Assembly: GCA_002269645.1 (NCBI GenBank)
Contig: NIVC01003723.1
Location: 16,559 to 80,558 of the forward strand
Direction of reading: 5' to 3'
Length of the DNA: 64,000 nt
DNA from: Macrostomum lignano
Lineage: Eukaryota
Shown: in pieces, positions 1 to 64,000 of the stretch
How positions within the stretch are numbered: the stretch's first letter is position 1
How the letters are laid out: the number at the start of each line of letters is the position of its first letter
Made by a program: the position numbers and the translations under genes
Notes under the pieces: generated by a model
Told to the model about the DNA's origin: nothing
Databases searched by the model: none
What the model saw: only the letters and a program-made list of their open reading frames with translations

Positions 1-136
1 AATGGGATCAGTGATTGTGAGATTGGGATCAGTGATTCTCAGATCGGGATCAGAGAATAACTCTTAAGACACAAAATCAACGAAACTACTAATCTGAAAA
101 CTTCTAAACCAAAAGCTTACTAATCTTGCCTTCCAG

Positions 137-2899
137 TTCGACATCCTGGGCAACAAACGGGAGGGCGACAATTTCCAGCGGATGTGGAGCGAGCTGCTGC
201 AGCTGGCCGATATTGAAGCCAGGCGAAAGGAAATTGAAGAATTTAATAAGGTGAAAGAGCTGGTGTTGTGTCTATTGTTGGGTATTATCTATTCTGTGTC
301 TATTGTTGTTTATCTGTTGTTGCACTCCTTTTATACCGAATGCCACTTCTATTATACAGAATGTCACTCCAGTTATACAGAATGTCACTCCTGTTATAAA
401 TAATGTCACTCCTGTTATACAAATGTCACTCCTGTTGTAAGTAATATCACTCCTGTTGTACAGAATATCACTCCTATTATACAAAATGTCACTCCTGTTA
501 TACAGAATGTCACTCCTGTTATACAGAATGTCACTCCTATTATACAGAATGTCACTCCTATTATACAGAATGCCACTACTGTTATACAGAATGTCACTCC
601 AGTTATACAGAATGTCACTCCTGTTATACAGAATGTCACTCCTGTTATACAGAATGTCACTCCTGTTATACAGAATGTCACTCCTATTATACAGAATGTC
701 ACTCCTATTATACAGAATGCCACTACTGTTATACAGAATGTCACTCCAGTTATACAGAATGTCACTCCTGTTATACAGAATGTCACTCCTGTTATACAGA
801 ATGTCACTCCTGTTATACAGAATGCCACTACTGTTATACAGAATGTCACTCCTGTTGTACAGAATGTCACTCCTTGCTCACCCCAGGCCAACACATTTCG
901 CAAGCGCGGCCTGGACATGACTGCTGTGTCCTATCAGATCGGCTACGATCGCGGGCGGCCCTCGCAGGTGTACCTGACTGTCCAGGGCTCCGACGGCAGC
1001 GTCACCCTGACCCACAGCGGTGCCGAGATGGGTCAGGGCCTCGGGGTCAAGTGCGCCCAAGCTGTAGCCGCCAAGCTCAATATCGACCTGACTCTGATCA
1101 AACTCAAGCCCACGGATAGTCACGTGACGCCTAATAATGACGTCACCGGGGGCAGCTCGACTAGCGAGTGGAACTGCCAGGCAGCGGTGAACGCCGCGGA
1201 GCAGATCAACCAGCGGCTGGAGACGCTCAGGGCTGCCAATCCACAGGACTCTTGGCCGGCTCTGGTGGGCAAGGCTGTGTCCGCCGGGATCTGCTTGGCC
1301 GCAATGGGAGTGTGAGGATTTTGGGGTTGGGATTTTAGATTGTGGGATTGGGATTTTAGATTGTGGGATTGGGATTCTAAATTGTGGGATTGGGATTCTA
1401 GATTGTGGGATTGGGATTCTAGATTGTGGGATTGGGATTCTAGATTGTGGGATTGGGATTTTAGATTGTGGGATTGGGATTTTAGATTGTGGGATTGGGA
1501 TTTTAGATTGTGGGATTGGGATTCTAAATTGTGGGATTGGGATTCTAGATTGTGGGATTGGGATTCTAGATTGTGGGATTGGGATTCTAGATTGTGGGGT
1601 TGGGATTTTAGATTGTGGGATTGGGATTCTAGATTTTAGGATTGGGATTCTAGATTTTAGGATTGGGATTCTAGATTTTAGGATTGGGATTCTAGATTTT
1701 AGGATTGGGATTCTAGATTTTAGGATTGGGATTCTAGATTTTAGGATTGGGATTCTAGATTTTAGGATTGGGATTCTAGATTTTAGGATTAGGATTCTAG
1801 ATTTTGGGGTTGGAATTTCAAATTGTGGGATTGGGACTTTAGACTTTGGTTCGGAATTTTAGATTGTGGGATTGGGATTCCACAATCTCAATTCTATATA
1901 GAGATTTTATATCACCTAGCTTAATGGAGTCAACTGGTTCAGAGATGTTGAACTTGAAATCTCAAACCAACCCTGTCGCAGGTTCACGGCAGACAACGCC
2001 GGTCGCAAGGCCGGTCGCTACTGCAGCACCGGGGTCGGCGCCGTGGAAGCCGAGGTCGACGTCCTCACGGGCCTCTACGAGATCCGCCGAGTGGACATCA
2101 CCATGGACGTGGGCCGGTCCATCAACCCAGGGGTGGACATTGGCCAGATTGAAGGCGCCTTCGTCATGGGCATGGGCTACTACCTGATGGAGCGGACCGT
2201 CTATGATGCCGATTCTGGGCGGAACCTCACCGACTCCACCTGGGAGTACAAGGTGCCGCAGGCGGCCGATACGCCTAGGGATTTCCGGGTGCACATTTTG
2301 AAGGTGAATAGGCTTGTGCTGTGTCGGGATTTCTATATCTTATTCCAAAACTCCAAGATCCCCAATCTCAAAACGCAGAGATCTTCCGATTCCAAAAGTG
2401 AAATATCCCAAATCCCAAAAATGAAATATCCCAAATCCCAAAACTCAAAGATCCCCAATCAACCAATCAACTGAAAGATCCTAAATCCCCAAACTGAAAT
2501 ATCCTAATCCAAAAACTCAAAAATCCCCAATCACAAAACTGAAATATCCCCAATCCTGAAGCTCAAAGATCCCCAATCCCGAAACTCAAAGATCCCAATC
2601 TCAAAACTAAACCAAAACTGAAATATCCCCAATCCCAAGACTCAGATCCCACCCACCAATGCTTTCCCCAGAGCACCAGCAACCCGGCAGCCGCCATGAG
2701 CACGAAGGCCATCGGCGAGCCGCCGATCTGCCTGGCGCCGTTGTGCGTCACAGCCATCAAGCGCGCCGTGGAGGCCTATCGTGAGGCCCGGGGCAAGCCG
2801 AGGCGCCATCTGACGTTCGACATGCCGCTGACGCCCGAGCGGGTGCTCATGCTGTGCGAGACCTCCGAGCAGGACCGACTCGTGGCTCGAGAAACCTGA
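137..2899 (+). CDS. XDH: Xanthine dehydrogenase/aldehyde oxidase family molybdo-flavoenzyme, C-terminal four exons (137-250, 887-1311, 1982-2303, 2672-2899); 5' part lies outside the window
   Basis: Spliced translation contains MoCo-binding-domain motifs EMGQGL, TGGSSTSE, EVDVLTG, DIGQIEGAFVMGMG, WEYKVP and KAIGEPP (catalytic Glu), ending PERVLMLC...*. All junctions are GT-AG and phase-consistent. An AOX-type paralogue is not excluded. Confidence 0.92.
330..873. repeat. 21-bp minisatellite (GTTATACAGAATGTCACTCCT)n filling an XDH intron
   Basis: About 25 direct copies; the array ends a few bases before the CCCCAG acceptor at 886. Confidence 0.95.
1316..1880. repeat. 21-bp minisatellite (TTGTGGGATTGGGATTCTAGA, switching to TTTTAGGATTGGGATTCTAGA) in an XDH intron
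   Basis: Tandem copies start about 4 nt after the GT donor at 1312; the variant switches near 1630. Confidence 0.95.
2340..2650. repeat. Degenerate ~23-bp repeat (AAACTCAAAGATCCCCAATCCC-like) in the last XDH intron
   Basis: Imperfect tandem copies, related to the reverse complement of the 1316-1880 array and to the 10790-11150 array. Confidence 0.75.
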
Positions 2900-2904
2900 T
2901 TGAT

Positions 2905-3125
2905 TTGATTTGACAACTGATCCTGACATACTGACAACTGATCCTGACATACTGACAACTGATCCTGACACTACTGACAACTGATCCTGACACTTCTGAC
3001 AACTGATCCTGACACTTCTGACAACTGATCCTGATATACTGACAACTGATCCTGACATGCTGACAACTGATCCTGACATGCTGACAACTGATCCTGACAC
3101 TACTGACAACTGATCCTGACAAATC
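2905..3125. repeat. 21-23-bp minisatellite (TGACAACTGATCCTGACATAC)n immediately after the XDH stop codon
   Basis: About 10 copies starting ~10 nt after the TGA at 2897-2899. Confidence 0.9.
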
Positions 3126-3499
3126 CCTATTCCTGACATTAGTTTTCTTCATACCATTTATTCTGGTGACCGGTTTTCTCGCAACTTCGATGCTTTTCTT
3201 TAAATTAGAAATATTTACAATAGTAACTTTATAAATCATAAATATCAACATCTAACGAGACCAATGCTAGCGTTCGAGCACGAATTATCTATCTATGAAT
3301 ATTTTAAAAACGTAAGAAATATTTGTTTCTTTATTATTCTGTTCTGTTACCCTAATTGTTCAAAAAATATACGTTCATAAAAGTCAATACAAGGCTTAAT
3401 CTACTAAATTCAGATATTCCTTGTCTGACGCGAATTGTACCTGAAAAAAGTCGCTGTTCGAGGGAACTGGGGACAATTTGACCAGCTAATTTTCATGCA

Positions 3500-4445
3500 C
3501 CGTGTCTGCTCTGTGTCTATCCGCTGTGTCTCACCCTCTCTCACCCTCTATCCGCTGTGTCTCACCCTCTATCCGCTGTGTCTCACCCTCTCTCCGCTGT
3601 GTCTCGCCCTCTTATCTGATGCGGCTCACCCTCTATCCGCTGTGGCTCACCCTCTATCCGCTGTGTCTCACCCTCTATCCGCTGTGTCTCACCCTCTATC
3701 CGCTGTGGCTCACCCTCTATCCGCTGTGGCTCACCCTCTATCCGCTGTGTCTCACCCTCTATCCGCTGTGTCTCACCCTCTATCCGCTGTGGCTCACCCT
3801 CTCTCCGCTGTGTCTCACCCTCTATTCACTGTGTCTCACCCTCTATCCGCTGTGTCTCACCCTCTATTCACTGTGTCTCACCCTCTATCCGCTGTGGCTC
3901 ACCCTCTATCCGCTGTGTCTCACCCTCTATCCGCTGTGTCTCACCCTCTATCCGCTGTGTCTCACCCTCTTATCTGATGTGGCTCACCCTCTATCCGCTG
4001 TGTCTCACCCTCTCTCCGCTATGTCTCACCCTCTATCCGCTGTGTCTCACCCTCTCTCCGCTGTGTCTCACCCTCTATCCGCTGTGTCTCACCCTCTATC
4101 CGCTGTGTCTCACCCTCTATCCGCTGTGTCTCACCCTCTATCAGCTGTGTCTCACCCTCTATCCGTTGTGTCTCACCCCTCTCTCCGCTGTGTCTCACCC
4201 TATATCAGCTGTGTCTCACCCCTCTATCAGCTGTGTCTCACCCTCCTATCTGATGTGGCTCACCTTCTATCCGCTGTGTCTCACCCTCTATCCGCTGTGT
4301 CTCACCCTCTATCCGCTGTGTCTCACCCTCTATCCGCTGTGTCTCACCCTCTATCCGCTGTGTCTCACCTTCTATCCGCTGTGTCTCACCCTCTATCCGC
4401 TGTCTCACCCTCTATCCGCTGTGTCTCACCCTCTATCCGCTGTCT
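3500..4445. repeat. 21-bp minisatellite (CTCTATCCGCTGTGTCTCACC)n
   Basis: About 45 copies; accounts for the SHPLSAV and LTLYPLC pseudo-ORFs. Confidence 0.95.
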
Positions 4446-5129
4446 TCCCTACAGTATTGCAAACCGCGTATTTAACAATAAACATTAAAAAGCTTTAATT
4501 GTCAAACTTACAATCAGAGTTTTTAATTACCAAAATCTTACATGATCGCATTTTTTGAAGCTAGGAATTCGAAAACTAGATACTATATTATTTATATTAA
4601 CTTCTGCCTATTTAAATAACGGCCTAAAAGATAAAAATTTTGAGCAGAGACTTACGAGTAATTAATGACGCCAATACAAATTGATGTAATGCGTTTTACA
4701 TCGTTATTCGTTACTAATTCGTTAGTAGTCATTGTGCTGTCTTGACCGGGTGCCCTTGAATTTAGTAACGCAATGGTGCAGCTTAAGGATATCCCATTTA
4801 AATTACTATAATATATAATGTTACACTATACACCTATTATTTACGAGTATATGGGTGATTTCAATATTACTATATGCATCAAATTAAGAATTTTCGCCGA
4901 TCGGGAGGCGAATCGCAAGTGTAGATGTTTTATTCTGACAATGGTAATAATACAAGCTGTACGTGCAGAAACACACAAACCCGTACACATATTGGTGTTA
5001 CAATAGGAAGCAAGCAATTGAAGTAAGGGTTGTGATGATTAAAAGTAAAGTCAAAAGCAATATTTAGCATGGGCTCAATGCTGTTGCTATATATAGAATT
5101 TTATTTACTTCATTTTTTTACAAAATTTT

Positions 5130-7580
5130 CTATTGTGGGTTCACTATGTAAGAGTGAAGCTGCAGAACAATAGAAAATTGTATTTGAGTACAAATCTGAA
5201 GTTGAGAAGCAGCCTGAAATGAAGACCTCCGCGTCGTTGCGGTAGCCGCGAGCCACCAGGCGGAGTTCTGCAGGCGAGCACGCGGAGGATGGTCGGAATG
5301 ACCATAGCAGAGAACTCCGTCCTCGACAATTAGAGCATTCCGGGCCGCTTTGAACGGTCTCTCAGCTGGGGAGCTGCTCGACCATATTTGTTGGTGACGA
5401 CTCGCTTTGTGACATCCATCAGCAGCCTCTCCCTCTGGGTTTCGGCCTTGAGCTCCTGCCATGGGATTACAGCCTCTGCTGTCCGGTGGATAACGCTGTC
5501 GAGCTGCTGCTCTGCACCCTGGTTCTCGAAGCTGTCACCATTAAAGTCTAGCCGTTACAGCGCATCGTCATGCGGGATTGACTCGCCCTTCGTGTAGACG
5601 ATATGGTAGTCGAAAGTCATTAGTTTTATGGCCCACTGAAGCAGCCTGGCGTTTGCGACTTTCGGCATTTGGCGTCTCGGAGCCAAAGCTGAACTCCAGC
5701 GGGCGGTGATCGGTTCTTAGAGTAAATCAAGATCCCAGCAGGAACAAGGATAACTAAAGTAGTCTTTGAGCATGAATTACTTGGCACGCTTCAGGACCCA
5801 GACGACTTGCGAGTGCCTCTCTTGCTATGTTTGAGTAGCGCGCCCGATCGATGGTGCTCAGTCGCCTGCTGAAATACATTATTGGGTGACCATCTTGTGA
5901 CGGAATCTGACGAGCGTCGTTTCCTTGCGCTTGTTGTACGGCTTGATGGAGAATGTCCTTGATCAGCGAGAATGTTGCTTGCGAAGCAGGACCCCCGTTG
6001 AACTCAGCTGCTCGGGCGCCCAGCTGATTGAGCGGCTCGACGATATCAAAGTAGCTCCTGATGAACCGCTCAAATAATTTCGCGAGTCCTAGGAAAGATT
6101 CTAACTGCTTCGTGTCCTTGAGTGGTTTTACCGAGCAGATTTTCACCACCAGGTCCGGGTCCGGCGTGATTCCGGCGGCGCTAATCTTGTAGCCAAGGAA
6201 CGAAAGGGGGTGTCAACTTAAGGCTCTAGAATGGAACCCAAAGAAAGGCTCCAGACCAAACCGACTGGAATCGATAACTGGTCGGACCAGGTGACTAGAA
6301 TCGCCGAGACATCCCATCCGGGTCCCTTTCCTTGGGGTCCCAGGGGATAAAGGGGGTAAAATGGGGATCTCTTGTCAACTTAAGGCTCTAGAATGGAACC
6401 CAAAGAAAGGCTCCAGACCAAACCGACTGGAATCGATAACTGGTCGGACCAGGTGACTAGAATCGCCGAGACATCCCATCCGGGTCCCTTTCCTTGGGGT
6501 CCCAGGGGATAAAGGGGGTAAAATGGGGATCTCTTGTCAACTTAAGGCTCTAGAATGGAACCTAAAGAAAGGCTCCAGACCAAACCGACTGGAATCGATA
6601 ACTGGTCGGACCAGGTGACTAGAATCGCCGAGACATCCCATCCGGTCTCTTCCTTTGGGTCGTTACGACAGTTGCTAGCTGCACAGTTGGTGTTAGCTCA
6701 TGGGATGTGCTTTGGTGCCGTAAAAGTAGCGTAGAGACCGCCTAGAGTTAACGGTGCGGTTGAAAACTTCTGCAAAGAGATGCTGAAGATACGATTATCC
6801 GGAACCTGAAGATACGATTATCCGGAACTCCTATGGGAAGCTCCTCCGTGCTAGTCAGGCAACTACCTCACGTACGAGTGTAAATTCGCTTAGGCAATGA
6901 CGCTGCAGCTGCAACTCTGGCAGAATGCACTGTAGCAACTCGTTCATACAGTGTTGCTGTCTTGGTGCACTGCTGCGGATAGCTTCGACAAGTTGATCTA
7001 CGCTTGCTGGTCCAGTCGCCATAGACGTCATCAGGTTGGTCATTGCAGTATTCACTGCCCCACCTCTGACCGGCTGAAAGAGCTGGACTTTGCTGCTGAT
7101 GCAGTGAAGCAGTGCAACAACAATTGCGTTGCACTGCTGACCATGGTTTTGAAGATCAAAGAGTCTTGAAGACTGAGGCTTGGATCGTGAGCTGCTGCTG
7201 GCTGACTGAAACTCCTCTTGCTGGCCGCTAGACTGTTGCTCAGTAGGCTTTCGCTGCTGTGGCAAAGCATTTTCTCTGGCATAAAGAATGGCAACAAGGC
7301 CGCGTAGAAGAGCGGAATCAACAAAGCGAAGGCTAACACCAGACCTTCGATAGCTATCTTGGTGGTAAGCGTAGCAGCCCAGGAGCTTGAGCACTGCCAT
7401 TACACGACTTCCAGCTTTTGCAGACGAGTAGCAGCCATGAAAAAGTTGCAATCCTGGATCTCTAAAACCAAAGCGATTTTCCGCTGCTGTGTCACACACT
7501 CTGAGAATCACGCGGTAGGATTCCGAATTGTGGCGCTAGAAAACGACAGCTAGAAAAATCCAAGACGGATGCCACCAGTA
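5130..7580 (-). mobile_element. Decayed Ty3/Gypsy LTR retrotransposon: gag-like segment (~6855-7511) and pol fragments (RT end, RNase H, start of integrase region; ~5130-6205)
   Basis: Minus-strand peptides FLGYKISAAGITPDPD, LESFLGLAKLFERFI, GHPIMYFSRRLS, YSNIAREALA and LIVEDGVLCYG are typical Gypsy pol segments, broken by frameshifts and stops. A PBS-like TGGTGGCATC lies at 7568-7577 (-). The gag call is weaker. Confidence 0.75.
6211..6669 (+). repeat. 162-bp unit repeated about 2.8 times, bounded by TGTC...GACA, interrupting the Gypsy RT; LTR-like
   Basis: Near-identical units start at 6211, 6373 and 6535; the block ends ...GTTACGACA at 6669. Confidence 0.85.
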
Positions 7581-9479
7581 GTAATTAAAAATTACACAGA
7601 GAGCCGTTTTTTCCATTACGAATCAATGGGTAAGTAAGGTACCGAACCAACCGCTAGTGCTTTCTACAGAAATTGCAACTATTCTATCCACATTTCCATT
7701 CACAAAGAACGAAAGAAAAGATCTTTTTCATCAACCAACAACCTCTCAACAGAAACACGATCTCTATCCGATGTATAGGCTAGGCAGGATAGCTGCGTTA
7801 GAAGAATCGAGGCAAGCAAATAAGTGTCGCAAGCCCGAGTTCCTTCCTAGACAATTTCATGCGAACGCTTACCACACACATCGAAGAGAGGGGCACGACT
7901 ATAGCTGCGAGGAAAACGCAGACAAAAGCTTGAAAACCGAGAGCGAAAAGCCGAACGTTCACCCCCCCCCTCGCGAGAGTATGTACATCAAACCCAAATT
8001 TGAGGGGTGGGGTGTTGGGAGACGTGGCCTACGTTAGAAATCGGATTCCAACTGGACTAGTTCGCGCAAATGGGCTGCCTTCTTTACAAGAATGCCGAAG
8101 CCACGGAGCGCAAGTGCGCAACGCTAGGGCCATCGAGACCGAGAGCCTGCAATCCAGCCAGGAAAAAACAAGCGAAGCTCTTAAGTCCGTAGCCATTGCC
8201 TTTGACCGCACCGAGTCGTCAATCGCGCTATTAAGAAAGCCTGCTATACTGCAGCCATACTGATCTATAAATTTGTTAAGTTTTCGAGATGCCACAAGTA
8301 AGATACTCGTACTTTAAAGAAAATATGTCCAATTTTTAATTCCAAACTTATTCTTGAATTTTGCGTCAAAAATCCAGGAGCGGTACCGACTCGCCGGTCA
8401 TTCGGTACATTCGGTTTATTTTAGCTATAAAAGAAATATACAAGAAACTAAAAAAACAGCGTACGTACAACAGTTGTTATTCAAAGCATACTCTACTAAA
8501 TTACATCAATAGTCCAAAGTTTTAAGTATCGATTCAAACCTCAGCTTTTCTTCACTTAATTGTCCATCGTCAAATCAAAGTATTCCACCGACTTTATCTG
8601 AGCACTTCCTCCCTCGTGGATATTCAAAGCGATAGCCGTTACTCCCGATCTGAACTATCTCCACACGAACATGTCCTTGTTTAAGGCATCCGATCGTGCA
8701 TTCGTAGCCTGGTGGGGGTGTTAAATACCCCGTTTCTTCTTGCTGCAAGAAGTAGAAAGGCAGGACGTTACTGCAAGATCTTTTAAAGATTGTTTTGTTA
8801 AACACAAAGTCAAATATCTGCTTACCTTCTTTGACATATCGCTCTGCTAACGCTTTTCTTTCTTTCGACTTGTCCATTGCTACTATTGTTATTCAAAAAA
8901 ATATTTTTCAAGAACGCGGCAAAGTTGGAATTGTTGGACTCCATCTCTTCTCCTTTTATATACAAATTGTTTACACAGTGCCAGGGAATCCTCTTTGGTT
9001 GCTTCGCTTCCCCAGGAAGCGACACTCACTCTGGCCACCCCCTCCGCTGTACAAGGTTAAGTCTCGTTTTTCGAGCTGTGTGGGAAGAAGGGTCCAGTCC
9101 ACAGACCACTAAGTATAACTAGACTGCGCATGTGGGGCAAGAAATGTGTGCCTCTTTCCAAGTAGGAAAAATGGCACCCCAGCTCCCACCCCCTCACGAT
9201 CGATATTTTTGGCGTCCCTTCCCTTCCTACCCCTTGCAGTCATTGGGCCCGCTGTATTAATTGTTGTCTTTTGCCATGGAACACGGATTGCTAACCATTT
9301 AACCAACTTTATGTGCAACTAGCAATTTAACAGTTTAAATTCAGTATTACTCGTATTTTACGATTTATTTATTAAAAACTAAAAAAACCGTACAAAAACG
9401 CTGGCAGACAAAATAAGACTCTTCGAGCTGATAGCATAGAAGCAATAATAAAAGTAGATGAATAGCTCACCTGGTTCCG

Positions 9480-9985
9480 AATAGACTATAAATTAAGAAA
9501 TATCGCTGCTCGAAGTAGTATCTGCCTCCTTCCGGGTCTTCTACCTGCGCGAAAAAGTTCTTTAGCTTTAGCCTAGTTTTTTCATTCTGATATTTATGAA
9601 GAGCATGGCCATGACTCGAATTAAATGGAGCTTGTGCGACTCGATGCAGTGCTGCTCGCGGATGCCGAATTCGAGTCAAGCTCAGGGAACAGAACAGCTA
9701 CGTCACTGGAGAATTGGCTGTTATAGCTGACACGTCGAATAACAGACTCAGCACTGAGCAGCACACGGAAGACATCGCTGCTGGGAAAAATCAAGCCGCC
9801 AGTTCCTTCCTTCTTCAAAACATTCTTCAAGGCAACAAGTGAGCAAGGGGCACGAAAAGCTGGTGGCGTCTCGGAGCTGGCAGTCAGAGCTGACCTGCAC
9901 AGAGCACATTCGACAACTTTCAACATGCTTTGCACAACTGCTCCGGCAATATAGTACACAATAGACTGGAAAATCTCACAATTAG
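9480..9985 (-). pseudogene. P-element/THAP9-like transposase C-terminal fragment
   Basis: YYIAGAVVQSMLKVVECALCRSAL...GGLIFPSSDVFRVL matches the YIAG-CxxC-GGLxxPS C-terminal signature of P-element-like transposases; no upstream part is found. Confidence 0.65.
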
Positions 9986-9995
9986 ATGCATTCAT

Positions 9996-10343
9996 ACAGT
10001 GTCTCACCCTCTCTCCGCTGTGTCTCACCCTCTAACCGCTGTGTCTCACCCTCTATTCACTGTGTCTCACCCTCTATTCACTGTGTCTCATCCTCTATCC
10101 ACTGTGTCTCACCCTCTATCCGCTGTGTCTCACCCCTTATCCACTGTGTCTGACCCTCTATCCACTGTGTCTCACCCTCTATCCACTGTGTCTCACCCTC
10201 TATTCACTGTGTCTCACCCTCTATCCACTGTGTCTCACCCTCTATCCACTGTGTCTCACCCTCTATCCACTGTGTCTCACCCTCTATCCACTGTGTCTCA
10301 CCCTCTATCCACTGTGTCTCACCCTCTATTTGCTGTGTCTCAC
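9996..10343. repeat. 21-bp minisatellite (CTCTATCCACTGTGTCTCACC)n, same family as 3500-4445
   Basis: About 16 copies, same orientation, mostly the G>A variant. Confidence 0.95.
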
Positions 10344-10655
10344 ACTCCTATAAAGTTTTCCTACTGCTTTGTCGCACCTCCAATCATGCCCGTGTATGCT
10401 TCCACAGTTTTGCAATCGTTTTAAAAACAGATTAAATAAAAGCGGCACCCGGTCAAAGTAAGTTTCCTCTAGTAATTTGAGAAGTATTTAATTTCATTAA
10501 GTATATTTTTCATAATATTATTTTGCAATGAAATTTTCACAACAGCATTATAACAGCATTAGTAACATTTAATAATCTTATTCTAACATACGGAAAAAAC
10601 TACAGTAAATAAACCAAACACTAGAGCCAAAATCCAAATTTGAAACTGTTCAATA

Positions 10656-13600
10656 TTACTTCTCAACTCCGTTCACTGTCACGACTATGTTTCGAGAACC
10701 TGCGATGGGGCAAATTGGGGTTGATAACGCGAGTGTTGCGAGCAGTATGACACCAAAAAGTAACAGTCAGACTGAAGCTGAAAGTTTCATTAACAATCAA
10801 TCCCAAAACTCAAAGATCCCCAATCCCAAAACTGAAAGATCCCTAATCACAAAACTAAAAGATCCCTAATCCCAAAACTCAAAGATCCCCAATCCCAAAA
10901 CTCAAAGATCCCCAATCCCAAAACTCAAAGATCCCCAATCCCAAAACTCAAAGATCCCTAATCCCAAAACTAAAAGATCCCTAATCCCAAAACTCAAAGA
11001 TCCCCAATCCCAAAACTGAAAGATCCCCAAATCCCAAAACTCAACGATCATGATTCCAAAACAGAAAGATCCCAATGCTAACTTATTGATACCAATCCTA
11101 AAACTCAAAGATCTCCGATTCCAAAAATCAAAGATACCAAAGATCCCAGTGAAAAGCAGATTAGCGAGGCCAGACACAAAGCAGACTCACTTTTATGATT
11201 CCTGTGCTCGCACAACCAAATACCCTGCCAGGTGCCCAGGCACATCTGGCCATTGCTGATGGGTATGGTGAGGCTGCAGCCAAGGATGGCAGCTTTGGCG
11301 TGCGCGGGCATGTCGTCGGGGCCTTCGCACGAGTGCTGATAGCGCTGGTCCTGGAGCGAATGAGTGCATGGGTTGATGACAGGGTCTCTAGATTAATAAC
11401 AGGGTCTCTAGATTGATAACAGGGTCTCTAGATTGATAACAGGGTCTCTAGATTGATAATAGGGCCTCTAGATTGATAACACAGGATCTCTAGATTGATA
11501 ACACAGGATCTCTGGATTGATAACACAGGATCTCTAGATTGATAACACAGGATATCTAGATTGATAACACAGGATCTCTAGATTGATAACACAGGATCTC
11601 TAGATTGATAACACAGGATCTCTAGATTGATAACACAGGATATCTAGATTGATAACACAGGATCTCTAGATTGATAACACATGATCTCTAGATTGATAAT
11701 AGGGCCTCTAGATTGATAACACAGGATCTCTAGATTGATAATAGGGCCTCTAGATTGATAACACAGGATCTCTAGATTGATAATAGGGCCTCTAGATTGA
11801 TAACAGGGTCTCTAGATTGATAACAGGGTCTCTAGATTGATAACAGGGTCTCTAGATTGATAACAGGGTCTCTAGATTGATAACAGGGTCTCTAGATTGA
11901 TAATAGGGCCTCTAGATTGATAACACAGGATCTCTAGATTGCTAACAGGGTCTCCAAATTGATAACACAGGATCTCTAGATTGATAACACAGGATCTCTA
12001 GATTGATAACGGAATCGCTAGATTGCTAACAGGGTCTCCAAATTGATAACACAGGATCTCTAGATTGATAACACAGGATCTCTAGATTGATAACGGAATC
12101 GCTAGATTGCTAACAGGGTCTCCAAATTGATAACACAGGATCTCTAGATTGATAACACAGGATCTCTAGATTGATAACACAGGGTCTCCAAATTGATAAC
12201 ACAGGATCTCTAGATTGATAACACAGGATCTCCAGATTGATAACACAGGATCTCTAGATTGATAACACAGGATCTCTAGATTGATAACACAGGATCTCCA
12301 AATTGATAACACAGGATCTCCAAATTGATAACACAGGATCTCTAGATTGATAACACAGGATCTCTAGATTGATAACACAGGATCTCCAAATTGATAACAC
12401 AGGATCTCCAAATTGATAACACAGGATCTCTAGATTGATAACACAGGATCTCCAAATTGATAACACAGGATCTCCAAATTGATAACACAGGATCTCTAGA
12501 TTGATAACACAAGATCTCTAGATTGATAACACAGGATCTCCAGATTGATAACACAGGATCTCTAGATTGATAACACAGGATCTCTAGATTGATAACACAG
12601 GATCTCCAAATTGATAACACAGGATCTCTAGATTGATAACGGAATCGCTAGATTGCTAACAGGATCTCCAAATTGATAACACAGGATCTCTAGATTGATA
12701 ACACAGGATCTCCAAATTGATAACACAGGATCTCCAAATTGATAACACAGGATCTCTAGATTGATAACACAAGATCTCTAGATTGATAACACAGGATCTC
12801 TAGATTGATAACACAGGATCTCTAGATTGATAACACAGGATCTCTAGATTGATAACACAGGATCTCTAGATTGATAACACAGGATCTCTAGATTGATAAC
12901 GGAATCGCTAGATTGCTAACAGGGTCTCCAAATTGATAACACAGGATCTCTAGATTGATAACACAGGGTCTCCAAATTGATAACACAGGGTCTCCAAATT
13001 GATAACACAGGGTCTCCAAATTGATAACACAGGATCTCTAGATTGATAACACAGGGTCTCCAAATTGATAACACAGGATCTCTAGATTGATAACACAGGG
13101 TCTCCAAATTGATAACACAGGATCTCCAAATTGATAACACAGGATCTCTAGATTGATAACACAGGGTCTCCAAATTGATAACACAGGGTCTCCAGATTGA
13201 TAACACAGGATCTCTAGATTGATAACACAGGGTCTCCAAATTGATAACACAGGGTCTCCAGATTGATAACACAGGGTCTCCAAATTGATAACACAGGGTC
13301 TCCAAATTGATAACACAGGGTCTCCAAATTGATAACACAGGGTCTCCAAATTGATAACACAGGGTCTCCAAATTGATAACACAGGGTCTCCAGATTGATA
13401 ACACAGGATCTCTAGATTGATAACACAGGATCTCCAGATTGATAACACAGGATCTCTAGATTGATAACAGGGTCTCTAGATTGATAACACAGGATCTCTA
13501 GATTGATAACAGGGTCTCCAAATTGATAACACAGGGTCTCCAAATTGATAACACAGGGTCTCCAAATTGATAACACAGGGTCTCCAAATTGATAACAGGG

Positions 13601-16600
13601 TCTCCAAATTGATAACACAGGGTCTCCAAATTGATAACACAGGGTCTCCAAATTGATAACACAGGATCTCTAGATTGATAACACAGGATCTCTAGATTGA
13701 TAACACAGGATCTCCAGATTGATAACACAGGATCTCTAGATTGATAACACAGGATCTCCAGATTGATAACACAGGGTCTCCAAATTGATAACACAGGGTC
13801 TCCAAATTAATAACACAGGATCTCTAGATTGATAACACAGGATCTCCAGATTGATAACACAGGATCTCTAGATTGATAACAGGGTCTCTAGATTGATAAC
13901 ACAGGATCTCTAGATTGATAACAGGGTCTCTAGATTGATAACACAGGGTCTCCAAATTGATAACACAGGATCTCCAAATTGATAACACAGGATCTCCAAA
14001 TTGATAACACAGGATCTCCAAATTGATAACACAGGATCTCCAAATTGATAACACAGGATCTCCAAATTGATAACACAGAATCTCTAGATTGATAACACAG
14101 GATCTCTGGATTGATAACACAGGGTCTCCAAATTGATAACACAGGGTCTCTAGATTGATAACACAGGGTCTCCAAATTGATAACACAGGGTCTCCAAATT
14201 GATAACACAGGGTCTCTAGATTGATAACACAGGGTCTCTAAATTGATAACACAGGATCTCTAGATTGATAACACAGGGTCTCCAAATTGATAACACAGGA
14301 TCTCTAGATTGATAACAGGGTCTCTAGATTGATAACACAGGATCTCTAGATTGATAACACAGGATCTCTAGATTGATAACACAGGATCTCTAGATTGATA
14401 ACGGAATCGCTAGATTGCTAACAGGGTCTCCAAATTGATAACACAGGATCTCTAGATTAATAACACAGGATCTCTAGATTGATAACACAGGATCTCTAGA
14501 TTGATAACGGAATCGCTAGATTGCTAACAGGGTCTCCAAATTGATAACACAGGATCTCCAGATTGATAACACAGGATCTCTAGATTGATAACACAGGATC
14601 TCCAAATTGATAACACAGGATCTCTAGATTGATAACACAGGATCTCTAGATTGATAACACAGGATCTCCAAATTGATAACACAGGATCTCCAAATTGATA
14701 ACACAGGATCTCTAGATTGATAACACAGGATCTCTAGATTGATAACACAGGATCTCTAGATTGATAACACAGGATCTCTAGATTGATAACACAGGATCTC
14801 TAGATTGATAACACAGGATCTCCAAATTGATAACACAGGATCTCTAGATTGATAACACAGGATCTCTAGATTGATAACACAGGATCTCTAGATTGATAAC
14901 ACAGGATCTCTAGATTGATAACACAGGATCTCTAGATTGATAACACAGGATCTCCAAATTGATAACACAGGATCTCCAAATTGATAACACAGGATCTCTA
15001 GATTGATAACACAGGATCTCCAGATTGATAACACAGGATCTCCAGATTGATAACACAGGATCTCTAGATTGATAACACAGGATCTCTAGATTGATAACAC
15101 AGGATCTCCAAATTGATAACACAGGATCTCTAGATTGATAACACAGGGTCTCCAAATTGATAACACAGGATCTCCAAATTGATAACACAGGATCTCCAAA
15201 TTGATAACACAGGATCTCCAAATTGATAACACAGGATCTCTAGATTGCTAACAGGGTCTCCAAATTGATAACACAGGATCTCTAGATTGCTAACAGGGTC
15301 TCCAAATTGATAACACAGGATCTCTAGATTGATAACACAGGATCTCTAGATTGCTAACAGGGTCTCCAAATTGATAACACAGGATCTCTAGATTGATAAC
15401 ACAGGGTCTCCAAATTGATAACACAGGATCTCTAGATTGATAACAGGGTCTCTAGATTGCTAACAGGGTCTCCAAATTAATAACACAGGATCTCTAGATT
15501 GATAACAGGGTCTCCAAATTGATAACACAGGATCTCTAGATTGCTAACAGGGTCTCCAAATTGATAACACAGGATCTCTAGATTGATAACAGGGTCTCTA
15601 GATTGCTAACAGGGTCTCCAAATTGATAACACAGGATCTCTAGATTGATAACACAGGATCTCTAGATTGATAACACAGGATCTCTAGATTGATAGCACAG
15701 GGTCTCTAGATTGCTAACACAGGATCTCTAGATTGATAACACAGGATCTCTAGATTGATAACACAGGATCTCCAGATTGATAACACAGGATCTCTAGATT
15801 GATAACACAGGGTCTCCAAATTGATAACACAGGATCTCTAGATTGATAACACAGGGTCTCTAGATTGATAACACAGGATCTCTAGATTGATAACACAGGA
15901 TCTCCAGATTGATAACACAGGGTCTCTAGATTGATAACACAGGATCTCTAGATTGATAACACAGGATCTCTAGATTGATAACACAGGGTCTCCAAATTGA
16001 TAACACAGGATCTCCAAATTGATAACACAGGATCTCTAGATTGATAACACAGGATCTCTAGATTGATAACACAGGATCTCCAAATTGATAACACAGGATC
16101 TCTAGATTGCTAACACAGGATCTCTAGATTGATAACACAGGATCTCTAGATTGATAACACAGGATCTCTAGATTGATAACACAGGATCTCTAGATTGATA
16201 ACACAGGGTCTCTAGATTGATAACACAGGATCTCTAGATTAATAACACAGGGTCTCCAAATTGATAACACAGGATCTCTAGATTGATAACACAGGATCTC
16301 TAGATTAATAACACAGGATCTCTAGATTGATAACACAGGATCTCTAGATTGATAACACAGGATCTCTAGATTGATAACACAGGGTCTCTAGATTGATAAC
16401 AGGGTCTCCAGAAAGGATTTGAAACAACTAGTTCAGTTGTAAAGAAGGAAGAGTAGAAAGCTTTTTACTTACCTCTGGTACAAGACGATTCAATATCATT
16501 TCCATATCAGTTCTAAAAGTTAGAAAATATAAAAAAATCAGGCACTATCCAACACCACAAACCAAAAGTACACAATATACTCACTTAACGGATGCATCCC

Positions 16601-17052
16601 AGGACTAAAATTGGAATGATGAGAAATGTACTTTAATAAACATTGACGTGTTATAGATTTTCAGTTTTCAGGAACCTCAGGCCACCAGAAGTGCATTTGG
16701 CCCCTATCTTTAAGCGTAAAAAAGATTGATTGACTTACTTCGTTCAAGCACAAACTTGCAGAGGTATGCTGAACTGAAAGTACAGCGTGAAAGTTGATAA
16801 TGACAGGTCATGAAATGCTTGAAATACTTTAGTATATTGAAATAGTTTCAATATTATGAGAACGATCAACTCACGCAACAAGTTGACGGTTCCAATTTTG
16901 ATTTTAGCAATCTCTGGTACAGACTTGATTAGATCCGTGATGTAGTGACAGCCTCGAGATTTGCCTGACACCTTCAGCACCGTCTGGTACCAGACTGTAG
17001 CACCGCTGACTGCGGCGGAGACTTTCGATGAGTTTGACAGAAATAGTGCCGT
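10656..17052 (-). CDS. UPF0047/YjbQ family protein; exons ~17052(or 17005)-16875, 16773-16739, 16604-16585, 16512-16473, 11350-11191, 10699-10656; start unresolved
   Basis: Spliced product ...VWYQTVLKVSGKSRGCHYITD...LQHTSASLCLNESWDASVKTDMEMILNRLVPEDQRYQHSCEGPDDMPAHAKAAILGCSLTIPISNGQMCLGTWQGIWLCEHRNHKSSRNIVVTVNGVEK* has the QHTSASL, H-x-x-EG-x-DDMPAH and LGTWQGI motifs; all junctions are phase-consistent. Confidence 0.9.
10790..11150. repeat. 23-bp repeat (CCCAAAACTCAAAGATCCCCAAT)n in the last YjbQ intron
   Basis: Direct tandem copies, degenerate toward both ends. Confidence 0.85.
11378..16410. repeat. ~5-kb minisatellite, 22-bp unit (TAGATTGATAACACAGGATCTC) with 20-bp and CCAAA variants, filling a YjbQ intron
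   Basis: Roughly 230 copies occupying nearly the whole intron 11351-16472. Confidence 0.97.
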
Positions 17053-17169
17053 CTTGCTTTAGTTGCTTGTATTACTGGTATCTTTAAAACTTGTCGTTCT
17101 TAATTTTTAATATCGCTTTGTTTTAGTTTTTGTATAAAACACAGGGTCTCTGGGGGAAGTGGACTGTCA

Positions 17170-17540
17170 GGAGAGACTGAGAAATGTCAGGAAAGGCTTA
17201 AAGATGCGGGAAAGGCTTAGAAATGTCAGGAAAGGCTTAGAGACATCAGGAGAGGCTTAGAGATGTCAGGAGAGGCTTAGAGATGTCAGAAGAGGCTTAG
17301 AGATGTCAGGAGAGGCTCAGAGATGTCAGGAGAGACTTAGAGATGTCAGGAGAGGCTTAGAGATGTCAGGAGAGACTTAGAGATGTCAGAAATGCTTAGA
17401 GGTGTCAAGACAGGCTGAGAAACGTCAGGACAGACTTAAAAATGTCAGGAAAGGCTGAGAGGTGTCAGGAGAGGCTTATAGATAACAGGAGAGTTCTAGA
17501 GATGTCAAGAAAATCTTACAGATGTCAGGAGAGGCTTGTA
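17170..17540. repeat. 20-bp degenerate repeat (AGATGTCAGGAGAGGCTTAG)n
   Basis: About 18 copies upstream of the first identified YjbQ coding exon. Confidence 0.85.
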
Positions 17541-18369
17541 ATATTACCTAAATAACGCTGTAAACTGTCTTTGCGACAAAAATGATTTAATTCGAAAAAA
17601 ACAGGAAACTCACAATCTCACAATATGACAACATTTATGATGATTTGGCCACACGCGATGAACTGCGCATGGCGGTGCTCCAATAATATACATCAGTAGC
17701 AGTAGCATATATATTTCAACCACATATCAATATTACAAGTAGACAAAGCTTTATTTCAAGCAGTTGAAGCAAAAATAGGGATTATACTTGTACTATTAAT
17801 TTTCTGAAACACTCACGAGGCTCTAAATTAATTTAATATCTTTAATGACCCAAGCGAACTTACCAAACACCGGATACTGTATGTATTACATTCTCTGGAA
17901 GGCATATCGTATAATAATTGTACATTATTAAGATGGACCCTAAACTGCAGCAGACAATGCGTCTCGTGCTGTACATTAAACGCCCAAAACCGAAGAAGGA
18001 AGGTTGCATAACAAATATAACAAAATACACGGCAAAATAATCATGCATAGGGAAAGAGCGGAGAGACAGAGGGACATTTTGAAAGCTGAAAGAAACTCAA
18101 TTAAAATCAAACACTTAAAGCTGGATAAAACAAATATTTGATTTGAAACAACATACTACTCAATATCGATTTTTATCGAGTAGTTAATAGGTATTTTTAT
18201 AGCAAAATATATGCACCGAGTTTTGGCATTGAAGAGTCAACTGAATACGCATCAAGCATCAGGGAGAGGAGAGAGAGAGAAGATGGGGAGGAGAGGAGAG
18301 AGAGGAGAGATGCTCCCGCACACCTCCACCCAGTGGAAGTAGCTACAGTACTGGGTTGCTAGGGGGGGG

Positions 18370-18560
18370 GGCCGTAGCCCAGCGGTAGCGCAGCTGCTCT
18401 GGTGTGCCGCGACCCAGGCTCGATTCCAAGTGCAGCCACATTAATTTGGGGCTGAATTGGAATCTCGGCTTGGCTCGCTCGTGCAATTAACGGCCTTGAG
18501 AGCCAACCCCCCCCCCCCCCAAGGCGCAGTGAAGTGTACATGCCTAACAATAAATAAAGT
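18370..18560 (+). mobile_element. tRNA-derived SINE-like element
   Basis: Pol III A box TAGCCCAGCGG (18375-18385) and B box GGCTCGATTCC (18417-18427) at tRNA-like spacing, followed by a unique body and an AATAAATAAA tail; no clean cloverleaf. Confidence 0.6.
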
Positions 18561-19159
18561 TAGGGCCGCTGTACACTCCTGTGGAGTGTGTGCCTGCGTA
18601 ACGTATCCGCGCGCTTGTATGCCTGCTCAGGGGAGTCGGCGGAATGGGCAGTAATGCCTCTCGCCGGTTGTGTGCCAATGACGCTTAAATTGCGCCAGGG
18701 TGCACACAACCCCCCTGCCTCTAATAAAAAAAACTGGGTTGCTATCACCGATATGTATCGTTAATAAGTTTATACACTCCGGAGTGAAAATTGGACTTTT
18801 TAGACTTGACAACAAAGGCTGGGGGACAATGAAATAATTAAAGATACAACAGAAAGCACGCAAAAAATTAATTTAACCGTAAAAGCCTCAAAGTCATGCA
18901 GCAGAGAAGGCACAGATACTAGAATGTTTAAATATGGTACTAGCGAAAGATGCGTTTATCTACTCCGTTTTCAGTAGCATAACTAGAATTTTTGTGTTTT
19001 TTTAAACTTGGACTTTCTATAACCAGACTCATGCAACTTGGCATACTTCAGCATATACTTCAGCAGTGTTTTCCTATTCAATTGTGTAAACTGAGCAAAA
19101 GTACTTATTCTAGAATCTGTGCAGAAAATCAACAAAGTTAGTAACAATATACATGTAGG

Positions 19160-22100
19160 TCACAGATCTGGTTGACTCGAATCGGTTGGCCGCAGAGCCA
19201 CAACGGTGCCAGCGGCGACTGTAACGCCCCGGTCTCTGAGCATGAACTTGCCTAACTCTCTACTATTAGTATAGACGTCGAGGCATAGCGGCCGGTCCAA
19301 TTGTAGTTCAACTTCGGCGCAGCAATTGCTGAGTATGTAGCGCGGATGCCGGCGCTCCAGCTGACCAGTGGATTTGTTAATCTGGGCTAGTAGGCGGATT
19401 ATCGTGACCGGGACTGACACGGCTTGCTGGTGGAATATTGCTTGGTAGCCCTGGATAGATAATAGTCGGTAAAGTAATTATAAACTATAAATCACCGCTT
19501 TGTAAAAATACGTGATTTGCCAACCTCTCCGGAGGGGGGATTGGAATCTAGTCCACTATACTAAATCTTATCAATTCAGAAATACGTGATTTGCCAACCT
19601 CCCCAGAGGGGGGATTGGAATCTAGTCCACTATACTAAATCTTATCAATGCAGAAATACGTGATTTGCCAACCTCTCCGGAGGGGGGATTGGAATCTAGT
19701 CCACTATACTAAATCTTATCAATTCAGAAATACGTGATTTGCCAACCTCCCCAGAGGGGGGATTGGAATCTAGTCCACTATACTAAATCTTATCAATGCA
19801 GAAATACGTGATTTGCCAACCTCTCCGGAGGGGGGTTGGAATCTAGTCTAATATACTAAAGTTGAGTTTGTTTGTTTGTTTGTTTGCTTGTAACAGAAAA
19901 TCTTGCGAACGGAATGACCGATTTTCTCCGTTTTTGCACCATTAGATGGCAAATTGTCCGGAATCGGTACACGTATTTTTAATAAGCAATCCAAATTAAA
20001 GAGGCCTCTCAATTGTCAGAAAACAGGTTTTTGCCCATCTCGCTAATGTATTTTTTCGGCAGTGAGAGCTTGCAAACGGTTTTGGCCATAGATTATAATG
20101 CTAATAGCTGTAGGCTGCTTGGTTTTTATGTAGCCCACTGCTTCCTTTCCTTCTTTCTTTTCTAAATTTGATGTTATCAAAACGATGAGAGCTAGCCTAG
20201 AGGTGAACAAACTGAACTGCTAAATGCAGCGACGATGGTTCGAATTTTCATAGAGTATAATTTTTTTAATTAAAGCTTTTCAACGTCAGGAAAACTAAAA
20301 GACTTTTTAAAAAGAAGCGTCATGTAAAAATCATAGAAGCGTCATGTAAACAATCATAGAAGCGTCATGTAAACAATCATTGAAGCGTCAATTAAAAATC
20401 ATTGAAGCGTCATTTAAAAATCATAAAAGCGTTATTTAAAAAAATCATAAAAGCGTCATGTAAAAAATCGTAGAAGCGCCATGTAAACAATCATAGAAGC
20501 GTCATGTAAAAAATCATAGAAGCGTCATGTAAAAAATCATAGAAGCGTCATGTAAACAATCATAGAAGCATCATGTAAAAAATCATTGAAGCGTCATTTA
20601 CAAATCATAGAAGCGTCATGTAAACAATCATATAAGCGTCATGTAAACAATCATAGAAGCGTCATGTAAACAATCATAGAAGCGTCATGTAAAAAATCAT
20701 AGAAGCGTCATGTAAAAAATCATAGAAGCGTCATGTAAACAATCATAGAAGCATCATGTAAAAAATCATTGAAGCGTCATTTACAAATCATAGAAGCGTC
20801 ATGTAAACAATCATAGAAGCGTCATGTAAACAATCATAGAAGCGTCACGTAAAAAATCGTAGAAGCGTCATGTAAACAATCATAGAAGCGTCATGTAAAA
20901 AGTCATAGAAGCGTCATGTAAAAAATCATAGTAGCGTCATGTAAAAAATCATAGAAGCGTCATGTAAAAAATCGTAGAAGCGCCATGTAAACAATCATAT
21001 AAGCGTCATGTAAACAATCATAGAAGCGTCATTTAAAAAATTAAGAAGCATCAGGGTACAATAAAAGAAGCGTCATGTCAGACATGAAGGGTGTCATGTA
21101 AAAATTTAATGCAGCTATAATGCTGTGCTGGGGAGAAAAACTGAGACGTAAAGGCTCTCAGAGAATAACTGAGATTACGGGGGGGGGGTTCTGAGATGTC
21201 AAAGCAAAAGTCAGAAGCTACTTCAAAGTTCATGTACTTTACTCAATTTTTTATTGCATTCTTTGTTGGCTCGCCACGGGGGGGCGCTGATAGAAGAAGA
21301 TTCATGTAAAAAATAAAAGTAGCACTATGTATACATAAAAGAAAAGTCTTGTCGAAGTTAAAAGATTCATTTGGGAATTGCTACAATGTCAAAGCTTGGT
21401 GGAAATTGTTATAGTGCTGTGATTCTTAAAGAAGGAATCACTAAAATGTCAAGGCTTAGGGGAGAAGAATTGCTGAGATTTCAAGGCTTTAGGTTGGGTT
21501 AAAGTTAGGTTTAGGTCAGGTGTGGGTTGAGGGTTATATTTTTATCGGGTTTCAAGGTTAACAGAATAACAGGGGATTTTTTAGATTTCAAGGTTTATGG
21601 GGGCCATCGCTGACATGTCAAGGCTTACGGGGGGAATAGCTGAGATGTCAAGGCTCACGGGGGTATAAATGAGATTTCAAGGCTAAAGTCAGAAGCTACA
21701 TGAAGTTTATTGAAAACTTTTTATTACATTATTTGATGCCTCCTCAGGGGAGGGATCGCTGATAAAAAAAGCGTAATGTAAAAAATAAAAGAAGCTTCAT
21801 GTCGAAGTTAAGAGATTCATTTGGGAATCCCTACGATGTCGAGGCTTGCAGGGAATCGCTATAATGCTGTAGTGCTATAATGACTCTTAGAGAGAATTAC
21901 TGAAATTTCAATGCTTTAGGGTTAGGTTAGGGTTAGGGTTAGGGTTAGGGTTAGGGTAGGCTAGGGTTAGGGTTAGAAGGTTGACAGATATTTTTAGATT
22001 TCCAAGGCTTATTGGGGGCATTGCTGAGATGTCAAGGGGGGAAGTTGATATGTTAAAGCTTGTGGGGGGGGGAATTACTGGCATGTCAAGGCTTACAAGG

Positions 22101-25100
22101 TTTGACAGGAGATTTTTTAAGATTTCAAGGATACATGTAGCTTATTAAAAAAACGTGTATTGCATTTTTTTGGCTCCCCAACGGGGGGCGTAGATTGCTA
22201 GTCCACTATACTAAATCTTTTCAATTCAGAAATACGTGATTTGCCAACCTCTTCGGAGGGGGGGGGTTGGAATCTAGTCCACTATACTAAATCTTATCAA
22301 TTCAGAAATACGTGATTTGCCAACATCTCCGGAGGGGGGATTGGAATCTAGTCCACTATACTGAATCTTATCAATTCAGAAATACGTGATTTGCCAACCT
22401 CTCCGGAGGGGGGATTGGAATCTAGTTCACTATACTAAATCTTATCAATTCAGAAATACGTGATTTGCCAACCTCTCCGGAGGGAGGATTGGAATCTAGT
22501 TCACTATACTAAATCTTATCAATTCAGAAATACGTGATTTGCCAACCTCTCCGGAGGGGGGATTGGAATCTAGTCCACTATACTAAATCTTATCAATGCA
22601 GAAATACGTGATTTGCCAACCTCTCCGGAGGGGGGATTGGATTCTAGTCCACTATACTAAATCTTATCAATTCAGAAATACGTGATTTGCCAACCTCTCC
22701 GGAGGGGGGATTGGAATCTAGTTCACTATACTAAATCTTATCAATGCAGAAATACGTGATTTGCCAACCTCTCCGGAGGGGGGATTGGAATCTAGTCCAC
22801 TATACTAAATCTTATCAATGCAGAAATACGTGATTTGCCAACCTCTCCGGAGGGGGGGTTGGAATCTAGTCCACTATACTAAATCTTATCAATTCAGAAA
22901 TACGTGATTTGCCAACCTCTCCGGAGGGGGGTTGGAATCTAGTCCACTATACTAAATCTTATCAATTCTGAAATACGTGATTTGCCAACCTCTCCGGAGG
23001 GGGGGTTGGAATCTAGTCCACTATACTAAATCTTATCAATTCAGAAATACGTGATTTGCCAACCTCTCCGGAGGGGGGATTGGAATCTAGTCCACTATAC
23101 TAAATCTTATCAATTCAGAAATACGTGATTTGCCAACCTCTCCGGAGGGGGGATTGGAATCTAGTCCACTATACTAAATCTTATCAATGCAGAAATACGT
23201 GATTTGCCAACCTCTCCGGAGGGGGGATTGGAATCTAGTCCACTATACTAAATCTTATCAATGCAGAAATACGTGATTTGCCAACCTCTCCGGAGGGGGG
23301 GGGGTTGGAATCTAGTCCACTATACTAAATCTTATCAATTCAGAAATACGTGATTTGCCAACCTCTCCGGAGGGGGGTTGGAATCTAGTCCAGAATACTA
23401 AAATATGAAGAGAATACATTTTTCTTCTGTGAAAATCATCAAAATTGTTATCAAAAGTCATCAAAATTGTCTTTAATAAGATTCTACTATTTATCGACTT
23501 ACTTTATGTCTGAAGCTTTTGTTAACCATGTATATTAAAACCTGTAAACATGTATATTAGTATAATGTATATTATATTAAGATAAGAAAACAAAGAAAAA
23601 TTCACCTTAGTAACCGGCTGGCTAACATTTATCAGAAGCAGTTTAGCTCTCAGCCGATTAGTACACGGACAGGGCATGGTCACGGAGGACAGCACCGACC
23701 CGGGCCCGAAGTGAGCCGGATCGACGCCACCCCCGGAAACGCTGATAGTGCCGGAATCGCCGGCAAAGATGGCCGAACCAGCAGCCGCGGAAGCATCCTG
23801 ACCGCTAGATGTCACAGCTTTAACTGTTATCCGTTGATTAGCAGGCAATAACAATAATTTATGACCTGGAGCCGCGTAGCCCGACAGTGCGTTGCCGAAG
23901 CAGGTCACCGCGCCGGAGCCGCCGGTGCCGCGACCGCCGGTGGATACCTCCGAGATGTAGAAGCGTAGCGGCTTGTCCACCGATCGGGGTGGCGGAGTTA
24001 AACGATCGATCAGGTCAACCAGTGTTGGTCCTGATGCGTACCTTTTGGGGTGGCGATTAGAAATTATGGGAAGTATTAATCATATTTGTTAATCATATCA
24101 ACATAGCTTGTTCAGATTATTATTTGTCTCCAGTGCAATATGTGATTTGACTAGAAAGCAGACTACTTACTGAATCTACTGGCTCAACTTACCAAATAGA
24201 TTATTCAATAGTATATACTAACTGAACTGAATCTATAAACCAGATTAACGAATACAAAACCCTGGCTACCGAATCAACAAATCAGGCTACCGAAACTACC
24301 AAGCGACTCACCAGGGACACAGTTCAGCTGACAAGGGCTTATTGAGATTGGCCCCCTCCAGGCCAGACACGGGACAATAGCTAACGCAGTCCGGCTTAAA
24401 CCCAACGGATTTCAAATAGACGCCAAGTTTGTCGCGAATTTCAGCGAATCGAGTCTCGGACCATTTGGCCGTGTCCATCTTGTTGATGGCCACCACCAGC
24501 TGGCCGATGCCCAGACCCCTGGCTAGCAGGGCATGCTCTCGGGTCTGGCCGCCCTGGTCGAAGCCGCTTTCAAATTCGCCTCTGGTGGCGTTGATCACCA
24601 GCAGGGCGGCGTCCGCGGCCATGGCGCCGCTGATCATGTTCGGTATGAAGTCCTTGTGACCGGGGCAATCTAGAAGATTAACTAGCCGGTGAGGCGTGCT
24701 CAGCTGACTACGAGCGACGTCCATTGTGACGCCGCGTTGGCGCTCCTCCTCGCTTTCGTCTAGGACCCAGGCGAATTGGAAGCTGGGCTTGCCGGCTTTG
24801 CGGCACTCCTTTAATGCATTTGGCAAGGGGAAGGCGATACTAAGAGTGAGGATAATAGGGGTCTGAGTGGCTCGCCCAGCAACTGAGGATCTGGGAGGCT
24901 GGCCCAGCAACTGAGGATCTGGGAGGCTGGCCCAGCAACTGAGGATCTGGGAGGCTGGCCCAGCAACTGAGGATCTGGGAGGCTGGCCCAGCAACTGAGG
25001 ATCTGGGAGGCTGGCCCAGCAACTGAGGATCTGGGAGGCTGGCCCAGCAACTGAGAATCTGGGAGGCTGGCCCAGCAACTGAGAATCTGGGAGGCTGGCC

Positions 25101-25919
25101 CAGCAACTGAGGATCTGGGAGGCTGGCCCAGCAACTGAGAATCTGGGAGGCTGGCCCAGCAACCGAGGATCTGGGAGTTCAGGAAGTTTCAGCCAGGAAC
25201 TCAAAGACAGAAATTCTAACCACAAACTTTACATATCAAGCTCCAATACAACAGCTAGCAGTAAGAATGAGTATAATTGTCAGCCTCACCTGTTCATACC
25301 GGTGAATAACTTTCTGACTAACTGCGCCCAGCAGATACAACAAGTGGCCAATTAGCGTACTTTTACCGGCGTCCACGTGACCAATAATCACTAAATTAAT
25401 CATGGCCCGGTCGCCCAAGCCAGCGCAATACCGTTTGTAGGCCTCCGCCGCCGAAGCTTCGGTCGAATCGCCGCCAGCAGAGTCAGGATCGGCGCCGTTT
25501 TTTCTAGGCGGCGCCGGGCTGGCGCTACGGGAGTTGCTGGCGCTATTAGCGGCCTGCTGCTGCTGCTGCTGCTGTTTAGTCGAGAGTAGCCGAGGCGAAG
25601 GCGAAGGGACGGATGGCGAGACGGCTACGGCGCCGGCAAAACCAACTTTGACGCTGTGCGCCGGTCCAGCCGTAGCCACGTGAAGGCGCGCCATTTGTGG
25701 CGCCGGCGCCGATTGGGGTGGCTCCTCTTTGACGTCAGGCAGAGGAGGCTGGGTGATCCGGCCGCCCGTGTCCTTGTCCCGGACAAACAGGTAAGCGCTG
25801 GCGGTGGCCGGCGACACGCCGAAGGCCGGCTCGTCTTCGAACGAGTGGCCGAACGATTCGTCTACGTCGTAGTCTTCGTCGTCGTTTAAAGCGATGTTTT
25901 TCACTCGACGACGGGACAT
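19160..25919 (-). CDS. HBS1L: HBS1-like translational GTPase; exons 25919-25290, 24808-24312, 24041-23606, 19450-19160
   Basis: HBS1 N-terminal-like [31 protein letters not shown]...[11 protein letters not shown]; G1 GHVDAGKST; [18 protein letters not shown]; [15 protein letters not shown]; NKMD; SGLEGANL; domain [16 protein letters not shown] and [16 protein letters not shown]. All junctions are phase-consistent. Confidence 0.93.
19506..19846 (+). repeat. Left array of ~74-bp units with Helitron-like termini (one partial plus 4 full units)
   Basis: Units start TCCACTATACTAAA at 19552, 19626, 19700 and 19774, and end CCAACCTCTCCGGAGGGGGGATTGGAATCTAG. Confidence 0.9.
20313..21050. repeat. 23-bp minisatellite (AATCATAGAAGCGTCATGTAAAC)n inside the Helitron-like element
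   Basis: About 32 copies. Confidence 0.93.
21915..21975 (+). repeat. Interstitial telomeric repeat (TTAGGG)n
   Basis: About 9 mostly perfect TTAGGG units; a degenerate copy lies near 21488-21520. Confidence 0.85.
22202..23388 (+). repeat. Right array of 16 ~74-bp units with Helitron-like termini
   Basis: TCCACTATACTAAATCTTATCAATTCAGAAATACGTGATTTGCCAACCTCTCCGGAGGGGGGATTGGAATCTAG repeated head-to-tail. Confidence 0.93.
24870..25180. repeat. 28-bp minisatellite (GGCCCAGCAACTGAGGATCTGGGAGGCT)n in HBS1L intron 1
   Basis: About 11 copies. Confidence 0.93.
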
Positions 25920-25989
25920 GATGAGGCTGGCGAGGCTGAGGCTGGAAGCATGGAATAGAGCATAGTCGATGGGGTGGCTCAGAGAGACT

Positions 25990-26360
25990 AAAAAACGGTA
26001 GGGAAAGATGAGACTAGAGTACAAAAGGGTGAGACTAGAGAACAGGATGGTGAGACTAGAGAACACGATGGTGAGACTAGAGAACAGAAGGGTGAGACCA
26101 GAGTACAGGAGGGTGAGAACAGAGAACAGGACGGAGAGACTAGAGTATAGGAGGGTGAGACTAGAGTACAGGAGAGTGAGAACAGAGAACAGGAGAGTGA
26201 GACTAGAGAACAGGAGGGTGAGACTAGAGAACAGAAAGGTGAGACTAGAGAACAGAAAGGTGAGACTAGAGAACAGAAAGGTGAGACTAGAGAACAGAAA
26301 GGTGAGACTAGAGTACAGGAGGGTGATACTAGAGAACAGAAAGGTGAGACTAAAGAACAG
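25990..26360. repeat. 21-bp repeat (GGTGAGACTAGAGAACAGAAA)n upstream of the HBS1L start
   Basis: About 17 copies. Confidence 0.9.
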
Positions 26361-26584
26361 GTGCGCAGGATTAAAAACACTACAAAGAGAACAATAACCA
26401 GAAATAAGATGAATATGCGCAACAGGCGCATTGGTTCCTGGAGTACTGAATCAAAGGTGGCATGACCCAGCCTAATAATACATTTTATTTGTCATTCACA
26501 ATCGGTCGCTTTTGGGAGAAACAATGATCAGGGGTTTTCAAAGCTACTTATTATCGAGCCGTGCCAGAAAAGGTGGGATCATCG

Positions 26585-26790
26585 GAATTAGACAGGGTTT
26601 CTAAGAATCGGTAGTTTATACCGAGTTTCTAAGAATCAGGATTGGACAATGGCAGTTTCTAAGAATCGAGATTAGACAGGGTTTCTAAGAATCGGTAGTT
26701 TATACCCAGTTTCTAAGAATCAGGATAGGACAATGGCAGTTTCTAAGAATCGAGATTAGACAGGGTTTCTAAGAATTGGAATTAGACCGA
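26585..26790. repeat. 84-bp higher-order repeat of three GTTTCTAAGAATC-containing subunits
   Basis: ATTAGACAGGG recurs at 26587, 26671 and 26755. Confidence 0.8.
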
Positions 26791-26887
26791 GACTTAATGT
26801 TTTGGATCGCGGGACTTCAAGATTTAGGACTATAAAGGAAAAGTATGTGGCATAACCAGTCGAACAAAAATGCCAGGAAAAGCTCAG

Positions 26888-29800
26888 TTAAGCTGCCTTC
26901 TTGGCCGACTTCCGTCTCAGCTTAGCGGGAGGCGGCGATTCAGATTCCTCGCTGCTGGCCACATCTTCCGGTTCGTCCACTTTGGCCGAGGCACTCGCCG
27001 CTTCCGGCTGTTCAGTTGGTTCGACATCACCATCCGACGAAGGCGGTAGCCAAACAATGCAACGGGTTGGCCGACAATTCGATTGCAAATCCAGACGGTG
27101 CAACAGGTTCAGAGTGCCGGCCTTCTGGTTCAGACTGGCCAGCACTATGCAGTTGGCGTCTCTGTAATTTAGTTATTATTATATAGATTTAGATTAGTAG
27201 CATTGATAATTCGATGATTTTCCTTGTATTGCTACTGTCAGTAGTTCAGTTTGGATATAATTAAGTTAAACTTTTTATACTTTTTAAAATACAGTATAAA
27301 ACAGAGATTTCTTTGCTTTTTAGTAGCAAAACTGCAAAAGCCTAAATTTCAATTTTCACTAAATTAAAATGGTTCGCCTTTTTCGGTAGGTATCTATCTA
27401 TATGGATTTAAAATTAGATTGAAAACCAATAGTCATTAAAGAAAAACAGATGAAAAGTTACTTTTAGCTTTTGAAATCCTAATTAGTTTAGTTTAAACTA
27501 AAACAGCTGCTTTTAGTTCCTAAAAACCTAAACAAAAACAGCTGTTTTAGTTCCTAAAAACCTAAACTAGAACAGCTACTTTGAGTTCATAAAAACCTAA
27601 ACTAAAACAGCTACTTTATTAGTTCCTAAAAACCTAAACTAAAACAACTACTTTATTAGTTCCTAAAAACCTAAACTAGAACAGCTACTTTATTAGTTCC
27701 TAAAAACCTAAACTAGAACAGCTACTTTATTAGTTCCTAAAAACCTAAACTAAAACAGCTACTTTTTTAGTTCCTAAAAAACTAAACTAAAACAACTACT
27801 TTATTAGTTCCTAAAAACCGTAACTAAAACAGCTACTTTTTTAGTTTCTAAAAACCGTAACTAAAACAGCTACTTTATTAGTTCCTAAAAACCTAAACTA
27901 AAACAGCTACTTTATTAGTTCCTAAAAACCTAAACTAAAACAACTACTTTATTAGTTCCTAAAAACCTAAACTAGAACAGCTACTTTATTAGTTCCTAAA
28001 AACCTAAACTAAAACAGCTACTTTATTAGTTCCTAAAAACCTAAACTAAAACAGCTACTTTTTTAGTTCCTAAAAACCTAAACTAGAACAGCTACTTCAT
28101 TAGTTCCTAAAAACCTAAACTAAAACAGCTACTTTATTAGTTCCTAAAAACCTAAACTAAAACAGCTACTTTATTAGTTCCTAAAAACCTAAACTAAAAC
28201 AGCTACTTTATTAGTTCCTAAAAACCTAAACTAGAACAGCTACTTTATTAGTTCCTAAAAACCTAAACTAAAACAGCTACTTTATTAGTTCCTAAAAACC
28301 TAAACTAAAACAGCTACTTTTTTAGTTCCTAAAAACCTAAACTAGAACAGCTACTTCATTAGTTCCTAAAAACCTAAACTAAAACAGCTACTTTATTAGT
28401 TCCTAAAAACCTAAACTAAAACAACTACTTTATTAGTTCCTAAAAACCTAAACTAAAACAGCTGCTTTTAGTTCCTAAAAACCTAAACAAAAACAGCTGT
28501 TTTAGTTCATAAAAACCTAAACTAGAACAGCTACTTTATTAGTTCCTAAAAACCTAAACTAAAACAGCTACTTTATTAGTTCCTAAAAACCTAAACTAAA
28601 ACAGCTACTTTTTTAGTTCCTAAAAACCTAAACTAAAACAGCTACTTTATTAGTTCCTAAAAAACTAAACTAAAACAACTACTTTATTAGTTCATAAAAA
28701 CCTAAACTAAAACAGCTACTTTTTTACTTCCTAAAAACCTAAACTAAAACAACTACTTTATTAGTTCCTAAAAACCTAAACTAAAAAAGCTACTTTATTA
28801 GTTCCTAAAAACCTAAACTAAAACAGCTACTTTTTTACTTCCTAAAAACCTAAACTAAAACAACTACTTTATTAGTTCCTAAAAACCTAAACTAAAAAAG
28901 CTACTTTATTAGTTCCTAAAAACCTAAACTAAAACAGCTACTTTATTAGTTCCTAAAAACCTAAACTAAAACAGCTACTTTTTAGCTCCTAAAAACCTTA
29001 ACTAAAACATCTACTTTTAGTCCCTAGTTTTTAATTTTTAGGTACTAGAAAACCAAAACCGAAACTGGCAGCTAGCTTTGCCAGATATGCAAAAAAACAC
29101 TTTAAAAATTTCTTCCCCATCATTAAACCTACCTGCCAGTACACACGGCAGCAAGCATTTGCCGGTTTTTCTGACCTTGACCAGCTGCGTCCAACCAAGC
29201 GGTCGCGTCCTTGACTCGACCGACCGCCTCCTTGAGCAGGTTGCCGTCAGCAATGCATTCTCCGCTAGTAGCTCTTAAGCAATTCAGCACACCGTCTGAG
29301 CGACCAACAAGCATCGCGGTTTTACACTTAAACGAAGGCCAATCATCTGATGATAAAAATGAATCGTTGCTAATCCTAGCACAGGTGACGGCAACTCCAA
29401 CAGAGCTGCTGATTTTATTGATTTCCCAGCTGTGTTGGCACTCGCAGGTGTCGATGTTGTGCCAGTCAATTGAGTCGCTGTACACCAGAGCGAACACAGT
29501 TGAACTGCACCATAGAATTGAGTCCGGCTGACGCTTCAGCTTCAGGGCGTAGCTGAGGGGTTGAGCATGATATTGTACAGTGAGCTGCTGTTTGCTATGA
29601 CAAGTTGCTGTGGCATTGAGCTTCTCAGGGGCTGCTACCCCTTCTCTACCCCAGGGTTTCTCAAGTATGGCTGCTACCCCCTCCTCTACCCCCAGGGTTT
29701 CTCAATTATGGCTGCTACCCCCTTCTCTACCCCCAGGGTTTCTCAATTATGGCTGCTACCCCTCCTCTACCCCCAGGGTTTCTCAATTATGGCTGCTACC

Positions 29801-32800
29801 CCTTCTCTACCCCCAGGGTTTCTCAATTATGGCTGCTACCCCTCCTCTACCCCCAGGGTTTCTCAATTATGGCTGCTACCCCTCCTCTACCCCCAGGGTT
29901 TCTCAATTATGGCTGCTACCCCTCCTCTACCCCCAGGGTTTCTCAATTATGGCTGCTACCCCCTCCTCTACCCCAGGGTTTCTCAATTATGGCTGCTACC
30001 CCTCCTCTACCCCCAGGGTTTCTCAATTATGGCTGCTACCCCTCCTCTACCCAGGGTTTCTCAATTATGGCTGCTACCCCTCCTCTACCCCAGGGTTTCT
30101 CAATTATGGCTGCTACCCCTCCTCTACCCCAGGGTTTCTCAATTATGGCTGCTACCCCTTCTCTACCCCAGGGTTTCTCAAGTATGGCTGCTACCCCTCC
30201 TCTACCCCAGGGTTTCTCAATTATGGCTGCTACCCCTTCTCTACCCCAGGGTTTCTCAATTATGGCTGCTACCCCTCCTCTACCCCAGGGTTTCTCAATT
30301 ATGGCTGCTACCCCTCCTCTACCCCAGGGTTTCTCAATTATGGCTGCTACCCCTCCTCTACCCCCAGGGTTTCTCAATTATGGCTGCTACCCCTCCTCTA
30401 CCCCAGGGTTTCTCAATTATGGCTGCTACCCCTCCTCTACCCCAGGGTTTCTCAATTATGGCTGCTACCCCTTCTCTACCCCAGGGTTTCTCAATTATGG
30501 CTGCTACCCCTTCTCTACCCCAGGGTTTCTCAAGTATGGCTGCTACCCCTCCTCTACCCCAGGGTTTCTCAATTATGGCTGCTACCCCTCCTCTACCCCA
30601 GGGTTTCTCAAGTATGGCTGCTACCCCTTCTCTACCCCCAGGGTTTCTCAATTATGGCTGCTACCCCTCCTCTACCCCAGGGTTTCTCAATTATGGCTGC
30701 TACCCCCTCCTCTACCCCCAGGGTTTTTCAATTATGGCTGCTACCCCCTTCTCTACCCCCAGGGTTTCTCAATTATGGCTGCTACCCCTCCTCTACCCCA
30801 GGGTTTCTCAATTATGGCTGCTACCCCTCCTCTACCCCCAGGGTTTCTCAATTATGGCTGCTACCCTCTTCTCTACCCCCAGGGTTTCTCAATTATGGCT
30901 GCTACCCCTCCTCTACCCCCAGGGTTTCTCAATTATGGCTGCTACCCCCTTCTCTACCCCCAGGGTTTCTCAATTATGGCTGCTACCCCTTCTCTACCCC
31001 AGGGTTTCTCAATTATGGCTGCTACCCCTTCTCTACCCCAGGGTTTCTCAATTATGGCTGCTACCCCTCCTCTACCCCAGGGTTTCTCAATTATGGCTGC
31101 TACCCCCTTCTCTACCCCAGGGTTTCTCAATTATGGCTGCTACCCCTTCTCTACCCCAGGGTTTCTCAATTATGGCTGCTACCCCCTTCTCTACCCCAGG
31201 GTTTCTCAATTATGGCTGCTACCCCTCCTCTACCCCCAGGGTTCCTCAATTGTGGCTGCTACCCCCTCCTCTACCCCCAGGGTTCCTCAATTATGACTGC
31301 TACCCCCTCCTCTACCCCCAGGGTTCCTCAATTATGGCTGCTACCCCCTCCTCTACCCCCAGGGTTCCTCAATTATGGCTGCTACCCCCTCCTCTACCCC
31401 CAGGGTTTTTCAATTGAATGAATGAGTGATTTTAATAAACGTGTCATACTCTATTGTTTTACATTTCCAATATAAACCTACATGTAATAAAAGTGTTTTC
31501 TATAGAATGAAGAACACATGCCAGATAAAACGAATGAATTTTAACCCAGGGTCATCAAGCTTGCGATAAACAGGAGAGCCAAGAAGATCAGAGCCCATTA
31601 GAACAGTTACAAGCTGTGTAAACATAGATAGAAAAACCCATGTTATAGAATATAGCTAGCTACTATCCGAAATGCACCTGTTTATAAATTTCTGCATCAA
31701 ATTAAGATTAAACAAACTGCAAGTTCCAGTGCTAAAAAAATGTTTACTTTTAATATATAGCAAACCCAATGTCAGACCCTAGCGTCAATTTACTTTAAAC
31801 TATAGAAATCTATTTTCTCACTCAACTTATCCACTAGATTCTTAGAACAGATCAAGAGCGTTTCTTAGAACAGGTCAAGGACGATTTTTAGAACAGGTCA
31901 AAGGCGAATCTTAGAACAGGTCAAGGATGATTCTTAGAACAGGTCAAGAGCGTTTCTTAGAACAGGTCAAGGACGATTTTTAGAACAGGTCAAAGGCGAA
32001 TCTTAGAACAGGTCAAGGATGATTCTTAGAACAGGTCAATGACGATTCTTAGAACAGGTCAATGACGATTCTTAGAACAGGTCAAAGGCGATTCTTAGAA
32101 CAGGTCAAGGGCGAATCATAGAACAGGTCAAGGGCGATTATTAGAACAGGTCAAGGGCGATTCTTAGAACAGGTCAAAGGCGATTCTTAGAACAGGTCAA
32201 AGGCGATTCTTAGAACAGGTCAAAGGCGATTCTTAGAACAGGTCAAGGGCGATTCTTAGAACAGGTAAAAGGCGATTCTTAGAACAGGTCAAGGGCGATT
32301 ATTAGAACAGGTCAAGGGCGATTCTTAGAACAGGTCAAAAGAATTTGAACAGAATAACAAACCAAACAAGCCGGCACTCACGCCTGCCTTCCTCGTATGA
32401 GATTCCAGGCTCGCAGGGTGCAATCGTCCCCAATAGACAGAGCCAGCCGACCCGACTGGTGCACTCCCAGAGATCTGACGCCCTCCTTATGCCGACGCAT
32501 TGTCCGAAGGCACTCCCAGCCGCGGCAAGACCAAATCGCTAAGCTCTTATCGCTGCTGCAGCTTAGCAGATGAGAATCGCCAAAGAATGCCAGATCCGTA
32601 ACTCCGCCTTCGTGCTGCATCAACTGGCCCAGCTTGCGCAGGCTAGACAGATTGTACAGACTAATCTGTTCGTCTCGAGAGCCGCTGGCTAGCCGACCAT
32701 TGGGAGACACAGCTAAGCAAGCTATCGCCTTCAGGTGCGCCGACGCCTCGGTGAATAGAGGCCGAAGTGTACGCGAAAGCGACGAAGATTGATCAGACGG

Positions 32801-32878
32801 AGTGTCTGCTGACAGATTGCTGACTGAGTAACCGGCAAGGCCACCCTCTAGGGTGCCGACCACCAGGACTGGGGCGGA
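26888..32878 (-). CDS. PAK1IP1: PAK1-interacting protein 1 / Mak11 WD40 ribosome-biogenesis factor; exons 32878-32382, 29552-29133, 27161-26888; no in-frame ATG found
   Basis: LVVGTLE...AHLKAIACLAVS...ASGSRDEQISLYNL...QHEGGVTDLAF...SCSSDKSLAIW...WECLRTMRRHKEGV...HQSGRLALSIGDDCTLRAWNLIRGR follows the PAK1IP1 pattern; basic C-terminal tail; junctions are phase-consistent. Confidence 0.88.
27480..29020. repeat. 37-bp minisatellite (AGTTCCTAAAAACCTAAACTAAAACAGCTACTTTATT)n in a PAK1IP1 intron
   Basis: About 41 copies. Confidence 0.96.
29620..31415. repeat. 39-41-bp minisatellite (CCCCAGGGTTTCTCAATTATGGCTGCTACCCCTCCTCTA)n in a PAK1IP1 intron
   Basis: About 44 copies; source of the three 500-600-aa pseudo-ORFs. 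Confidence 0.96.
31840..32340. repeat. 23-bp minisatellite (GATTCTTAGAACAGGTCAAGGGC)n in a PAK1IP1 intron
   Basis: About 21 copies. Confidence 0.93.
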
Positions 32879-32964
32879 CTTGTCACGTGACAGCAATTTT
32901 AGGAGCAATAAAATTAGTTTAATGGGAGATAATGCACTGCTGGATAAGGAGATTGACTTAGGAA

Positions 32965-33120
32965 CAATTTTTTGAGAACACTATGCCATTCTGAGACTGT
33001 TTTGAGAACAATATTTCATTCTGAGACTGTTTTTGAGAACAATATTTCATTCTGAGACTGTTTTTGAGAACACTATTCTATTCTGAGACTGTTTTTGAGA
33101 ACACTATTCCATTCTGAGAC
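32965..33120. repeat. 31-bp repeat (TTTTGAGAACACTATTCCATTCTGAGACTGT) x ~5
   Basis: Direct tandem copies just upstream of PAK1IP1. Confidence 0.85.
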
Positions 33121-33829
33121 TCAAGTGAATAAATAAACAGTAAAATAATAACAAACGCAGAACACGTTAATGAATGCCAAAACAGCTAGTAACTAAGGGA
33201 TCATTATGCATATTTTGTATTTGTATAAATATTATTGGTAGAATTAATGAAAAAAACTTGATTGCACCTCAATAAGCTACTACAGACTACTAATAATGTC
33301 TCAATATCAATAGAATACCAATAGAATAAGTGTAATATATAATAAACATAAGGCTATAAATTCTAAGCAAAAAAACTCGAATGATTCCAATCGAATGTTT
33401 GGCGTAAAGAATACTAAAAAAGATTGTTTTATGAAAATATATAAAATTGTCGATATATTGTTGAAAAAAAACTTGTCTGCAAAAAATCTAGAGGCACTAC
33501 TTGTAACCTAATGGAGTATATAATGAAGATTGGTAATGCGTACTGATCAAAGAGAACTACAATACCTATTGCACTCAATATCATAAAATTTATTGTAAAC
33601 TGGAGATTCGTTGTTGCATATAAAAAAGGGATTGAAAACGTCTAGCAATGGCTAAAACTGCCAATAAATCACCATAAAATAGATGCGAGCCTATTCAATA
33701 ATAGTATTGATATATATATGTGTATATAGTATGCACTGAATTGCTATGGCTATAAATATTATGTTGGATATACGATGGGCAGCCTTCACCAGACAGATGA
33801 TTTGACAAATTGAATAGACAAACTGGAAT

Positions 33830-33974
33830 AGGAGACAGAGACAGACAGACAGAGACAGAGTCAGACAGACAGAGAGACAGACAGACAGTCAGACAGAGAG
33901 ACAGACAGACAGACAGACAGAGAGACAGACAGACAGACAGACAGACAGTCAGACAGACAGACAGACAGACAGTC

Positions 33975-34005
<31 letters not shown>

Positions 34006-34062
34006 GAGACAGACAGACAGACAGACAGACAGTCAGACAGAGAGACAGACAGACAGACAGAC

Positions 34063-34099
<37 letters not shown>

Positions 34100-34172
34100 G
34101 TCAGACAGACAGACAGTCAGACAGTCAGACAGACAGACAGACAGTCAGACAGTCAGACAGACAGACAGACAA
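33830..34172. repeat. (GACA)n microsatellite
   Basis: About 85 tetramers with GAGA and GTCA interruptions. Confidence 0.95.
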
Positions 34173-34257
34173 TCCAGAGCAGCTAACAGATATAGATAGT
34201 CAAAGCTCCCCATATGTCCATACTACTGTTAGTAGCAGCTGACACGAAGCCCGCAGT

Positions 34258-35894
34258 CTAAGCCGGCAGCACTTCAGTCTTGAAGTCCTTAGTAACCAGG
34301 ATGAGCAGGCTGCCGGACTGCGGCACGTCGGCGGCCCCGCTGACCCAGTTGGCAAGCAGGTCGGCCACAAAGCTCAGCGGAGTCCACTCGCTGAGGCCGG
34401 CCTCGCCCATGGCCCGCCTGTTAGCCGGGGTGTCCAGCGTGACGGGCAGGATAGCCAGGGCGCGGGCGCCACTGGGTAGGCCCGAGTTTTTCTCGGCAAG
34501 TGAGCGAACCTGAGGTAAAAATAGGCGAGGTTTGATACAAAATGTGAATAAGAACACATTGAATCAATCGGAAAGATGAGATAAAGGTTGCGGATTGAAG
34601 AGAAGGAATCCGATCAAGAGAAGAAAATGAAGGGATTAAATGAAGGTCATGAAGCGATCCGATGAAAGGAATGAAGGGATCAGATGAATGGAATTAAGGG
34701 ATCAGGTGAAGGGAATTAAGGGATCAGGTGAAGGGAATTAAGGGATCAGATGAATGAATGGAATGAAGGGATCAGATGAATGGAATTAAGGGATCAGATG
34801 AAGGGAATGAAGGGATCAGATGAATGAATGGAATGAAGGGATCAGATGAATGAAATTAAGGGATCAGGTGAAGGGAATGAAGGGATCAGGTGAAGAGAAT
34901 TAAGGGATCAGGTGAATGAAGGGAATGAAGGGATCAGATGAAGGGAATGAAGGGATCAGGTGAAGGGAATGAAGGGATCAGATGAAGGGAATGAAGGGAT
35001 CAGATGAAGGGAATGAAGGGATCAGATGAATGAATGGAATGAAGGGATCAGGTGAAGGGAATGAAGGGATCAGATGAATGAATGGATCAAATGAAGGGAA
35101 TGAAGGGATCAGATGAATGAATGGAATGAAGGGATCAGATGAATGAATGGAATGAAGGGATCAGATGAAGGAAATAAAGGGATCGAATGGCAGGAAAGGA
35201 ATAAAGGGATCGAATGGCAGGAAAGGAATAAAGGGATCGAATGGCAGGAAAGGAATAAAGGGATCGAATGGCAGGAAAGGAATAAAGGGATCGAATGGCA
35301 GGAAAGGAATAAAGGAATCTGATGAAAGGTCATAAGGGATAAAGGGCACAAGTGGAATGAAGGGACTGGACTGAAATACTAAAAATGCAGTTGGCACACA
35401 GACAGACGAGGGCCGCTCACCAGATGATGCACGGCAGCCTTGGCCATGCCGTAGCCGATCATGCCGGGCGTCGGTCCCAACGCCGGCTGGGCGCCGGTGA
35501 GCAGCAGCAGAGAGTCCTTGGAGTCCAGCAGGTGCTTGGCGGCCAGAGAAGCGGCAATAACGCTAGTCCAGACCGACTGCTTCAGCACCAAGTCGCAGTT
35601 GGCGACGAAATTGTCGCTGCCGGCGTCTCCGCCGGCCCAGCCGCCGGCAACGCAGATCACGGCGTCGAGTTTAGCGCCGTCCAACACTTTGGCAACGTCG
35701 GTGACTACGGCGGCGTGTTGATCGGTTAGACTGCCGCTAGAAGGCGACACGGCTACGCTAGCATCGGCGTCGGGATTGTCAGCGCCGATGTCTACGCTGC
35801 ACACCCAGCAGCCCAGCTGTTTGAATTTCATTACGCAGGCTGAGCCAAGGGCGCCGCGACCGCCGTACACGAGGATTCGTTTGGTTGAGGACAT
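34258..35894 (-). CDS. QDPR: Dihydropteridine reductase; exons 35894-35421 and 34509-34258
   Basis: RILVYGGRGALGSACV, DAVICVAGGWAGG, LKQSVWTS, LTGAQPALGPTPGMIGYGMAKAAVHHL, ILPVTLDTPANR and WTPLSFVA are characteristic QDPR motifs. Confidence 0.95.
34665..35335. repeat. Two adjacent purine-rich minisatellites in the QDPR intron (21-25-bp GAATGAAGGGATCAGATGAA; 27-bp AAAGGGATCGAATGGCAGGAAAGGAAT)
   Basis: Tandem copies; the unit switches near 35170. Confidence 0.9.
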
Positions 35895-35994
35895 GTTGCT
35901 TTTGGTTTGCTTGAATTGGGGGGAATCGCTGCTGTTAGTGCCGCCAATGCACTGCAATTAGGTTGATTGTAGGACTGTCACTGCCACCCATCAT

Positions 35995-36835
35995 CAGTGT
36001 CACTCGCCTATCAGTCTGACACACTTACTCAGTGTCACTCCTCACTCACTCTGCCACCCCCACTCAGTGTCACTCCTCACTCACTCTGCCACCCCCACTC
36101 AGTGTCACTCCTACTCAGTGTCACTCCCACTCAGTGTCACTCCTCACTCACTCTGCCACCCCACTCAGTGTCACTCCTCACTCACTCTGTCACCCCCACT
36201 CAGTGTCACTCCTCACTCACTCTGCCACCCCCACTCAGTGTCACTCCTCACTCACTCTGTCACTCCTACTCAGTGTCACTCCTCACTCACTCTGCCACCC
36301 CCACTCAGTGTCACTCCTCACTCACTCTGTCACCCCCACTCAGTGTCACTCCTCACTCACTCTGCCACCCCACTCAGTGTCACTCCTCACTCACTCTGCC
36401 ACCCCTACTCAGTGTCACTCCTCACTCAGTCTGCCCCCCCCACTCAGTGTCACTCCTCACTCACTCTGCCACCCCACTCAGTGTCACTCCTCACTCACTC
36501 TGCCCCCCCACTCAGTGTCACTCCTCACTCACTCTGCCACCCCTATTCAGTGTCACTCCTCACTCACTCTGCCCCCCCCACTCAGTGTCACTCCTCACTC
36601 ACTCTGCCACCCCTATTCAGTGTCACTCCTCACTCACTCTGTCACTCCTACTCAGTGTCACTCCTCACTCACTCTGTCACTCCCACTCAGTGTCACTTCT
36701 CACTTACCCTGTCACTCCCACTCAGTGTCACTCCTCACTTGCCCTGTCACTCCTCACTCACTCTGTCACTCCTCACTTGCCCTGTAACTCCCACTCAGTG
36801 TCACTCCTCATTCACTCTGGTCACCCCTCACACAC
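35995..36835. repeat. ~35-bp minisatellite (CCCCACTCAGTGTCACTCCTCACTCACTCTGCCAC)n upstream of QDPR
   Basis: About 25 copies. Confidence 0.93.
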
Positions 36836-37544
36836 TCACTCTGTCCGGTAAAAACTAGAAGAAATGATAAAAGTCAACGCATTCGACACGATTAAAATAG
36901 ATAATGCAATTAGCCATATATATATATAATAATTAATGTATTACCTGCAGATGAGTGGTCACAAATCAGACAATAAAAAATCTATATTACGCGCATTTCA
37001 GATTCATATCTACTATAGTGGACAACAGCTAACACGAAGGCGCATTGTTTAAATGTTAGCGCTAGAAGTTACTATTAAAACGAAAGTTGAAATCAGTAAA
37101 AATGATTGGAATTATAATTTTTAAACGAAATAAACGGTACAATTGTTCAGCATGGCCATCTAGCAGACACAGCAGCACTAGCGAAATTTATTTTAATAAT
37201 AATTATGCCTAAGTCGGGAACAAACCAATACAACTTCAAGGCGGACAACAGACAGAATAAAATATTCCAGAACTATAATGAGATAGTACTAAGGTGTCGG
37301 TTCATACTACTGGCACACTGGTGCAAAGTTACGCGCATATAATTATAATTTAAACAATCATAATTGCAATTAAAAATTAAATTGAAATTCTACACTAAAA
37401 TGGACAACCGGACAAATTGGATAGACCTGGCGAAAGGACACCTTTCTATGCACACGAAATCCTAGTGTAACCTCATCGCAACTGAAAGCACATTATAACA
37501 GGAATGGTGCACATTTATTAAAGCGCGCGGGGCCAGTGTACATT

Positions 37545-37810
37545 CGAGTGAGAGATTGGGGTGAGAGAGTCGCGTAGGGCTAGTCGGGAATAATGTACAT
37601 CGGAGTGAGAGAGTGGGTGGGGGCTAGTCGGGATCAATGTACATTAGGGTGGGAGAGTGGGGCTGGTCGGGATCAATGTACATTGGGGTAAGAGAGTGGG
37701 GGCTGGTCGGGATCAATGTACATTGGGGTAAGAGAGTGGGGGCTGGTCGGGATCAATGTGCATTTGGGTAAGAGTGGGAGCTAGTAATGAGTAATGTACA
37801 TTGGGGTGAA
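37545..37810. repeat. ~40-bp repeat (GTACATTGGGGTAAGAGAGTGGGGGCTGGTCGGGATCAAT)n
   Basis: About 6 imperfect copies. Confidence 0.8.
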
Positions 37811-39123
37811 CAATGAAAAATAGTCTGGGGACTAGTCGGTAACAAAGTACATTAGCTGTACACTGGGAGAAATTAGAGTAAATTTGGTTTTTCGATGATT
37901 ATTCATCACACGTGTTCACATAATGATGGATAACAGAAGAATCTAAATAGTATTGCACGCTTGAAATATTTTTATAACTTGTGACACACACTCGCATACA
38001 ATAGGGGCATATTTTCGTACACATAGATAAGTTCCTATACCTGTTTATAAAATATTGAAGTATGTAACGATAAAAAAGAAATCAAAAGGAAGGTAATTAT
38101 GGAAGTTAAAAAACATCTATAGGTGAGATGATCGGATCATCTTTGTTTAAATTGTTTCAAGTTAATTTTGTTTGTTCGATTTAGTTGTAAATCTATAAAT
38201 ATACTAAATTTCATGCTATAAATTATTACCAGTAGACACATAATGATTTTTGTAACCAAGGTAATTACTACTTGACTACCAATCACAGAAGCCGTTACAT
38301 CAGTGAGTGATTCTTCACAACACATAAATGACCGGACAAAAACACACCTTCTCTTCCTTGCTTGAGTCCGTCAACTCAGGGAGAATAAAAGCGCCAAAAA
38401 ATGACTAATTACAAGGATCTTAAAATACAAGCAAAGTTTTTTAAATCAAATACTTTGACGTTTAATATTGGTCGGTCGGTCAGGTCAGCTTAGACACAAA
38501 TCTATGGAATGAAGGAGAACAATCTGTAAGAACGATAGTGTAAGTTCACTCGACTGAAGCTACATGCATGCGCGTGAGTGCACCTGATAGTTAAAAAGCG
38601 GCTTTCCCGACTACTCCATCAATCAATTTCAAGCAAAAAGGACACCTTTGACATTCAAAATATAACTGACAATATAGAAATTTATAATATTAATAATAAT
38701 AAAATATTCGACGATCTGTGGACACTCGCGTCCCTTGATGAATCAGAGTCGCATCTCTAGCAAAAGTTCAGCGCCAACACAACGATTCTTGGACGACTCT
38801 TTCGCGACTCTGTAACCATTCTGCACCTCACATGACGCATTTGTGATGCAAGTCGCCTCTCCGTCACATTGGATTCTTGTATTCTTGTAAAGGTATCGTT
38901 TTTAACGGGTGTGCCCTGGAGGTTAGTCAGACGCGTTTACCAACTGAGCTGCTCTGCCAATGCACTCGTGGCATTATCCATTCAATCAACAGTAGCATCC
39001 AACGACATAGGCGCTAACAAAAAAAAGCAAAATAAAAAACATAAATCAAGCCTACAACAATTAATCAGTAGGTGAATTTCACAAGAAATTAAAAACAAAC
39101 AAGCATTGGCTGACAAAATGGAA

Positions 39124-42100
39124 TTAAAGCTTGTAGAATGTCTCCTCAACGTCATTGGCGGAGACTAATTGCTTTGATCGAACCACCAGTTCGGGATTTG
39201 CCAGAGCATCAGCCGGTGAGCAGTCGGCTAAGCCGGGATCAGCCACAGTTGTCAGGGTAGGAGCGCCAGAGCCGTGCTGGCGCCTGGCCTGCTGGCTGTG
39301 CAGGTAGCGAGCCGTACGCCTGGCAGGCATGCAGCTGTAGGCAGCCTGGGTGTCTTCCTCTGATAGGCTGCGGCGTGGGGTGGGGACTCTTGCGTGAGGC
39401 TCAAGCTACTCTAACTGAGGATCTGAGAGGCTGGCCCAGCGACTGAGGATCTCGGAAGCAACTGAGGATCTGGGAGGGTCACCAAGCAACTGAGGATCTG
39501 GAGGGTCGCCAAGCAACTGAGGATCTGGGAGGGTTGCCAAGCAACTGAGGATCTGGAGGGTTGCCAAGCAACTGAGGATCTGGGAGGGTTGCCAAGCAAC
39601 TGAGGATCTGGGAGGGTCGCCAAGCAACTGAGGATCTGGAGGGTTGCCAAGCAACTGAGGATCTGGGAGGGTTGCCAAGCAACTGAGGATCTGGAGGGTT
39701 GCCAAGCAACTGAGGATCTGGAGGGTTGCCAAGCAACTGAGGATCTGGAGGGTTGCCAAGCAACTGAGGATCTGGAGGGTTGCCAAGCAACTGAGGATCT
39801 GGAGGGTTGCCAAGCAACTGAGGATCTGGAGGGTCGCCAAGCAACTGAGGATCTGGGAGGGTTGCCAAGCAACTGAGGATCTGGAGGGTTGCCAAGCAAC
39901 TGAGGATCTGGAGGGTTGCCAAGCAACTGAGGATCTGGAGGGTTGCCAAGCAACTGAGGATCTGGGAGGCTGGCCCAGCAACTGAGGATCTGGAGGGTTG
40001 CCAAGCAACTGAGGATCTGGGAGGCTGGCCCAGCAACTGAGGATCTGGGAGGCTGGCCAAGCAACTGAGGACCCCATCAAAGCTCTCATTAGTTTAACAT
40101 TAGATAAAACAAGAAATCAATGTTGAAAGTAAAACCGACCAGCCCTACCTGCTCTCATTCTCCAATTTTTCAACGTTAGTCTTTAACTGCATAAATTTGA
40201 GATCAAATTTTCTCAAAAATTCGTTAGAATCCATCTCGCTAAAATCTCTGTCGCTAGCAAAAGTTTTCGACCTGGTGACGGATGAAGAAGAAGCCGATTT
40301 CATCGAGTGGTTTGGCTTAGCCGAACTGTTAGCAGCCGCAGCAGGCTGAGCAGGTGCCTCATCATCGGCCACAAACTGCTCAAAGCTGACTTCCGCCTCA
40401 ACCACAGTCGAGGGCGGAGTCGGGTTCCTAGAGGAAGTGCCCGAGGCGGAACCGCTGCGACTGCCAGCTGCCGGCCCAGAAAGCTCGGGCACTTTGATGC
40501 TGGACTTCAACTGTAGACCATCGTTGCTCCACAAGCCGTTGAGTCTTTTCAGCTCTTCCACCTGAGTGGAAAATTAAGGTCATTGAGTTAGGCAGGCAAC
40601 TAACAGCCAGAAAGGAGACAAATTAGGAAGTAAAATTCAGGGGCTGGCCATAGAGGCACACAGATATGCAAGAAAGTATAGATGTAATTGCGATTAATGT
40701 TCTGTACCAAAGGTCGACAAACGTTTTTATAAGGGCCAGATAAAGAATATACTTCATGGTCGCTGGTCAGATGAGAGTGGAAAGGAGAGAGAATGGATGA
40801 GAAATGAGAGAGAGAAGAGAGGGGGAGAGGTGAACCTTTGTGTAGGCCAGAGTTTCAAGTAGGCCAGATTACTATTGTGAAGTTTTAAAAGACCCAAGGG
40901 CCAAATAAAGAGGGGTTTTGTAGGCCTGGCCACATATAGCCTGCAGGCCAGACTTTGCCAACCCTTGTTCTATACAAATCATTTTGAATGTTAAGCTATT
41001 TAACATTGATAATGTATAAACAGAAAGGATATTTCCATTGCTAAAACTAAATACAAAAGTATAAAAATATAACTATAATTTAAACTTCTTACAATTTGAA
41101 ACTTAAAGTTTTATGAACCATATCTTATTAATGTTTTATATATTATAATAATAATGCCTCAACTTTAACTTTTGTTTGGCATTATAAATTTGGATCCCAG
41201 ATGCGAATTCTAGCTAGATACTTTTTATTTCAATATACAATATCCATATTTTTAATTCATATATTATCCAAAGTAATAAACTTTAAAAAATTGGGATTGC
41301 AAGAATTCTATCAGCTATCAAATTTGAAGCACCTATCTATATAAGCCTAGAGCCTATATAAGCCTTAGTGCATTAAAAATATTGAATATATGTTCTAAAA
41401 TTACTCATTTTATTTTATGTTTCCTAGAAAGCATTATTTCAAATCTGCACTAAAAAATTATTTGTTTAAATGCTATGAACCACAAAAATATTTTTGTGAC
41501 CAATCTTAGTTATAAACAGTAAAGAATTTTTGTATAAATAGAAGCCTAGAACAGGCCAAAAAATAATTATCTACAAGCTAGCAAATTCACTTAGCAAACT
41601 AATATAATTGTTCCATATTAAAATTGCTAATTGCAGTATTCAAGAGACTTATTCATTTCTTTAGAGTATCAAGTCCTATATTGGGAGTTTTGAAAACAAT
41701 TGAAAGCAAGTATCGCCTAAGAGCAATAATTACTATAGAGTAGCAAAATTGCCTTACCTTTAAGGCAGGAGAAACTGCCTCAGGGCAGTGAAATTGCTTA
41801 GAAGCTGTAACCCTTTGATCCTGGGAATATCCAAGGCTGAGAGAAAACTACTGTAGGAGCCATACATGCCTAACACCCATCCAAACCAGATGGGTAAAAT
41901 GGCCACTGGCCAAGGTAAGTTGTAAAATCAAAAATGTGAAAAATGAAAAATTTGGAGAAGAAAGGAGAAAAGGAAAAGGAAAAAGGAAGAAGAGAGAAAA
42001 GGAAAGAGGAGAGAGAAAAAGAAAGAAGAAAAGAGAAAAAGGCAAGAAAAGTCATATAAAAAATAAAAATTAGGTTGTAATTGGGAGAAACTAAGTTGCA

Positions 42101-45100
42101 AATCTAGACAAAACTAAGTCACACCAGACAGGTGAAATAGGTCCTAGTCATTTTGTCAACTGGCGTTTTGTCAACTGGCCATTTTGTCAACTTGGTTTTA
42201 TCACTGGTCGTTTCGTCAACTAGCCAATGAAGCAATTTCAAACCTCAGTCACTTTATCAACTGGCCAACAAGAAGTGTTCCAACATTGTTCACTTCGTCA
42301 ACTGCCAATAAACTATCCCCCGCAGCCACAAAAAGGTAAAACTGAACCCTGAAATGACTAAGTCAACAGGCTAATTAATATTCATACCCTTCTGCAACAT
42401 CTGCCAGCTTTCGATCAATGCGTCTCTGTTATATGCTTGTACATGTACTAACAAAATATAATGCCCTCATGTGTTTGAAACGTGTGCAGCACAACGGGGT
42501 TGACATCCCGTGTTACACATTTGTATATATTAAATTTTGAATGCAGAAGTAATAAAGAAGTAGTACATGTAGTTGAGGAGTAACTGGACCAAAGATAATG
42601 CTGAAAGTAGCCGGGTCCTCTATTCGCAAAACATACATATAGAAAGCATTCCAAATCAAGCCATTACATACATGAATGTGTTCATGTATGAGGGAAGAGG
42701 GAGAAAATGTGTTCATGTATGACTGTGCAGCAGGTCACTTGGACAGAACAGGTTGGCGTGGTGATATAAAAGCTGCATTGGTCACTCCTGTAGGCGATCT
42801 TAACTTGAAGGTGGCGTGCAGCAGGCCAGCATGCACTGCATCAACTTGTTGCTCAAGCAACTTCATCAGCATCCAGGTCTTGACAGTGTATAGCAAGATG
42901 GTCTCAATCACCGCCTTGCCTGGAACAATGCTGTCCTCTAGCGGTCAGCTATACATTAAGCTGGCCTCGGAACGCAGGACTCCCCTAGACTACATGTAAA
43001 TATATTGTAATTCAAGCCAGTAGTGTCGGAACATATTTCAGAGTAGGTGGGGGCTCTTGATGGGAGGGCACATTGCATATAATTTCTTCTAATCTAAGGG
43101 CACCCAAACTTCTGCTGTTATATGAGTTTGTAGCAATATGACATAACAAGGCCAATATTCAATTCTGTGTTGGGGTAGCCAAAAGTCTAGCTGAAAATGC
43201 TTAAATTTTCAACTAATTCAAACATTGTGCAACTGTACTGCACTCATTTCAAGGACTGCACTTAAGTGACTTCAGTGGTCCTTGACTAATTTATTTAGTA
43301 TATAGTCATAGATTTCTCAAATGAATGAAAATTGCAAGGGCAAGACCAGTAATTTTCTGGATCTCTTGGCGCTGTCTCTATTCTTTTAGCTTTTATATCT
43401 TTCCTCTCATCTTCCTTTTTTTCTCCATTTTCTTTTCCCTTCCTTTCTCTCTTGATCCTCTCCTTTCCTCTCTCTTCTATTTTGTCTCTCCTCTCCTCTT
43501 GATCTATCCTCTCCTATTTCATCTCTCCTCTCAATTGTATACTCTCTTATCCTTATTCCTTCGCCTCTCCTTTCTTCTACAAATATGCCAGCTTGTATTT
43601 TTCTTCTCCATTCCCTATCCTCTCTCCCTCCTTTGGCTTGCAATCATCAGGGACTCCTGGGTGCATTTTGCTTAGGGGCCTAGCGAAGCAGACCTAGAAG
43701 GGCAGTCATTGCGCTAGGTTTTCAATCTGGCCCTTAAGGTAAAAAGTTTGTTGATCCTACATGTAAAACCACTAGGCTTAGGCATATGGCCAAGTCTTAT
43801 GCAGCTACATGAGCAGGAATGCACGAATCAAAAGCACACCACTGTGGTATTGCACCCAATATCGCCAATCGGTTTGCCCATCTGCCTATGCCTTTGCATC
43901 TGTCTACTTGTGTCTGCTTGTGCCTTCTTACAGTGCACTATACATTTTAGTGTTAAGCATGACAAGGAGTGAAATACCTTATACGTGTACGGCATGATCG
44001 ATTGATGAGCGTGTGTGAATTGTACAAATTATATACTCTGATTAAAAGCATTATTGGATATCAAGATTCACTGTAGGGGCTTTGGCTGACTATGCACAAC
44101 GGGGTGGAAGGGTGGGAAGGTGCACGTAGTCTACTAATTTTTGCGACTCCATATATAGAGGACTTCATAGCAGTCTTCGATGCGTTTTGATAGGAGAAAT
44201 ACCCATGTTTTGTAGTCGCATGTATGGTTGCATAACACAAATACTCAAGATTCATTAATGCTTGGATGTATATGGGTATGAGTGCGCATAGGGTGACGCA
44301 TTTGCATAGAATATTTGCATCAAAACATTTTACCTAATGGACATGCAGTCTGGTATTGCAAAATTGTAAAATTTGTTTGTTTTTTTAAATAAGGCAATTA
44401 ATAAAACAAGTCATCGATATAACAATAATTGTAAGCTATACAAGATATGCAGCTAAATCAGCTACATATATATATCATTCAAATAATCAAAATCTTAGTT
44501 ACTTTATCAATAAGCAAATGGGAAAGACCTAGGCATTAGTCACTTCATCAATATACATGCGCAACTGCTGGCCAACCTGGCCAATCTGGCCACCGTAAAT
44601 TGTGGTGGACCAGAGGTAAGTCGCAAAAATGCTACCCCAAAAAATATGGACATAGTACTAATTAGATTCCAAGGCATTTAGGCCTGATAAGACAGTTATA
44701 GTTACTCCTGCCATTTACTTGTTAATTTTGCTTTAGGTTTTCTTCACAGGTAAGTTGCATTTTTGGTCAAAAAGTAAGTCGCATGGCCAGTGTAAATCAG
44801 GGGGGTTGCGCATGTATGCTTCATCAACTACCAGTAAAGTTGCCCCAATACTTTGGTCACTTTGTCAACTGAGTTGACAAAATGCCAGTTGATGAAATGA
44901 CCATCACCTAGTGAAATTACACATTAACCAATAAAAATATATAAACAAAGTACATTTATATGCTACCAATAAAAGTTAAGTAACAGCAATAAGATCATCT
45001 CAGAGGGAAGAAGAAGCCCTTAGCCCTGTAACATCTTAACGGTATCAGTGTGATCATTAGGCCTAAAGACAAAAGTTTAGCCCTTTGAGTTTGACAATTA

Positions 45101-45423
45101 TTTAAAATAGATTAGTAAGTATTTATTATATAACTTACAAAAAATGCTCATGCCTAGGTTTCAAGTTCTTACTCTTAGGCCCTTAAGCATATTCCATATA
45201 ATGCTGGCAAGCACTAAAAAAAGCAACAAAAAGAACTTACTGTTGTTTCATATTTAATTGCTAAAGACACAAGAGTGTCACTAGGTCTAACTTTGTGGAG
45301 TCTTGTCTTCTGAGATGTTGTTGAAGCACTTTTTGATGTTGCACCATATGTTCGAATTTTCTTAACTGTATTTTTTGGGACAGTTGATCCAGAAGTAAAC
45401 AATATATCTTTTTCATCAGCCAT
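39124..45423 (-). CDS. LysM domain-containing protein (LYSMD1/2-like); exons 45423-45241, 40561-40149, 39367-39124
   Basis: RTYGAT...HKVRPSDTLVSLAIKYETT|VEELKRLNGLWSNDGLQLKSSIKVP is a LysM domain split by an intron; later FLRKFDLK and the C-terminus EETFYKL* resemble LYSMD1/2. The last acceptor was inferred from phase. Confidence 0.85.
39410..40072. repeat. 27-28-bp minisatellite (GCCAAGCAACTGAGGATCTGGAGGGTT)n in LysM-gene intron 2, same family as 24870-25180
   Basis: About 24 copies; the end copies match the HBS1L-intron unit. Confidence 0.93.
40708..40967. mobile_element. hAT-type MITE (~260 bp)
   Basis: Imperfect TIRs CAAAGGTCGACAAAC / CTTTGCCAACCCTTG; 8-bp flanks TTCTGTAC (40700-40707) and TTCTATAC (40968-40975) match 7/8. 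Confidence 0.7.
42140..44908. mobile_element. Putative TIR element with TA flanks (~2.77 kb) containing nested debris
   Basis: Left GGTCCTAGTCATTTTGTCAACTGGCGTTTTGTCAAC versus right GTTGACAAAATGCCAGTTGATGAAATGACCATCACC; TA at 42138-42139 and 44909-44910. Confidence 0.5.
42730..42950 (-). pseudogene. Non-LTR retrotransposon (RTE-like) post-RT fragment
   Basis: Minus-strand KAVIETILLYTVKTWMLMKLLEQQVDAVHAGLL...VTNA resembles the conserved LINE segment after RT. Confidence 0.55.
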
Positions 45424-46639
45424 TTCTAAATCTAAACATCACATTGACAAAGGCAAAATATGATAATTGAATAGGCCTACACTGCAAGGTTTAACTTTAA
45501 AGATGAAATTCAATTATTTTTTGAAATAGTTAAACTTTAGTTTTAAGTCTTTAACAAGTCTTGTCACCGCTTTTCAATTTTTACAACCAAGACTTTCTTC
45601 AAATTCAATCTGGCCGAGTCCTAAATTTTATTTATCCTTAGAAACTGCATTTTAATTTTTTTGAAAGAATTTTTGGGAAATTTACTAGAGACTGATTAGT
45701 TTTTAAGAAGAGGGACGCAATATGTTCAGCGTGATCGAAAAATGCAAGATTTAGGACAGCCACTGGAGAGGAGATGAGTGCTCTATTCTATCTCTAAGTG
45801 AATTCAATTTACATTAGGCCTAGCTAATTTCAGAGTAAAATTTTACACCATCCGTTTTTTCTGAATTTGTACACTTCAAGCTTAGGCTGCTTAGATTACT
45901 ATGAAAACGAGAACAGACAGATTGACTGTGGTGTTAGCCGTTAGGTAAGGTACCATATTTATTTAATTAGATATCATGATGATAAACCAAGCGATTTAAA
46001 ATCAGCTAACAAAATGGGTTTCTGCTAAAAAGACATTTAAACAACATATCAACATTTTCGCGAGTTAAGTAGCATAAATGATAAAAATGGTTTACTTAGG
46101 CAGGCAAATTACTTTAAATATTTTATTCAAATTATTGTCGCTTTTTTGAGTAATTTACAATAGCTTGCTTTACTTTTTTAACAGCAGTTTGTTGAAGTAC
46201 TTCGTTCTATTTACTATTTAAGGATATCCCGAGCGATATTCGAGATGGATATAAGTAAATAGCAAAAATCTGCTTTTAAAGCACTAAAAAACAGGAATTT
46301 TACAGAAAAAATAATTAACTAATGAGATTTTCCAGGTATAAACAACCTTAAAATTGAGCTTGGCGCTTATGATTGAAATGATTTTGTATATTGTAATTCT
46401 CATAAAGCTGATGTTTCTTTATCTCGACAGTTTTAGGTTGATATTCGATTTTGAGTTCTATCACTTGCTCTCTGTCGCTAAAATTTTAAATTGAAAATCT
46501 TTACATACAACAAGAATAATACAACAAGAAAATAAAGTGATATCAATTAAAGTTCGTTTTGTTACTTTATTCCATCCAATATAGTTTCATCAAATATATT
46601 GGCCATCCCTAAAGAAGAGCAACTCTAGCCGCCTCGACA

Positions 46640-47960
46640 ACTTGCGTGGCATAGCCCTAGAGTGCAGCACTCTAGCCCAAGTCCTTACCATCCCTTCGAA
46701 ACCGCATTCAACCCATCATCAACCAGATCGATCGAGGCTTTTCAATTTCAACATCCAGAGCTTGGCTTTCGACCTGGACGGTTCAACAGCAGAACAAGTC
46801 GCTGCGATCCGATGCATCATTGACACGTGCGAGACTCGCCAGACTTGTCAATTATTTTTGTAGATTTCTGCAAAGCTTTTGACTCCGTCAGCCGAGCGGC
46901 CATTTGCCTGGCTCCTCCAGCAGCATGGAGTTCCTCAGCTGCTGGTTCAGGCGATCATGGACCTCTACAACTCGTCCAAGGCTTTTGTCCAGACTGACCA
47001 TGGCCCTATAGCTGAATTTGCCACCACCTCCGGGGTCCTGCAAGGTGACACCCTATCATCACCGTTTCTATTCGTTATCCTGATCGACTACGTCATGCTG
47101 GCTCTGCGCGAAGAAGACGGCTATAATATGAAGTGTTGCATGCCTCGCCGCAGCTCCCGCTTTCCCTGTGTCAAGCTGACCTGCCTCGCCTACACCGAAG
47201 ACTTACCTGCTGCAGTTCCGAAGCTGCGCAGAGGGTGCTGAGAGTCGACTGGCTGGAGGGGAAGCGCGTATGGCTCCACGTCAACTACAGCTAGCAAGAC
47301 AATTAGGTGCTGCAATGCTGGCATTGCCAACTCTCCACCTCTGCAGCTCTACCCGGACGGCAACACCATTGCCCCGCAACCAGTTCAAGTATCTGGGTTT
47401 CCTGGTCACTGACCGCGGATGCCATTGTCAACAACCGCAAGCAGCTGGCGTGGCGGGCCTCCCACCTTCTCCGCTCCATCAATTAACTGCCGTCTCGCCA
47501 CCGACAGCCTGAAGGTCGCCCTCTTCCGCTCGGCAGTTGAGACGGTGCTGACCTACGGGCTGGAAGCTGTTCCCATGACTGCCACTCGTTAGGCGAGCTT
47601 GGCGGCCTGCCATCGTCACCAGCTCCTGCGCAATGCCCTGGGCATCTGGTTCCCCGAGCACGTGAACGTGCAATGCTGAGAGCTGGCGGCCCGGACCCGC
47701 GTGCCGCCCCTGGGTCGCGCTTTGCAGAGGCGACGCCAAATGTTGATCGGCAGGCGGGCCCACAAACGGGGCACCGGGCCCCCGCTCGCTGACCCTGCTG
47801 CTCAGCCCGCCTTGTGGGAGACTCCGCCGGGCCAGGCGCGCTGTACCACTCTGATCTGACTGACACTTTTCTCACTGCATGACTTGCAGGCTCTAGGCCT
47901 CCCCTCTGCAGTCTGCAGCTAAGGCTTGGACTCAGCTGTTTTCCACCAACGAGTGCTTCG
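46640..47960 (+). mobile_element. 5'-truncated, decayed non-LTR retrotransposon (RTE-like reverse transcriptase)
   Basis: DF-KAFDSV, HGVPQLLVQAIMDLY, GVLQGDTLS-PFLF, LAYTEDL (YADD equivalent), FKYLG and FRSAVETVLTYG in shifting frames. Confidence 0.8.
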
Positions 47961-48049
47961 CTGACCCCTGTGCCAGTGTCTGTTTAATAACAATAATAGT
48001 AATAATCCAATATAATATATAAATACAATTCCATTTACATGTTTCTTTA

Positions 48050-48548
48050 CTATAAGTTCTGAAGTTCATACAATAAGCTTTCAACTTTCTCGCCCAACCA
48101 ACTTTCAGCCAGAGGAATCACAGTGCGCTCAGATTCTGCCGAAGAATCGACGATTGGTATGCCTACTAGCTTTTGGCATAACTTTTTCTTCTGTTGAGGC
48201 TGGAGAATTCGACCAACCTCGCTGCGTCGCTGCACGCTGCACACAGCGGCTGCTGCCGACAACTTGCAATGCCGCTGCTGCTGCGTGCCAGATGGTGTTG
48301 ATGCAGGCGCTGCTGCATGCTCACGAGTCACGACTGGCACTCTCGATCTGTTGCTGTTGCGTATCGGCTGCGGTGTCGTTGGAGTTGTCCAGTGCAGCTG
48401 CTGCCTGCCAATCAATTCAGTGCAACACAGATGCACCCGTGGTGTGAGTCGATCGCCAGCGTACTTTAGAATTGCTTTGATAGACTCCCTTACATCTTCT
48501 TCTGGCTGGTCCGTTGGCTTTTGAAGCTTTTTGTGGCATCTGTTAGGA
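48050..48548 (-). CDS. Possible terminal exon of an unidentified gene or transposon protein
   Basis: Open frame from an acceptor-like AACAG through CHKKLQKPTDQPEEDVRESIKAILKY... to LLYELQNL*; no family recognised. Confidence 0.3.
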
Positions 48549-48690
48549 ACTTTTTAGGGCAAACGAAAATTAGGGGCGCCATAAAAATCGCCAGCTACAA
48601 GGGGGGAGGCGACTGCTCCCCTCCACCACGCCCCTTAAATCCGCCCCTGAGCATACATAGCTAGCAATCAAAACAAATACCAGCAGCTAA

Positions 48691-48829
48691 TAGGGAATAC
48701 AATCCCGGGATTGGCAAAGTCCGGGATATCCCGAATCCCGATCCCGAGAATCCCGGGATTTTCGAAGTCCGGGATATCCCGATCCCGAGAATCCCGGGAT
48801 TGACAAAACTTGGGATTTTGTATTCCTTA
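48691..48829. mobile_element. Palindromic hAT-type MITE (139 bp)
   Basis: TIRs TAGGGAATACAA / TTGTATTCCTTA, internal ATCCCGGGAT palindromes, 8-bp flanks GCAGCTAA and GCAGCTAT. Confidence 0.72.
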
Positions 48830-50880
48830 GCAGCTATACGCCTATAATGTATTGTGTATCTATGGGAATTCTTCGGGCAATTGGGCGTGATAAAACCAGA
48901 CAAAACCTCAGTGCGAAGTTTAGCTTTTGAATATGCTGGTGGCACTGGCAGTGCATTTCGCGCTGCATCTGTCCACGGGCAGATCCAGCTGTGGCCAAAA
49001 TATTTGGGTCATACTTTTTATTGGCCTGTAACATGCAAGCTAGGCCTATTTTTAAATGTCGGGTTGTAGTTCCTTGGTATAGCTTGTCCCCCCCCCCCCT
49101 AAAAAATTCTAAATCCGCCCTGGCACTGTGTTTTCGTCTCAACTCATATTTCCTTCTTTTCCACTCTCATATGGCCCGCACGTCCCGCAGGCAAAAACTA
49201 GATATTTTATGTTGCTAAAAAGAAATTGAGAAGAAAGAAATTGTCAGGGAGTCGGGGGAATGGGGCAATTCACGCGTTGCGTTCTCGACTGTACTGCGGC
49301 GGCAATAGATCGATAAGAAGGCTGCGCATGCTGTGGGGCCTCCCTCCCCTCTGTACTCTTTCAAGTTCAAACAGCGCCATTCCTTCCTTTCTAACCAATA
49401 GGCAGCGAGCTATGACTTATTCACCCAATGCCCGTGCATGATAGCTTTGCTACCCCTTCATGCCTCTCTTTCTTTCTTACTCGTGTTCAGTGGTTCACAA
49501 TAGAAGCGAATTGCCATCTTGTCCCTTCCCTTACGGTTATTATTTAGCTGCCGTCAGGCTCCAGCACACTAAGCAGCTCTCTCTCTCTCTCTCCACTCTT
49601 GCTGAAAATTAAATGGTGCTGCCTGCAACACTGCACTGGAACTGCAACACCGTTGCTGCTGTGGCATTAATTCATCCACAAATTGCAATACCAAGACCAA
49701 CACACATAGGTACCTATACCTACCGACAGACCCATTATTACTTTTTAGTAATGGATAGATGTGAGTATTTATTTATTCTATTTCAACTTCAACTAACTGT
49801 TGTCGATGTCGAACAGTCTTCGCGACTGCTTGAAAATAAACAGAAAGTGTCTATTTGATTTTTATAGGTAGAGATAAATAGGCGTATATTTTTCATTAGA
49901 AAAACTTGAGTCGTGACTGATTGTCAAAAACTTTTAGATCTAGCTAGAGTGAAATTGCTACAAATTTTGTAATACTTAACTGGTTTTCCTAAGATTCTTA
50001 GGATTGGGATATCCAGGACTTAGAAAATCTTGGGATTCTTAGGATTTGGATATCCCAGACTTTGCCAAGATGCCAATCCTGGGATCCAACAAATTGGGCC
50101 AAGTGCCTAAGATCCCAAGATCCTAGGGGCTAGGATTAAAAAATTTTCTAATCTTTGGACTTTGTTAGTGCAATTTTGATTTATGATGCCATCTAATCTG
50201 ATTTTAAGGGGCTTTTAAATAATAATTAGTAAAACAAAATAAATTCTTTTGGAAGTTTTGCTAACAAGAAACTGATAATTAGCTCTAAATTGGAATGTGA
50301 TAATAGCCTGGTATGATTGATGCATTATTTATTTTATATACTTAAGACTGGCAATCTTTTACTTTACTGCGTTTAATTTTTTAATGGTTCTTTTTAAATT
50401 TCAGAACATAAAGATGGTAGGAGGATAAACGGTAAGTGTCTTTAAGTGTCAGGTAAATCAATTAGTCAGTAATAATGAGCCACCCAGTACAGGAAATTGT
50501 CAAACTCCTTTCTAGTTCATATGCCCAAGAATTTCGCAGTAGCCCATAGGTGGCCAGCCAGCGAATAGTTTGCTGGCTGTTAGACATCAGCAGCATAAGC
50601 TTGCGTAGCATGATGTCAATGTTGCACAGCTTGGGTGCTGGCCTTAGATTGGCCTCGGGCACAATCGTAGTAGGTGCAGAGGGCCTTCCAGCCATCAGTA
50701 AGTTGGCTGAAATGAGAAAGAAAAGTGAAAAATAATGAAACACAGTAAAGTAAAAGATTGCCTTAAGACTTAGTATCAGCTTAGGAAAATCACACTTGAT
50801 TATAATTTAACCTAGGGAATGATAACTTATGAAAGCTATGGCCTGAAGCCAAAGTATTTAATACTATGATAAAAAGAGAT

Positions 50881-51519
50881 GAGTGTTCCATCGTAAGGAG
50901 GGTCTATGTACCGTAGCCGTAAGCAAAACTATGGCTTATTCCAATTTTCTATATTCCATAGCCGTAGGGACCCTAATATTACCATATTCCTGTAGTTCCC
51001 ATAGCTGAAGCCATAGTTTTAACAAAAAGTCTAGAAAACAAAATATTTTGAATCAAGAAGATAACTTGGTGCTTAAACAACTGCAAATTAAGTTAGAAAA
51101 TAAAAGAAACCCTCAATTGCTTTTGTAAGATTATATTTTGTCTTTTTTCAGAGCAACAATACTTAATTGTTACTGAAAGTACTAATGCTGAACTTTTTCA
51201 CATCAATAAAAATTAGAGTTTACTAGTGTTTTATTGTACTTTTTTAGGTATATTTTTAAAGGTTTCTAAGTTGATAATACAGTTTACTAAAAGTATCTTT
51301 GTTTTACTCTACCTGTTTCTAATATTTTTTCAATGTTTTAACATGAATAACTATGGCTACGAGAATCTATGGAATGTGACAACAACTACCATATTTCCAT
51401 AGTTGTAGCCATAAGAGCAGCTAGCTACCATAAGTGTATCCATAGCTGCCGTAGGCACCTATTTTACTGTATTTGCAATAGGATCCCATAGTCATAGCTA
51501 TGGCTACGGCAGAACACTA
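50881..51519. mobile_element. hAT-type MITE (639 bp)
   Basis: Termini GAGTGTTC / GAACACTA and a perfect 8-bp target-site duplication AAAGAGAT (50873-50880 and 51520-51527). Confidence 0.78.
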
Positions 51520-51919
51520 AAAGAGATCCACCACTCAGACCTCACCTCATGCTTGGGCATAACAAGGGAATCCTATTTGCTCGCTGCACTCCCTAAGAAG
51601 TGACACTGAAAAATGGGGTCTACAAGTTAAGGCCCAAGTCCCCTCCCCATTCCCCCAATTTCTTGCCTGGTTAGCATGCCTTTTGCATAAGGAATCGTCG
51701 AAAAGAAGTAAACAAAAATAATTAAGACGGTGTCGAAGAAAATATTCACTGCATTAATTTAATATTTTTTTTCTATGTTGCTCAATTTTGGAGAATAAAT
51801 CAATATAAAAATCCTCCATTGCACTGGCAAATGACAGGCAAGAACTCCCATTGAAAAGCACTTCTTCAAGACTCATTGACTCCAGTAGGACTACAGATAG
51901 AATCACTCACCCGATAACT

Positions 51920-53600
51920 TTACCTTCTTTCTCTTTAAGGCTTTCTCATTCTTCAAGTTGTCGTTGGTCTCATTCACAAAGTTCTTCAAATAGATTCTGA
52001 CTGCTGGGGTGAGGATTCTGGAGGAGAAAATAACCCCAGGTCTTCCGCAAGGACACTTCTGTTTCAGCATGTCGCGGAACTCACTGGATCTGCTGATGCT
52101 ATCCTGGCAGAGCTCTACGATACTCTAAACAGCTCCTCCTGAGTACAGCAGATCAGCAGTCAGCAAAGTCTTATCCTTCAGGTGGCCGAACACAAAGTAG
52201 GTTACCTCTTCTTCGTAGAAGAAACACGAAGTCACTGGGGCACTTCAGACCACCACGATCACGCATCTTGATCAAGGCAAAATTCTCAGCGTGGGCCTCA
52301 TCATCGGATAGGAACTCCAAATAGTCGGCAGTGACCAGGAAGTTCCTGCAATCCTGGCACTTCAGCTGACCACACAGAGACTTCGTGACATACCCACCAA
52401 AATAGGAGCACAAGTTCAGATCAGTTGATGAAAGAGCAGCACTCAGATGCTCTAGGCCAGGCAGCGACAAAGACAACAGTTGGCTTAAGAAGTCAGACGG
52501 ATTTCCTTGATCAAGAATTTGCAAGTCCCTCAGCTTAAGTCCATGAAATTTGAGCAAGCTCGAGACGCAGATCTTCTCCGCCTGAAAGATCTGACGCACG
52601 GAAAGGAAGAAGTTGCCACTGTGAAATTGGCGGTAGCGACCGAAGCGGCGCTCAATCCAATCGCTGACAATGCGGCCTGTCAAAACGGAAGGAAACGAAT
52701 GCTTGGCCAACAGGTGCTCTGTGAGGTCAGCAAGAATGAGGCAGCAGGATCTCACGGCTAAGAATGTAGGAGCAGTCAAGCCAGGCAGCTTTGACTTCTT
52801 CCATCGATGAAAAAAAGTGGCAAACTGGCGCAGCTTTGAAAGCCTTGGATCATTCGGAACCAACGGAGCAGTGTCCGGAAGCCGCTTCTCCTTTGCCTTC
52901 TTCGTGGTCCTAACATTCCACATCGTCCACAGACTCAGAATAAGCTGTAAGAAGGTGATCAGACCGATGGGAAACCTGTGGAACTTGGCAGCCTCCACTG
53001 TGGACTCGCTGAAAACATTGGCAGCGTTCTGGACGTTTGTCTTCTTCAGGTTTGTCGGATTCAAGGACCTCCTGTTCAGCTTGTGAGCAATCCGAGCAGG
53101 CTGCCGAGCTCCAGGTCATGCAGCCGGTGCAACTCTAGGAAATTCGCTGTCTGGATCTTCTGTGGATCCGAAAAGTCAGGGAACTGAAACACTCCACGAG
53201 AAATCCAGTTGTTCAGGATGTTCTTAAAGTTGTGCACGGGATCAAAAAGGAGAAATAGACGCTCACCGGACACCGGATGGGAACGGAGGACTGAATCTGA
53301 CCTTTGCACAGATGAACCTGAAACAGGCTCCCGTTCACTGAATTGTTGTTCACCACACAGACAACCAGCTTCAAGCCAACCTTGTGCAGCAGGGTAATGC
53401 AGTCAATCAGATGCTTGTGCAGATCCTGGGCGTTCAGGTGGCTTTTGGGGACCAGGGAAATGACTTCTTGGAAGTCTCCATGCAGGGACTTCGTGAGTAT
53501 ACGCGTCTTTCTCTGGGGCCTTTGAGTTTGTGTTCTCACTTTCTTGAGATAGATGTCTAGCGGTCTAAGGTTCTTACAGCTCTTAGTCTCTCCTATCAGG
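51920..53600 (-). mobile_element. Decayed P-element/THAP9-like transposase
   Basis: LFLLFDPVHNFKNILNNW, KKTNVQNAANVFSEST, GLTAPTF, VLTGRIVSDWIERRFGRYRQ, CQDC and RDRGGLKCPS follow the P-element transposase order; frameshifted. Confidence 0.82.
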
Positions 53601-54803
53601 CCGTCAGAGAAAACCGTATAAACTGACGGGATCTCCTAGTATCTAAGCTGAGTTCGATTCTGTCTAGTATTTGCTCTAGGCAATAGTCAAAGCAAATAAT
53701 TGATTCAAGACTTGGATTTGTGCCAACTGGATAATCCAGAAACTAATTCAAATGGAGCGATTCAAGATCGAAAACTGCGCAGAAAAAAAACGAAGCGCCG
53801 CTCCAGCTTGAGATGAGCGTCTATTTGTACCAATTAGCAGCACTAATGGTATTTGTACCATTTTTGGCCTCCCCCGCCGCCGGTGGGGTGTCTTCGCGTT
53901 GTTAGCAACGGCGGGGGGTTTTGAGCAATAACAAACTGGGACTTAGTCCCCTAATTGTACATGAATTTAGTTAGTTCTAATAGGTTGCTAAGTGTGAAGG
54001 TTAGAGATTATTCGGGCTTTCGCAAATCTATGTGTTGAGTTGGATAAAATTTGGGATTGAAAGATTATAGAAAGAGTGCTTAGTTTTCCGTCTCTACACT
54101 CTGTCCATGAATGATTAAACAGTCCTCTGTTTCTCTCGGTTGTCAGGCAGCTTGGGGTTGATCTCGCCTTCTTGGGCAGCTTCGGGTTGGGTAGGAGTCT
54201 CTAGGTGGGCCTCACGTTTTCTCCCTCAGGGTGCGCCAGAAGATGCCGCGTGCCGCGTTGTTCTCTAAGTCAGGCCGCTGCTCAGTTTGCTTTTCCCGGC
54301 CGGTTTAGTCGCCATTGTGCCTGCGGCGGGGTGACACTACTAACTGGAATGGAAAGAGGTTTTGTTAGATTCGGCTATTCAAATTGACTTGACAGTTGAT
54401 TAATTATCTTAAAGCTGCTTCTATTTGCTCTTCTAATAGCTATCTAGGGGTTCCAATGTGCTCTTCTGCCTCGCCCTTCACTGCGCCTGGGCATTTCATA
54501 AATTTCTACCTATCTTCTAACTGAGAGCAAAACTTCAGATTTCTAACTCTTACATGATTCTTCCTTTTTTCAAAATCCTTGTGCTAACAAGGATTTGATT
54601 CATCTATTATCGGTGTGTTATCTGTTATAGTAAGATATAAGATGTTAGAAATCTGCAGAAGGCAGTAAAACGTTGTATTAGAAGTAGAGGTAAAATTAGA
54701 GGTTGAGGTAAATTGGAGGTAAAATTAGAGGTAGAGGAGGATGTGCTAGCAGAGATCTATAAATAGCTATGTCAAAGTTTTTCAGTGTTATAGAGAGGCA
54801 GCT

Positions 54804-55133
54804 TCAATTATTGTAGCCTTCCTCGTCCTCTGGGCGGGTGCCTTTCGACCATAGATATTGGCGGTAGCCCTGTGACGTGGGCCACGGCCGGCTGGTCGCG
54901 GAGGCCTTGTAGGGGCCTCCGTCCCATGGAGTCTTTTTGGGGGTTAACACGCGTCCCCATTCCTTGTCTTGTTCGGCGGTTTGCGTGGCCACCGAGTGGC
55001 CACCGTCGATGTCGTACTCGGCGACCTGTGTTTGTGCGTCCTTTTTAACGCACTTGTGGACATGGATATTCACGTCCAGAAAGGCCTGGCCCGGTCGCCG
55101 GGCGTAAACTTTATCGATGGTGTATGCTGCCAT
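54804..55133 (-). CDS. Hypothetical 109-aa protein next to the Maverick-like remnant
   Basis: ATG-initiated intact ORF in a GC-rich island; contains DAQTQ and VATQT. Confidence 0.4.
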   Translation of the reverse strand: MAAYTIDKVYARRPGQAFLDVNIHVHKCVKKDAQTQVAEYDIDGGHSVATQTAEQDKEWGRVLTPKKTPWDGGPYKASATSRPWPTSQGYRQYLWSKGTRPEDEEGYNN

Positions 55134-55420
55134 GATTTAAGCGCTGAAAGTAAACGAGAGTATTTTATTGATTCTTGCGTGTGGTGGTTTAGCGTGTATC
55201 TTTCTCGGCCCATAGCTTCTCTTAGCGATCTGCTGTACATTAGATCTATCCCCTGCGTACATGGGGTGGTGGGTGAGGCGGGACGCATGGGGAGGGATTT
55301 TGAATCTGGACTTGGAGCCGCAGGGGGGTCCTTTCTTTTCTAATCGTCGGCTCCTTCCGTTTTTAACCGCGGCGCATGTGAGAGTAGCCCCTAAAGTTAG
55401 CTATTCAGCATGTTTTCCGA

Positions 55421-55654
55421 TTGCCCTTAACGCTAACTGATCTCATTATGTCTGAGTTTGCTATGCAACGTCTGATTCGTATTATTGGCGAGTTGAAGGA
55501 GCGTCTACACGCCGTGGAAGACCGGTCTGTCGGTCTCGAGCGGCGACTGCTTTACTTGGAATCACGATCGGTTTCGCAAGATTATGGGCTACGTACGCTA
55601 CAAGGTTGGCTGGGCGGAGTGGGGGCGGCGGCCTCCTCTTGTGTCTACTCCTAG
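55421..55654 (+). CDS. Hypothetical small coiled-coil protein
   Basis: Heptad-like LIRIIGELKERLHAVEDRSVGLERRLLYLE; an ATG at 55448 could be the start. Confidence 0.3.
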   Translation: MPLTLTDLIMSEFAMQRLIRIIGELKERLHAVEDRSVGLERRLLYLESRSVSQDYGLRTLQGWLGGVGAAASSCVYS

Positions 55655-55807
55655 TGCTCTTATTCTGCTGCCTCTACCGGCGTCGTTACCAGGCCCTACC
55701 TGCCTAGTGAGCAAAATGATTGCATTGATTAGATTATTTAATAACAATATATTAGGGAAGTCTATTTTGTATGTCATAAACATGGTTATCAATCGGGTGT
55801 ATAAGTG

Positions 55808-57290
55808 TCAGTGGGCGTTGAATATCACGACGTTGAGAATAAAGAGTAACATAGAGAATATATCGAGAGATAAAATTCGGGTGCAAAAATTATCAGGATG
55901 AGCAATATTTGTGGATACAATTTGTTTCAAGGTTAATGTGGTTAGTGTTAGATTATATAGCGTTGTAGCTCGATATTTACTTGTAGCTTTCTTACACTCC
56001 TGTATATTCAAGGTTAACTTCAAGAAAACAGCCCCTGCCATTAGGAATATTCTTGTGATACTCTAGATTATTTTCAAACTTGAAATCTCCCACAGGAAGA
56101 TTTTTCATCATTGCTTCACCATCTAAATTATTCTTGTCCAAGTATAGCATGTACGACGATTCAGAATTGCTGTCATAATTTTTTAAATACTTGTTATTCA
56201 TTTTTAATATTGATCTCCACGAATTCCAGAGAAACCGCCACGAATGCCACTTTCTATCATAGATATAATTTCTTTATCACCAAGTAATTCCAATTCCACA
56301 TTATTATATTTCAACCCAAATGCCCACGATAATCCAGAAAGGGAAAAGCAATACGCAGGATCTATCTTGAAATATTTCAAGAATGTTGATCGAAAATTCT
56401 CAAAAGCATTGATAAATGAGTAAATCTTTCTAATTATTGCTGTTGTATCACTGGGTGGCAAATATTTTATTTCTTCTTCAGAGAGTGTAAATGGTGGTTG
56501 CAAAAACCTAGATCCATCTAAAAACACAACGCCACTTGTATAATTCCCCCACTTAATTGCAACATCCGATGATCCGATGAGTCTTCCGATTATTTCGAAA
56601 TGAAATCCAATTTATACGCTGTATTCTTTATTTGTGTTAATGGCACTATCCAATAGTTTAGATCTTTTCCAGATTCATTCAGGAGAAACAACGGTACTGT
56701 TTGATTCGCCTTGCCCTCCTTGGTATTACATGATTAACATGCTACGCCGCGATATTTACCATTGTAGTGATTATGCTCTCCAATTTTTTACTATCTACAA
56801 ATGGCCTTGAGCAGAGAAAACATTGTTCTGCCGCTTTGTAATCAGTCTCTTCGTTATCACCTAATCTTGGATGTTTATATCTGTCCATTTCATTTTTTAT
56901 ATGCTCAGACTTTTTAATTACGATTTCAACGAATGATTCCACTGTAGTATTTGAAATAATATCTGATTTTATAATATTTTCATAATCGGAACAAATAAAA
57001 AGTGTCCAGTTTGATAGCTGTATGGATTTATCATCCATCGTTACATAATCCAATATAGCATAAAACACAAATGGCTTTCTTACACTCATGTGGTAGTTTT
57101 TAAACTTTAACATCCTCTTATCAATCTTTGGAACTTCAATTGACACCTTAAAGTCGACACAAAGTGCTTTATGATTATCCAGTGCATCCTGGGAGTATTT
57201 AACTTGAAGACACTTTCGACAAAGTAAAACCCCATTGTTGGACGTGAGGAATGAGTTTAGGTCTGTTATTAAACAATAATGATTTTTAAC
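55808..57290 (-). pseudogene. Protein-primed family B DNA polymerase of Maverick/Polinton type, fragmented
   Basis: Fragments in native order: LLCRKCLQ...HKALC, PFVFYA, CFLCSRPF, SLSGLSWAFGLK...IESGIRGG, MLYLDKNNL (motif A-like), LPVGDF and GCFLEVNLEY. Confidence 0.8.
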
Positions 57291-57523
57291 AAGTAGTAAA
57301 TCAATAAAATCGGGGTTGTCGTAGTCTTCTGTCAGACAAATGGAATATATTGACTCTTAATTTTTAATATCTCTCAATCAAAACACATTTATATGGAGGC
57401 TGTTCAACTTTTCAATCTCAGAGATATCTCGAATGTCCACTGAAAACCAAAGCAGATGTCAATCATGTAATACCAAGGAGGGCAAGGCGAATCAAAACCA
57501 AAGCAAAGATGTGTTCATTTTTA

Positions 57524-58140
57524 TCATTCATGTTTGTGGCAAATATGTCTAAAATTGGATAAAGTTAAAATGTATAAGAACAATGGATACACTATAAGAA
57601 CAGTTGATCCTTCAGTGGCCGAATTAATATGAACTCTATAAACGGAGAATTTTTTGGTGAAAGCTACTTCGAAATACTTCATCACTCCAGGAACTAAACC
57701 AGTGTTTTCGGTAGAAAAAATATTCTCAAAGTCTCTCTTGTTATTGCTTCTTTTCAGAATAAAAATTTTTGGTTGATTTTTTATAATTTCACCACCTGCT
57801 TTGGTTCTTTTCAATCCGAATTTCCAAATTTGAGTAGACTCGGGAAGTCGTACTTCAATGTAAGAATTGGGATCATTCCCCGATGCCCATTCGGAATTAG
57901 AAACTATATACGTTTTTGTGTAGACATTGTTTACGCGCCCATGAGCATCGTCAATTAATTCTAACACGGTGATATTTATTGCGTCACTATCCGTCTTGGA
58001 ATAAGAGCCTGAAACATTTCTCTTTGCTAACAATAAATTATCTATTTCCTCTCTCTTATATCCTTCACTTTCATTGATGTATCGATCATCAGCTAACGCT
58101 ATTGTTATTCCAGGCGCTATATCATTTGAATTTGACGAGT
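57524..58140 (-). CDS. Maverick-associated protein with an F5/8 type C (discoidin)-like domain, possible fibre/spike
   Basis: SEWAS...YIEVRLP...KFGLK...QPKIFILKRSNN...KYFEV...YRVHINS pattern, recognised by eye. Confidence 0.45.
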
Positions 58141-58339
58141 AACCAAATTGATTTGCAGTATTCTTGTTACTTATTTTATTTTAATTGCTGCAAAATTTCA
58201 TTATAGCTATCTCCTTTATCGATTCGGTGTAAAAAGTACAGATACATTTGACCGCAATATTTCTTATCAAAATTTTGATTTGTTTCTTCCCTGTCTCCAC
58301 ATATTCTATTCTTTGTGTGATTAAACTTTTCCATAATTT

Positions 58340-58606
58340 TTAGTGGGGGTGGTAGTGCATAGGAATATAAAAATAAACCTTATCAGGAGCTGAAAAGATA
58401 GCTGAATAATGTATACCCAGTTCTTTTGAAGTGTGAATATTTGTCATAAAGTAACCACACTGTGCTAAATTAACAATCTCATCTCTTATGGCATAACGAA
58501 ATGGTTTTAACTTGAGATATTTTGCCCAATTTATCTGATCAATTTTTGTCGTAGTGTCAGTCCCAAACTTTTGTTTGAATGCGCTCCAGGTTTCAGCTTT
58601 GCTCAT
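58340..58606 (-). CDS. Hypothetical protein in the Maverick-like gene cluster
   Basis: ATG-started 88-aa ORF directly after the penton-like stop. Confidence 0.35.
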   Translation of the reverse strand: MSKAETWSAFKQKFGTDTTTKIDQINWAKYLKLKPFRYAIRDEIVNLAQCGYFMTNIHTSKELGIHYSAIFSAPDKVYFYIPMHYHPH

Positions 58607-58615
58607 TTTTAACGC

Positions 58616-59040
58616 TCATATTTGTCTTATGTTAAGAATAATAAATATTTCCTCACCATCAAAGTCGTATAGAACACCAGACTCATCTTCGATGACTAAG
58701 TCAAATGTGCTTATCATGTTTGTAGTTAGTCGTAGGTACACAGGATTTGCAGGCTCTTGAATAATTTTAGTTCTCATCGGGACAGAGAACGATGGAATTG
58801 AAAGAAGTATTTGCTCATCAATTAAATGATTTCCATTAGCTGGATCAGTGATAAAACCCCCTTTGATATTTAGACAACGAACCATGATCGCACTTCTAGC
58901 GCCGTCTATCCGTGCTGCATTTCGAGCTCTCTCAAATGGTTTCAAATACACTTCCCAATTGAACCCCAACAGTCTTCTAAAATTATTAGAATGTGCATCC
59001 CTGAAATCAACTTGATAATCTGTGGCTAACCGTAACTCAA
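58616..59040 (-). CDS. Maverick/Polinton minor capsid (penton)-like protein, 5'-disrupted
   Basis: IMVRCLNIKGG...PSFSVPMRTKIIQEPANPVYLRL...ISTFDLVIEDESGVLYDFDGEEIFIILNIR matches the C-terminal pattern of Polinton minor capsid proteins. Confidence 0.6.
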
Positions 59041-59289
59041 CTCTACGCGTGTCTAGGCTTGCACTGAAGACAATAGCTCCCTCTTTCCAATCCCATGAAC
59101 CTGCTTGAATCTTTATTTTTTTTATGTTCTACCACTATTCCTAGAGTATCGTAACTCGATAACTCGAGTATTGCCTGCTTTAATATTGTTAATGGCATAT
59201 GTCCTTCTGCCTTAGCTGCTAATAAAGTTAACAGGAGGCTTATATCATATATCATATTATATCATAATATCATGCTACTACTACTGTCT

Positions 59290-59480
59290 TCTTAATTTTT
59301 CGCTACTTTTGCGCCTGCTTCATCGGCTGTTTCTATCATTGACTGCCTTTGCGATTCCAGCTGCACCCCCAGCTACTCCTCCTGCAGCTGCTGCATCCGC
59401 CAGTCCTGAGTGGTAAATTGTCTTCTTTAACTAAATTTAACTCCGGCAGAAATAAGATTGCCTATGTAATCCATTGTAAG
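59290..59480 (-). pseudogene. Gly/Ala-rich Maverick-type small ORF remnant (GGVAGGAAGIAKAVND)
   Basis: The motif GGAAGIAKAVN is one I recall from invertebrate Polinton small proteins; the frame here is broken. Confidence 0.45.
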
Positions 59481-61439
59481 CCTCTCCTTCTGCCTTATAC
59501 TCGCGCATCTCGAGTGGGTTTATTGTGTAGCTCATTTTCTTACTCTTTTTGTATAGAGAAATTAAGAAGACGCGAACACAAAAGATGGCACATCTTTTGG
59601 CCTGTTCCAGCGGTGCACAAGAGGCTTTTTATCATGCTTTGCATGTAAACCATAGGTTCAATTCAATGGGGGGCAGTTTTCTCTTTGCTCTCGGCGCATT
59701 GTGTGATCAAATAAGCACATGAATTATTCTCAATTTTAGAGAAAACCATGTATGCACTAAAAAGATAGTCCATTTAGTAGAAGTAGAAAATAGACTGCAA
59801 TTGTTTACTTCTTCATTCATTTTCCACGCTCGAGCACCTCTCGGACATCGGTGTCGCTCTCAGCAGCATATTCTGTGTCGTACACGTCAGGATTTTCGTT
59901 GAAACTTACAATATAAAAGCAAAGCTTTAAAAAATATGAACTTACTTACAATAACACAATATTGAAGCAATCACTTACTATCTTAATACCACTGGTGAAC
60001 TTGTTTTTTTTCTGGTTGACCATCTTTCGAAACCAAGGCAACTGTCTCATGTGACATCTTGAGAAGATCCTTAAACCTAGTATTGTTAAGCATTTTTGCC
60101 TTCTTGCGGATCGCAGTGCTATAATTCATGACGACACGTATTGAATAGGTAGAAAAAATTAACCCTGGATATTTAAGGCAGAGTTGATAATATTTGTTGT
60201 AGCCCTCAACCTTCCGGATTGTGATGTTGAATTCTTCGGCTGGCTCTCGCTCTTGCATTTGAAACTTGGCGTTTAGATAGTAGATCACCCTAGCTTGCTC
60301 AAAATTGCATCATTGCCTTAGCAATTATATAGATGATCGATTGATGTCTTTAATTTGTTAAATATTTCTATTAAATCACGCTTAAGCGTATCTTTTAGCT
60401 TGTGGCCAACATTGAGGGACAAGCCTTGCGTAATCGCTTCTGTGCACACACTCACTACTCTATTTTAATTCTCTAACTTCTGATAGATCGTATCTAGCAC
60501 ATTCTCCACATAACTCATTTCTTTTCTCCTTAAGGTGGTAACCCACTGGAAAAAAGTCGGCGGCCCGCCGGTGGCACTCGCCGGCGGCACTCTCCACGGG
60601 CCGCCAGGCGGCATGCGTCACGGGCCGGCAGGCGGGCCGACGGCGGCATGCGCTGAAATGCCGCTTTCATGCCGCCGAGAGGGCGTGCGTACTGCTTACA
60701 TGCCGCTCTCTTGCCACTCTGATGCCGCTCATTTCGCTTGCCTGCCACCTGCAAGCCGCTATTCTCTAGAGGACATCGACTTAAAGATTCTTACAAGATC
60801 TGACTTGAACTTCTATTTACGAACTTGCAAAAAATTACAGGATCTTACCTATGTACCTATGTATCTTACCTGATCGTGCATGTTCTTGTAAGATACGATC
60901 TTTTAAGATCTTAATTAACACATCACGATCTTGTAAGATTGTGCAAGATATGCCAAGACAGCAGTGTACACTTGCGACCAAAGAAACTTGGTTATCTGGT
61001 CAGATCTGGGCTGAACCCAGGCCAGCTTATAATAATGCAGTTTAAAAGAAAGTATTATGAAGAAAGTAATCATAAACTGATTTTAATTTTTTAATATACA
61101 TCAAAATCTCTTTTAGTTGTACTAACTGCTTCATAAGCTAGAGTGAGTGTATTGACTATTTATTATGTTGCCATTTGTTGAGCATATACATGGTTATGTG
61201 TAAATAAACAGAAATACCTAAAAAGTGCTTACAAGTAAAAAATGAATAATTGAAATGATAGCGTAGCTATCATTGATGCACAAGGGTCTTCTATAGGCAG
61301 TTGTAATTTTGCCAAATCTGCGGGTGATATGAGCATATTAATAAAATAAGTGTAGTAGTATGGGGTAAGTAGGTTTAGGCGCAGAGCATACCTTGAAATT
61401 CACTGAAAAATGACTAAAAACAGGAGAGTAGAATAGACG

Positions 61440-61760
61440 AAAGGGCTTTTGGGACAAATTTTTAACCCCCACAATCCCATTAAATCCATCCATATTATCC
61501 CTGACAGAATCAAAAAAGGGAGGAGGGGTTGAGTGGGGTGCACTTGCTTCAAAAACTTCGAAAATAATCCATCCATATTATCCCCGACAGAATCAGAAAA
61601 AAAGGAGTGGGACGCACTTGCTCCGAAAACCTCGAATATAATCCTAAATCCATCTATATTATCCTTGAATCAGAAAAAAAGAGGGTCGCACTCGCTTACA
61701 AAACGTCATCCGTAATCCACATAAATTCAATCATATTATCCCTGACAGAATCAGAGCATA
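61440..61760. repeat. Imperfect ~70-85-bp repeat (ATCCATATTATCCCTGACAGAATCA core) x4
   Basis: The core recurs near 61487, 61571, 61651 and 61731. Confidence 0.7.
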
Positions 61761-61907
61761 ACAGGTGTACTACATAATCCGCTGACATCAGCCTGGGTAG
61801 GTAGCAGACAGTTTGTACAGACGAATGTAAAAATAGCCAGTTGATTGCTGGATGTTTACTTTTTTGCACAAATGGGCGAACTGCACTTTAAAATCATGTT
61901 TAAAGTT

Positions 61908-62381
61908 CTATTTCTCTTCGGTGCGATAACTTGTAAGCAGCCGCCCAACTTTAAGAATCCAATGTAGACCTCCAATTTGAGTCTTTTTGTACTTTGCTAG
62001 AGCAGCCTTCACCCTAGTGATGATGTTCTGCTCGCCAGATGGAAGCTGGTGATCAACAGCATCCATTAGCTGATCATTTATTGTTTCGCGGGATGCGTAC
62101 AGCTTCTCCCTGAATTTCTGCAGATCCGCCATCTTCTTCTGCAGATCCGCCATCTTCTTTTTTTCGCTACTCACATTTTGCGCTTCATTCGCTGCGGCGA
62201 TATCATCAGGGGCCATGGCGAAAAACTCGATTGGTAGGTCGCCAGTTTCTAGACTGAAAAAGTTGGTTAGTTCCTCTCTTCTTCTTGCTTGTAGATGTGA
62301 CGGCATATCCTGTAAAATTCTTTGTAGCGTGGCACAAAGGCCTTGCTTATCTGTCAAATGAGGATTCCACTCGACTTCCAT
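61908..62381 (-). CDS. Hypothetical 157-aa helical/coiled-coil protein
   Basis: ATG-initiated intact ORF with an in-frame 21-bp duplication (KKMADLQ x2); no family recognised. Confidence 0.4.
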   Translation of the reverse strand: MEVEWNPHLTDKQGLCATLQRILQDMPSHLQARRREELTNFFSLETGDLPIEFFAMAPDDIAAANEAQNVSSEKKKMADLQKKMADLQKFREKLYASRETINDQLMDAVDHQLPSGEQNIITRVKAALAKYKKTQIGGLHWILKVGRLLTSYRTEEK

Positions 62382-63705
62382 TTTCTAAATATTTATAGAA
62401 AGCAGCTGTGAAGTGAACTGCAGCAGTGGCCTTACAAGAGGCAAACTCTTCCCCTAACTAGCACTGCATTTTTTTCACCCCTGATTCTGCAAATCAGCTC
62501 GCCTCCACACCATACCCCTTTTCAGGCCCTGCCAGGCGTAGAATTTCAGAAAATTTTAGACTGTACAATCTTGGAGTCAAGCAGGGAAAAGTAATCGATA
62601 TAGCTCAGTGTACGATAGAACATGAGGCGTGTAAAAGTGAGGGGTGAGACTTCTCTGTACAAATAGCATAGGGTGAGGAGGTGAGGAGCATAAAGGAGAA
62701 GCATGGTGGAAAGAGAAATTTTAGCCGAAACCAGTGTGCTCAAGATTGTACACTTGTGTGGAGAGAAGAGAAGCGAAGGCCAGAAGGCCAATTTGCGATA
62801 AAATTTGGCCTCGCGCAAGGCCAGCTTGAAGAGGATTTTGGCCTCGAGTAAGACCAGATTGAAAAGGATTTTGGCCTTGTAGTTTACAGATGCACACTGT
62901 TAAGTGTCAGAGTGTCTTGTAACAATTAAGGGGAATTATATATTTTTAAACCAGTAGTGGCTTATTTTTTGGTTGTCTACTTTATCGCTCTCTCAACCCC
63001 CCCCCCCCTAGTGACCCAAAATGCACAAATAATGCATTTTTAGTGGCCATTATAATCCATTATAATGGCATTAAATGGCACTATAATGGCATGAAAAATG
63101 CTATTTAATTGCATTAATAATGCCATTAAAATGTAATTTGAAAAAATGCATTTTTAGTGAACTTTAGTGGCCAGCTTATACTTTTAATATTACTTGTACC
63201 ATGTATATGATATGTACAGATCTCATCAGCTGCAAAAGTGTAGACCTTCAATTGCATTATTACCTAATACATGTGACCTGATTGCTTCGGCAGGATCTAC
63301 ATTGGGTATGAAGATATCCAATAAAACGACTTGATATCGCAAAATCTATAATAGTTTTCGTAGCAATTTTGACGCGGTCGCCCAAAACCTACCAGCTGCT
63401 CTTCCACTCCACTAATACTGCTCCATATACCCGTAAATAATAAAGAATTGTTGAAAACTGTTAAAAGTCATTTCGATAGAAAATAATAACAGAACATGAA
63501 ACATTGGCGCCTTAGCAGACTAAATATATTAGCGACGTTAGCGTAGACTATAGGTGGATTCATTTTCTCACCAAAATTACAGCTCGTAGTACAATAAGAG
63601 CACTAAACTGCATTTGCGCACTAGACGGTAGATGGTGCTGATCAGTGTTGCCACTACAAAAAGCAATATTTTTGCAAGCTGAGAAAAAATTTGCAGACGA
63701 CTCGG

Positions 63706-63800
63706 GGAATGGGTTCAGGGCGATTCTGAGGGCTGGTTCAGGGCGATTCTGAGAGCTGGTTCAGGGCGATTCTGAGGGCTGGTTCAGGGCGATTCTAAAT
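63706..63800. repeat. 23-bp repeat (GTTCAGGGCGATTCTGAGGGCTG) x4
   Basis: Direct tandem copies. Confidence 0.85.
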
Positions 63801-64000
63801 GCTACTTTGAGTTGATTTTAATCATTGCTGCAGCAGCAGTGGCAGCATTGGTCCTAATTTGCTCCCTGATCAAAATGTCTGGAAAATATTGAATAATATG
63901 CTAATTTAGTCGTGCTCGCACTCCTCCAGCAACGGTACAAGACAAAAACTGCCAGATGGAATATTTGAAAAGTTGACATTAACTCGAATGCATCTTGCGA

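Follow-up and report, generated by a model that had tools for sequence, protein, structure and literature searches.

Trans-splicing in the flatworm Macrostomum lignano involves a 35-nt spliced leader (SL), CGGTCTCTTACTGCGAAGACTCAATTTATTGCATG, which ends in ATG (PMC8629364). In this species 30% of the genes are trans-spliced and about 15% are found in operons, which contain up to nine genes and whose spacers are inflated by repeats, the modal distance being about 100 bp once the repeats are subtracted; the threshold distance for an operon was set by the authors at 1 kb, and the transcriptional units based upon RNA-seq tend to break in the repeat-rich spacers (PMC8629364). The SL acceptor is an AG, often inside [T/C]TNCAG (44% of sites; YTNCAG below) (PMC8629364). 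That translation in flatworms can begin at the AUG of the SL is established (Cheng et al., 2006, as cited in PMC9851317), and this is mentioned for Macrostomum too (PMC10468722). In Schistosoma mansoni the median intercistronic distance is 99 bp, and chimeric gene models are counted as operon candidates (PMC12582326).

The stretch of DNA analysed here (the window; 64,000 nucleotides) is part of contig NIVC01003723.1 of the published M. lignano assembly GCA_002269645.1, in agreement with the flatworm origin assumed in an earlier, sequence-only reading. That reading had also placed five genes, viz. a LysM-domain gene, QDPR, PAK1IP1, HBS1L and YjbQ, consecutively on the minus strand, and this order is borne out by spliced gene models and by the Pfam domains of the minus-strand ORFs, which in addition to those listed in Table 1 include WD40 and UPF0047/YjbQ. 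We consider it somewhat probable that these five conserved housekeeping genes form one operon of M. lignano, or else two to three sub-operons in a chain. The spliced models of LysM (279 aa), PAK1IP1 (396 aa) and HBS1L (626 aa) are exactly the same as GenBank proteins of M. lignano, that of YjbQ (150 aa) is exactly P0242, and the YjbQ product is 99–100% identical to M. lignano proteins. For QDPR, an exact look-up of the exon ORF gave no match and the matches in a homology search, spread across Metazoa, were only about 55–59%. The PAK1IP1 product aligned end to end with human PAK1IP1 (residue 5 to human residue 3, E = 4e-40). A homology search with its exon 1 gave no matches, and PDB searches did not confirm its identity, with only generic WD40 matches for the N-terminal half and none for the C-terminal half.

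Table 1. Features of the five-gene cluster and its surroundings, in the order of the minus strand (positions in the window)
Feature	Position	Strand	Details
Region upstream of LysM	45424..46000	-	unique, AT-rich, repeat-free, about 580 nt; nearly identical to copy B
Acceptor string TTTAG (LysM), end	45426	-	
LysM-domain gene (LYSMD1/2-like)	39124..45423	-	Pfam LysM; three exons: 45423-45241, 40561-40149, 39367-39124
LysM-QDPR spacer	35952..39123	-	3172 nt, 1100 nt of it minisatellite; repeats 35981-36827 (35-nt unit), 37555-37807; AATAAA at 37519, 37192
Acceptor string TTGCAG (QDPR), end	35952	-	
QDPR (dihydropteridine reductase)	34258..35951	-	Pfam adh_short; two exons: 35951/35894-35421, 34509-34258; own ATG 35894
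QDPR-PAK1IP1 spacer	32879..34257	-	1379 nt; (AGAC)n 33837-34171; 31-nt minisatellite 32969-33121; AATAAA 33594
Acceptor string GACAAG (PAK1IP1), end	32879	-	
PAK1IP1-like WD40 gene	26888..32878	-	product identity to PAA50074.1; three exons: 32878-32382, 29552-29133, 27161-26888
PAK1IP1-HBS1L spacer	25943..26887	-	945 nt, 543 nt of it minisatellite; repeats 26587-26776, 26009-26361
Acceptor string CTTCCAG (HBS1L), end	25942	-	
HBS1L	19160..25948	-	Pfam GTP_EFTU and its C-terminal domains; four exons: 25948/25941-25290, 24808-24312, 24041-23606, 19450-19160; own ATG 25919
HBS1L-YjbQ spacer	17054..19159	-	2106 nt; 20-nt minisatellite 17165-17537; AATAAA 17755
SINE-like insertion in HBS1L-YjbQ spacer	~18362-18744	 	383 nt; 12-nt target-site duplication; window copy only
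Acceptor string GCAAG (YjbQ), end	17053	-	
Acceptor string CCGCAG (YjbQ), end	17010	-	
YjbQ/UPF0047	10656..17052	-	six exons: 17052-16875 (annotation starts at 17028), 16773-16739, 16604-16585, 16512-16473, 11350-11191, 10699-10656; same product as PAA50072.1 (partial; Mlig031874g2)

The locus is present in three genomic copies (the window, B and C). In each of them the five genes are adjacent and uninterrupted by any other called gene, as is expected of operon genes by adjacency and orientation (Ustyantsev and Berezikov, 2021); the co-orientation of five genes has by itself a probability of 1/16. As the copies are recent duplicates (95–100% identical), conservation among them is uninformative on function. 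In a synteny check of one species, Opisthorchis felineus, the neighbourhood of YjbQ was not conserved, a result that counts against an operon. Rfam and tRNA scans of the window were negative for SL RNA genes and for all other RNA genes; the SL 3' half has no copy in the window within 3 mismatches, and weaker SL-tail matches were not enriched in it (38 vs 30 expected). These genes and their locus tags do not appear in the supplements of PMC12582326, PMC5816591, PMC5730564 and PMC5173321, and the protein collection includes no transcript-derived copies of these proteins. Intron 4 of YjbQ contains a 5-kb minisatellite with a 22-nt unit.

The acceptor-like strings that the sequence-only reading had quoted before each start are all present. 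On this strand, YAG occurs at least once per 60 nt with P = 0.89 and the SL-acceptor motif YTNCAG with P = 0.14; as the frequency of the strings is not above that expected by chance, they were discarded as evidence for trans-splicing. The motif YTNCAG is matched in two of the five genes (TTGCAG of QDPR and CTTCCAG of HBS1L). The sites GACAAG of PAK1IP1 and GCAAG of YjbQ possess the AG and lie off this motif, an observation which speaks against an operon; two of the 13 cis acceptors of these genes are likewise AAG.

Unlike the acceptor strings, the absence of a start codon in PAK1IP1 and YjbQ, about which the sequence-only reading was silent, exceeds what is expected by chance. In both genes, no in-frame ATG is found between the upstream stop codon and the conserved N-terminus. 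The reading frame of PAK1IP1 opens after a stop at 32983, and the AUG of an SL joined at GACAAG (AAG/TCC) is in frame, giving M-SAPVLVVG... For YjbQ the upstream stop is at 17061 and the SL AUG is in frame at GCAAG (AAG/ACG); its orthologues begin 6–8 residues before WFQ/WYQ, and a start in the SL would add about 20 residues. The two genes (YjbQ at its AAG site) thus display the combination characteristic of mRNAs initiated from the SL AUG, viz. no genomic in-frame AUG and an SL AUG in frame. Of the two sites proposed earlier for YjbQ, AAGCAAG is the only one with the SL AUG in frame; CCGCAG was rejected as a start-giving site, since an SL AUG there reads MSAVLQSGTRRC up to a stop, a 12-codon dead end.

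The GenBank annotation of these genes was built upon RNA-seq transcripts from which the SL had been trimmed off, and in it QDPR, PAK1IP1, HBS1L and YjbQ have a 5'-partial CDS in all three genomic copies. The QDPR protein is PAA50075.1 (Mlig006864g3, 257 aa, 5'-partial, CDS from 35942), that of PAK1IP1 is identical to PAA50074.1 (Mlig006864g4, partial) and that of HBS1L to PAA50073.1 (Mlig031874g1, partial, CDS from 25946). In the window, the PAK1IP1 CDS starts at 32878, which is the first base past the AAG. In copy B the HBS1L CDS starts 3 nt past CCCAG, and the annotated 5' end of this gene lies 6 nt upstream of the site chosen in the sequence-only reading. For QDPR (35942) and YjbQ (17028), the proposed AG precedes the annotated 5' end by 9 and 24 nt, respectively, which speaks against the operon reading. 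Based upon the lack of an ATG and the start of the CDS directly after GACAAG, the predicted SL processing of PAK1IP1 at the site proposed earlier has good support; that of YjbQ is reasonably supported by the lack of an ATG and by the in-frame SL AUG at AAGCAAG only.

These genes could instead be conventional ones without trans-splicing, whose transcripts were assembled incompletely and whose start codons are located in unannotated cis-spliced 5' exons. The acceptor-like strings expected by chance are compatible with this, as are the annotated 5' ends of QDPR, YjbQ and copy C HBS1L, which have no AG directly before them and vary among the copies (QDPR and YjbQ). However, the N-terminus of PAK1IP1 corresponds to the beginning of human PAK1IP1 in the alignment, making an upstream coding exon unnecessary, and an AG immediately precedes its CDS and places the SL AUG in frame. 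Further, trans-splicing in M. lignano is most frequent among conserved genes (45%), and if these well-expressed housekeeping genes had ordinary 5' UTRs, a 5'-partial CDS for four of the five in every copy would be unlikely. We regard the absence of trans-splicing as very unlikely.

For QDPR, the SL AUG is in frame at both candidate acceptors, TTGCAG and TTCAAG (35910). The candidates for HBS1L are CTTCCAG and the CCCAG of copy B, the end of which is 6 nt further upstream; its counterpart in the window (25949) is CCATG. An SL AUG joined at HBS1L would open an out-of-frame ORF of 69–71 codons, which also speaks against the operon reading. At the predicted junctions of both genes, ATG is found in place of CAG or AAG between copies (CCATG/CCCAG/CCCTG in HBS1L; TGCATG/TTGCAG and TTCATG/TTCAAG in QDPR). 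The assembly was polished by Pilon with RNA-seq reads, and the ATG variants in the sister copies are plausibly footprints of SL reads that mark real junctions; together with the 5'-partial annotation, these SL-like variants are suggestive of SL processing of QDPR and HBS1L. As a caution for users of the assembly, RNA-seq polishing may have put spliced-leader bases into acceptor sites. That the differences reflect germline RNA-templated conversion from SL-bearing mRNA or, more modestly, that the hypervariable minisatellites lying just upstream of all the downstream acceptors aid operon processing instead of being neutral filler, we find very improbable; were such conversion true, trans-spliced messages would return sequence to their own genes. 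In the case of LysM, an SL joined at TTTAG would open a 55-codon out-of-frame ORF, and no support was found for the SL processing that had been proposed at this site.

The case for polycistronic transcription is an indirect one, based in part upon the naming of transcriptional units. In this annotation one locus-tag prefix is given to each transcriptional unit, and the gene boundaries within a unit are set by TBONE from SL and poly(A) peaks. The prefix Mlig033953 is common to LysM and QDPR (g1/g2), Mlig006864 to QDPR and PAK1IP1 (g3/g4), Mlig010388 to PAK1IP1, HBS1L and YjbQ (g1/g2/g3), and Mlig031874 to HBS1L and YjbQ (g1/g2); a further prefix, Mlig033509, is common to unrelated neighbouring proteins. 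Each adjacent gene pair is thus bridged by one prefix in at least one of the three copies, and no unit spans all five genes; on the window contig there are two separate units, QDPR+PAK1IP1 and HBS1L+YjbQ, which speaks against one operon. An independent annotation, UniProt A0A1I8JGJ5 (1225 aa), is a fusion of QDPR, PAK1IP1 and HBS1L.

The stop-to-start gaps of 3.2, 1.4, 1.0 and 2.1 kb noted earlier agree with the coordinates (39124 to the QDPR ATG, 3.2 kb; 34258 to 32878, 1.38 kb; 26888 to the HBS1L ATG, 0.97 kb; 19160 to about 17052, 2.1 kb). Tandem repeats are present in the first three gaps, as reported, and are not confined to them, the fourth having its own array. Between copies, gap length varies solely by minisatellite copy number and the non-repeat part is constant: the QDPR-PAK1IP1 spacer totals 1379, 4941 and 2545 nt in the window, copy B and copy C, with non-repeat parts of 891, 888 and 897 nt, respectively, and the non-repeat length of the LysM-QDPR spacer, which retains about 2.1 kb of non-tandem sequence, is about equal in the three copies. 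When the TRF arrays are subtracted, the CDS-to-acceptor gaps are 2072, 891, 402 and 1733 nt, the last being 1350 nt if the SINE-like insertion is left out, and if the nearest AATAAA is assumed to be the 3' end, the repeat-adjusted distances are about 170–700 nt, all four below 1 kb. In the PAK1IP1-HBS1L spacer the sole AATAAA is at 26489, followed by about 170 nt of non-repeat sequence up to the acceptor. The raw spacers of 1–3 kb, which are 10–30 times the 100-bp mode, speak against an operon. Identical minisatellite families recur at several positions of the window.

These observations also bear on the possibility that the genes are co-oriented and separately transcribed, with their own promoters in or beside the spacers, most of them still being trans-spliced as monocistronic, outron-bearing transcripts; the common transcriptional units would then reflect read-through transcription or multi-mapped repeat reads. 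About 60% of the trans-spliced genes of M. lignano lie outside operons, the raw spacers are long, the units of the window contig break between PAK1IP1 and HBS1L and omit LysM, and 2 kb or less upstream of the TSS sufficed for correct transgene expression in this species (PMC5730564). Moreover, the units were obtained using STAR with up to 1000 multi-mappings permitted, due to which repeat-filled gaps could be joined artificially, or via read-through transcription, and the same minisatellite families recur in the window. However, each junction lies within a transcriptional unit of one or more copies, the independent annotation merges three of the genes, and the repeat-adjusted distances (nearest AATAAA taken as the 3' end) would fall within the published operon threshold. 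The minisatellites also reach within 30–110 nt of the 5' end of every downstream gene, which leaves little unique sequence for a promoter. Separate promoters are a possibility to be taken seriously, although we think them less probable than not.

The species, the gene order and models, the two ATG-less genes, the 5'-partial annotation, the unit names and the repeat-driven variation of the gaps were obtained here; from these we infer that the units reflect true polycistronic precursors with a single promoter, and also the exact acceptors and poly(A) sites. In the operon model, transcription would begin upstream of LysM and continue through the cluster, with every upstream message being cleaved and polyadenylated, and the SL would be added to QDPR, PAK1IP1, HBS1L and YjbQ at acceptors a few to about 60 nt before the coding start. 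The terminal AUG of the leader would serve as the initiator codon for PAK1IP1 and YjbQ and as an in-frame upstream AUG in QDPR; in HBS1L it would be out of frame and need bypassing. The kilobase spacers would represent short intercistronic regions swollen by hypervariable minisatellites and, in one, by the SINE-like insertion. LysM probably comes first in the cluster, next to the promoter, and possesses an ATG of its own (45423; AAATGG, a good context). Its product is identical to PAA94190.1 (Mlig019246g1, complete CDS), and the gene is without annotation on the window's own contig. Near-identity with copy B upstream of it extends over 580 nt and is followed by divergence. This region, a candidate cluster promoter, carries TTTAG and a stronger CTTGCAG (45482), and in copy B no annotated gene is present within 10 kb upstream of LysM. 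The earlier proposal of a polycistronic or SL-processed cluster is partly supported, its polycistronic side indirectly by unit naming, the chimeric model and repeat-adjusted spacing, and its SL processing to differing degrees in the single genes, with LysM as the exception.

The cluster provides a clean example of a five-gene flatworm operon candidate, with hypervariable minisatellites that expand its spacers as much as 13-fold and with two members predicted to depend upon the spliced leader for a start codon. For annotation, the '5'-partial' GenBank proteins would become complete once the SL Met is added, and promoters for M. lignano transgenesis are unlikely to be found in the sequence upstream of QDPR, PAK1IP1, HBS1L or YjbQ. 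Knowledge of trans-splicing is unchanged by the cluster.

The need for an SL AUG is likewise reported for more than 40 cDNAs of S. mansoni (Cheng et al., 2006, J Biol Chem 281:733, as cited in PMC9851317), although that report concerns schistosome cDNAs, whereas here it is read from the genome and annotation of a free-living macrostomid. In the neodermatan operons of Schistosoma, Echinococcus and Hymenolepis (Calvelo et al., 2025; PMC12582326), the SL also ends in AUG, downstream cistrons are trans-spliced, and predictors often merge operon genes into chimeric models, as with A0A1I8JGJ5. However, those candidates have intergenic distances of 300 bp or less and mostly two genes; the raw distances here, all at least 0.9 kb, lie outside that limit, and the cluster qualifies by the chimeric-model route. 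The SL2-type operons of Caenorhabditis elegans possess a polycistronic precursor in which upstream 3'-end formation is coupled to downstream trans-splicing, as is proposed here, and their intergenic mode of about 100 bp is as in M. lignano; in contrast, M. lignano has one SL type and no specialised SL2, and the present spacers carry kilobases of minisatellite. The closest resemblance is to the SL operons of M. lignano itself (Wudarski et al., 2017, PMC5730564; Ustyantsev and Berezikov, 2021, PMC8629364), which share the species, the SL, co-oriented conserved genes, tandem-repeat spacers (below 1 kb when repeat-adjusted, in the present cluster if the nearest AATAAA is the 3' end), and multi-gene units that break in repeat-rich spacers. 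Their size range of 2–9 includes five genes, yet 75% have two and 18% three, and two acceptors here are AAG rather than YTNCAG. As repeat-swollen SL operons have already been described genome-wide in this species, the cluster, which looks like one of them, is a good example rather than a discovery.

The window has a G+C content of about 42%, is eukaryotic and is dense in minisatellites. In a homology search against GenBank proteins, its YjbQ model gave a 99% match from Macrostomum lignano, and the cluster of the matched protein comprises three proteins, each on a different contig of GCA_002269645.1 (Mlig_3_7). PAA50072.1 (contig NIVC01003723.1, 80,558 nt) is the identical product of the window gene, and the gene span agrees exactly with the window, which places the window on this contig. 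The sister loci on NIVC01000013.1 (copy B; stretch L005) and NIVC01001546.1 (copy C; stretch L006) contain all five genes in the same order, with 95–100% identity to the window, and the presence of three copies fits the duplicated karyotype known for the sequenced DV1 line (PMC8629364). Five co-oriented minus-strand genes, as originally proposed, were recovered by their Pfam domains (LysM; short-chain dehydrogenase for QDPR; WD40; GTP_EFTU and C-terminal domains; UPF0047/YjbQ). When spliced models were assembled from open reading frames and GT..AG sites, those for LysM (279 aa), PAK1IP1 (396 aa) and HBS1L (626 aa) were each letter-for-letter identical to a GenBank protein, the YjbQ model (150 aa) was identical to protein entry P0242, and the 257 aa QDPR annotation corresponded to our 241 aa model plus 16 upstream codons. 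The WD40 protein aligned end-to-end with human PAK1IP1 (E = 4e-40; a lead-quality check). An intact LysM gene is present in the window, and it encodes the same protein as is annotated on copy B; on NIVC01003723.1 the gene has no GenBank annotation.

The sequence-only reading placed a 3' splice site near the start of each gene. All of the acceptor strings that it quoted were found, at the coordinate quoted or one to two bases from it, but as evidence they do not rise above chance, as 89% of 60-nt stretches on this strand contain a YAG. The spliced leader (SL) acceptor motif [T/C]TNCAG is found in 14% of such stretches, and among the cluster genes only QDPR and HBS1L match it. The informative feature, which that reading left unsaid, is that PAK1IP1 and YjbQ start without an ATG: neither has any in-frame ATG between the upstream stop codon and the conserved N-terminus. 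The M. lignano leader, CGGTCTCTTACTGCGAAGACTCAATTTATTGCATG, itself ends in ATG (PMC8629364). Joined at GACAAG/TCC (the slash marks the candidate junction), it gives PAK1IP1 the reading M-SAPVLVVG; with the annotated protein numbered from the Ser of SAPVLVVG, its residue 5 lies opposite residue 3 of human PAK1IP1. AAG acceptors are unusual, but 2 of the 13 cis-spliced introns across the five genes have one. For YjbQ, joining at GCAAG/ACG gives M-TALFLSNSSKVSAAVSGATVWYQ, the only in-frame option upstream of the conserved WYQ. Another YjbQ site, CCGCAG/, looks stronger, but the SL AUG there leads to a 12-codon dead end. The SL AUG is an established initiator codon in flatworms. Of the trans-spliced mRNAs of Schistosoma mansoni, 28% have it in frame, and more than 40 cDNAs need it (Cheng et al., 2006, as cited in PMC9851317); initiation at the SL AUG has been noted for Macrostomum too (PMC10468722).

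The annotation marks four of the five genes as 5'-partial in all three copies, which means that their reading frames extend as far as the transcript models do at the 5' end. The annotated starts of QDPR and YjbQ differ among the copies; they are such as truncated assembly ends would give, and are compatible with an SL site or with none. For the cluster as a whole, the explanation that trans-splicing plays no part is very improbable. Among the downstream genes, the proposed SL processing has good support for PAK1IP1, reasonable support for YjbQ and suggestive evidence for QDPR and HBS1L. In HBS1L, an SL AUG would be out of frame, opening a 69–71-codon ORF, and would need to be bypassed; such bypass is common in flatworms.

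At three predicted junctions an ATG is present in one copy and an acceptor (CAG or AAG) in another. Before CTTCC of HBS1L, the window has CCATG/, copy B CCCAG/ and copy C CCCTG/, and these differences occupy two sites in an alignment of about 115 columns that has only six variable sites. At QDPR, copy B has AATGCATG/ where the window has AATTGCAG/, and at a second QDPR junction copy C has TTCATG/ where the window and copy B have TTCAAG/. In copy C the upstream QDPR acceptor is lost by a 10-nt deletion, and the annotated CDS begins right after TTCATG/. Every change is towards ...TGCATG, the final bases of the leader. Both RNA-seq and genomic reads went into the Pilon polishing of the assembly, and the ATG variants may be leader-derived polishing errors, from SL-bearing reads forced over acceptors. 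If so, they would mark genuine SL junctions, for QDPR at the originally proposed 35952 and also at 35910, and for HBS1L 6 nt upstream of the site proposed.

The GenBank annotation is derived from genome-guided RNA-seq transcriptional units (TUs), which TBONE splits into genes at peaks of SL-trimmed and poly(A) reads; each unit has one prefix, which is retained by all genes cut from it. As unrelated neighbours have common prefixes (see table), for each junction of the five-gene chain, at least one copy has an assembled RNA that bridges it. An independent older M. lignano model, UniProt A0A1I8JGJ5 (P0253), fuses QDPR, PAK1IP1 and HBS1L in 1225 aa, and in parasitic flatworms chimeric gene models count as operon candidates (PMC12582326). 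This entry is named 'dihydropteridine reductase' and its fusion translates through spacer minisatellite sequence. On this annotation-level evidence, polycistronic transcription, as an operon or a chain of sub-operons, is the reading we consider fairly probable. That the genes are trans-spliced but transcribed separately is a less likely alternative, under which these links could in principle come from transcriptional read-through or from repeat reads mapped to several places, 1000 multi-mappings having been permitted in STAR.

The stop-to-start gaps of 3.2, 1.4, 1.0 and 2.1 kb agree with those first reported. Tandem repeats are indeed present in the first three, but they are not limited to these, since the fourth also has arrays. 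Operon spacers of M. lignano are inflated by repeats (Ustyantsev and Berezikov, PMC8629364); TUs break in repeat-rich spacers, and the repeat-subtracted distance between trans-spliced neighbours peaks at about 100 bp, with an operon threshold of 1 kb (PMC8629364). The three copies directly display such inflation at this locus. The QDPR–PAK1IP1 spacer measures 1379, 4941 and 2545 nt in the window, copy B and copy C, of which 891, 888 and 897 nt are non-repeat; the difference is wholly in how many copies there are of a 31-nt minisatellite just upstream of PAK1IP1 (153, 3412 and 1083 nt) and of an (AGAC)n array. With repeats subtracted and the nearest AATAAA taken as the inferred 3' end of the upstream gene, intercistronic distances are about 170 nt (PAK1IP1–HBS1L), 300 nt (HBS1L–YjbQ), 540 nt (QDPR–PAK1IP1) and 390–700 nt (LysM–QDPR). 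Each downstream gene is preceded by a minisatellite that ends 30–110 nt before its 5' end. In the window copy only, the HBS1L–YjbQ spacer is interrupted by a SINE-like insertion of 383 nt, which has a tRNA-like head and an A-rich tail and is flanked by a 12-nt target-site duplication, TAGCAACCCAGT.

The remaining spacer and intron minisatellites also vary among the copies, with constant non-repeat length. Each unit of the 35-nt array upstream of QDPR has, on the transcribed strand, a GTGAGT that resembles a donor and a GGCAG that resembles an acceptor, giving about 24 tandem pseudo-splice sites within the putative outron/spacer. Three minisatellite families, with units of 27/28, 74 and 21 nt, recur in the window, and some arrays yield long spurious ORFs on a strand that depends on the array. 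The xanthine dehydrogenase/aldehyde oxidase neighbour, whose coding sequence runs opposite to the cluster, is annotated on NIVC01003723.1 and copy B; copy C has a Helitron-like gene instead. Of three transposon remnants, one is a fragment of a P-element/THAP9-like transposase, which weakly matched a TNP-like RNase H. The other ORFs looked like reverse-transcriptase or pol fragments, and a Pfam scan of 46879-47238 and 5757-6149 gave no matches. The AT-rich ORFs (88–169 aa) are possibly part of a large mobile element; a Pfam scan of 56745-57146 and 57527-58033 likewise gave no matches.

Features of the five-gene cluster and its surroundings (slash, candidate junction)
Feature	Sequence	Position	Strand	Observation
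LysM gene	window	39124-45423	-	
QDPR CDS start	window	35942	-	9 nt downstream of candidate AG
QDPR junction	copy B	L005 3023-3028		ATG variant
QDPR second junction	copy C	L006 5904-5906		ATG variant
PAK1IP1 CDS first base	window	32878	-	immediately after AAG/
PAK1IP1 GACAAG/TCC	window	32879	-	
HBS1L CDS start	window	25946	-	ATG 27 nt further on; homologous copy B position preceded by CCCAG/
HBS1L CCATG/	window	25949-25951	-	ATG variant
YjbQ CDS start	window	17028	-	24 nt downstream of candidate AG
YjbQ GCAAG/ACG	window	17053	-	
YjbQ CCGCAG/	window	17010	-	rejected
31-nt minisatellite	window	32969-33121		~5 copies
31-nt minisatellite	copy B	L005 6502-9913		~110 copies
31-nt minisatellite	copy C	L006 8831-9913		~35 copies
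35-nt minisatellite	window	35981-36827	-	
SINE-like insertion	window	~18362-18744	+	no counterpart in copies B or C
Recurrent family	window	24862-25177; 39456-40071		
Recurrent family	window	19506-19860; 22198-23402		
Recurrent family	window	3435-4488; 9999-10347		
Xanthine dehydrogenase/aldehyde oxidase	window	917-2474	+	C-terminal exons (Pfam MoCoBD_2)
Transposon remnant	window	52171-53539	-	
Transposon remnant	window	46640-47240	+	RT/pol-like ORF
Transposon remnant	window	5754-6149	-	RT/pol-like ORF
AT-rich ORF series	window	56200-59000	-	
Mlig033953 g1/g2	copy C			LysM/QDPR, shared prefix
Mlig006864 g3/g4	window			QDPR/PAK1IP1, shared prefix
Mlig010388 g1/g2/g3	copy B			PAK1IP1/HBS1L/YjbQ, shared prefix
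Mlig031874 g1/g2	window			HBS1L/YjbQ, shared prefix
Mlig033509 g1/g3	copy C			HBS1L/YjbQ, shared prefix

The LysM gene carries an ATG of its own, in a strong context, and is annotated with a complete CDS. An SL joined at the TTTAG/ proposed for it would give a 55-codon ORF that is out of frame. About 580 nt of unique, repeat-free sequence, common to the window and copy B, lie upstream of this gene, and within 10 kb upstream in copy B no annotated gene was found. Due to these characteristics, LysM is best read as the promoter-proximal gene. The neighbourhood of YjbQ was not conserved in Opisthorchis felineus, and hence nothing indicates an ancient operon. The locus is part of an annotated public genome and this five-gene cluster itself is previously undescribed; for M. 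lignano, publications already cover SL operons whose spacers are expanded by repeats, start codons donated by the SL and TUs with several genes.

What the first reader, a model, noticed from the sequence alone, without database searches (positions are those of the whole stretch)
19506..23406. Tandem array of ~74-bp 'minimal Helitrons' with a 2.36-kb Helitron-like element in exact register
Seen: each of 20 full units begins TC (TCCACTATACTAAA) and ends with an imperfect hairpin (CCAACCTCTCC|GGAGGGGGGATTGG) followed by AATCTAG, so every junction reads CTAG|TC. The long element starts exactly at a junction (19847, TCTAATATACTAAA, nearly the same 5' end) and ends with its own hairpin plus CTAG at 22201, where the short units resume. 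The array finishes with another 5'-end-like TCCAGAATACTAAA. Established: Helitrons have 5'-TC, a subterminal hairpin and 3'-CTRR, and transpose by rolling-circle replication. Inference: the satellite is a concatemer of an extremely small non-autonomous Helitron made of little more than two ends, and elements of this family target each other's ends. This would be a direct Helitron-to-satellite route inside a housekeeping-gene intron.
Basis: partly seen in the sequence, partly recalled or inferred. Interest (0 to 1): 0.85.

Follow-up and report, generated by a model that had tools for sequence, protein, structure and literature searches.

The report
Helitron-like 74-bp tandem array
One intron of an HBS1/eEF1A-like GTPase gene is almost filled by 20 head-to-tail copies of a 74-bp repeat that looks like the two fused ends of a rolling-circle (Helitron-type) transposon, split at a repeat boundary by a 2.36-kb relative. 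It is a small example of a transposon-to-satellite route that is already known, and Helitron membership could not be proven from this window.

Summary
There are 20 full 74-bp units (19552-19846 and 22202-23388) plus two partial units. Every unit ends in CTAG. 17 begin TC and 3 begin TT. A 2,355-bp element (L, 19847-22201) sits exactly between two units, with no duplication or loss.

The unit equals L's first 14 nt (12/14 identical) fused to L's last ~60 nt. L has a 17-nt GC hairpin 12 nt before its CTAG-3' end, which is the geometry published for Helitrons. The CTAG|TC joint has the form known from Helitron circles and from head-to-tail Helitrons in maize and bat.

- The array's outer ends are not TC and CTAG. 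It starts inside the right-end part and stops after a left-end 14-mer.
- The unit hairpin is no more stable than shuffled sequence.
- A 148-bp dimer was duplicated in situ.
- 30% of the window is tandem arrays, and 14 of 26 arrays carry a CT(N)AG core.
- No other copy and no Rep/helicase ORF was found in the window, and no related locus could be retrieved.

Best reading: a Helitron-derived head-to-tail seed, expanded by host recombination. This is a new variant of a known kind and of moderate interest.

The parts
19506..19551 (+). Leading partial unit, unit positions 29-74 (right-end part only), abutting unique intron sequence.
   Evidence: The 55-65 nt to its left are not significantly unit-like (186 of 500 shuffles score as well).
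19552..19846 (+). Four full 74-bp units arranged as a B-A-B-A 148-bp dimer repeat.
   Evidence: The two dimers are 147/148 identical.
19847..22201 (+). Long element L (2,355 bp). It is Helitron-like, non-coding, and in exact register with the array.
   Evidence: No other copy in the window.
19847..19860 (+). L left-end 14-mer TCTAATATACTAAA, 12/14 identical to the unit's TCCACTATACTAAA.
19866..19886 (+). (GTTT)5 microsatellite just inside L's 5' end.
   Evidence: Read directly from the sequence.
20313..21078 (+). Internal 23-bp tandem repeat (AGAAGCGTCATGTAAAAAATCAT), about 33 copies.
21079..22201 (+). Three homologous modules: M1 tail 21079-21300, M2 21301-21770, M3 21771-22201. Each ends in a TTTTTATTGCATT...GC-hairpin right-end-like segment. 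TTAGGG-like runs lie at 21490-21525 and 21916-21976.
22140..22201 (+). L right end, aligning with unit positions ~16-74. It contains an A7/T7 hairpin, then a GC hairpin at 22173-22189 (7-bp stem, 3-nt loop), then 12 nt ending in CTAG (22198-22201).
22202..23388 (+). Sixteen full 74-bp units (73-77 nt).
   Evidence: They are the same sequence population as the left block.
23389..23402 (+). Trailing partial unit TCCAGAATACTAAA (left-end 14-mer, 12/14), followed by unique intron sequence.
   Evidence: The right flank is not unit-like.
19160..19450 (-). Last coding exon of the host HBS1/eEF1A-like GTPase gene (domain III, including the stop codon). The acceptor AG is at 19451-19452.
   Evidence: Pfam GTP-eEF1A_C, E = 5.6e-23.
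23606..23998 (-). Upstream exon of the same gene. It lies between the GTP_EFTU exon and the domain-III exon and has no Pfam match. The donor GTGAAT starts at 23605. The exon's 5' limit was not mapped.
   Evidence: The neighbouring exons match GTP_EFTU.

Best explanation
This is a Helitron-superfamily-derived composite sitting antisense in a gene intron.

L is a non-autonomous, Helitron-like element. It has a 5'-TC end with a 14-nt left-end motif, no coding capacity, internal tandem repeats and three tandem right-end modules. It finishes with a GC hairpin 12 nt before CTAG-3'.

The 74-bp unit is an internal-deletion relative of an L-like element: the 14-nt left end fused to the ~60-nt right end. 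It can equally be read as an amplified right-end/left-end joint.

The proposed history has three steps, all inferred:
1. The locus was seeded by a transposase-made head-to-tail structure with a CTAG|TC joint, as in Helitron circles and tandem Helitrons.
2. Most copies were then gained by the host's own unequal exchange or replication slippage, which is very active in this genome, and the array was homogenised.
3. L entered, or was flanked by units, through end-directed joining at a CTAG|TC joint without a target-site duplication.

Shown: the anatomy, the homology of the ends, the exact register, the in-situ dimer duplication and the homogeneity of units across L.

Inferred: Helitron ancestry, transposase involvement and the order of events.
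For: Homology of ends:
- Unit = L[1-14] + L[last ~62]. The 5' end is 12/14 identical. The 3' end-anchored score is 25, against 14.9 +/- 2.9 in shuffles (12 of 2000).
- Both right ends keep two hairpins despite about 40% sequence divergence.

Helitron geometry:
- L's hairpin at 22173-22189 is 17 nt long and lies 12 nt from CTAG-3'. Published Helitron geometry is a 16-20-bp palindrome 10-15 bp upstream of the 3' terminus (PMC2267711), or 19 bp at 11 nt in Helraiser (PMC4778049).
- L's 5' end, TCTAATATACTAAAG, resembles the maize consensus TC[TC][CA]TA[CT]TA...AAG (PMC2267711) but does not match it exactly.
- L carries three tandem right-end modules.

Insertion into the array:
- Mean differences between units are 2.5 and 2.8 within the two blocks and 2.9 between them. 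Unit 19626 is identical to unit 23165.
- L's ends are 14-40% diverged from the units. L is therefore a distinct family member placed in, or flanked by, a young array exactly at the joint, with no TSD.

Precedent:
- G/T head-to-tail joints without the host A occur in maize (two different Helitrons, consecutive insertions) and in bat (PMC2267711, section 8).
- Helraiser transposase makes RTS-LTS joints and cleaves them precisely (PMC4778049, PMC5876387).

Host-driven growth:
- The B-A-B-A dimers are 147/148 identical.
- 30.2% of the window is tandem arrays.
Against: - No second copy of the unit or of L exists in 64 kb.
- No Rep/helicase domain was found in the ORFs tested. This scan was not exhaustive.
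- No related locus was retrievable from any collection.
- L lies at G|T, not at the canonical A|T.
- The array's outer ends are not element termini.
- Hairpin energies are unremarkable: unit z = -0.14, L's 3' 62 nt z = -1.3.
- CT(N)AG is common in this window's arrays (14 of 26, against 4.1 expected), so the CTAG alone is weak evidence.
- Only one locus was seen.
Confidence: 0.5

Rival explanations
1. A 74-bp 'minimal Helitron' is itself mobile. The whole array is a rolling-circle concatemer made by the transposase and integrated as such, and family members routinely target each other's ends.
For: - Every joint is CTAG|T(C/T).
- The unit contains only end sequences.
- L sits in exact register without a TSD.
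- Helraiser circles carry this joint and are transposition donors. The cleavage determinants lie within 40 nt of each end, so about 74-80 nt could suffice (PMC4778049, PMC5876387).
Against: - An integrated concatemer should start with TC after a host A and end with CTAG before a host T. Instead the array starts at unit position ~29 and ends 14 nt past a joint, and the flanks are not degenerate units.
- The near-identical 148-bp dimer duplication is most simply local.
- No monomeric copy exists in the window.
- Published rolling-circle arrays usually lose the 3' end (PMC12628747), unlike here.
Confidence: 0.15
2. An ordinary satellite with no Helitron connection. TC, CTAG and the weak hairpin are coincidences of a repeat whose phase was chosen after the fact. 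L is an old repeat unit that 'ballooned' through internal insertions and minisatellite growth between unit positions 14 and 15, and then escaped homogenisation.
For: - 30% of the window is tandem arrays.
- 14 of 26 arrays have a CT(N)AG core, against 4.1 +/- 1.8 expected.
- The unit hairpin is no better than shuffles.
- The outer ends have arbitrary phase.
- There is a single locus.
- L's 'register' follows automatically if L is a modified unit.
- The difference between 86% (5') and ~62% (3') identity is only marginally significant (P about 0.05, my calculation).
Against: - L's right end belongs to a module repeated three times inside L, so it is part of L's body and not a leftover unit half.
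- Units on both sides of L are near-identical while L's ends are strongly diverged.
- L's hairpin-12 nt-CTAG and TC-TATA-rich-AAG ends match published Helitron geometry (PMC2267711, PMC4778049).
- The unit shows no significant similarity to the other arrays in the window.
Confidence: 0.25
3. L is a Helentron-associated element (HINE/DINE-1 type) with subterminal inverted repeats, a microsatellite, central tandem repeats and a 3' palindrome. The 74-bp array is an expansion of its repeat content.
For: - (GTTT)5 microsatellite near the 5' end.
- Large central tandem repeats.
- A 20-nt inverted repeat (19968-19987 / 22140-22159, 95%) whose 3' arm lies 42 nt from the 3' end, and a palindrome 12 nt from the 3' end. 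The published ranges are 38-60 nt and 8-35 nt (PMC4067079).
Against: - The 5' arm is 121 nt from the 5' end, not 2-4 nt (PMC4067079).
- The inverted repeat is not clearly beyond chance: shuffles give 15.1 +/- 2.2 nt with a maximum of 23.
- The termini are TC/CTAG, not T-rich, and there is no TT target.
- The 74-bp units consist of the element's ends, not its central repeats.
Confidence: 0.07
4. An assembly artefact: a mis-joined or mis-expanded repeat in a long-read assembly.
For: Tandem arrays are error-prone in assemblies. Only one assembly was seen.
Against: The units carry many distinct, patterned variants. The flanking exons and splice sites are intact and the joins are clean.
Confidence: 0.03

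Closest known systems
Head-to-tail Helitrons with a G/T (CTAG|TC) joint: maize AF466202 pair and Myotis Helibat tandem repeats (PMC2267711, section 8, citing Pritham & Feschotte 2007)
   Same: - The 3' CTAG of one element abuts the 5' TC of the next, with no host A between them.
- In maize the two elements differ and arrived by consecutive insertions, like L next to the units.
- No TSD.
   Different: - Here the repeated element is only 74 bp and is present 20 times.
- The outer ends of the block are not element termini.
- No presence/absence polymorphism and no autonomous partner could be examined.
Helraiser circle RTS-LTS junction (PMC4778049, PMC5876387)
   Same: The same joint chemistry in form: CTAG-3' joined directly to 5'-TC. 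The joint is a precise cleavage site for the transposase, which gives a mechanism for both multimerisation and end-directed entry.
   Different: That joint is extrachromosomal and experimental. Nothing here shows circles or an active transposase. The Helraiser palindrome is 19 bp at 11 nt. The unit's inverted repeat is imperfect and lies 7 nt from the end.
Rolling-circle-amplified tandem arrays of truncated Helitrons in plant centromeres (Xiong, Dooner & Du 2016, as summarised in PMC12628747), and Helitron-associated centromeric arrays in Meloidogyne (PMC13404089)
   Same: Helitron-derived sequences repeated in tandem from several to hundreds of times, which is a Helitron-to-satellite route.
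   Different: - Those arrays typically have many 5' ends and a single 3' end, because the terminator is lost. Here every unit keeps the hairpin and CTAG.
- The monomer is far smaller.
- The locus is a euchromatic intron, not a centromere.
HINE / DINE-1 / Cg_HINE non-autonomous Helentrons carrying satellite-like central repeats (PMC4067079, PMC7492417)
   Same: L has a microsatellite near its 5' end, a long central tandem repeat and a 3' palindrome. The overall theme is a transposon supplying a satellite.
   Different: - The defining 5' subTIR position and the T-rich/TT ends are not met.
- The amplified 74-mer is built from the element's ends, not from central repeats.

Membership tests
Canonical Helitron (HLE1) | 5'-TC terminus | tested here: met
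   L begins TC. 17 of 20 units begin TC and 3 begin TT.
Canonical Helitron (HLE1) | 3'-CTRR (usually CTAG) terminus | tested here: met
   L and all 20 units end in CTAG. However, CT(N)AG is common in this window's arrays.
Canonical Helitron (HLE1) | 16-20-nt palindrome 10-15 nt upstream of the 3' end (PMC2267711; Helraiser 19 bp at 11 nt, PMC4778049) | tested here: inconclusive
   L meets it in geometry: hairpin 22173-22189, 17 nt long, 12 nt from the end. The unit does not clearly meet it: an imperfect 25-nt inverted repeat 7 nt from the end. Energies are not better than shuffles (z = -1.3 and -0.14).
Canonical Helitron (HLE1) | No terminal inverted repeats and no target-site duplication | tested here: met
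   The ends are not inverted repeats. Complete units flank L, so nothing was duplicated or lost.
Canonical Helitron (HLE1) | Insertion between host A and T | tested here: not met
   L lies between G (of CTAG) and T (of TC), which is the known head-to-tail exception (PMC2267711). The composite's outer borders are at unit positions ~29 and 14, not at element ends.
Canonical Helitron (HLE1) | Multiple dispersed copies sharing the same termini | not testable with these tools
   There are none in the 64-kb window.
Canonical Helitron (HLE1) | Autonomous partner encoding Rep/helicase with the same termini | not testable with these tools
   No Rep/Hel domain was found in the window ORFs scanned. The scan was not exhaustive and 64 kb says little about the genome.
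Helentron / HINE (HLE2) | 12-15-bp subTIRs: the 5' one 2-4 nt from the 5' end, the 3' one 38-60 nt from the 3' end (PMC4067079) | tested here: not met
   The 3' arm is 42 nt from the 3' end, but the 5' arm is 121 nt from the 5' end. The inverted repeat's length is within reach of shuffles (15.1 +/- 2.2, maximum 23).
Helentron / HINE (HLE2) | T-rich termini and insertion into TT | tested here: not met
   The termini are TC and CTAG. The flanks are G and T.
Helentron / HINE (HLE2) | 3' palindrome 8-35 nt from the end; microsatellite and central tandem repeats often present | tested here: met
   Hairpin 12 nt from the end. (GTTT)5 and a 23-bp repeat of about 33 copies.
Rolling-circle-amplified Helitron tandem arrays (Xiong et al. 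2016 type) | Perfect head-to-tail joints; many 5' ends with a single or few 3' ends (inner copies 3'-truncated) | tested here: not met
   The joints are perfect, but every unit keeps its 3' hairpin and CTAG. The block begins with a 5'-truncated copy (description in PMC12628747 and PMC7492417).

The most novel reading that the evidence does not exclude
A 74-bp element consisting only of a 14-nt left end and a ~60-nt right end is a functional minimal Helitron substrate. The family's RepHel multimerises it by rolling-circle replication and uses CTAG|TC joints as preferred integration sites. Satellites would then be born directly from transposase activity, even inside an expressed gene's intron.
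Probability: 0.15. Interest if true: 0.7.

Novelty: new variant of a known kind. Interest (0 to 1): 0.42.

Why it matters
If the Helitron ancestry holds, this locus is an unusually clear small-scale case of a transposon turning into a satellite. The monomer is reduced to the sequences a rolling-circle transposase needs at the two ends. A larger family member sits precisely at one joint.

That would set an upper bound of about 74 nt on the cis-requirements of this family. It would also supply natural joint substrates for biochemical tests. Finally, it would show that such arrays can take over about 94% of an intron in an essential-type gene while leaving 55 nt upstream of the acceptor and 203 nt downstream of the donor untouched.

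If the ancestry does not hold, this is one more of the very many minisatellites in an array-prone genome.

Tried and rejected
Searches for related sequence, all unproductive:
1. A metagenome scan with a 20-mer of the unit gave 3 hits. All are chance matches with no flanking similarity.
2. A genome-contig scan with the joint 23-mer and a viral-contig scan with the 20-mer gave 0 hits.
3. Exact-protein look-ups of three window ORFs, aimed at fetching the same locus from other assemblies, found nothing on record.
4. Protein searches to place the organism failed. The best hit to the GTPase exon was 65% identical. The transposase-like ORF had one hit at 49%. The organism remains unidentified, so no orthologous or empty site could be compared.
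5. A literature search for six sub-strings of the unit and of L gave 0 papers.

Ideas tested and dropped:
6. That the array flanks are degenerate units. Rejected: for the left flank 186 of 500 shuffles score as well, and the right flank scores worse than shuffles.
7. That the unit is related to the other minisatellites in the window. The best z-scores are 2.5-2.7 among 24 comparisons, which is not significant.
8. That the 20-bp array at 17165-17537 is related to L's ~30-bp internal repeat. 52 of 500 shuffles score as well, so it is not significant.
9. That L is a HINE. The inverted repeat is weak and its 5' arm is misplaced.
10. That the 5'-motif-like site at 16826-16841 (minus strand) marks another element. 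It lies near apparent exons (assigned by eye) of another gene, and no hairpin-CTAG end was seen in the two stretches read (16340-16900 and 10300-11460), the 22-bp array between them not being read.

Other negative checks: Rfam found nothing in the window, and ARAGORN found no tRNA at 18200-18800.

Full report
**What is there**

Tandem Repeats Finder reports a period-74 array in two blocks. The first is 19506-19860 (4.8 copies, 95% matches). The second is 22198-23402 (16.2 copies, 96% matches).

Cutting at CTAG|T gives the following layout:
- a 46-nt partial unit (19506-19551, unit positions 29-74);
- four full units (19552-19846);
- a 2,355-bp element, L (19847-22201);
- sixteen full units (22202-23388);
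- a 14-nt partial unit, TCCAGAATACTAAA (23389-23402).

All 20 full units end in CTAG. 17 start TCCAC and 3 start TTCAC. Complete units flank L on both sides, so nothing was duplicated or lost at its borders.

Three joints read CTAG|TT. The unit hairpin is weak. The array as a whole does not start with TC or end with CTAG.

**Context**

The window is eukaryotic and very rich in tandem arrays. TRF returns 68 rows, and the distinct arrays cover 30.2% of the 64 kb.

The block lies antisense in an intron of an HBS1/eEF1A-like GTPase gene on the minus strand:
- Exons match GTP_EFTU (E = 1.8e-34) and GTP-eEF1A_C (E = 5.6e-23).
- The donor GTGAAT follows exon base 23606.
- The acceptor AG precedes exon base 19450.
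- The stop codon is at 19160-19162.

The intron is 4,155 bp, and the array plus L take up 3,897 bp of it. That leaves 55 nt next to the acceptor and 203 nt next to the donor. These flanks are not detectably degenerate units.

**Anatomy of the unit and of L**

The unit's first 14 nt match L's first 14 nt at 12/14 positions. Unit positions ~16-74 align end-to-end with L's last ~62 nt. That alignment scores 25, against 14.9 +/- 2.9 for shuffles, and 12 of 2000 shuffles reach it. The 74-mer is thus a 14-nt left end fused to a ~60-nt right end of an L-like element.

L contains, in order:
- (GTTT)5 just inside the 5' end;
- about 450 bp of unique sequence;
- a 23-bp repeat of about 33 copies;
- three homologous ~450-bp modules, each ending in a right-end-like segment with a GC hairpin;
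- TTAGGG-like runs.

L's terminal hairpin (22173-22189) has a 7-bp stem and a 3-nt loop and lies 12 nt before CTAG-3'. This is the published Helitron geometry. PMC2267711 gives a 16-20-bp palindrome 10-15 bp upstream of the 3' terminus. PMC4778049 gives 19 bp at 11 nt for Helraiser.

Both right ends also keep an upstream A/T hairpin. In the unit it is AAAT-ACGTG-ATTT. In L it is A7...T7.

Energetically none of these hairpins stands out. The unit gives z = -0.14 and L's last 62 nt give z = -1.3.

L's 5' end, TCTAATATACTAAAG, resembles the maize Helitron 5' consensus TC[TC][CA]TA[CT]TA[CA][TC]...AAG (PMC2267711) but does not match it exactly. From memory, the bat Helibat 5' end is similarly TC-TATA-rich. 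That is a lead, not a test.

**Is L an insertion?**

Units left and right of L form one population. Mean pairwise differences are 2.5 and 2.8 within the two blocks and 2.9 between them. Unit 19626 is identical to unit 23165. L's ends, by contrast, differ from the units by 14% at the 5' end and about 40% at the 3' end.

L's right end is also part of a module repeated three times inside L. It therefore belongs to L's body and is not a leftover half-unit.

The simplest reading is that a distinct family member and a young homogeneous array became joined exactly at a CTAG|TC joint, without a target-site duplication. Two orders of events fit: L entered the array, or units accumulated at both of L's ends. 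The data cannot separate them.

**What argues against the full 'concatemer of mini-Helitrons' model**

1. An integrated TC...CTAG multimer should begin with TC after a host A and end with CTAG before a host T. Here the left border is a right-end fragment and the right border is a left-end 14-mer. The block looks more like amplified joints (right end + left end) than like whole elements.
2. The left block is a B-A-B-A arrangement whose two 148-bp dimers are 147/148 identical. This is a recent local duplication of the kind host recombination or replication slippage produces.
3. The genome makes arrays everywhere. 14 of the 26 distinct arrays in the window carry a CT(N)AG core in their unit, against 4.1 +/- 1.8 expected, and 0 of 1000 shuffles reach 14. 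The CTAG on its own is therefore weak evidence. The 74-mer itself is not significantly similar to the other arrays.
4. No other copy of the unit or of L exists in the window. No Rep/helicase domain was seen in the ORFs scanned.

**Related sequences**

I could not obtain any. The details are listed in the tried-and-rejected field. Those checks are dispersed monomers, A|T targets, an autonomous partner and circles.

**Comparison with what is known**

- *Head-to-tail Helitrons.* The CTAG|TC joint without an intervening host A is a described peculiarity of head-to-tail Helitrons. In maize, two different Helitrons arrived at such a G/T joint by consecutive insertions. In Myotis, such joints were read as tandem repeats (PMC2267711, section 8).
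- *Helraiser.* Its transposase makes exactly this joint in circles and cleaves it precisely on the plus strand. The cleavage determinants lie within 40 nt of each end (PMC4778049, PMC5876387).
- *Tandem Helitron arrays.* Arrays attributed to rolling-circle amplification are known in plants, usually with many 5' ends and one 3' end (Xiong et al. 2016, via PMC12628747).
- *Helitron/Helentron-borne repeats that become satellites.* These are documented in oysters, Drosophila and Meloidogyne (PMC7492417, PMC4067079, PMC13404089).

The route is therefore known. The unusual features here are the tiny monomer made only of the two ends, the retention of the 3' terminator in every copy, and a larger relative sitting at a joint.

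A HINE/Helentron assignment fails on the 5' subTIR position and on the T-rich/TT ends. Its 20-nt inverted repeat is also within reach of shuffles.

**Verdict**

My best explanation (confidence 0.5) is a Helitron-derived head-to-tail seed, later expanded and homogenised by host mechanisms, with end-directed joining of L.

The rivals are:
- a non-Helitron satellite with a ballooned unit (0.25);
- a HINE (0.07);
- an assembly artefact (0.03).

I rate the novelty as a new variant of a known kind. Interest is moderate at 0.42. It would rise substantially if genome-wide data showed mobile 74-bp monomers and a RepHel partner with the same ends.

Noticed in passing
whole window (arrays listed): 14 of 26 distinct tandem arrays carry a palindromic CT(N)AG core in their unit, against 4.1 +/- 1.8 expected; 0 of 1000 shuffles reach 14. 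By eye, several units share an extended GGGAT(T)CT(N)AGATTG-like core: arrays 3-53, 1317-1880, 2345-2608, 10798-11135, 11379-16401, 31837-32338 and 63712-63796. Some arrays belong to the same family, so the counts are not fully independent. The cause is unknown.
   Followed up: partly
whole window: 30.2% of the 64 kb is tandem arrays, mostly with 20-40-bp periods. At least two (the 74-bp array near 19451 and the 22-bp array near 11379) run to within about 40-55 nt of an apparent 3' splice site; the others were not mapped against genes.
   Followed up: partly
window 21490-21525 and 21916-21976: Interstitial telomere-like (TTAGGG)n runs lie inside two of L's three modules.
   Followed up: no
window 16826-16841 (minus strand): TTCAATATACTAAAGT is 14/16 identical to L's 5' end. 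It lies near apparent exons (assigned by eye) of another gene, upstream in minus orientation of the 5-kb 22-bp array (11379-16401). No hairpin-CTAG end was seen in the two stretches read (16340-16900 and 10300-11460); the array between them was not read. It may be chance, since the expected number of such near-matches is about 0.03-0.3.
   Followed up: partly
window ~18360-18520 (+): By eye, a tRNA-like head with A-box and B-box-like motifs (GGGGCCGTAGCCCAGCGGTAGC...GGCTCGATTCCAAG), flanked by G- and C-runs. This suggests a tRNA-derived SINE. ARAGORN calls no tRNA there.
   Followed up: partly
window 52171-53635 (minus strand): A P-element/THAP9-like transposase remnant. It has a weak TNP-like RNase H N-terminal domain match (E = 1.8e-4, below the Pfam cut-off) and a 297-aa ORF with a single database relative at 49% identity. 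Reverse-transcriptase-like fragments appear at 46879-47241 (by eye) and at 5754-6149 (weak RT_RNaseH_2 match).
   Followed up: partly
window 55995-59128 (minus strand): A run of AT-rich ORFs (91-218 aa) with no Pfam match at E <= 0.01 apart from a faint F5/8 type C hit. They are probably another degraded mobile element of unknown type.
   Followed up: partly
window 917-2474 (+), 32378-32908 (-), 35379-35957 (-), 11165-11375 (-): Neighbouring host exons. By eye these are xanthine dehydrogenase/aldehyde oxidase-like, dihydropteridine-reductase-like and YjbQ-like. One WD40-repeat exon is confirmed by Pfam. This is a gene-dense region with repeat-filled introns.
   Followed up: no
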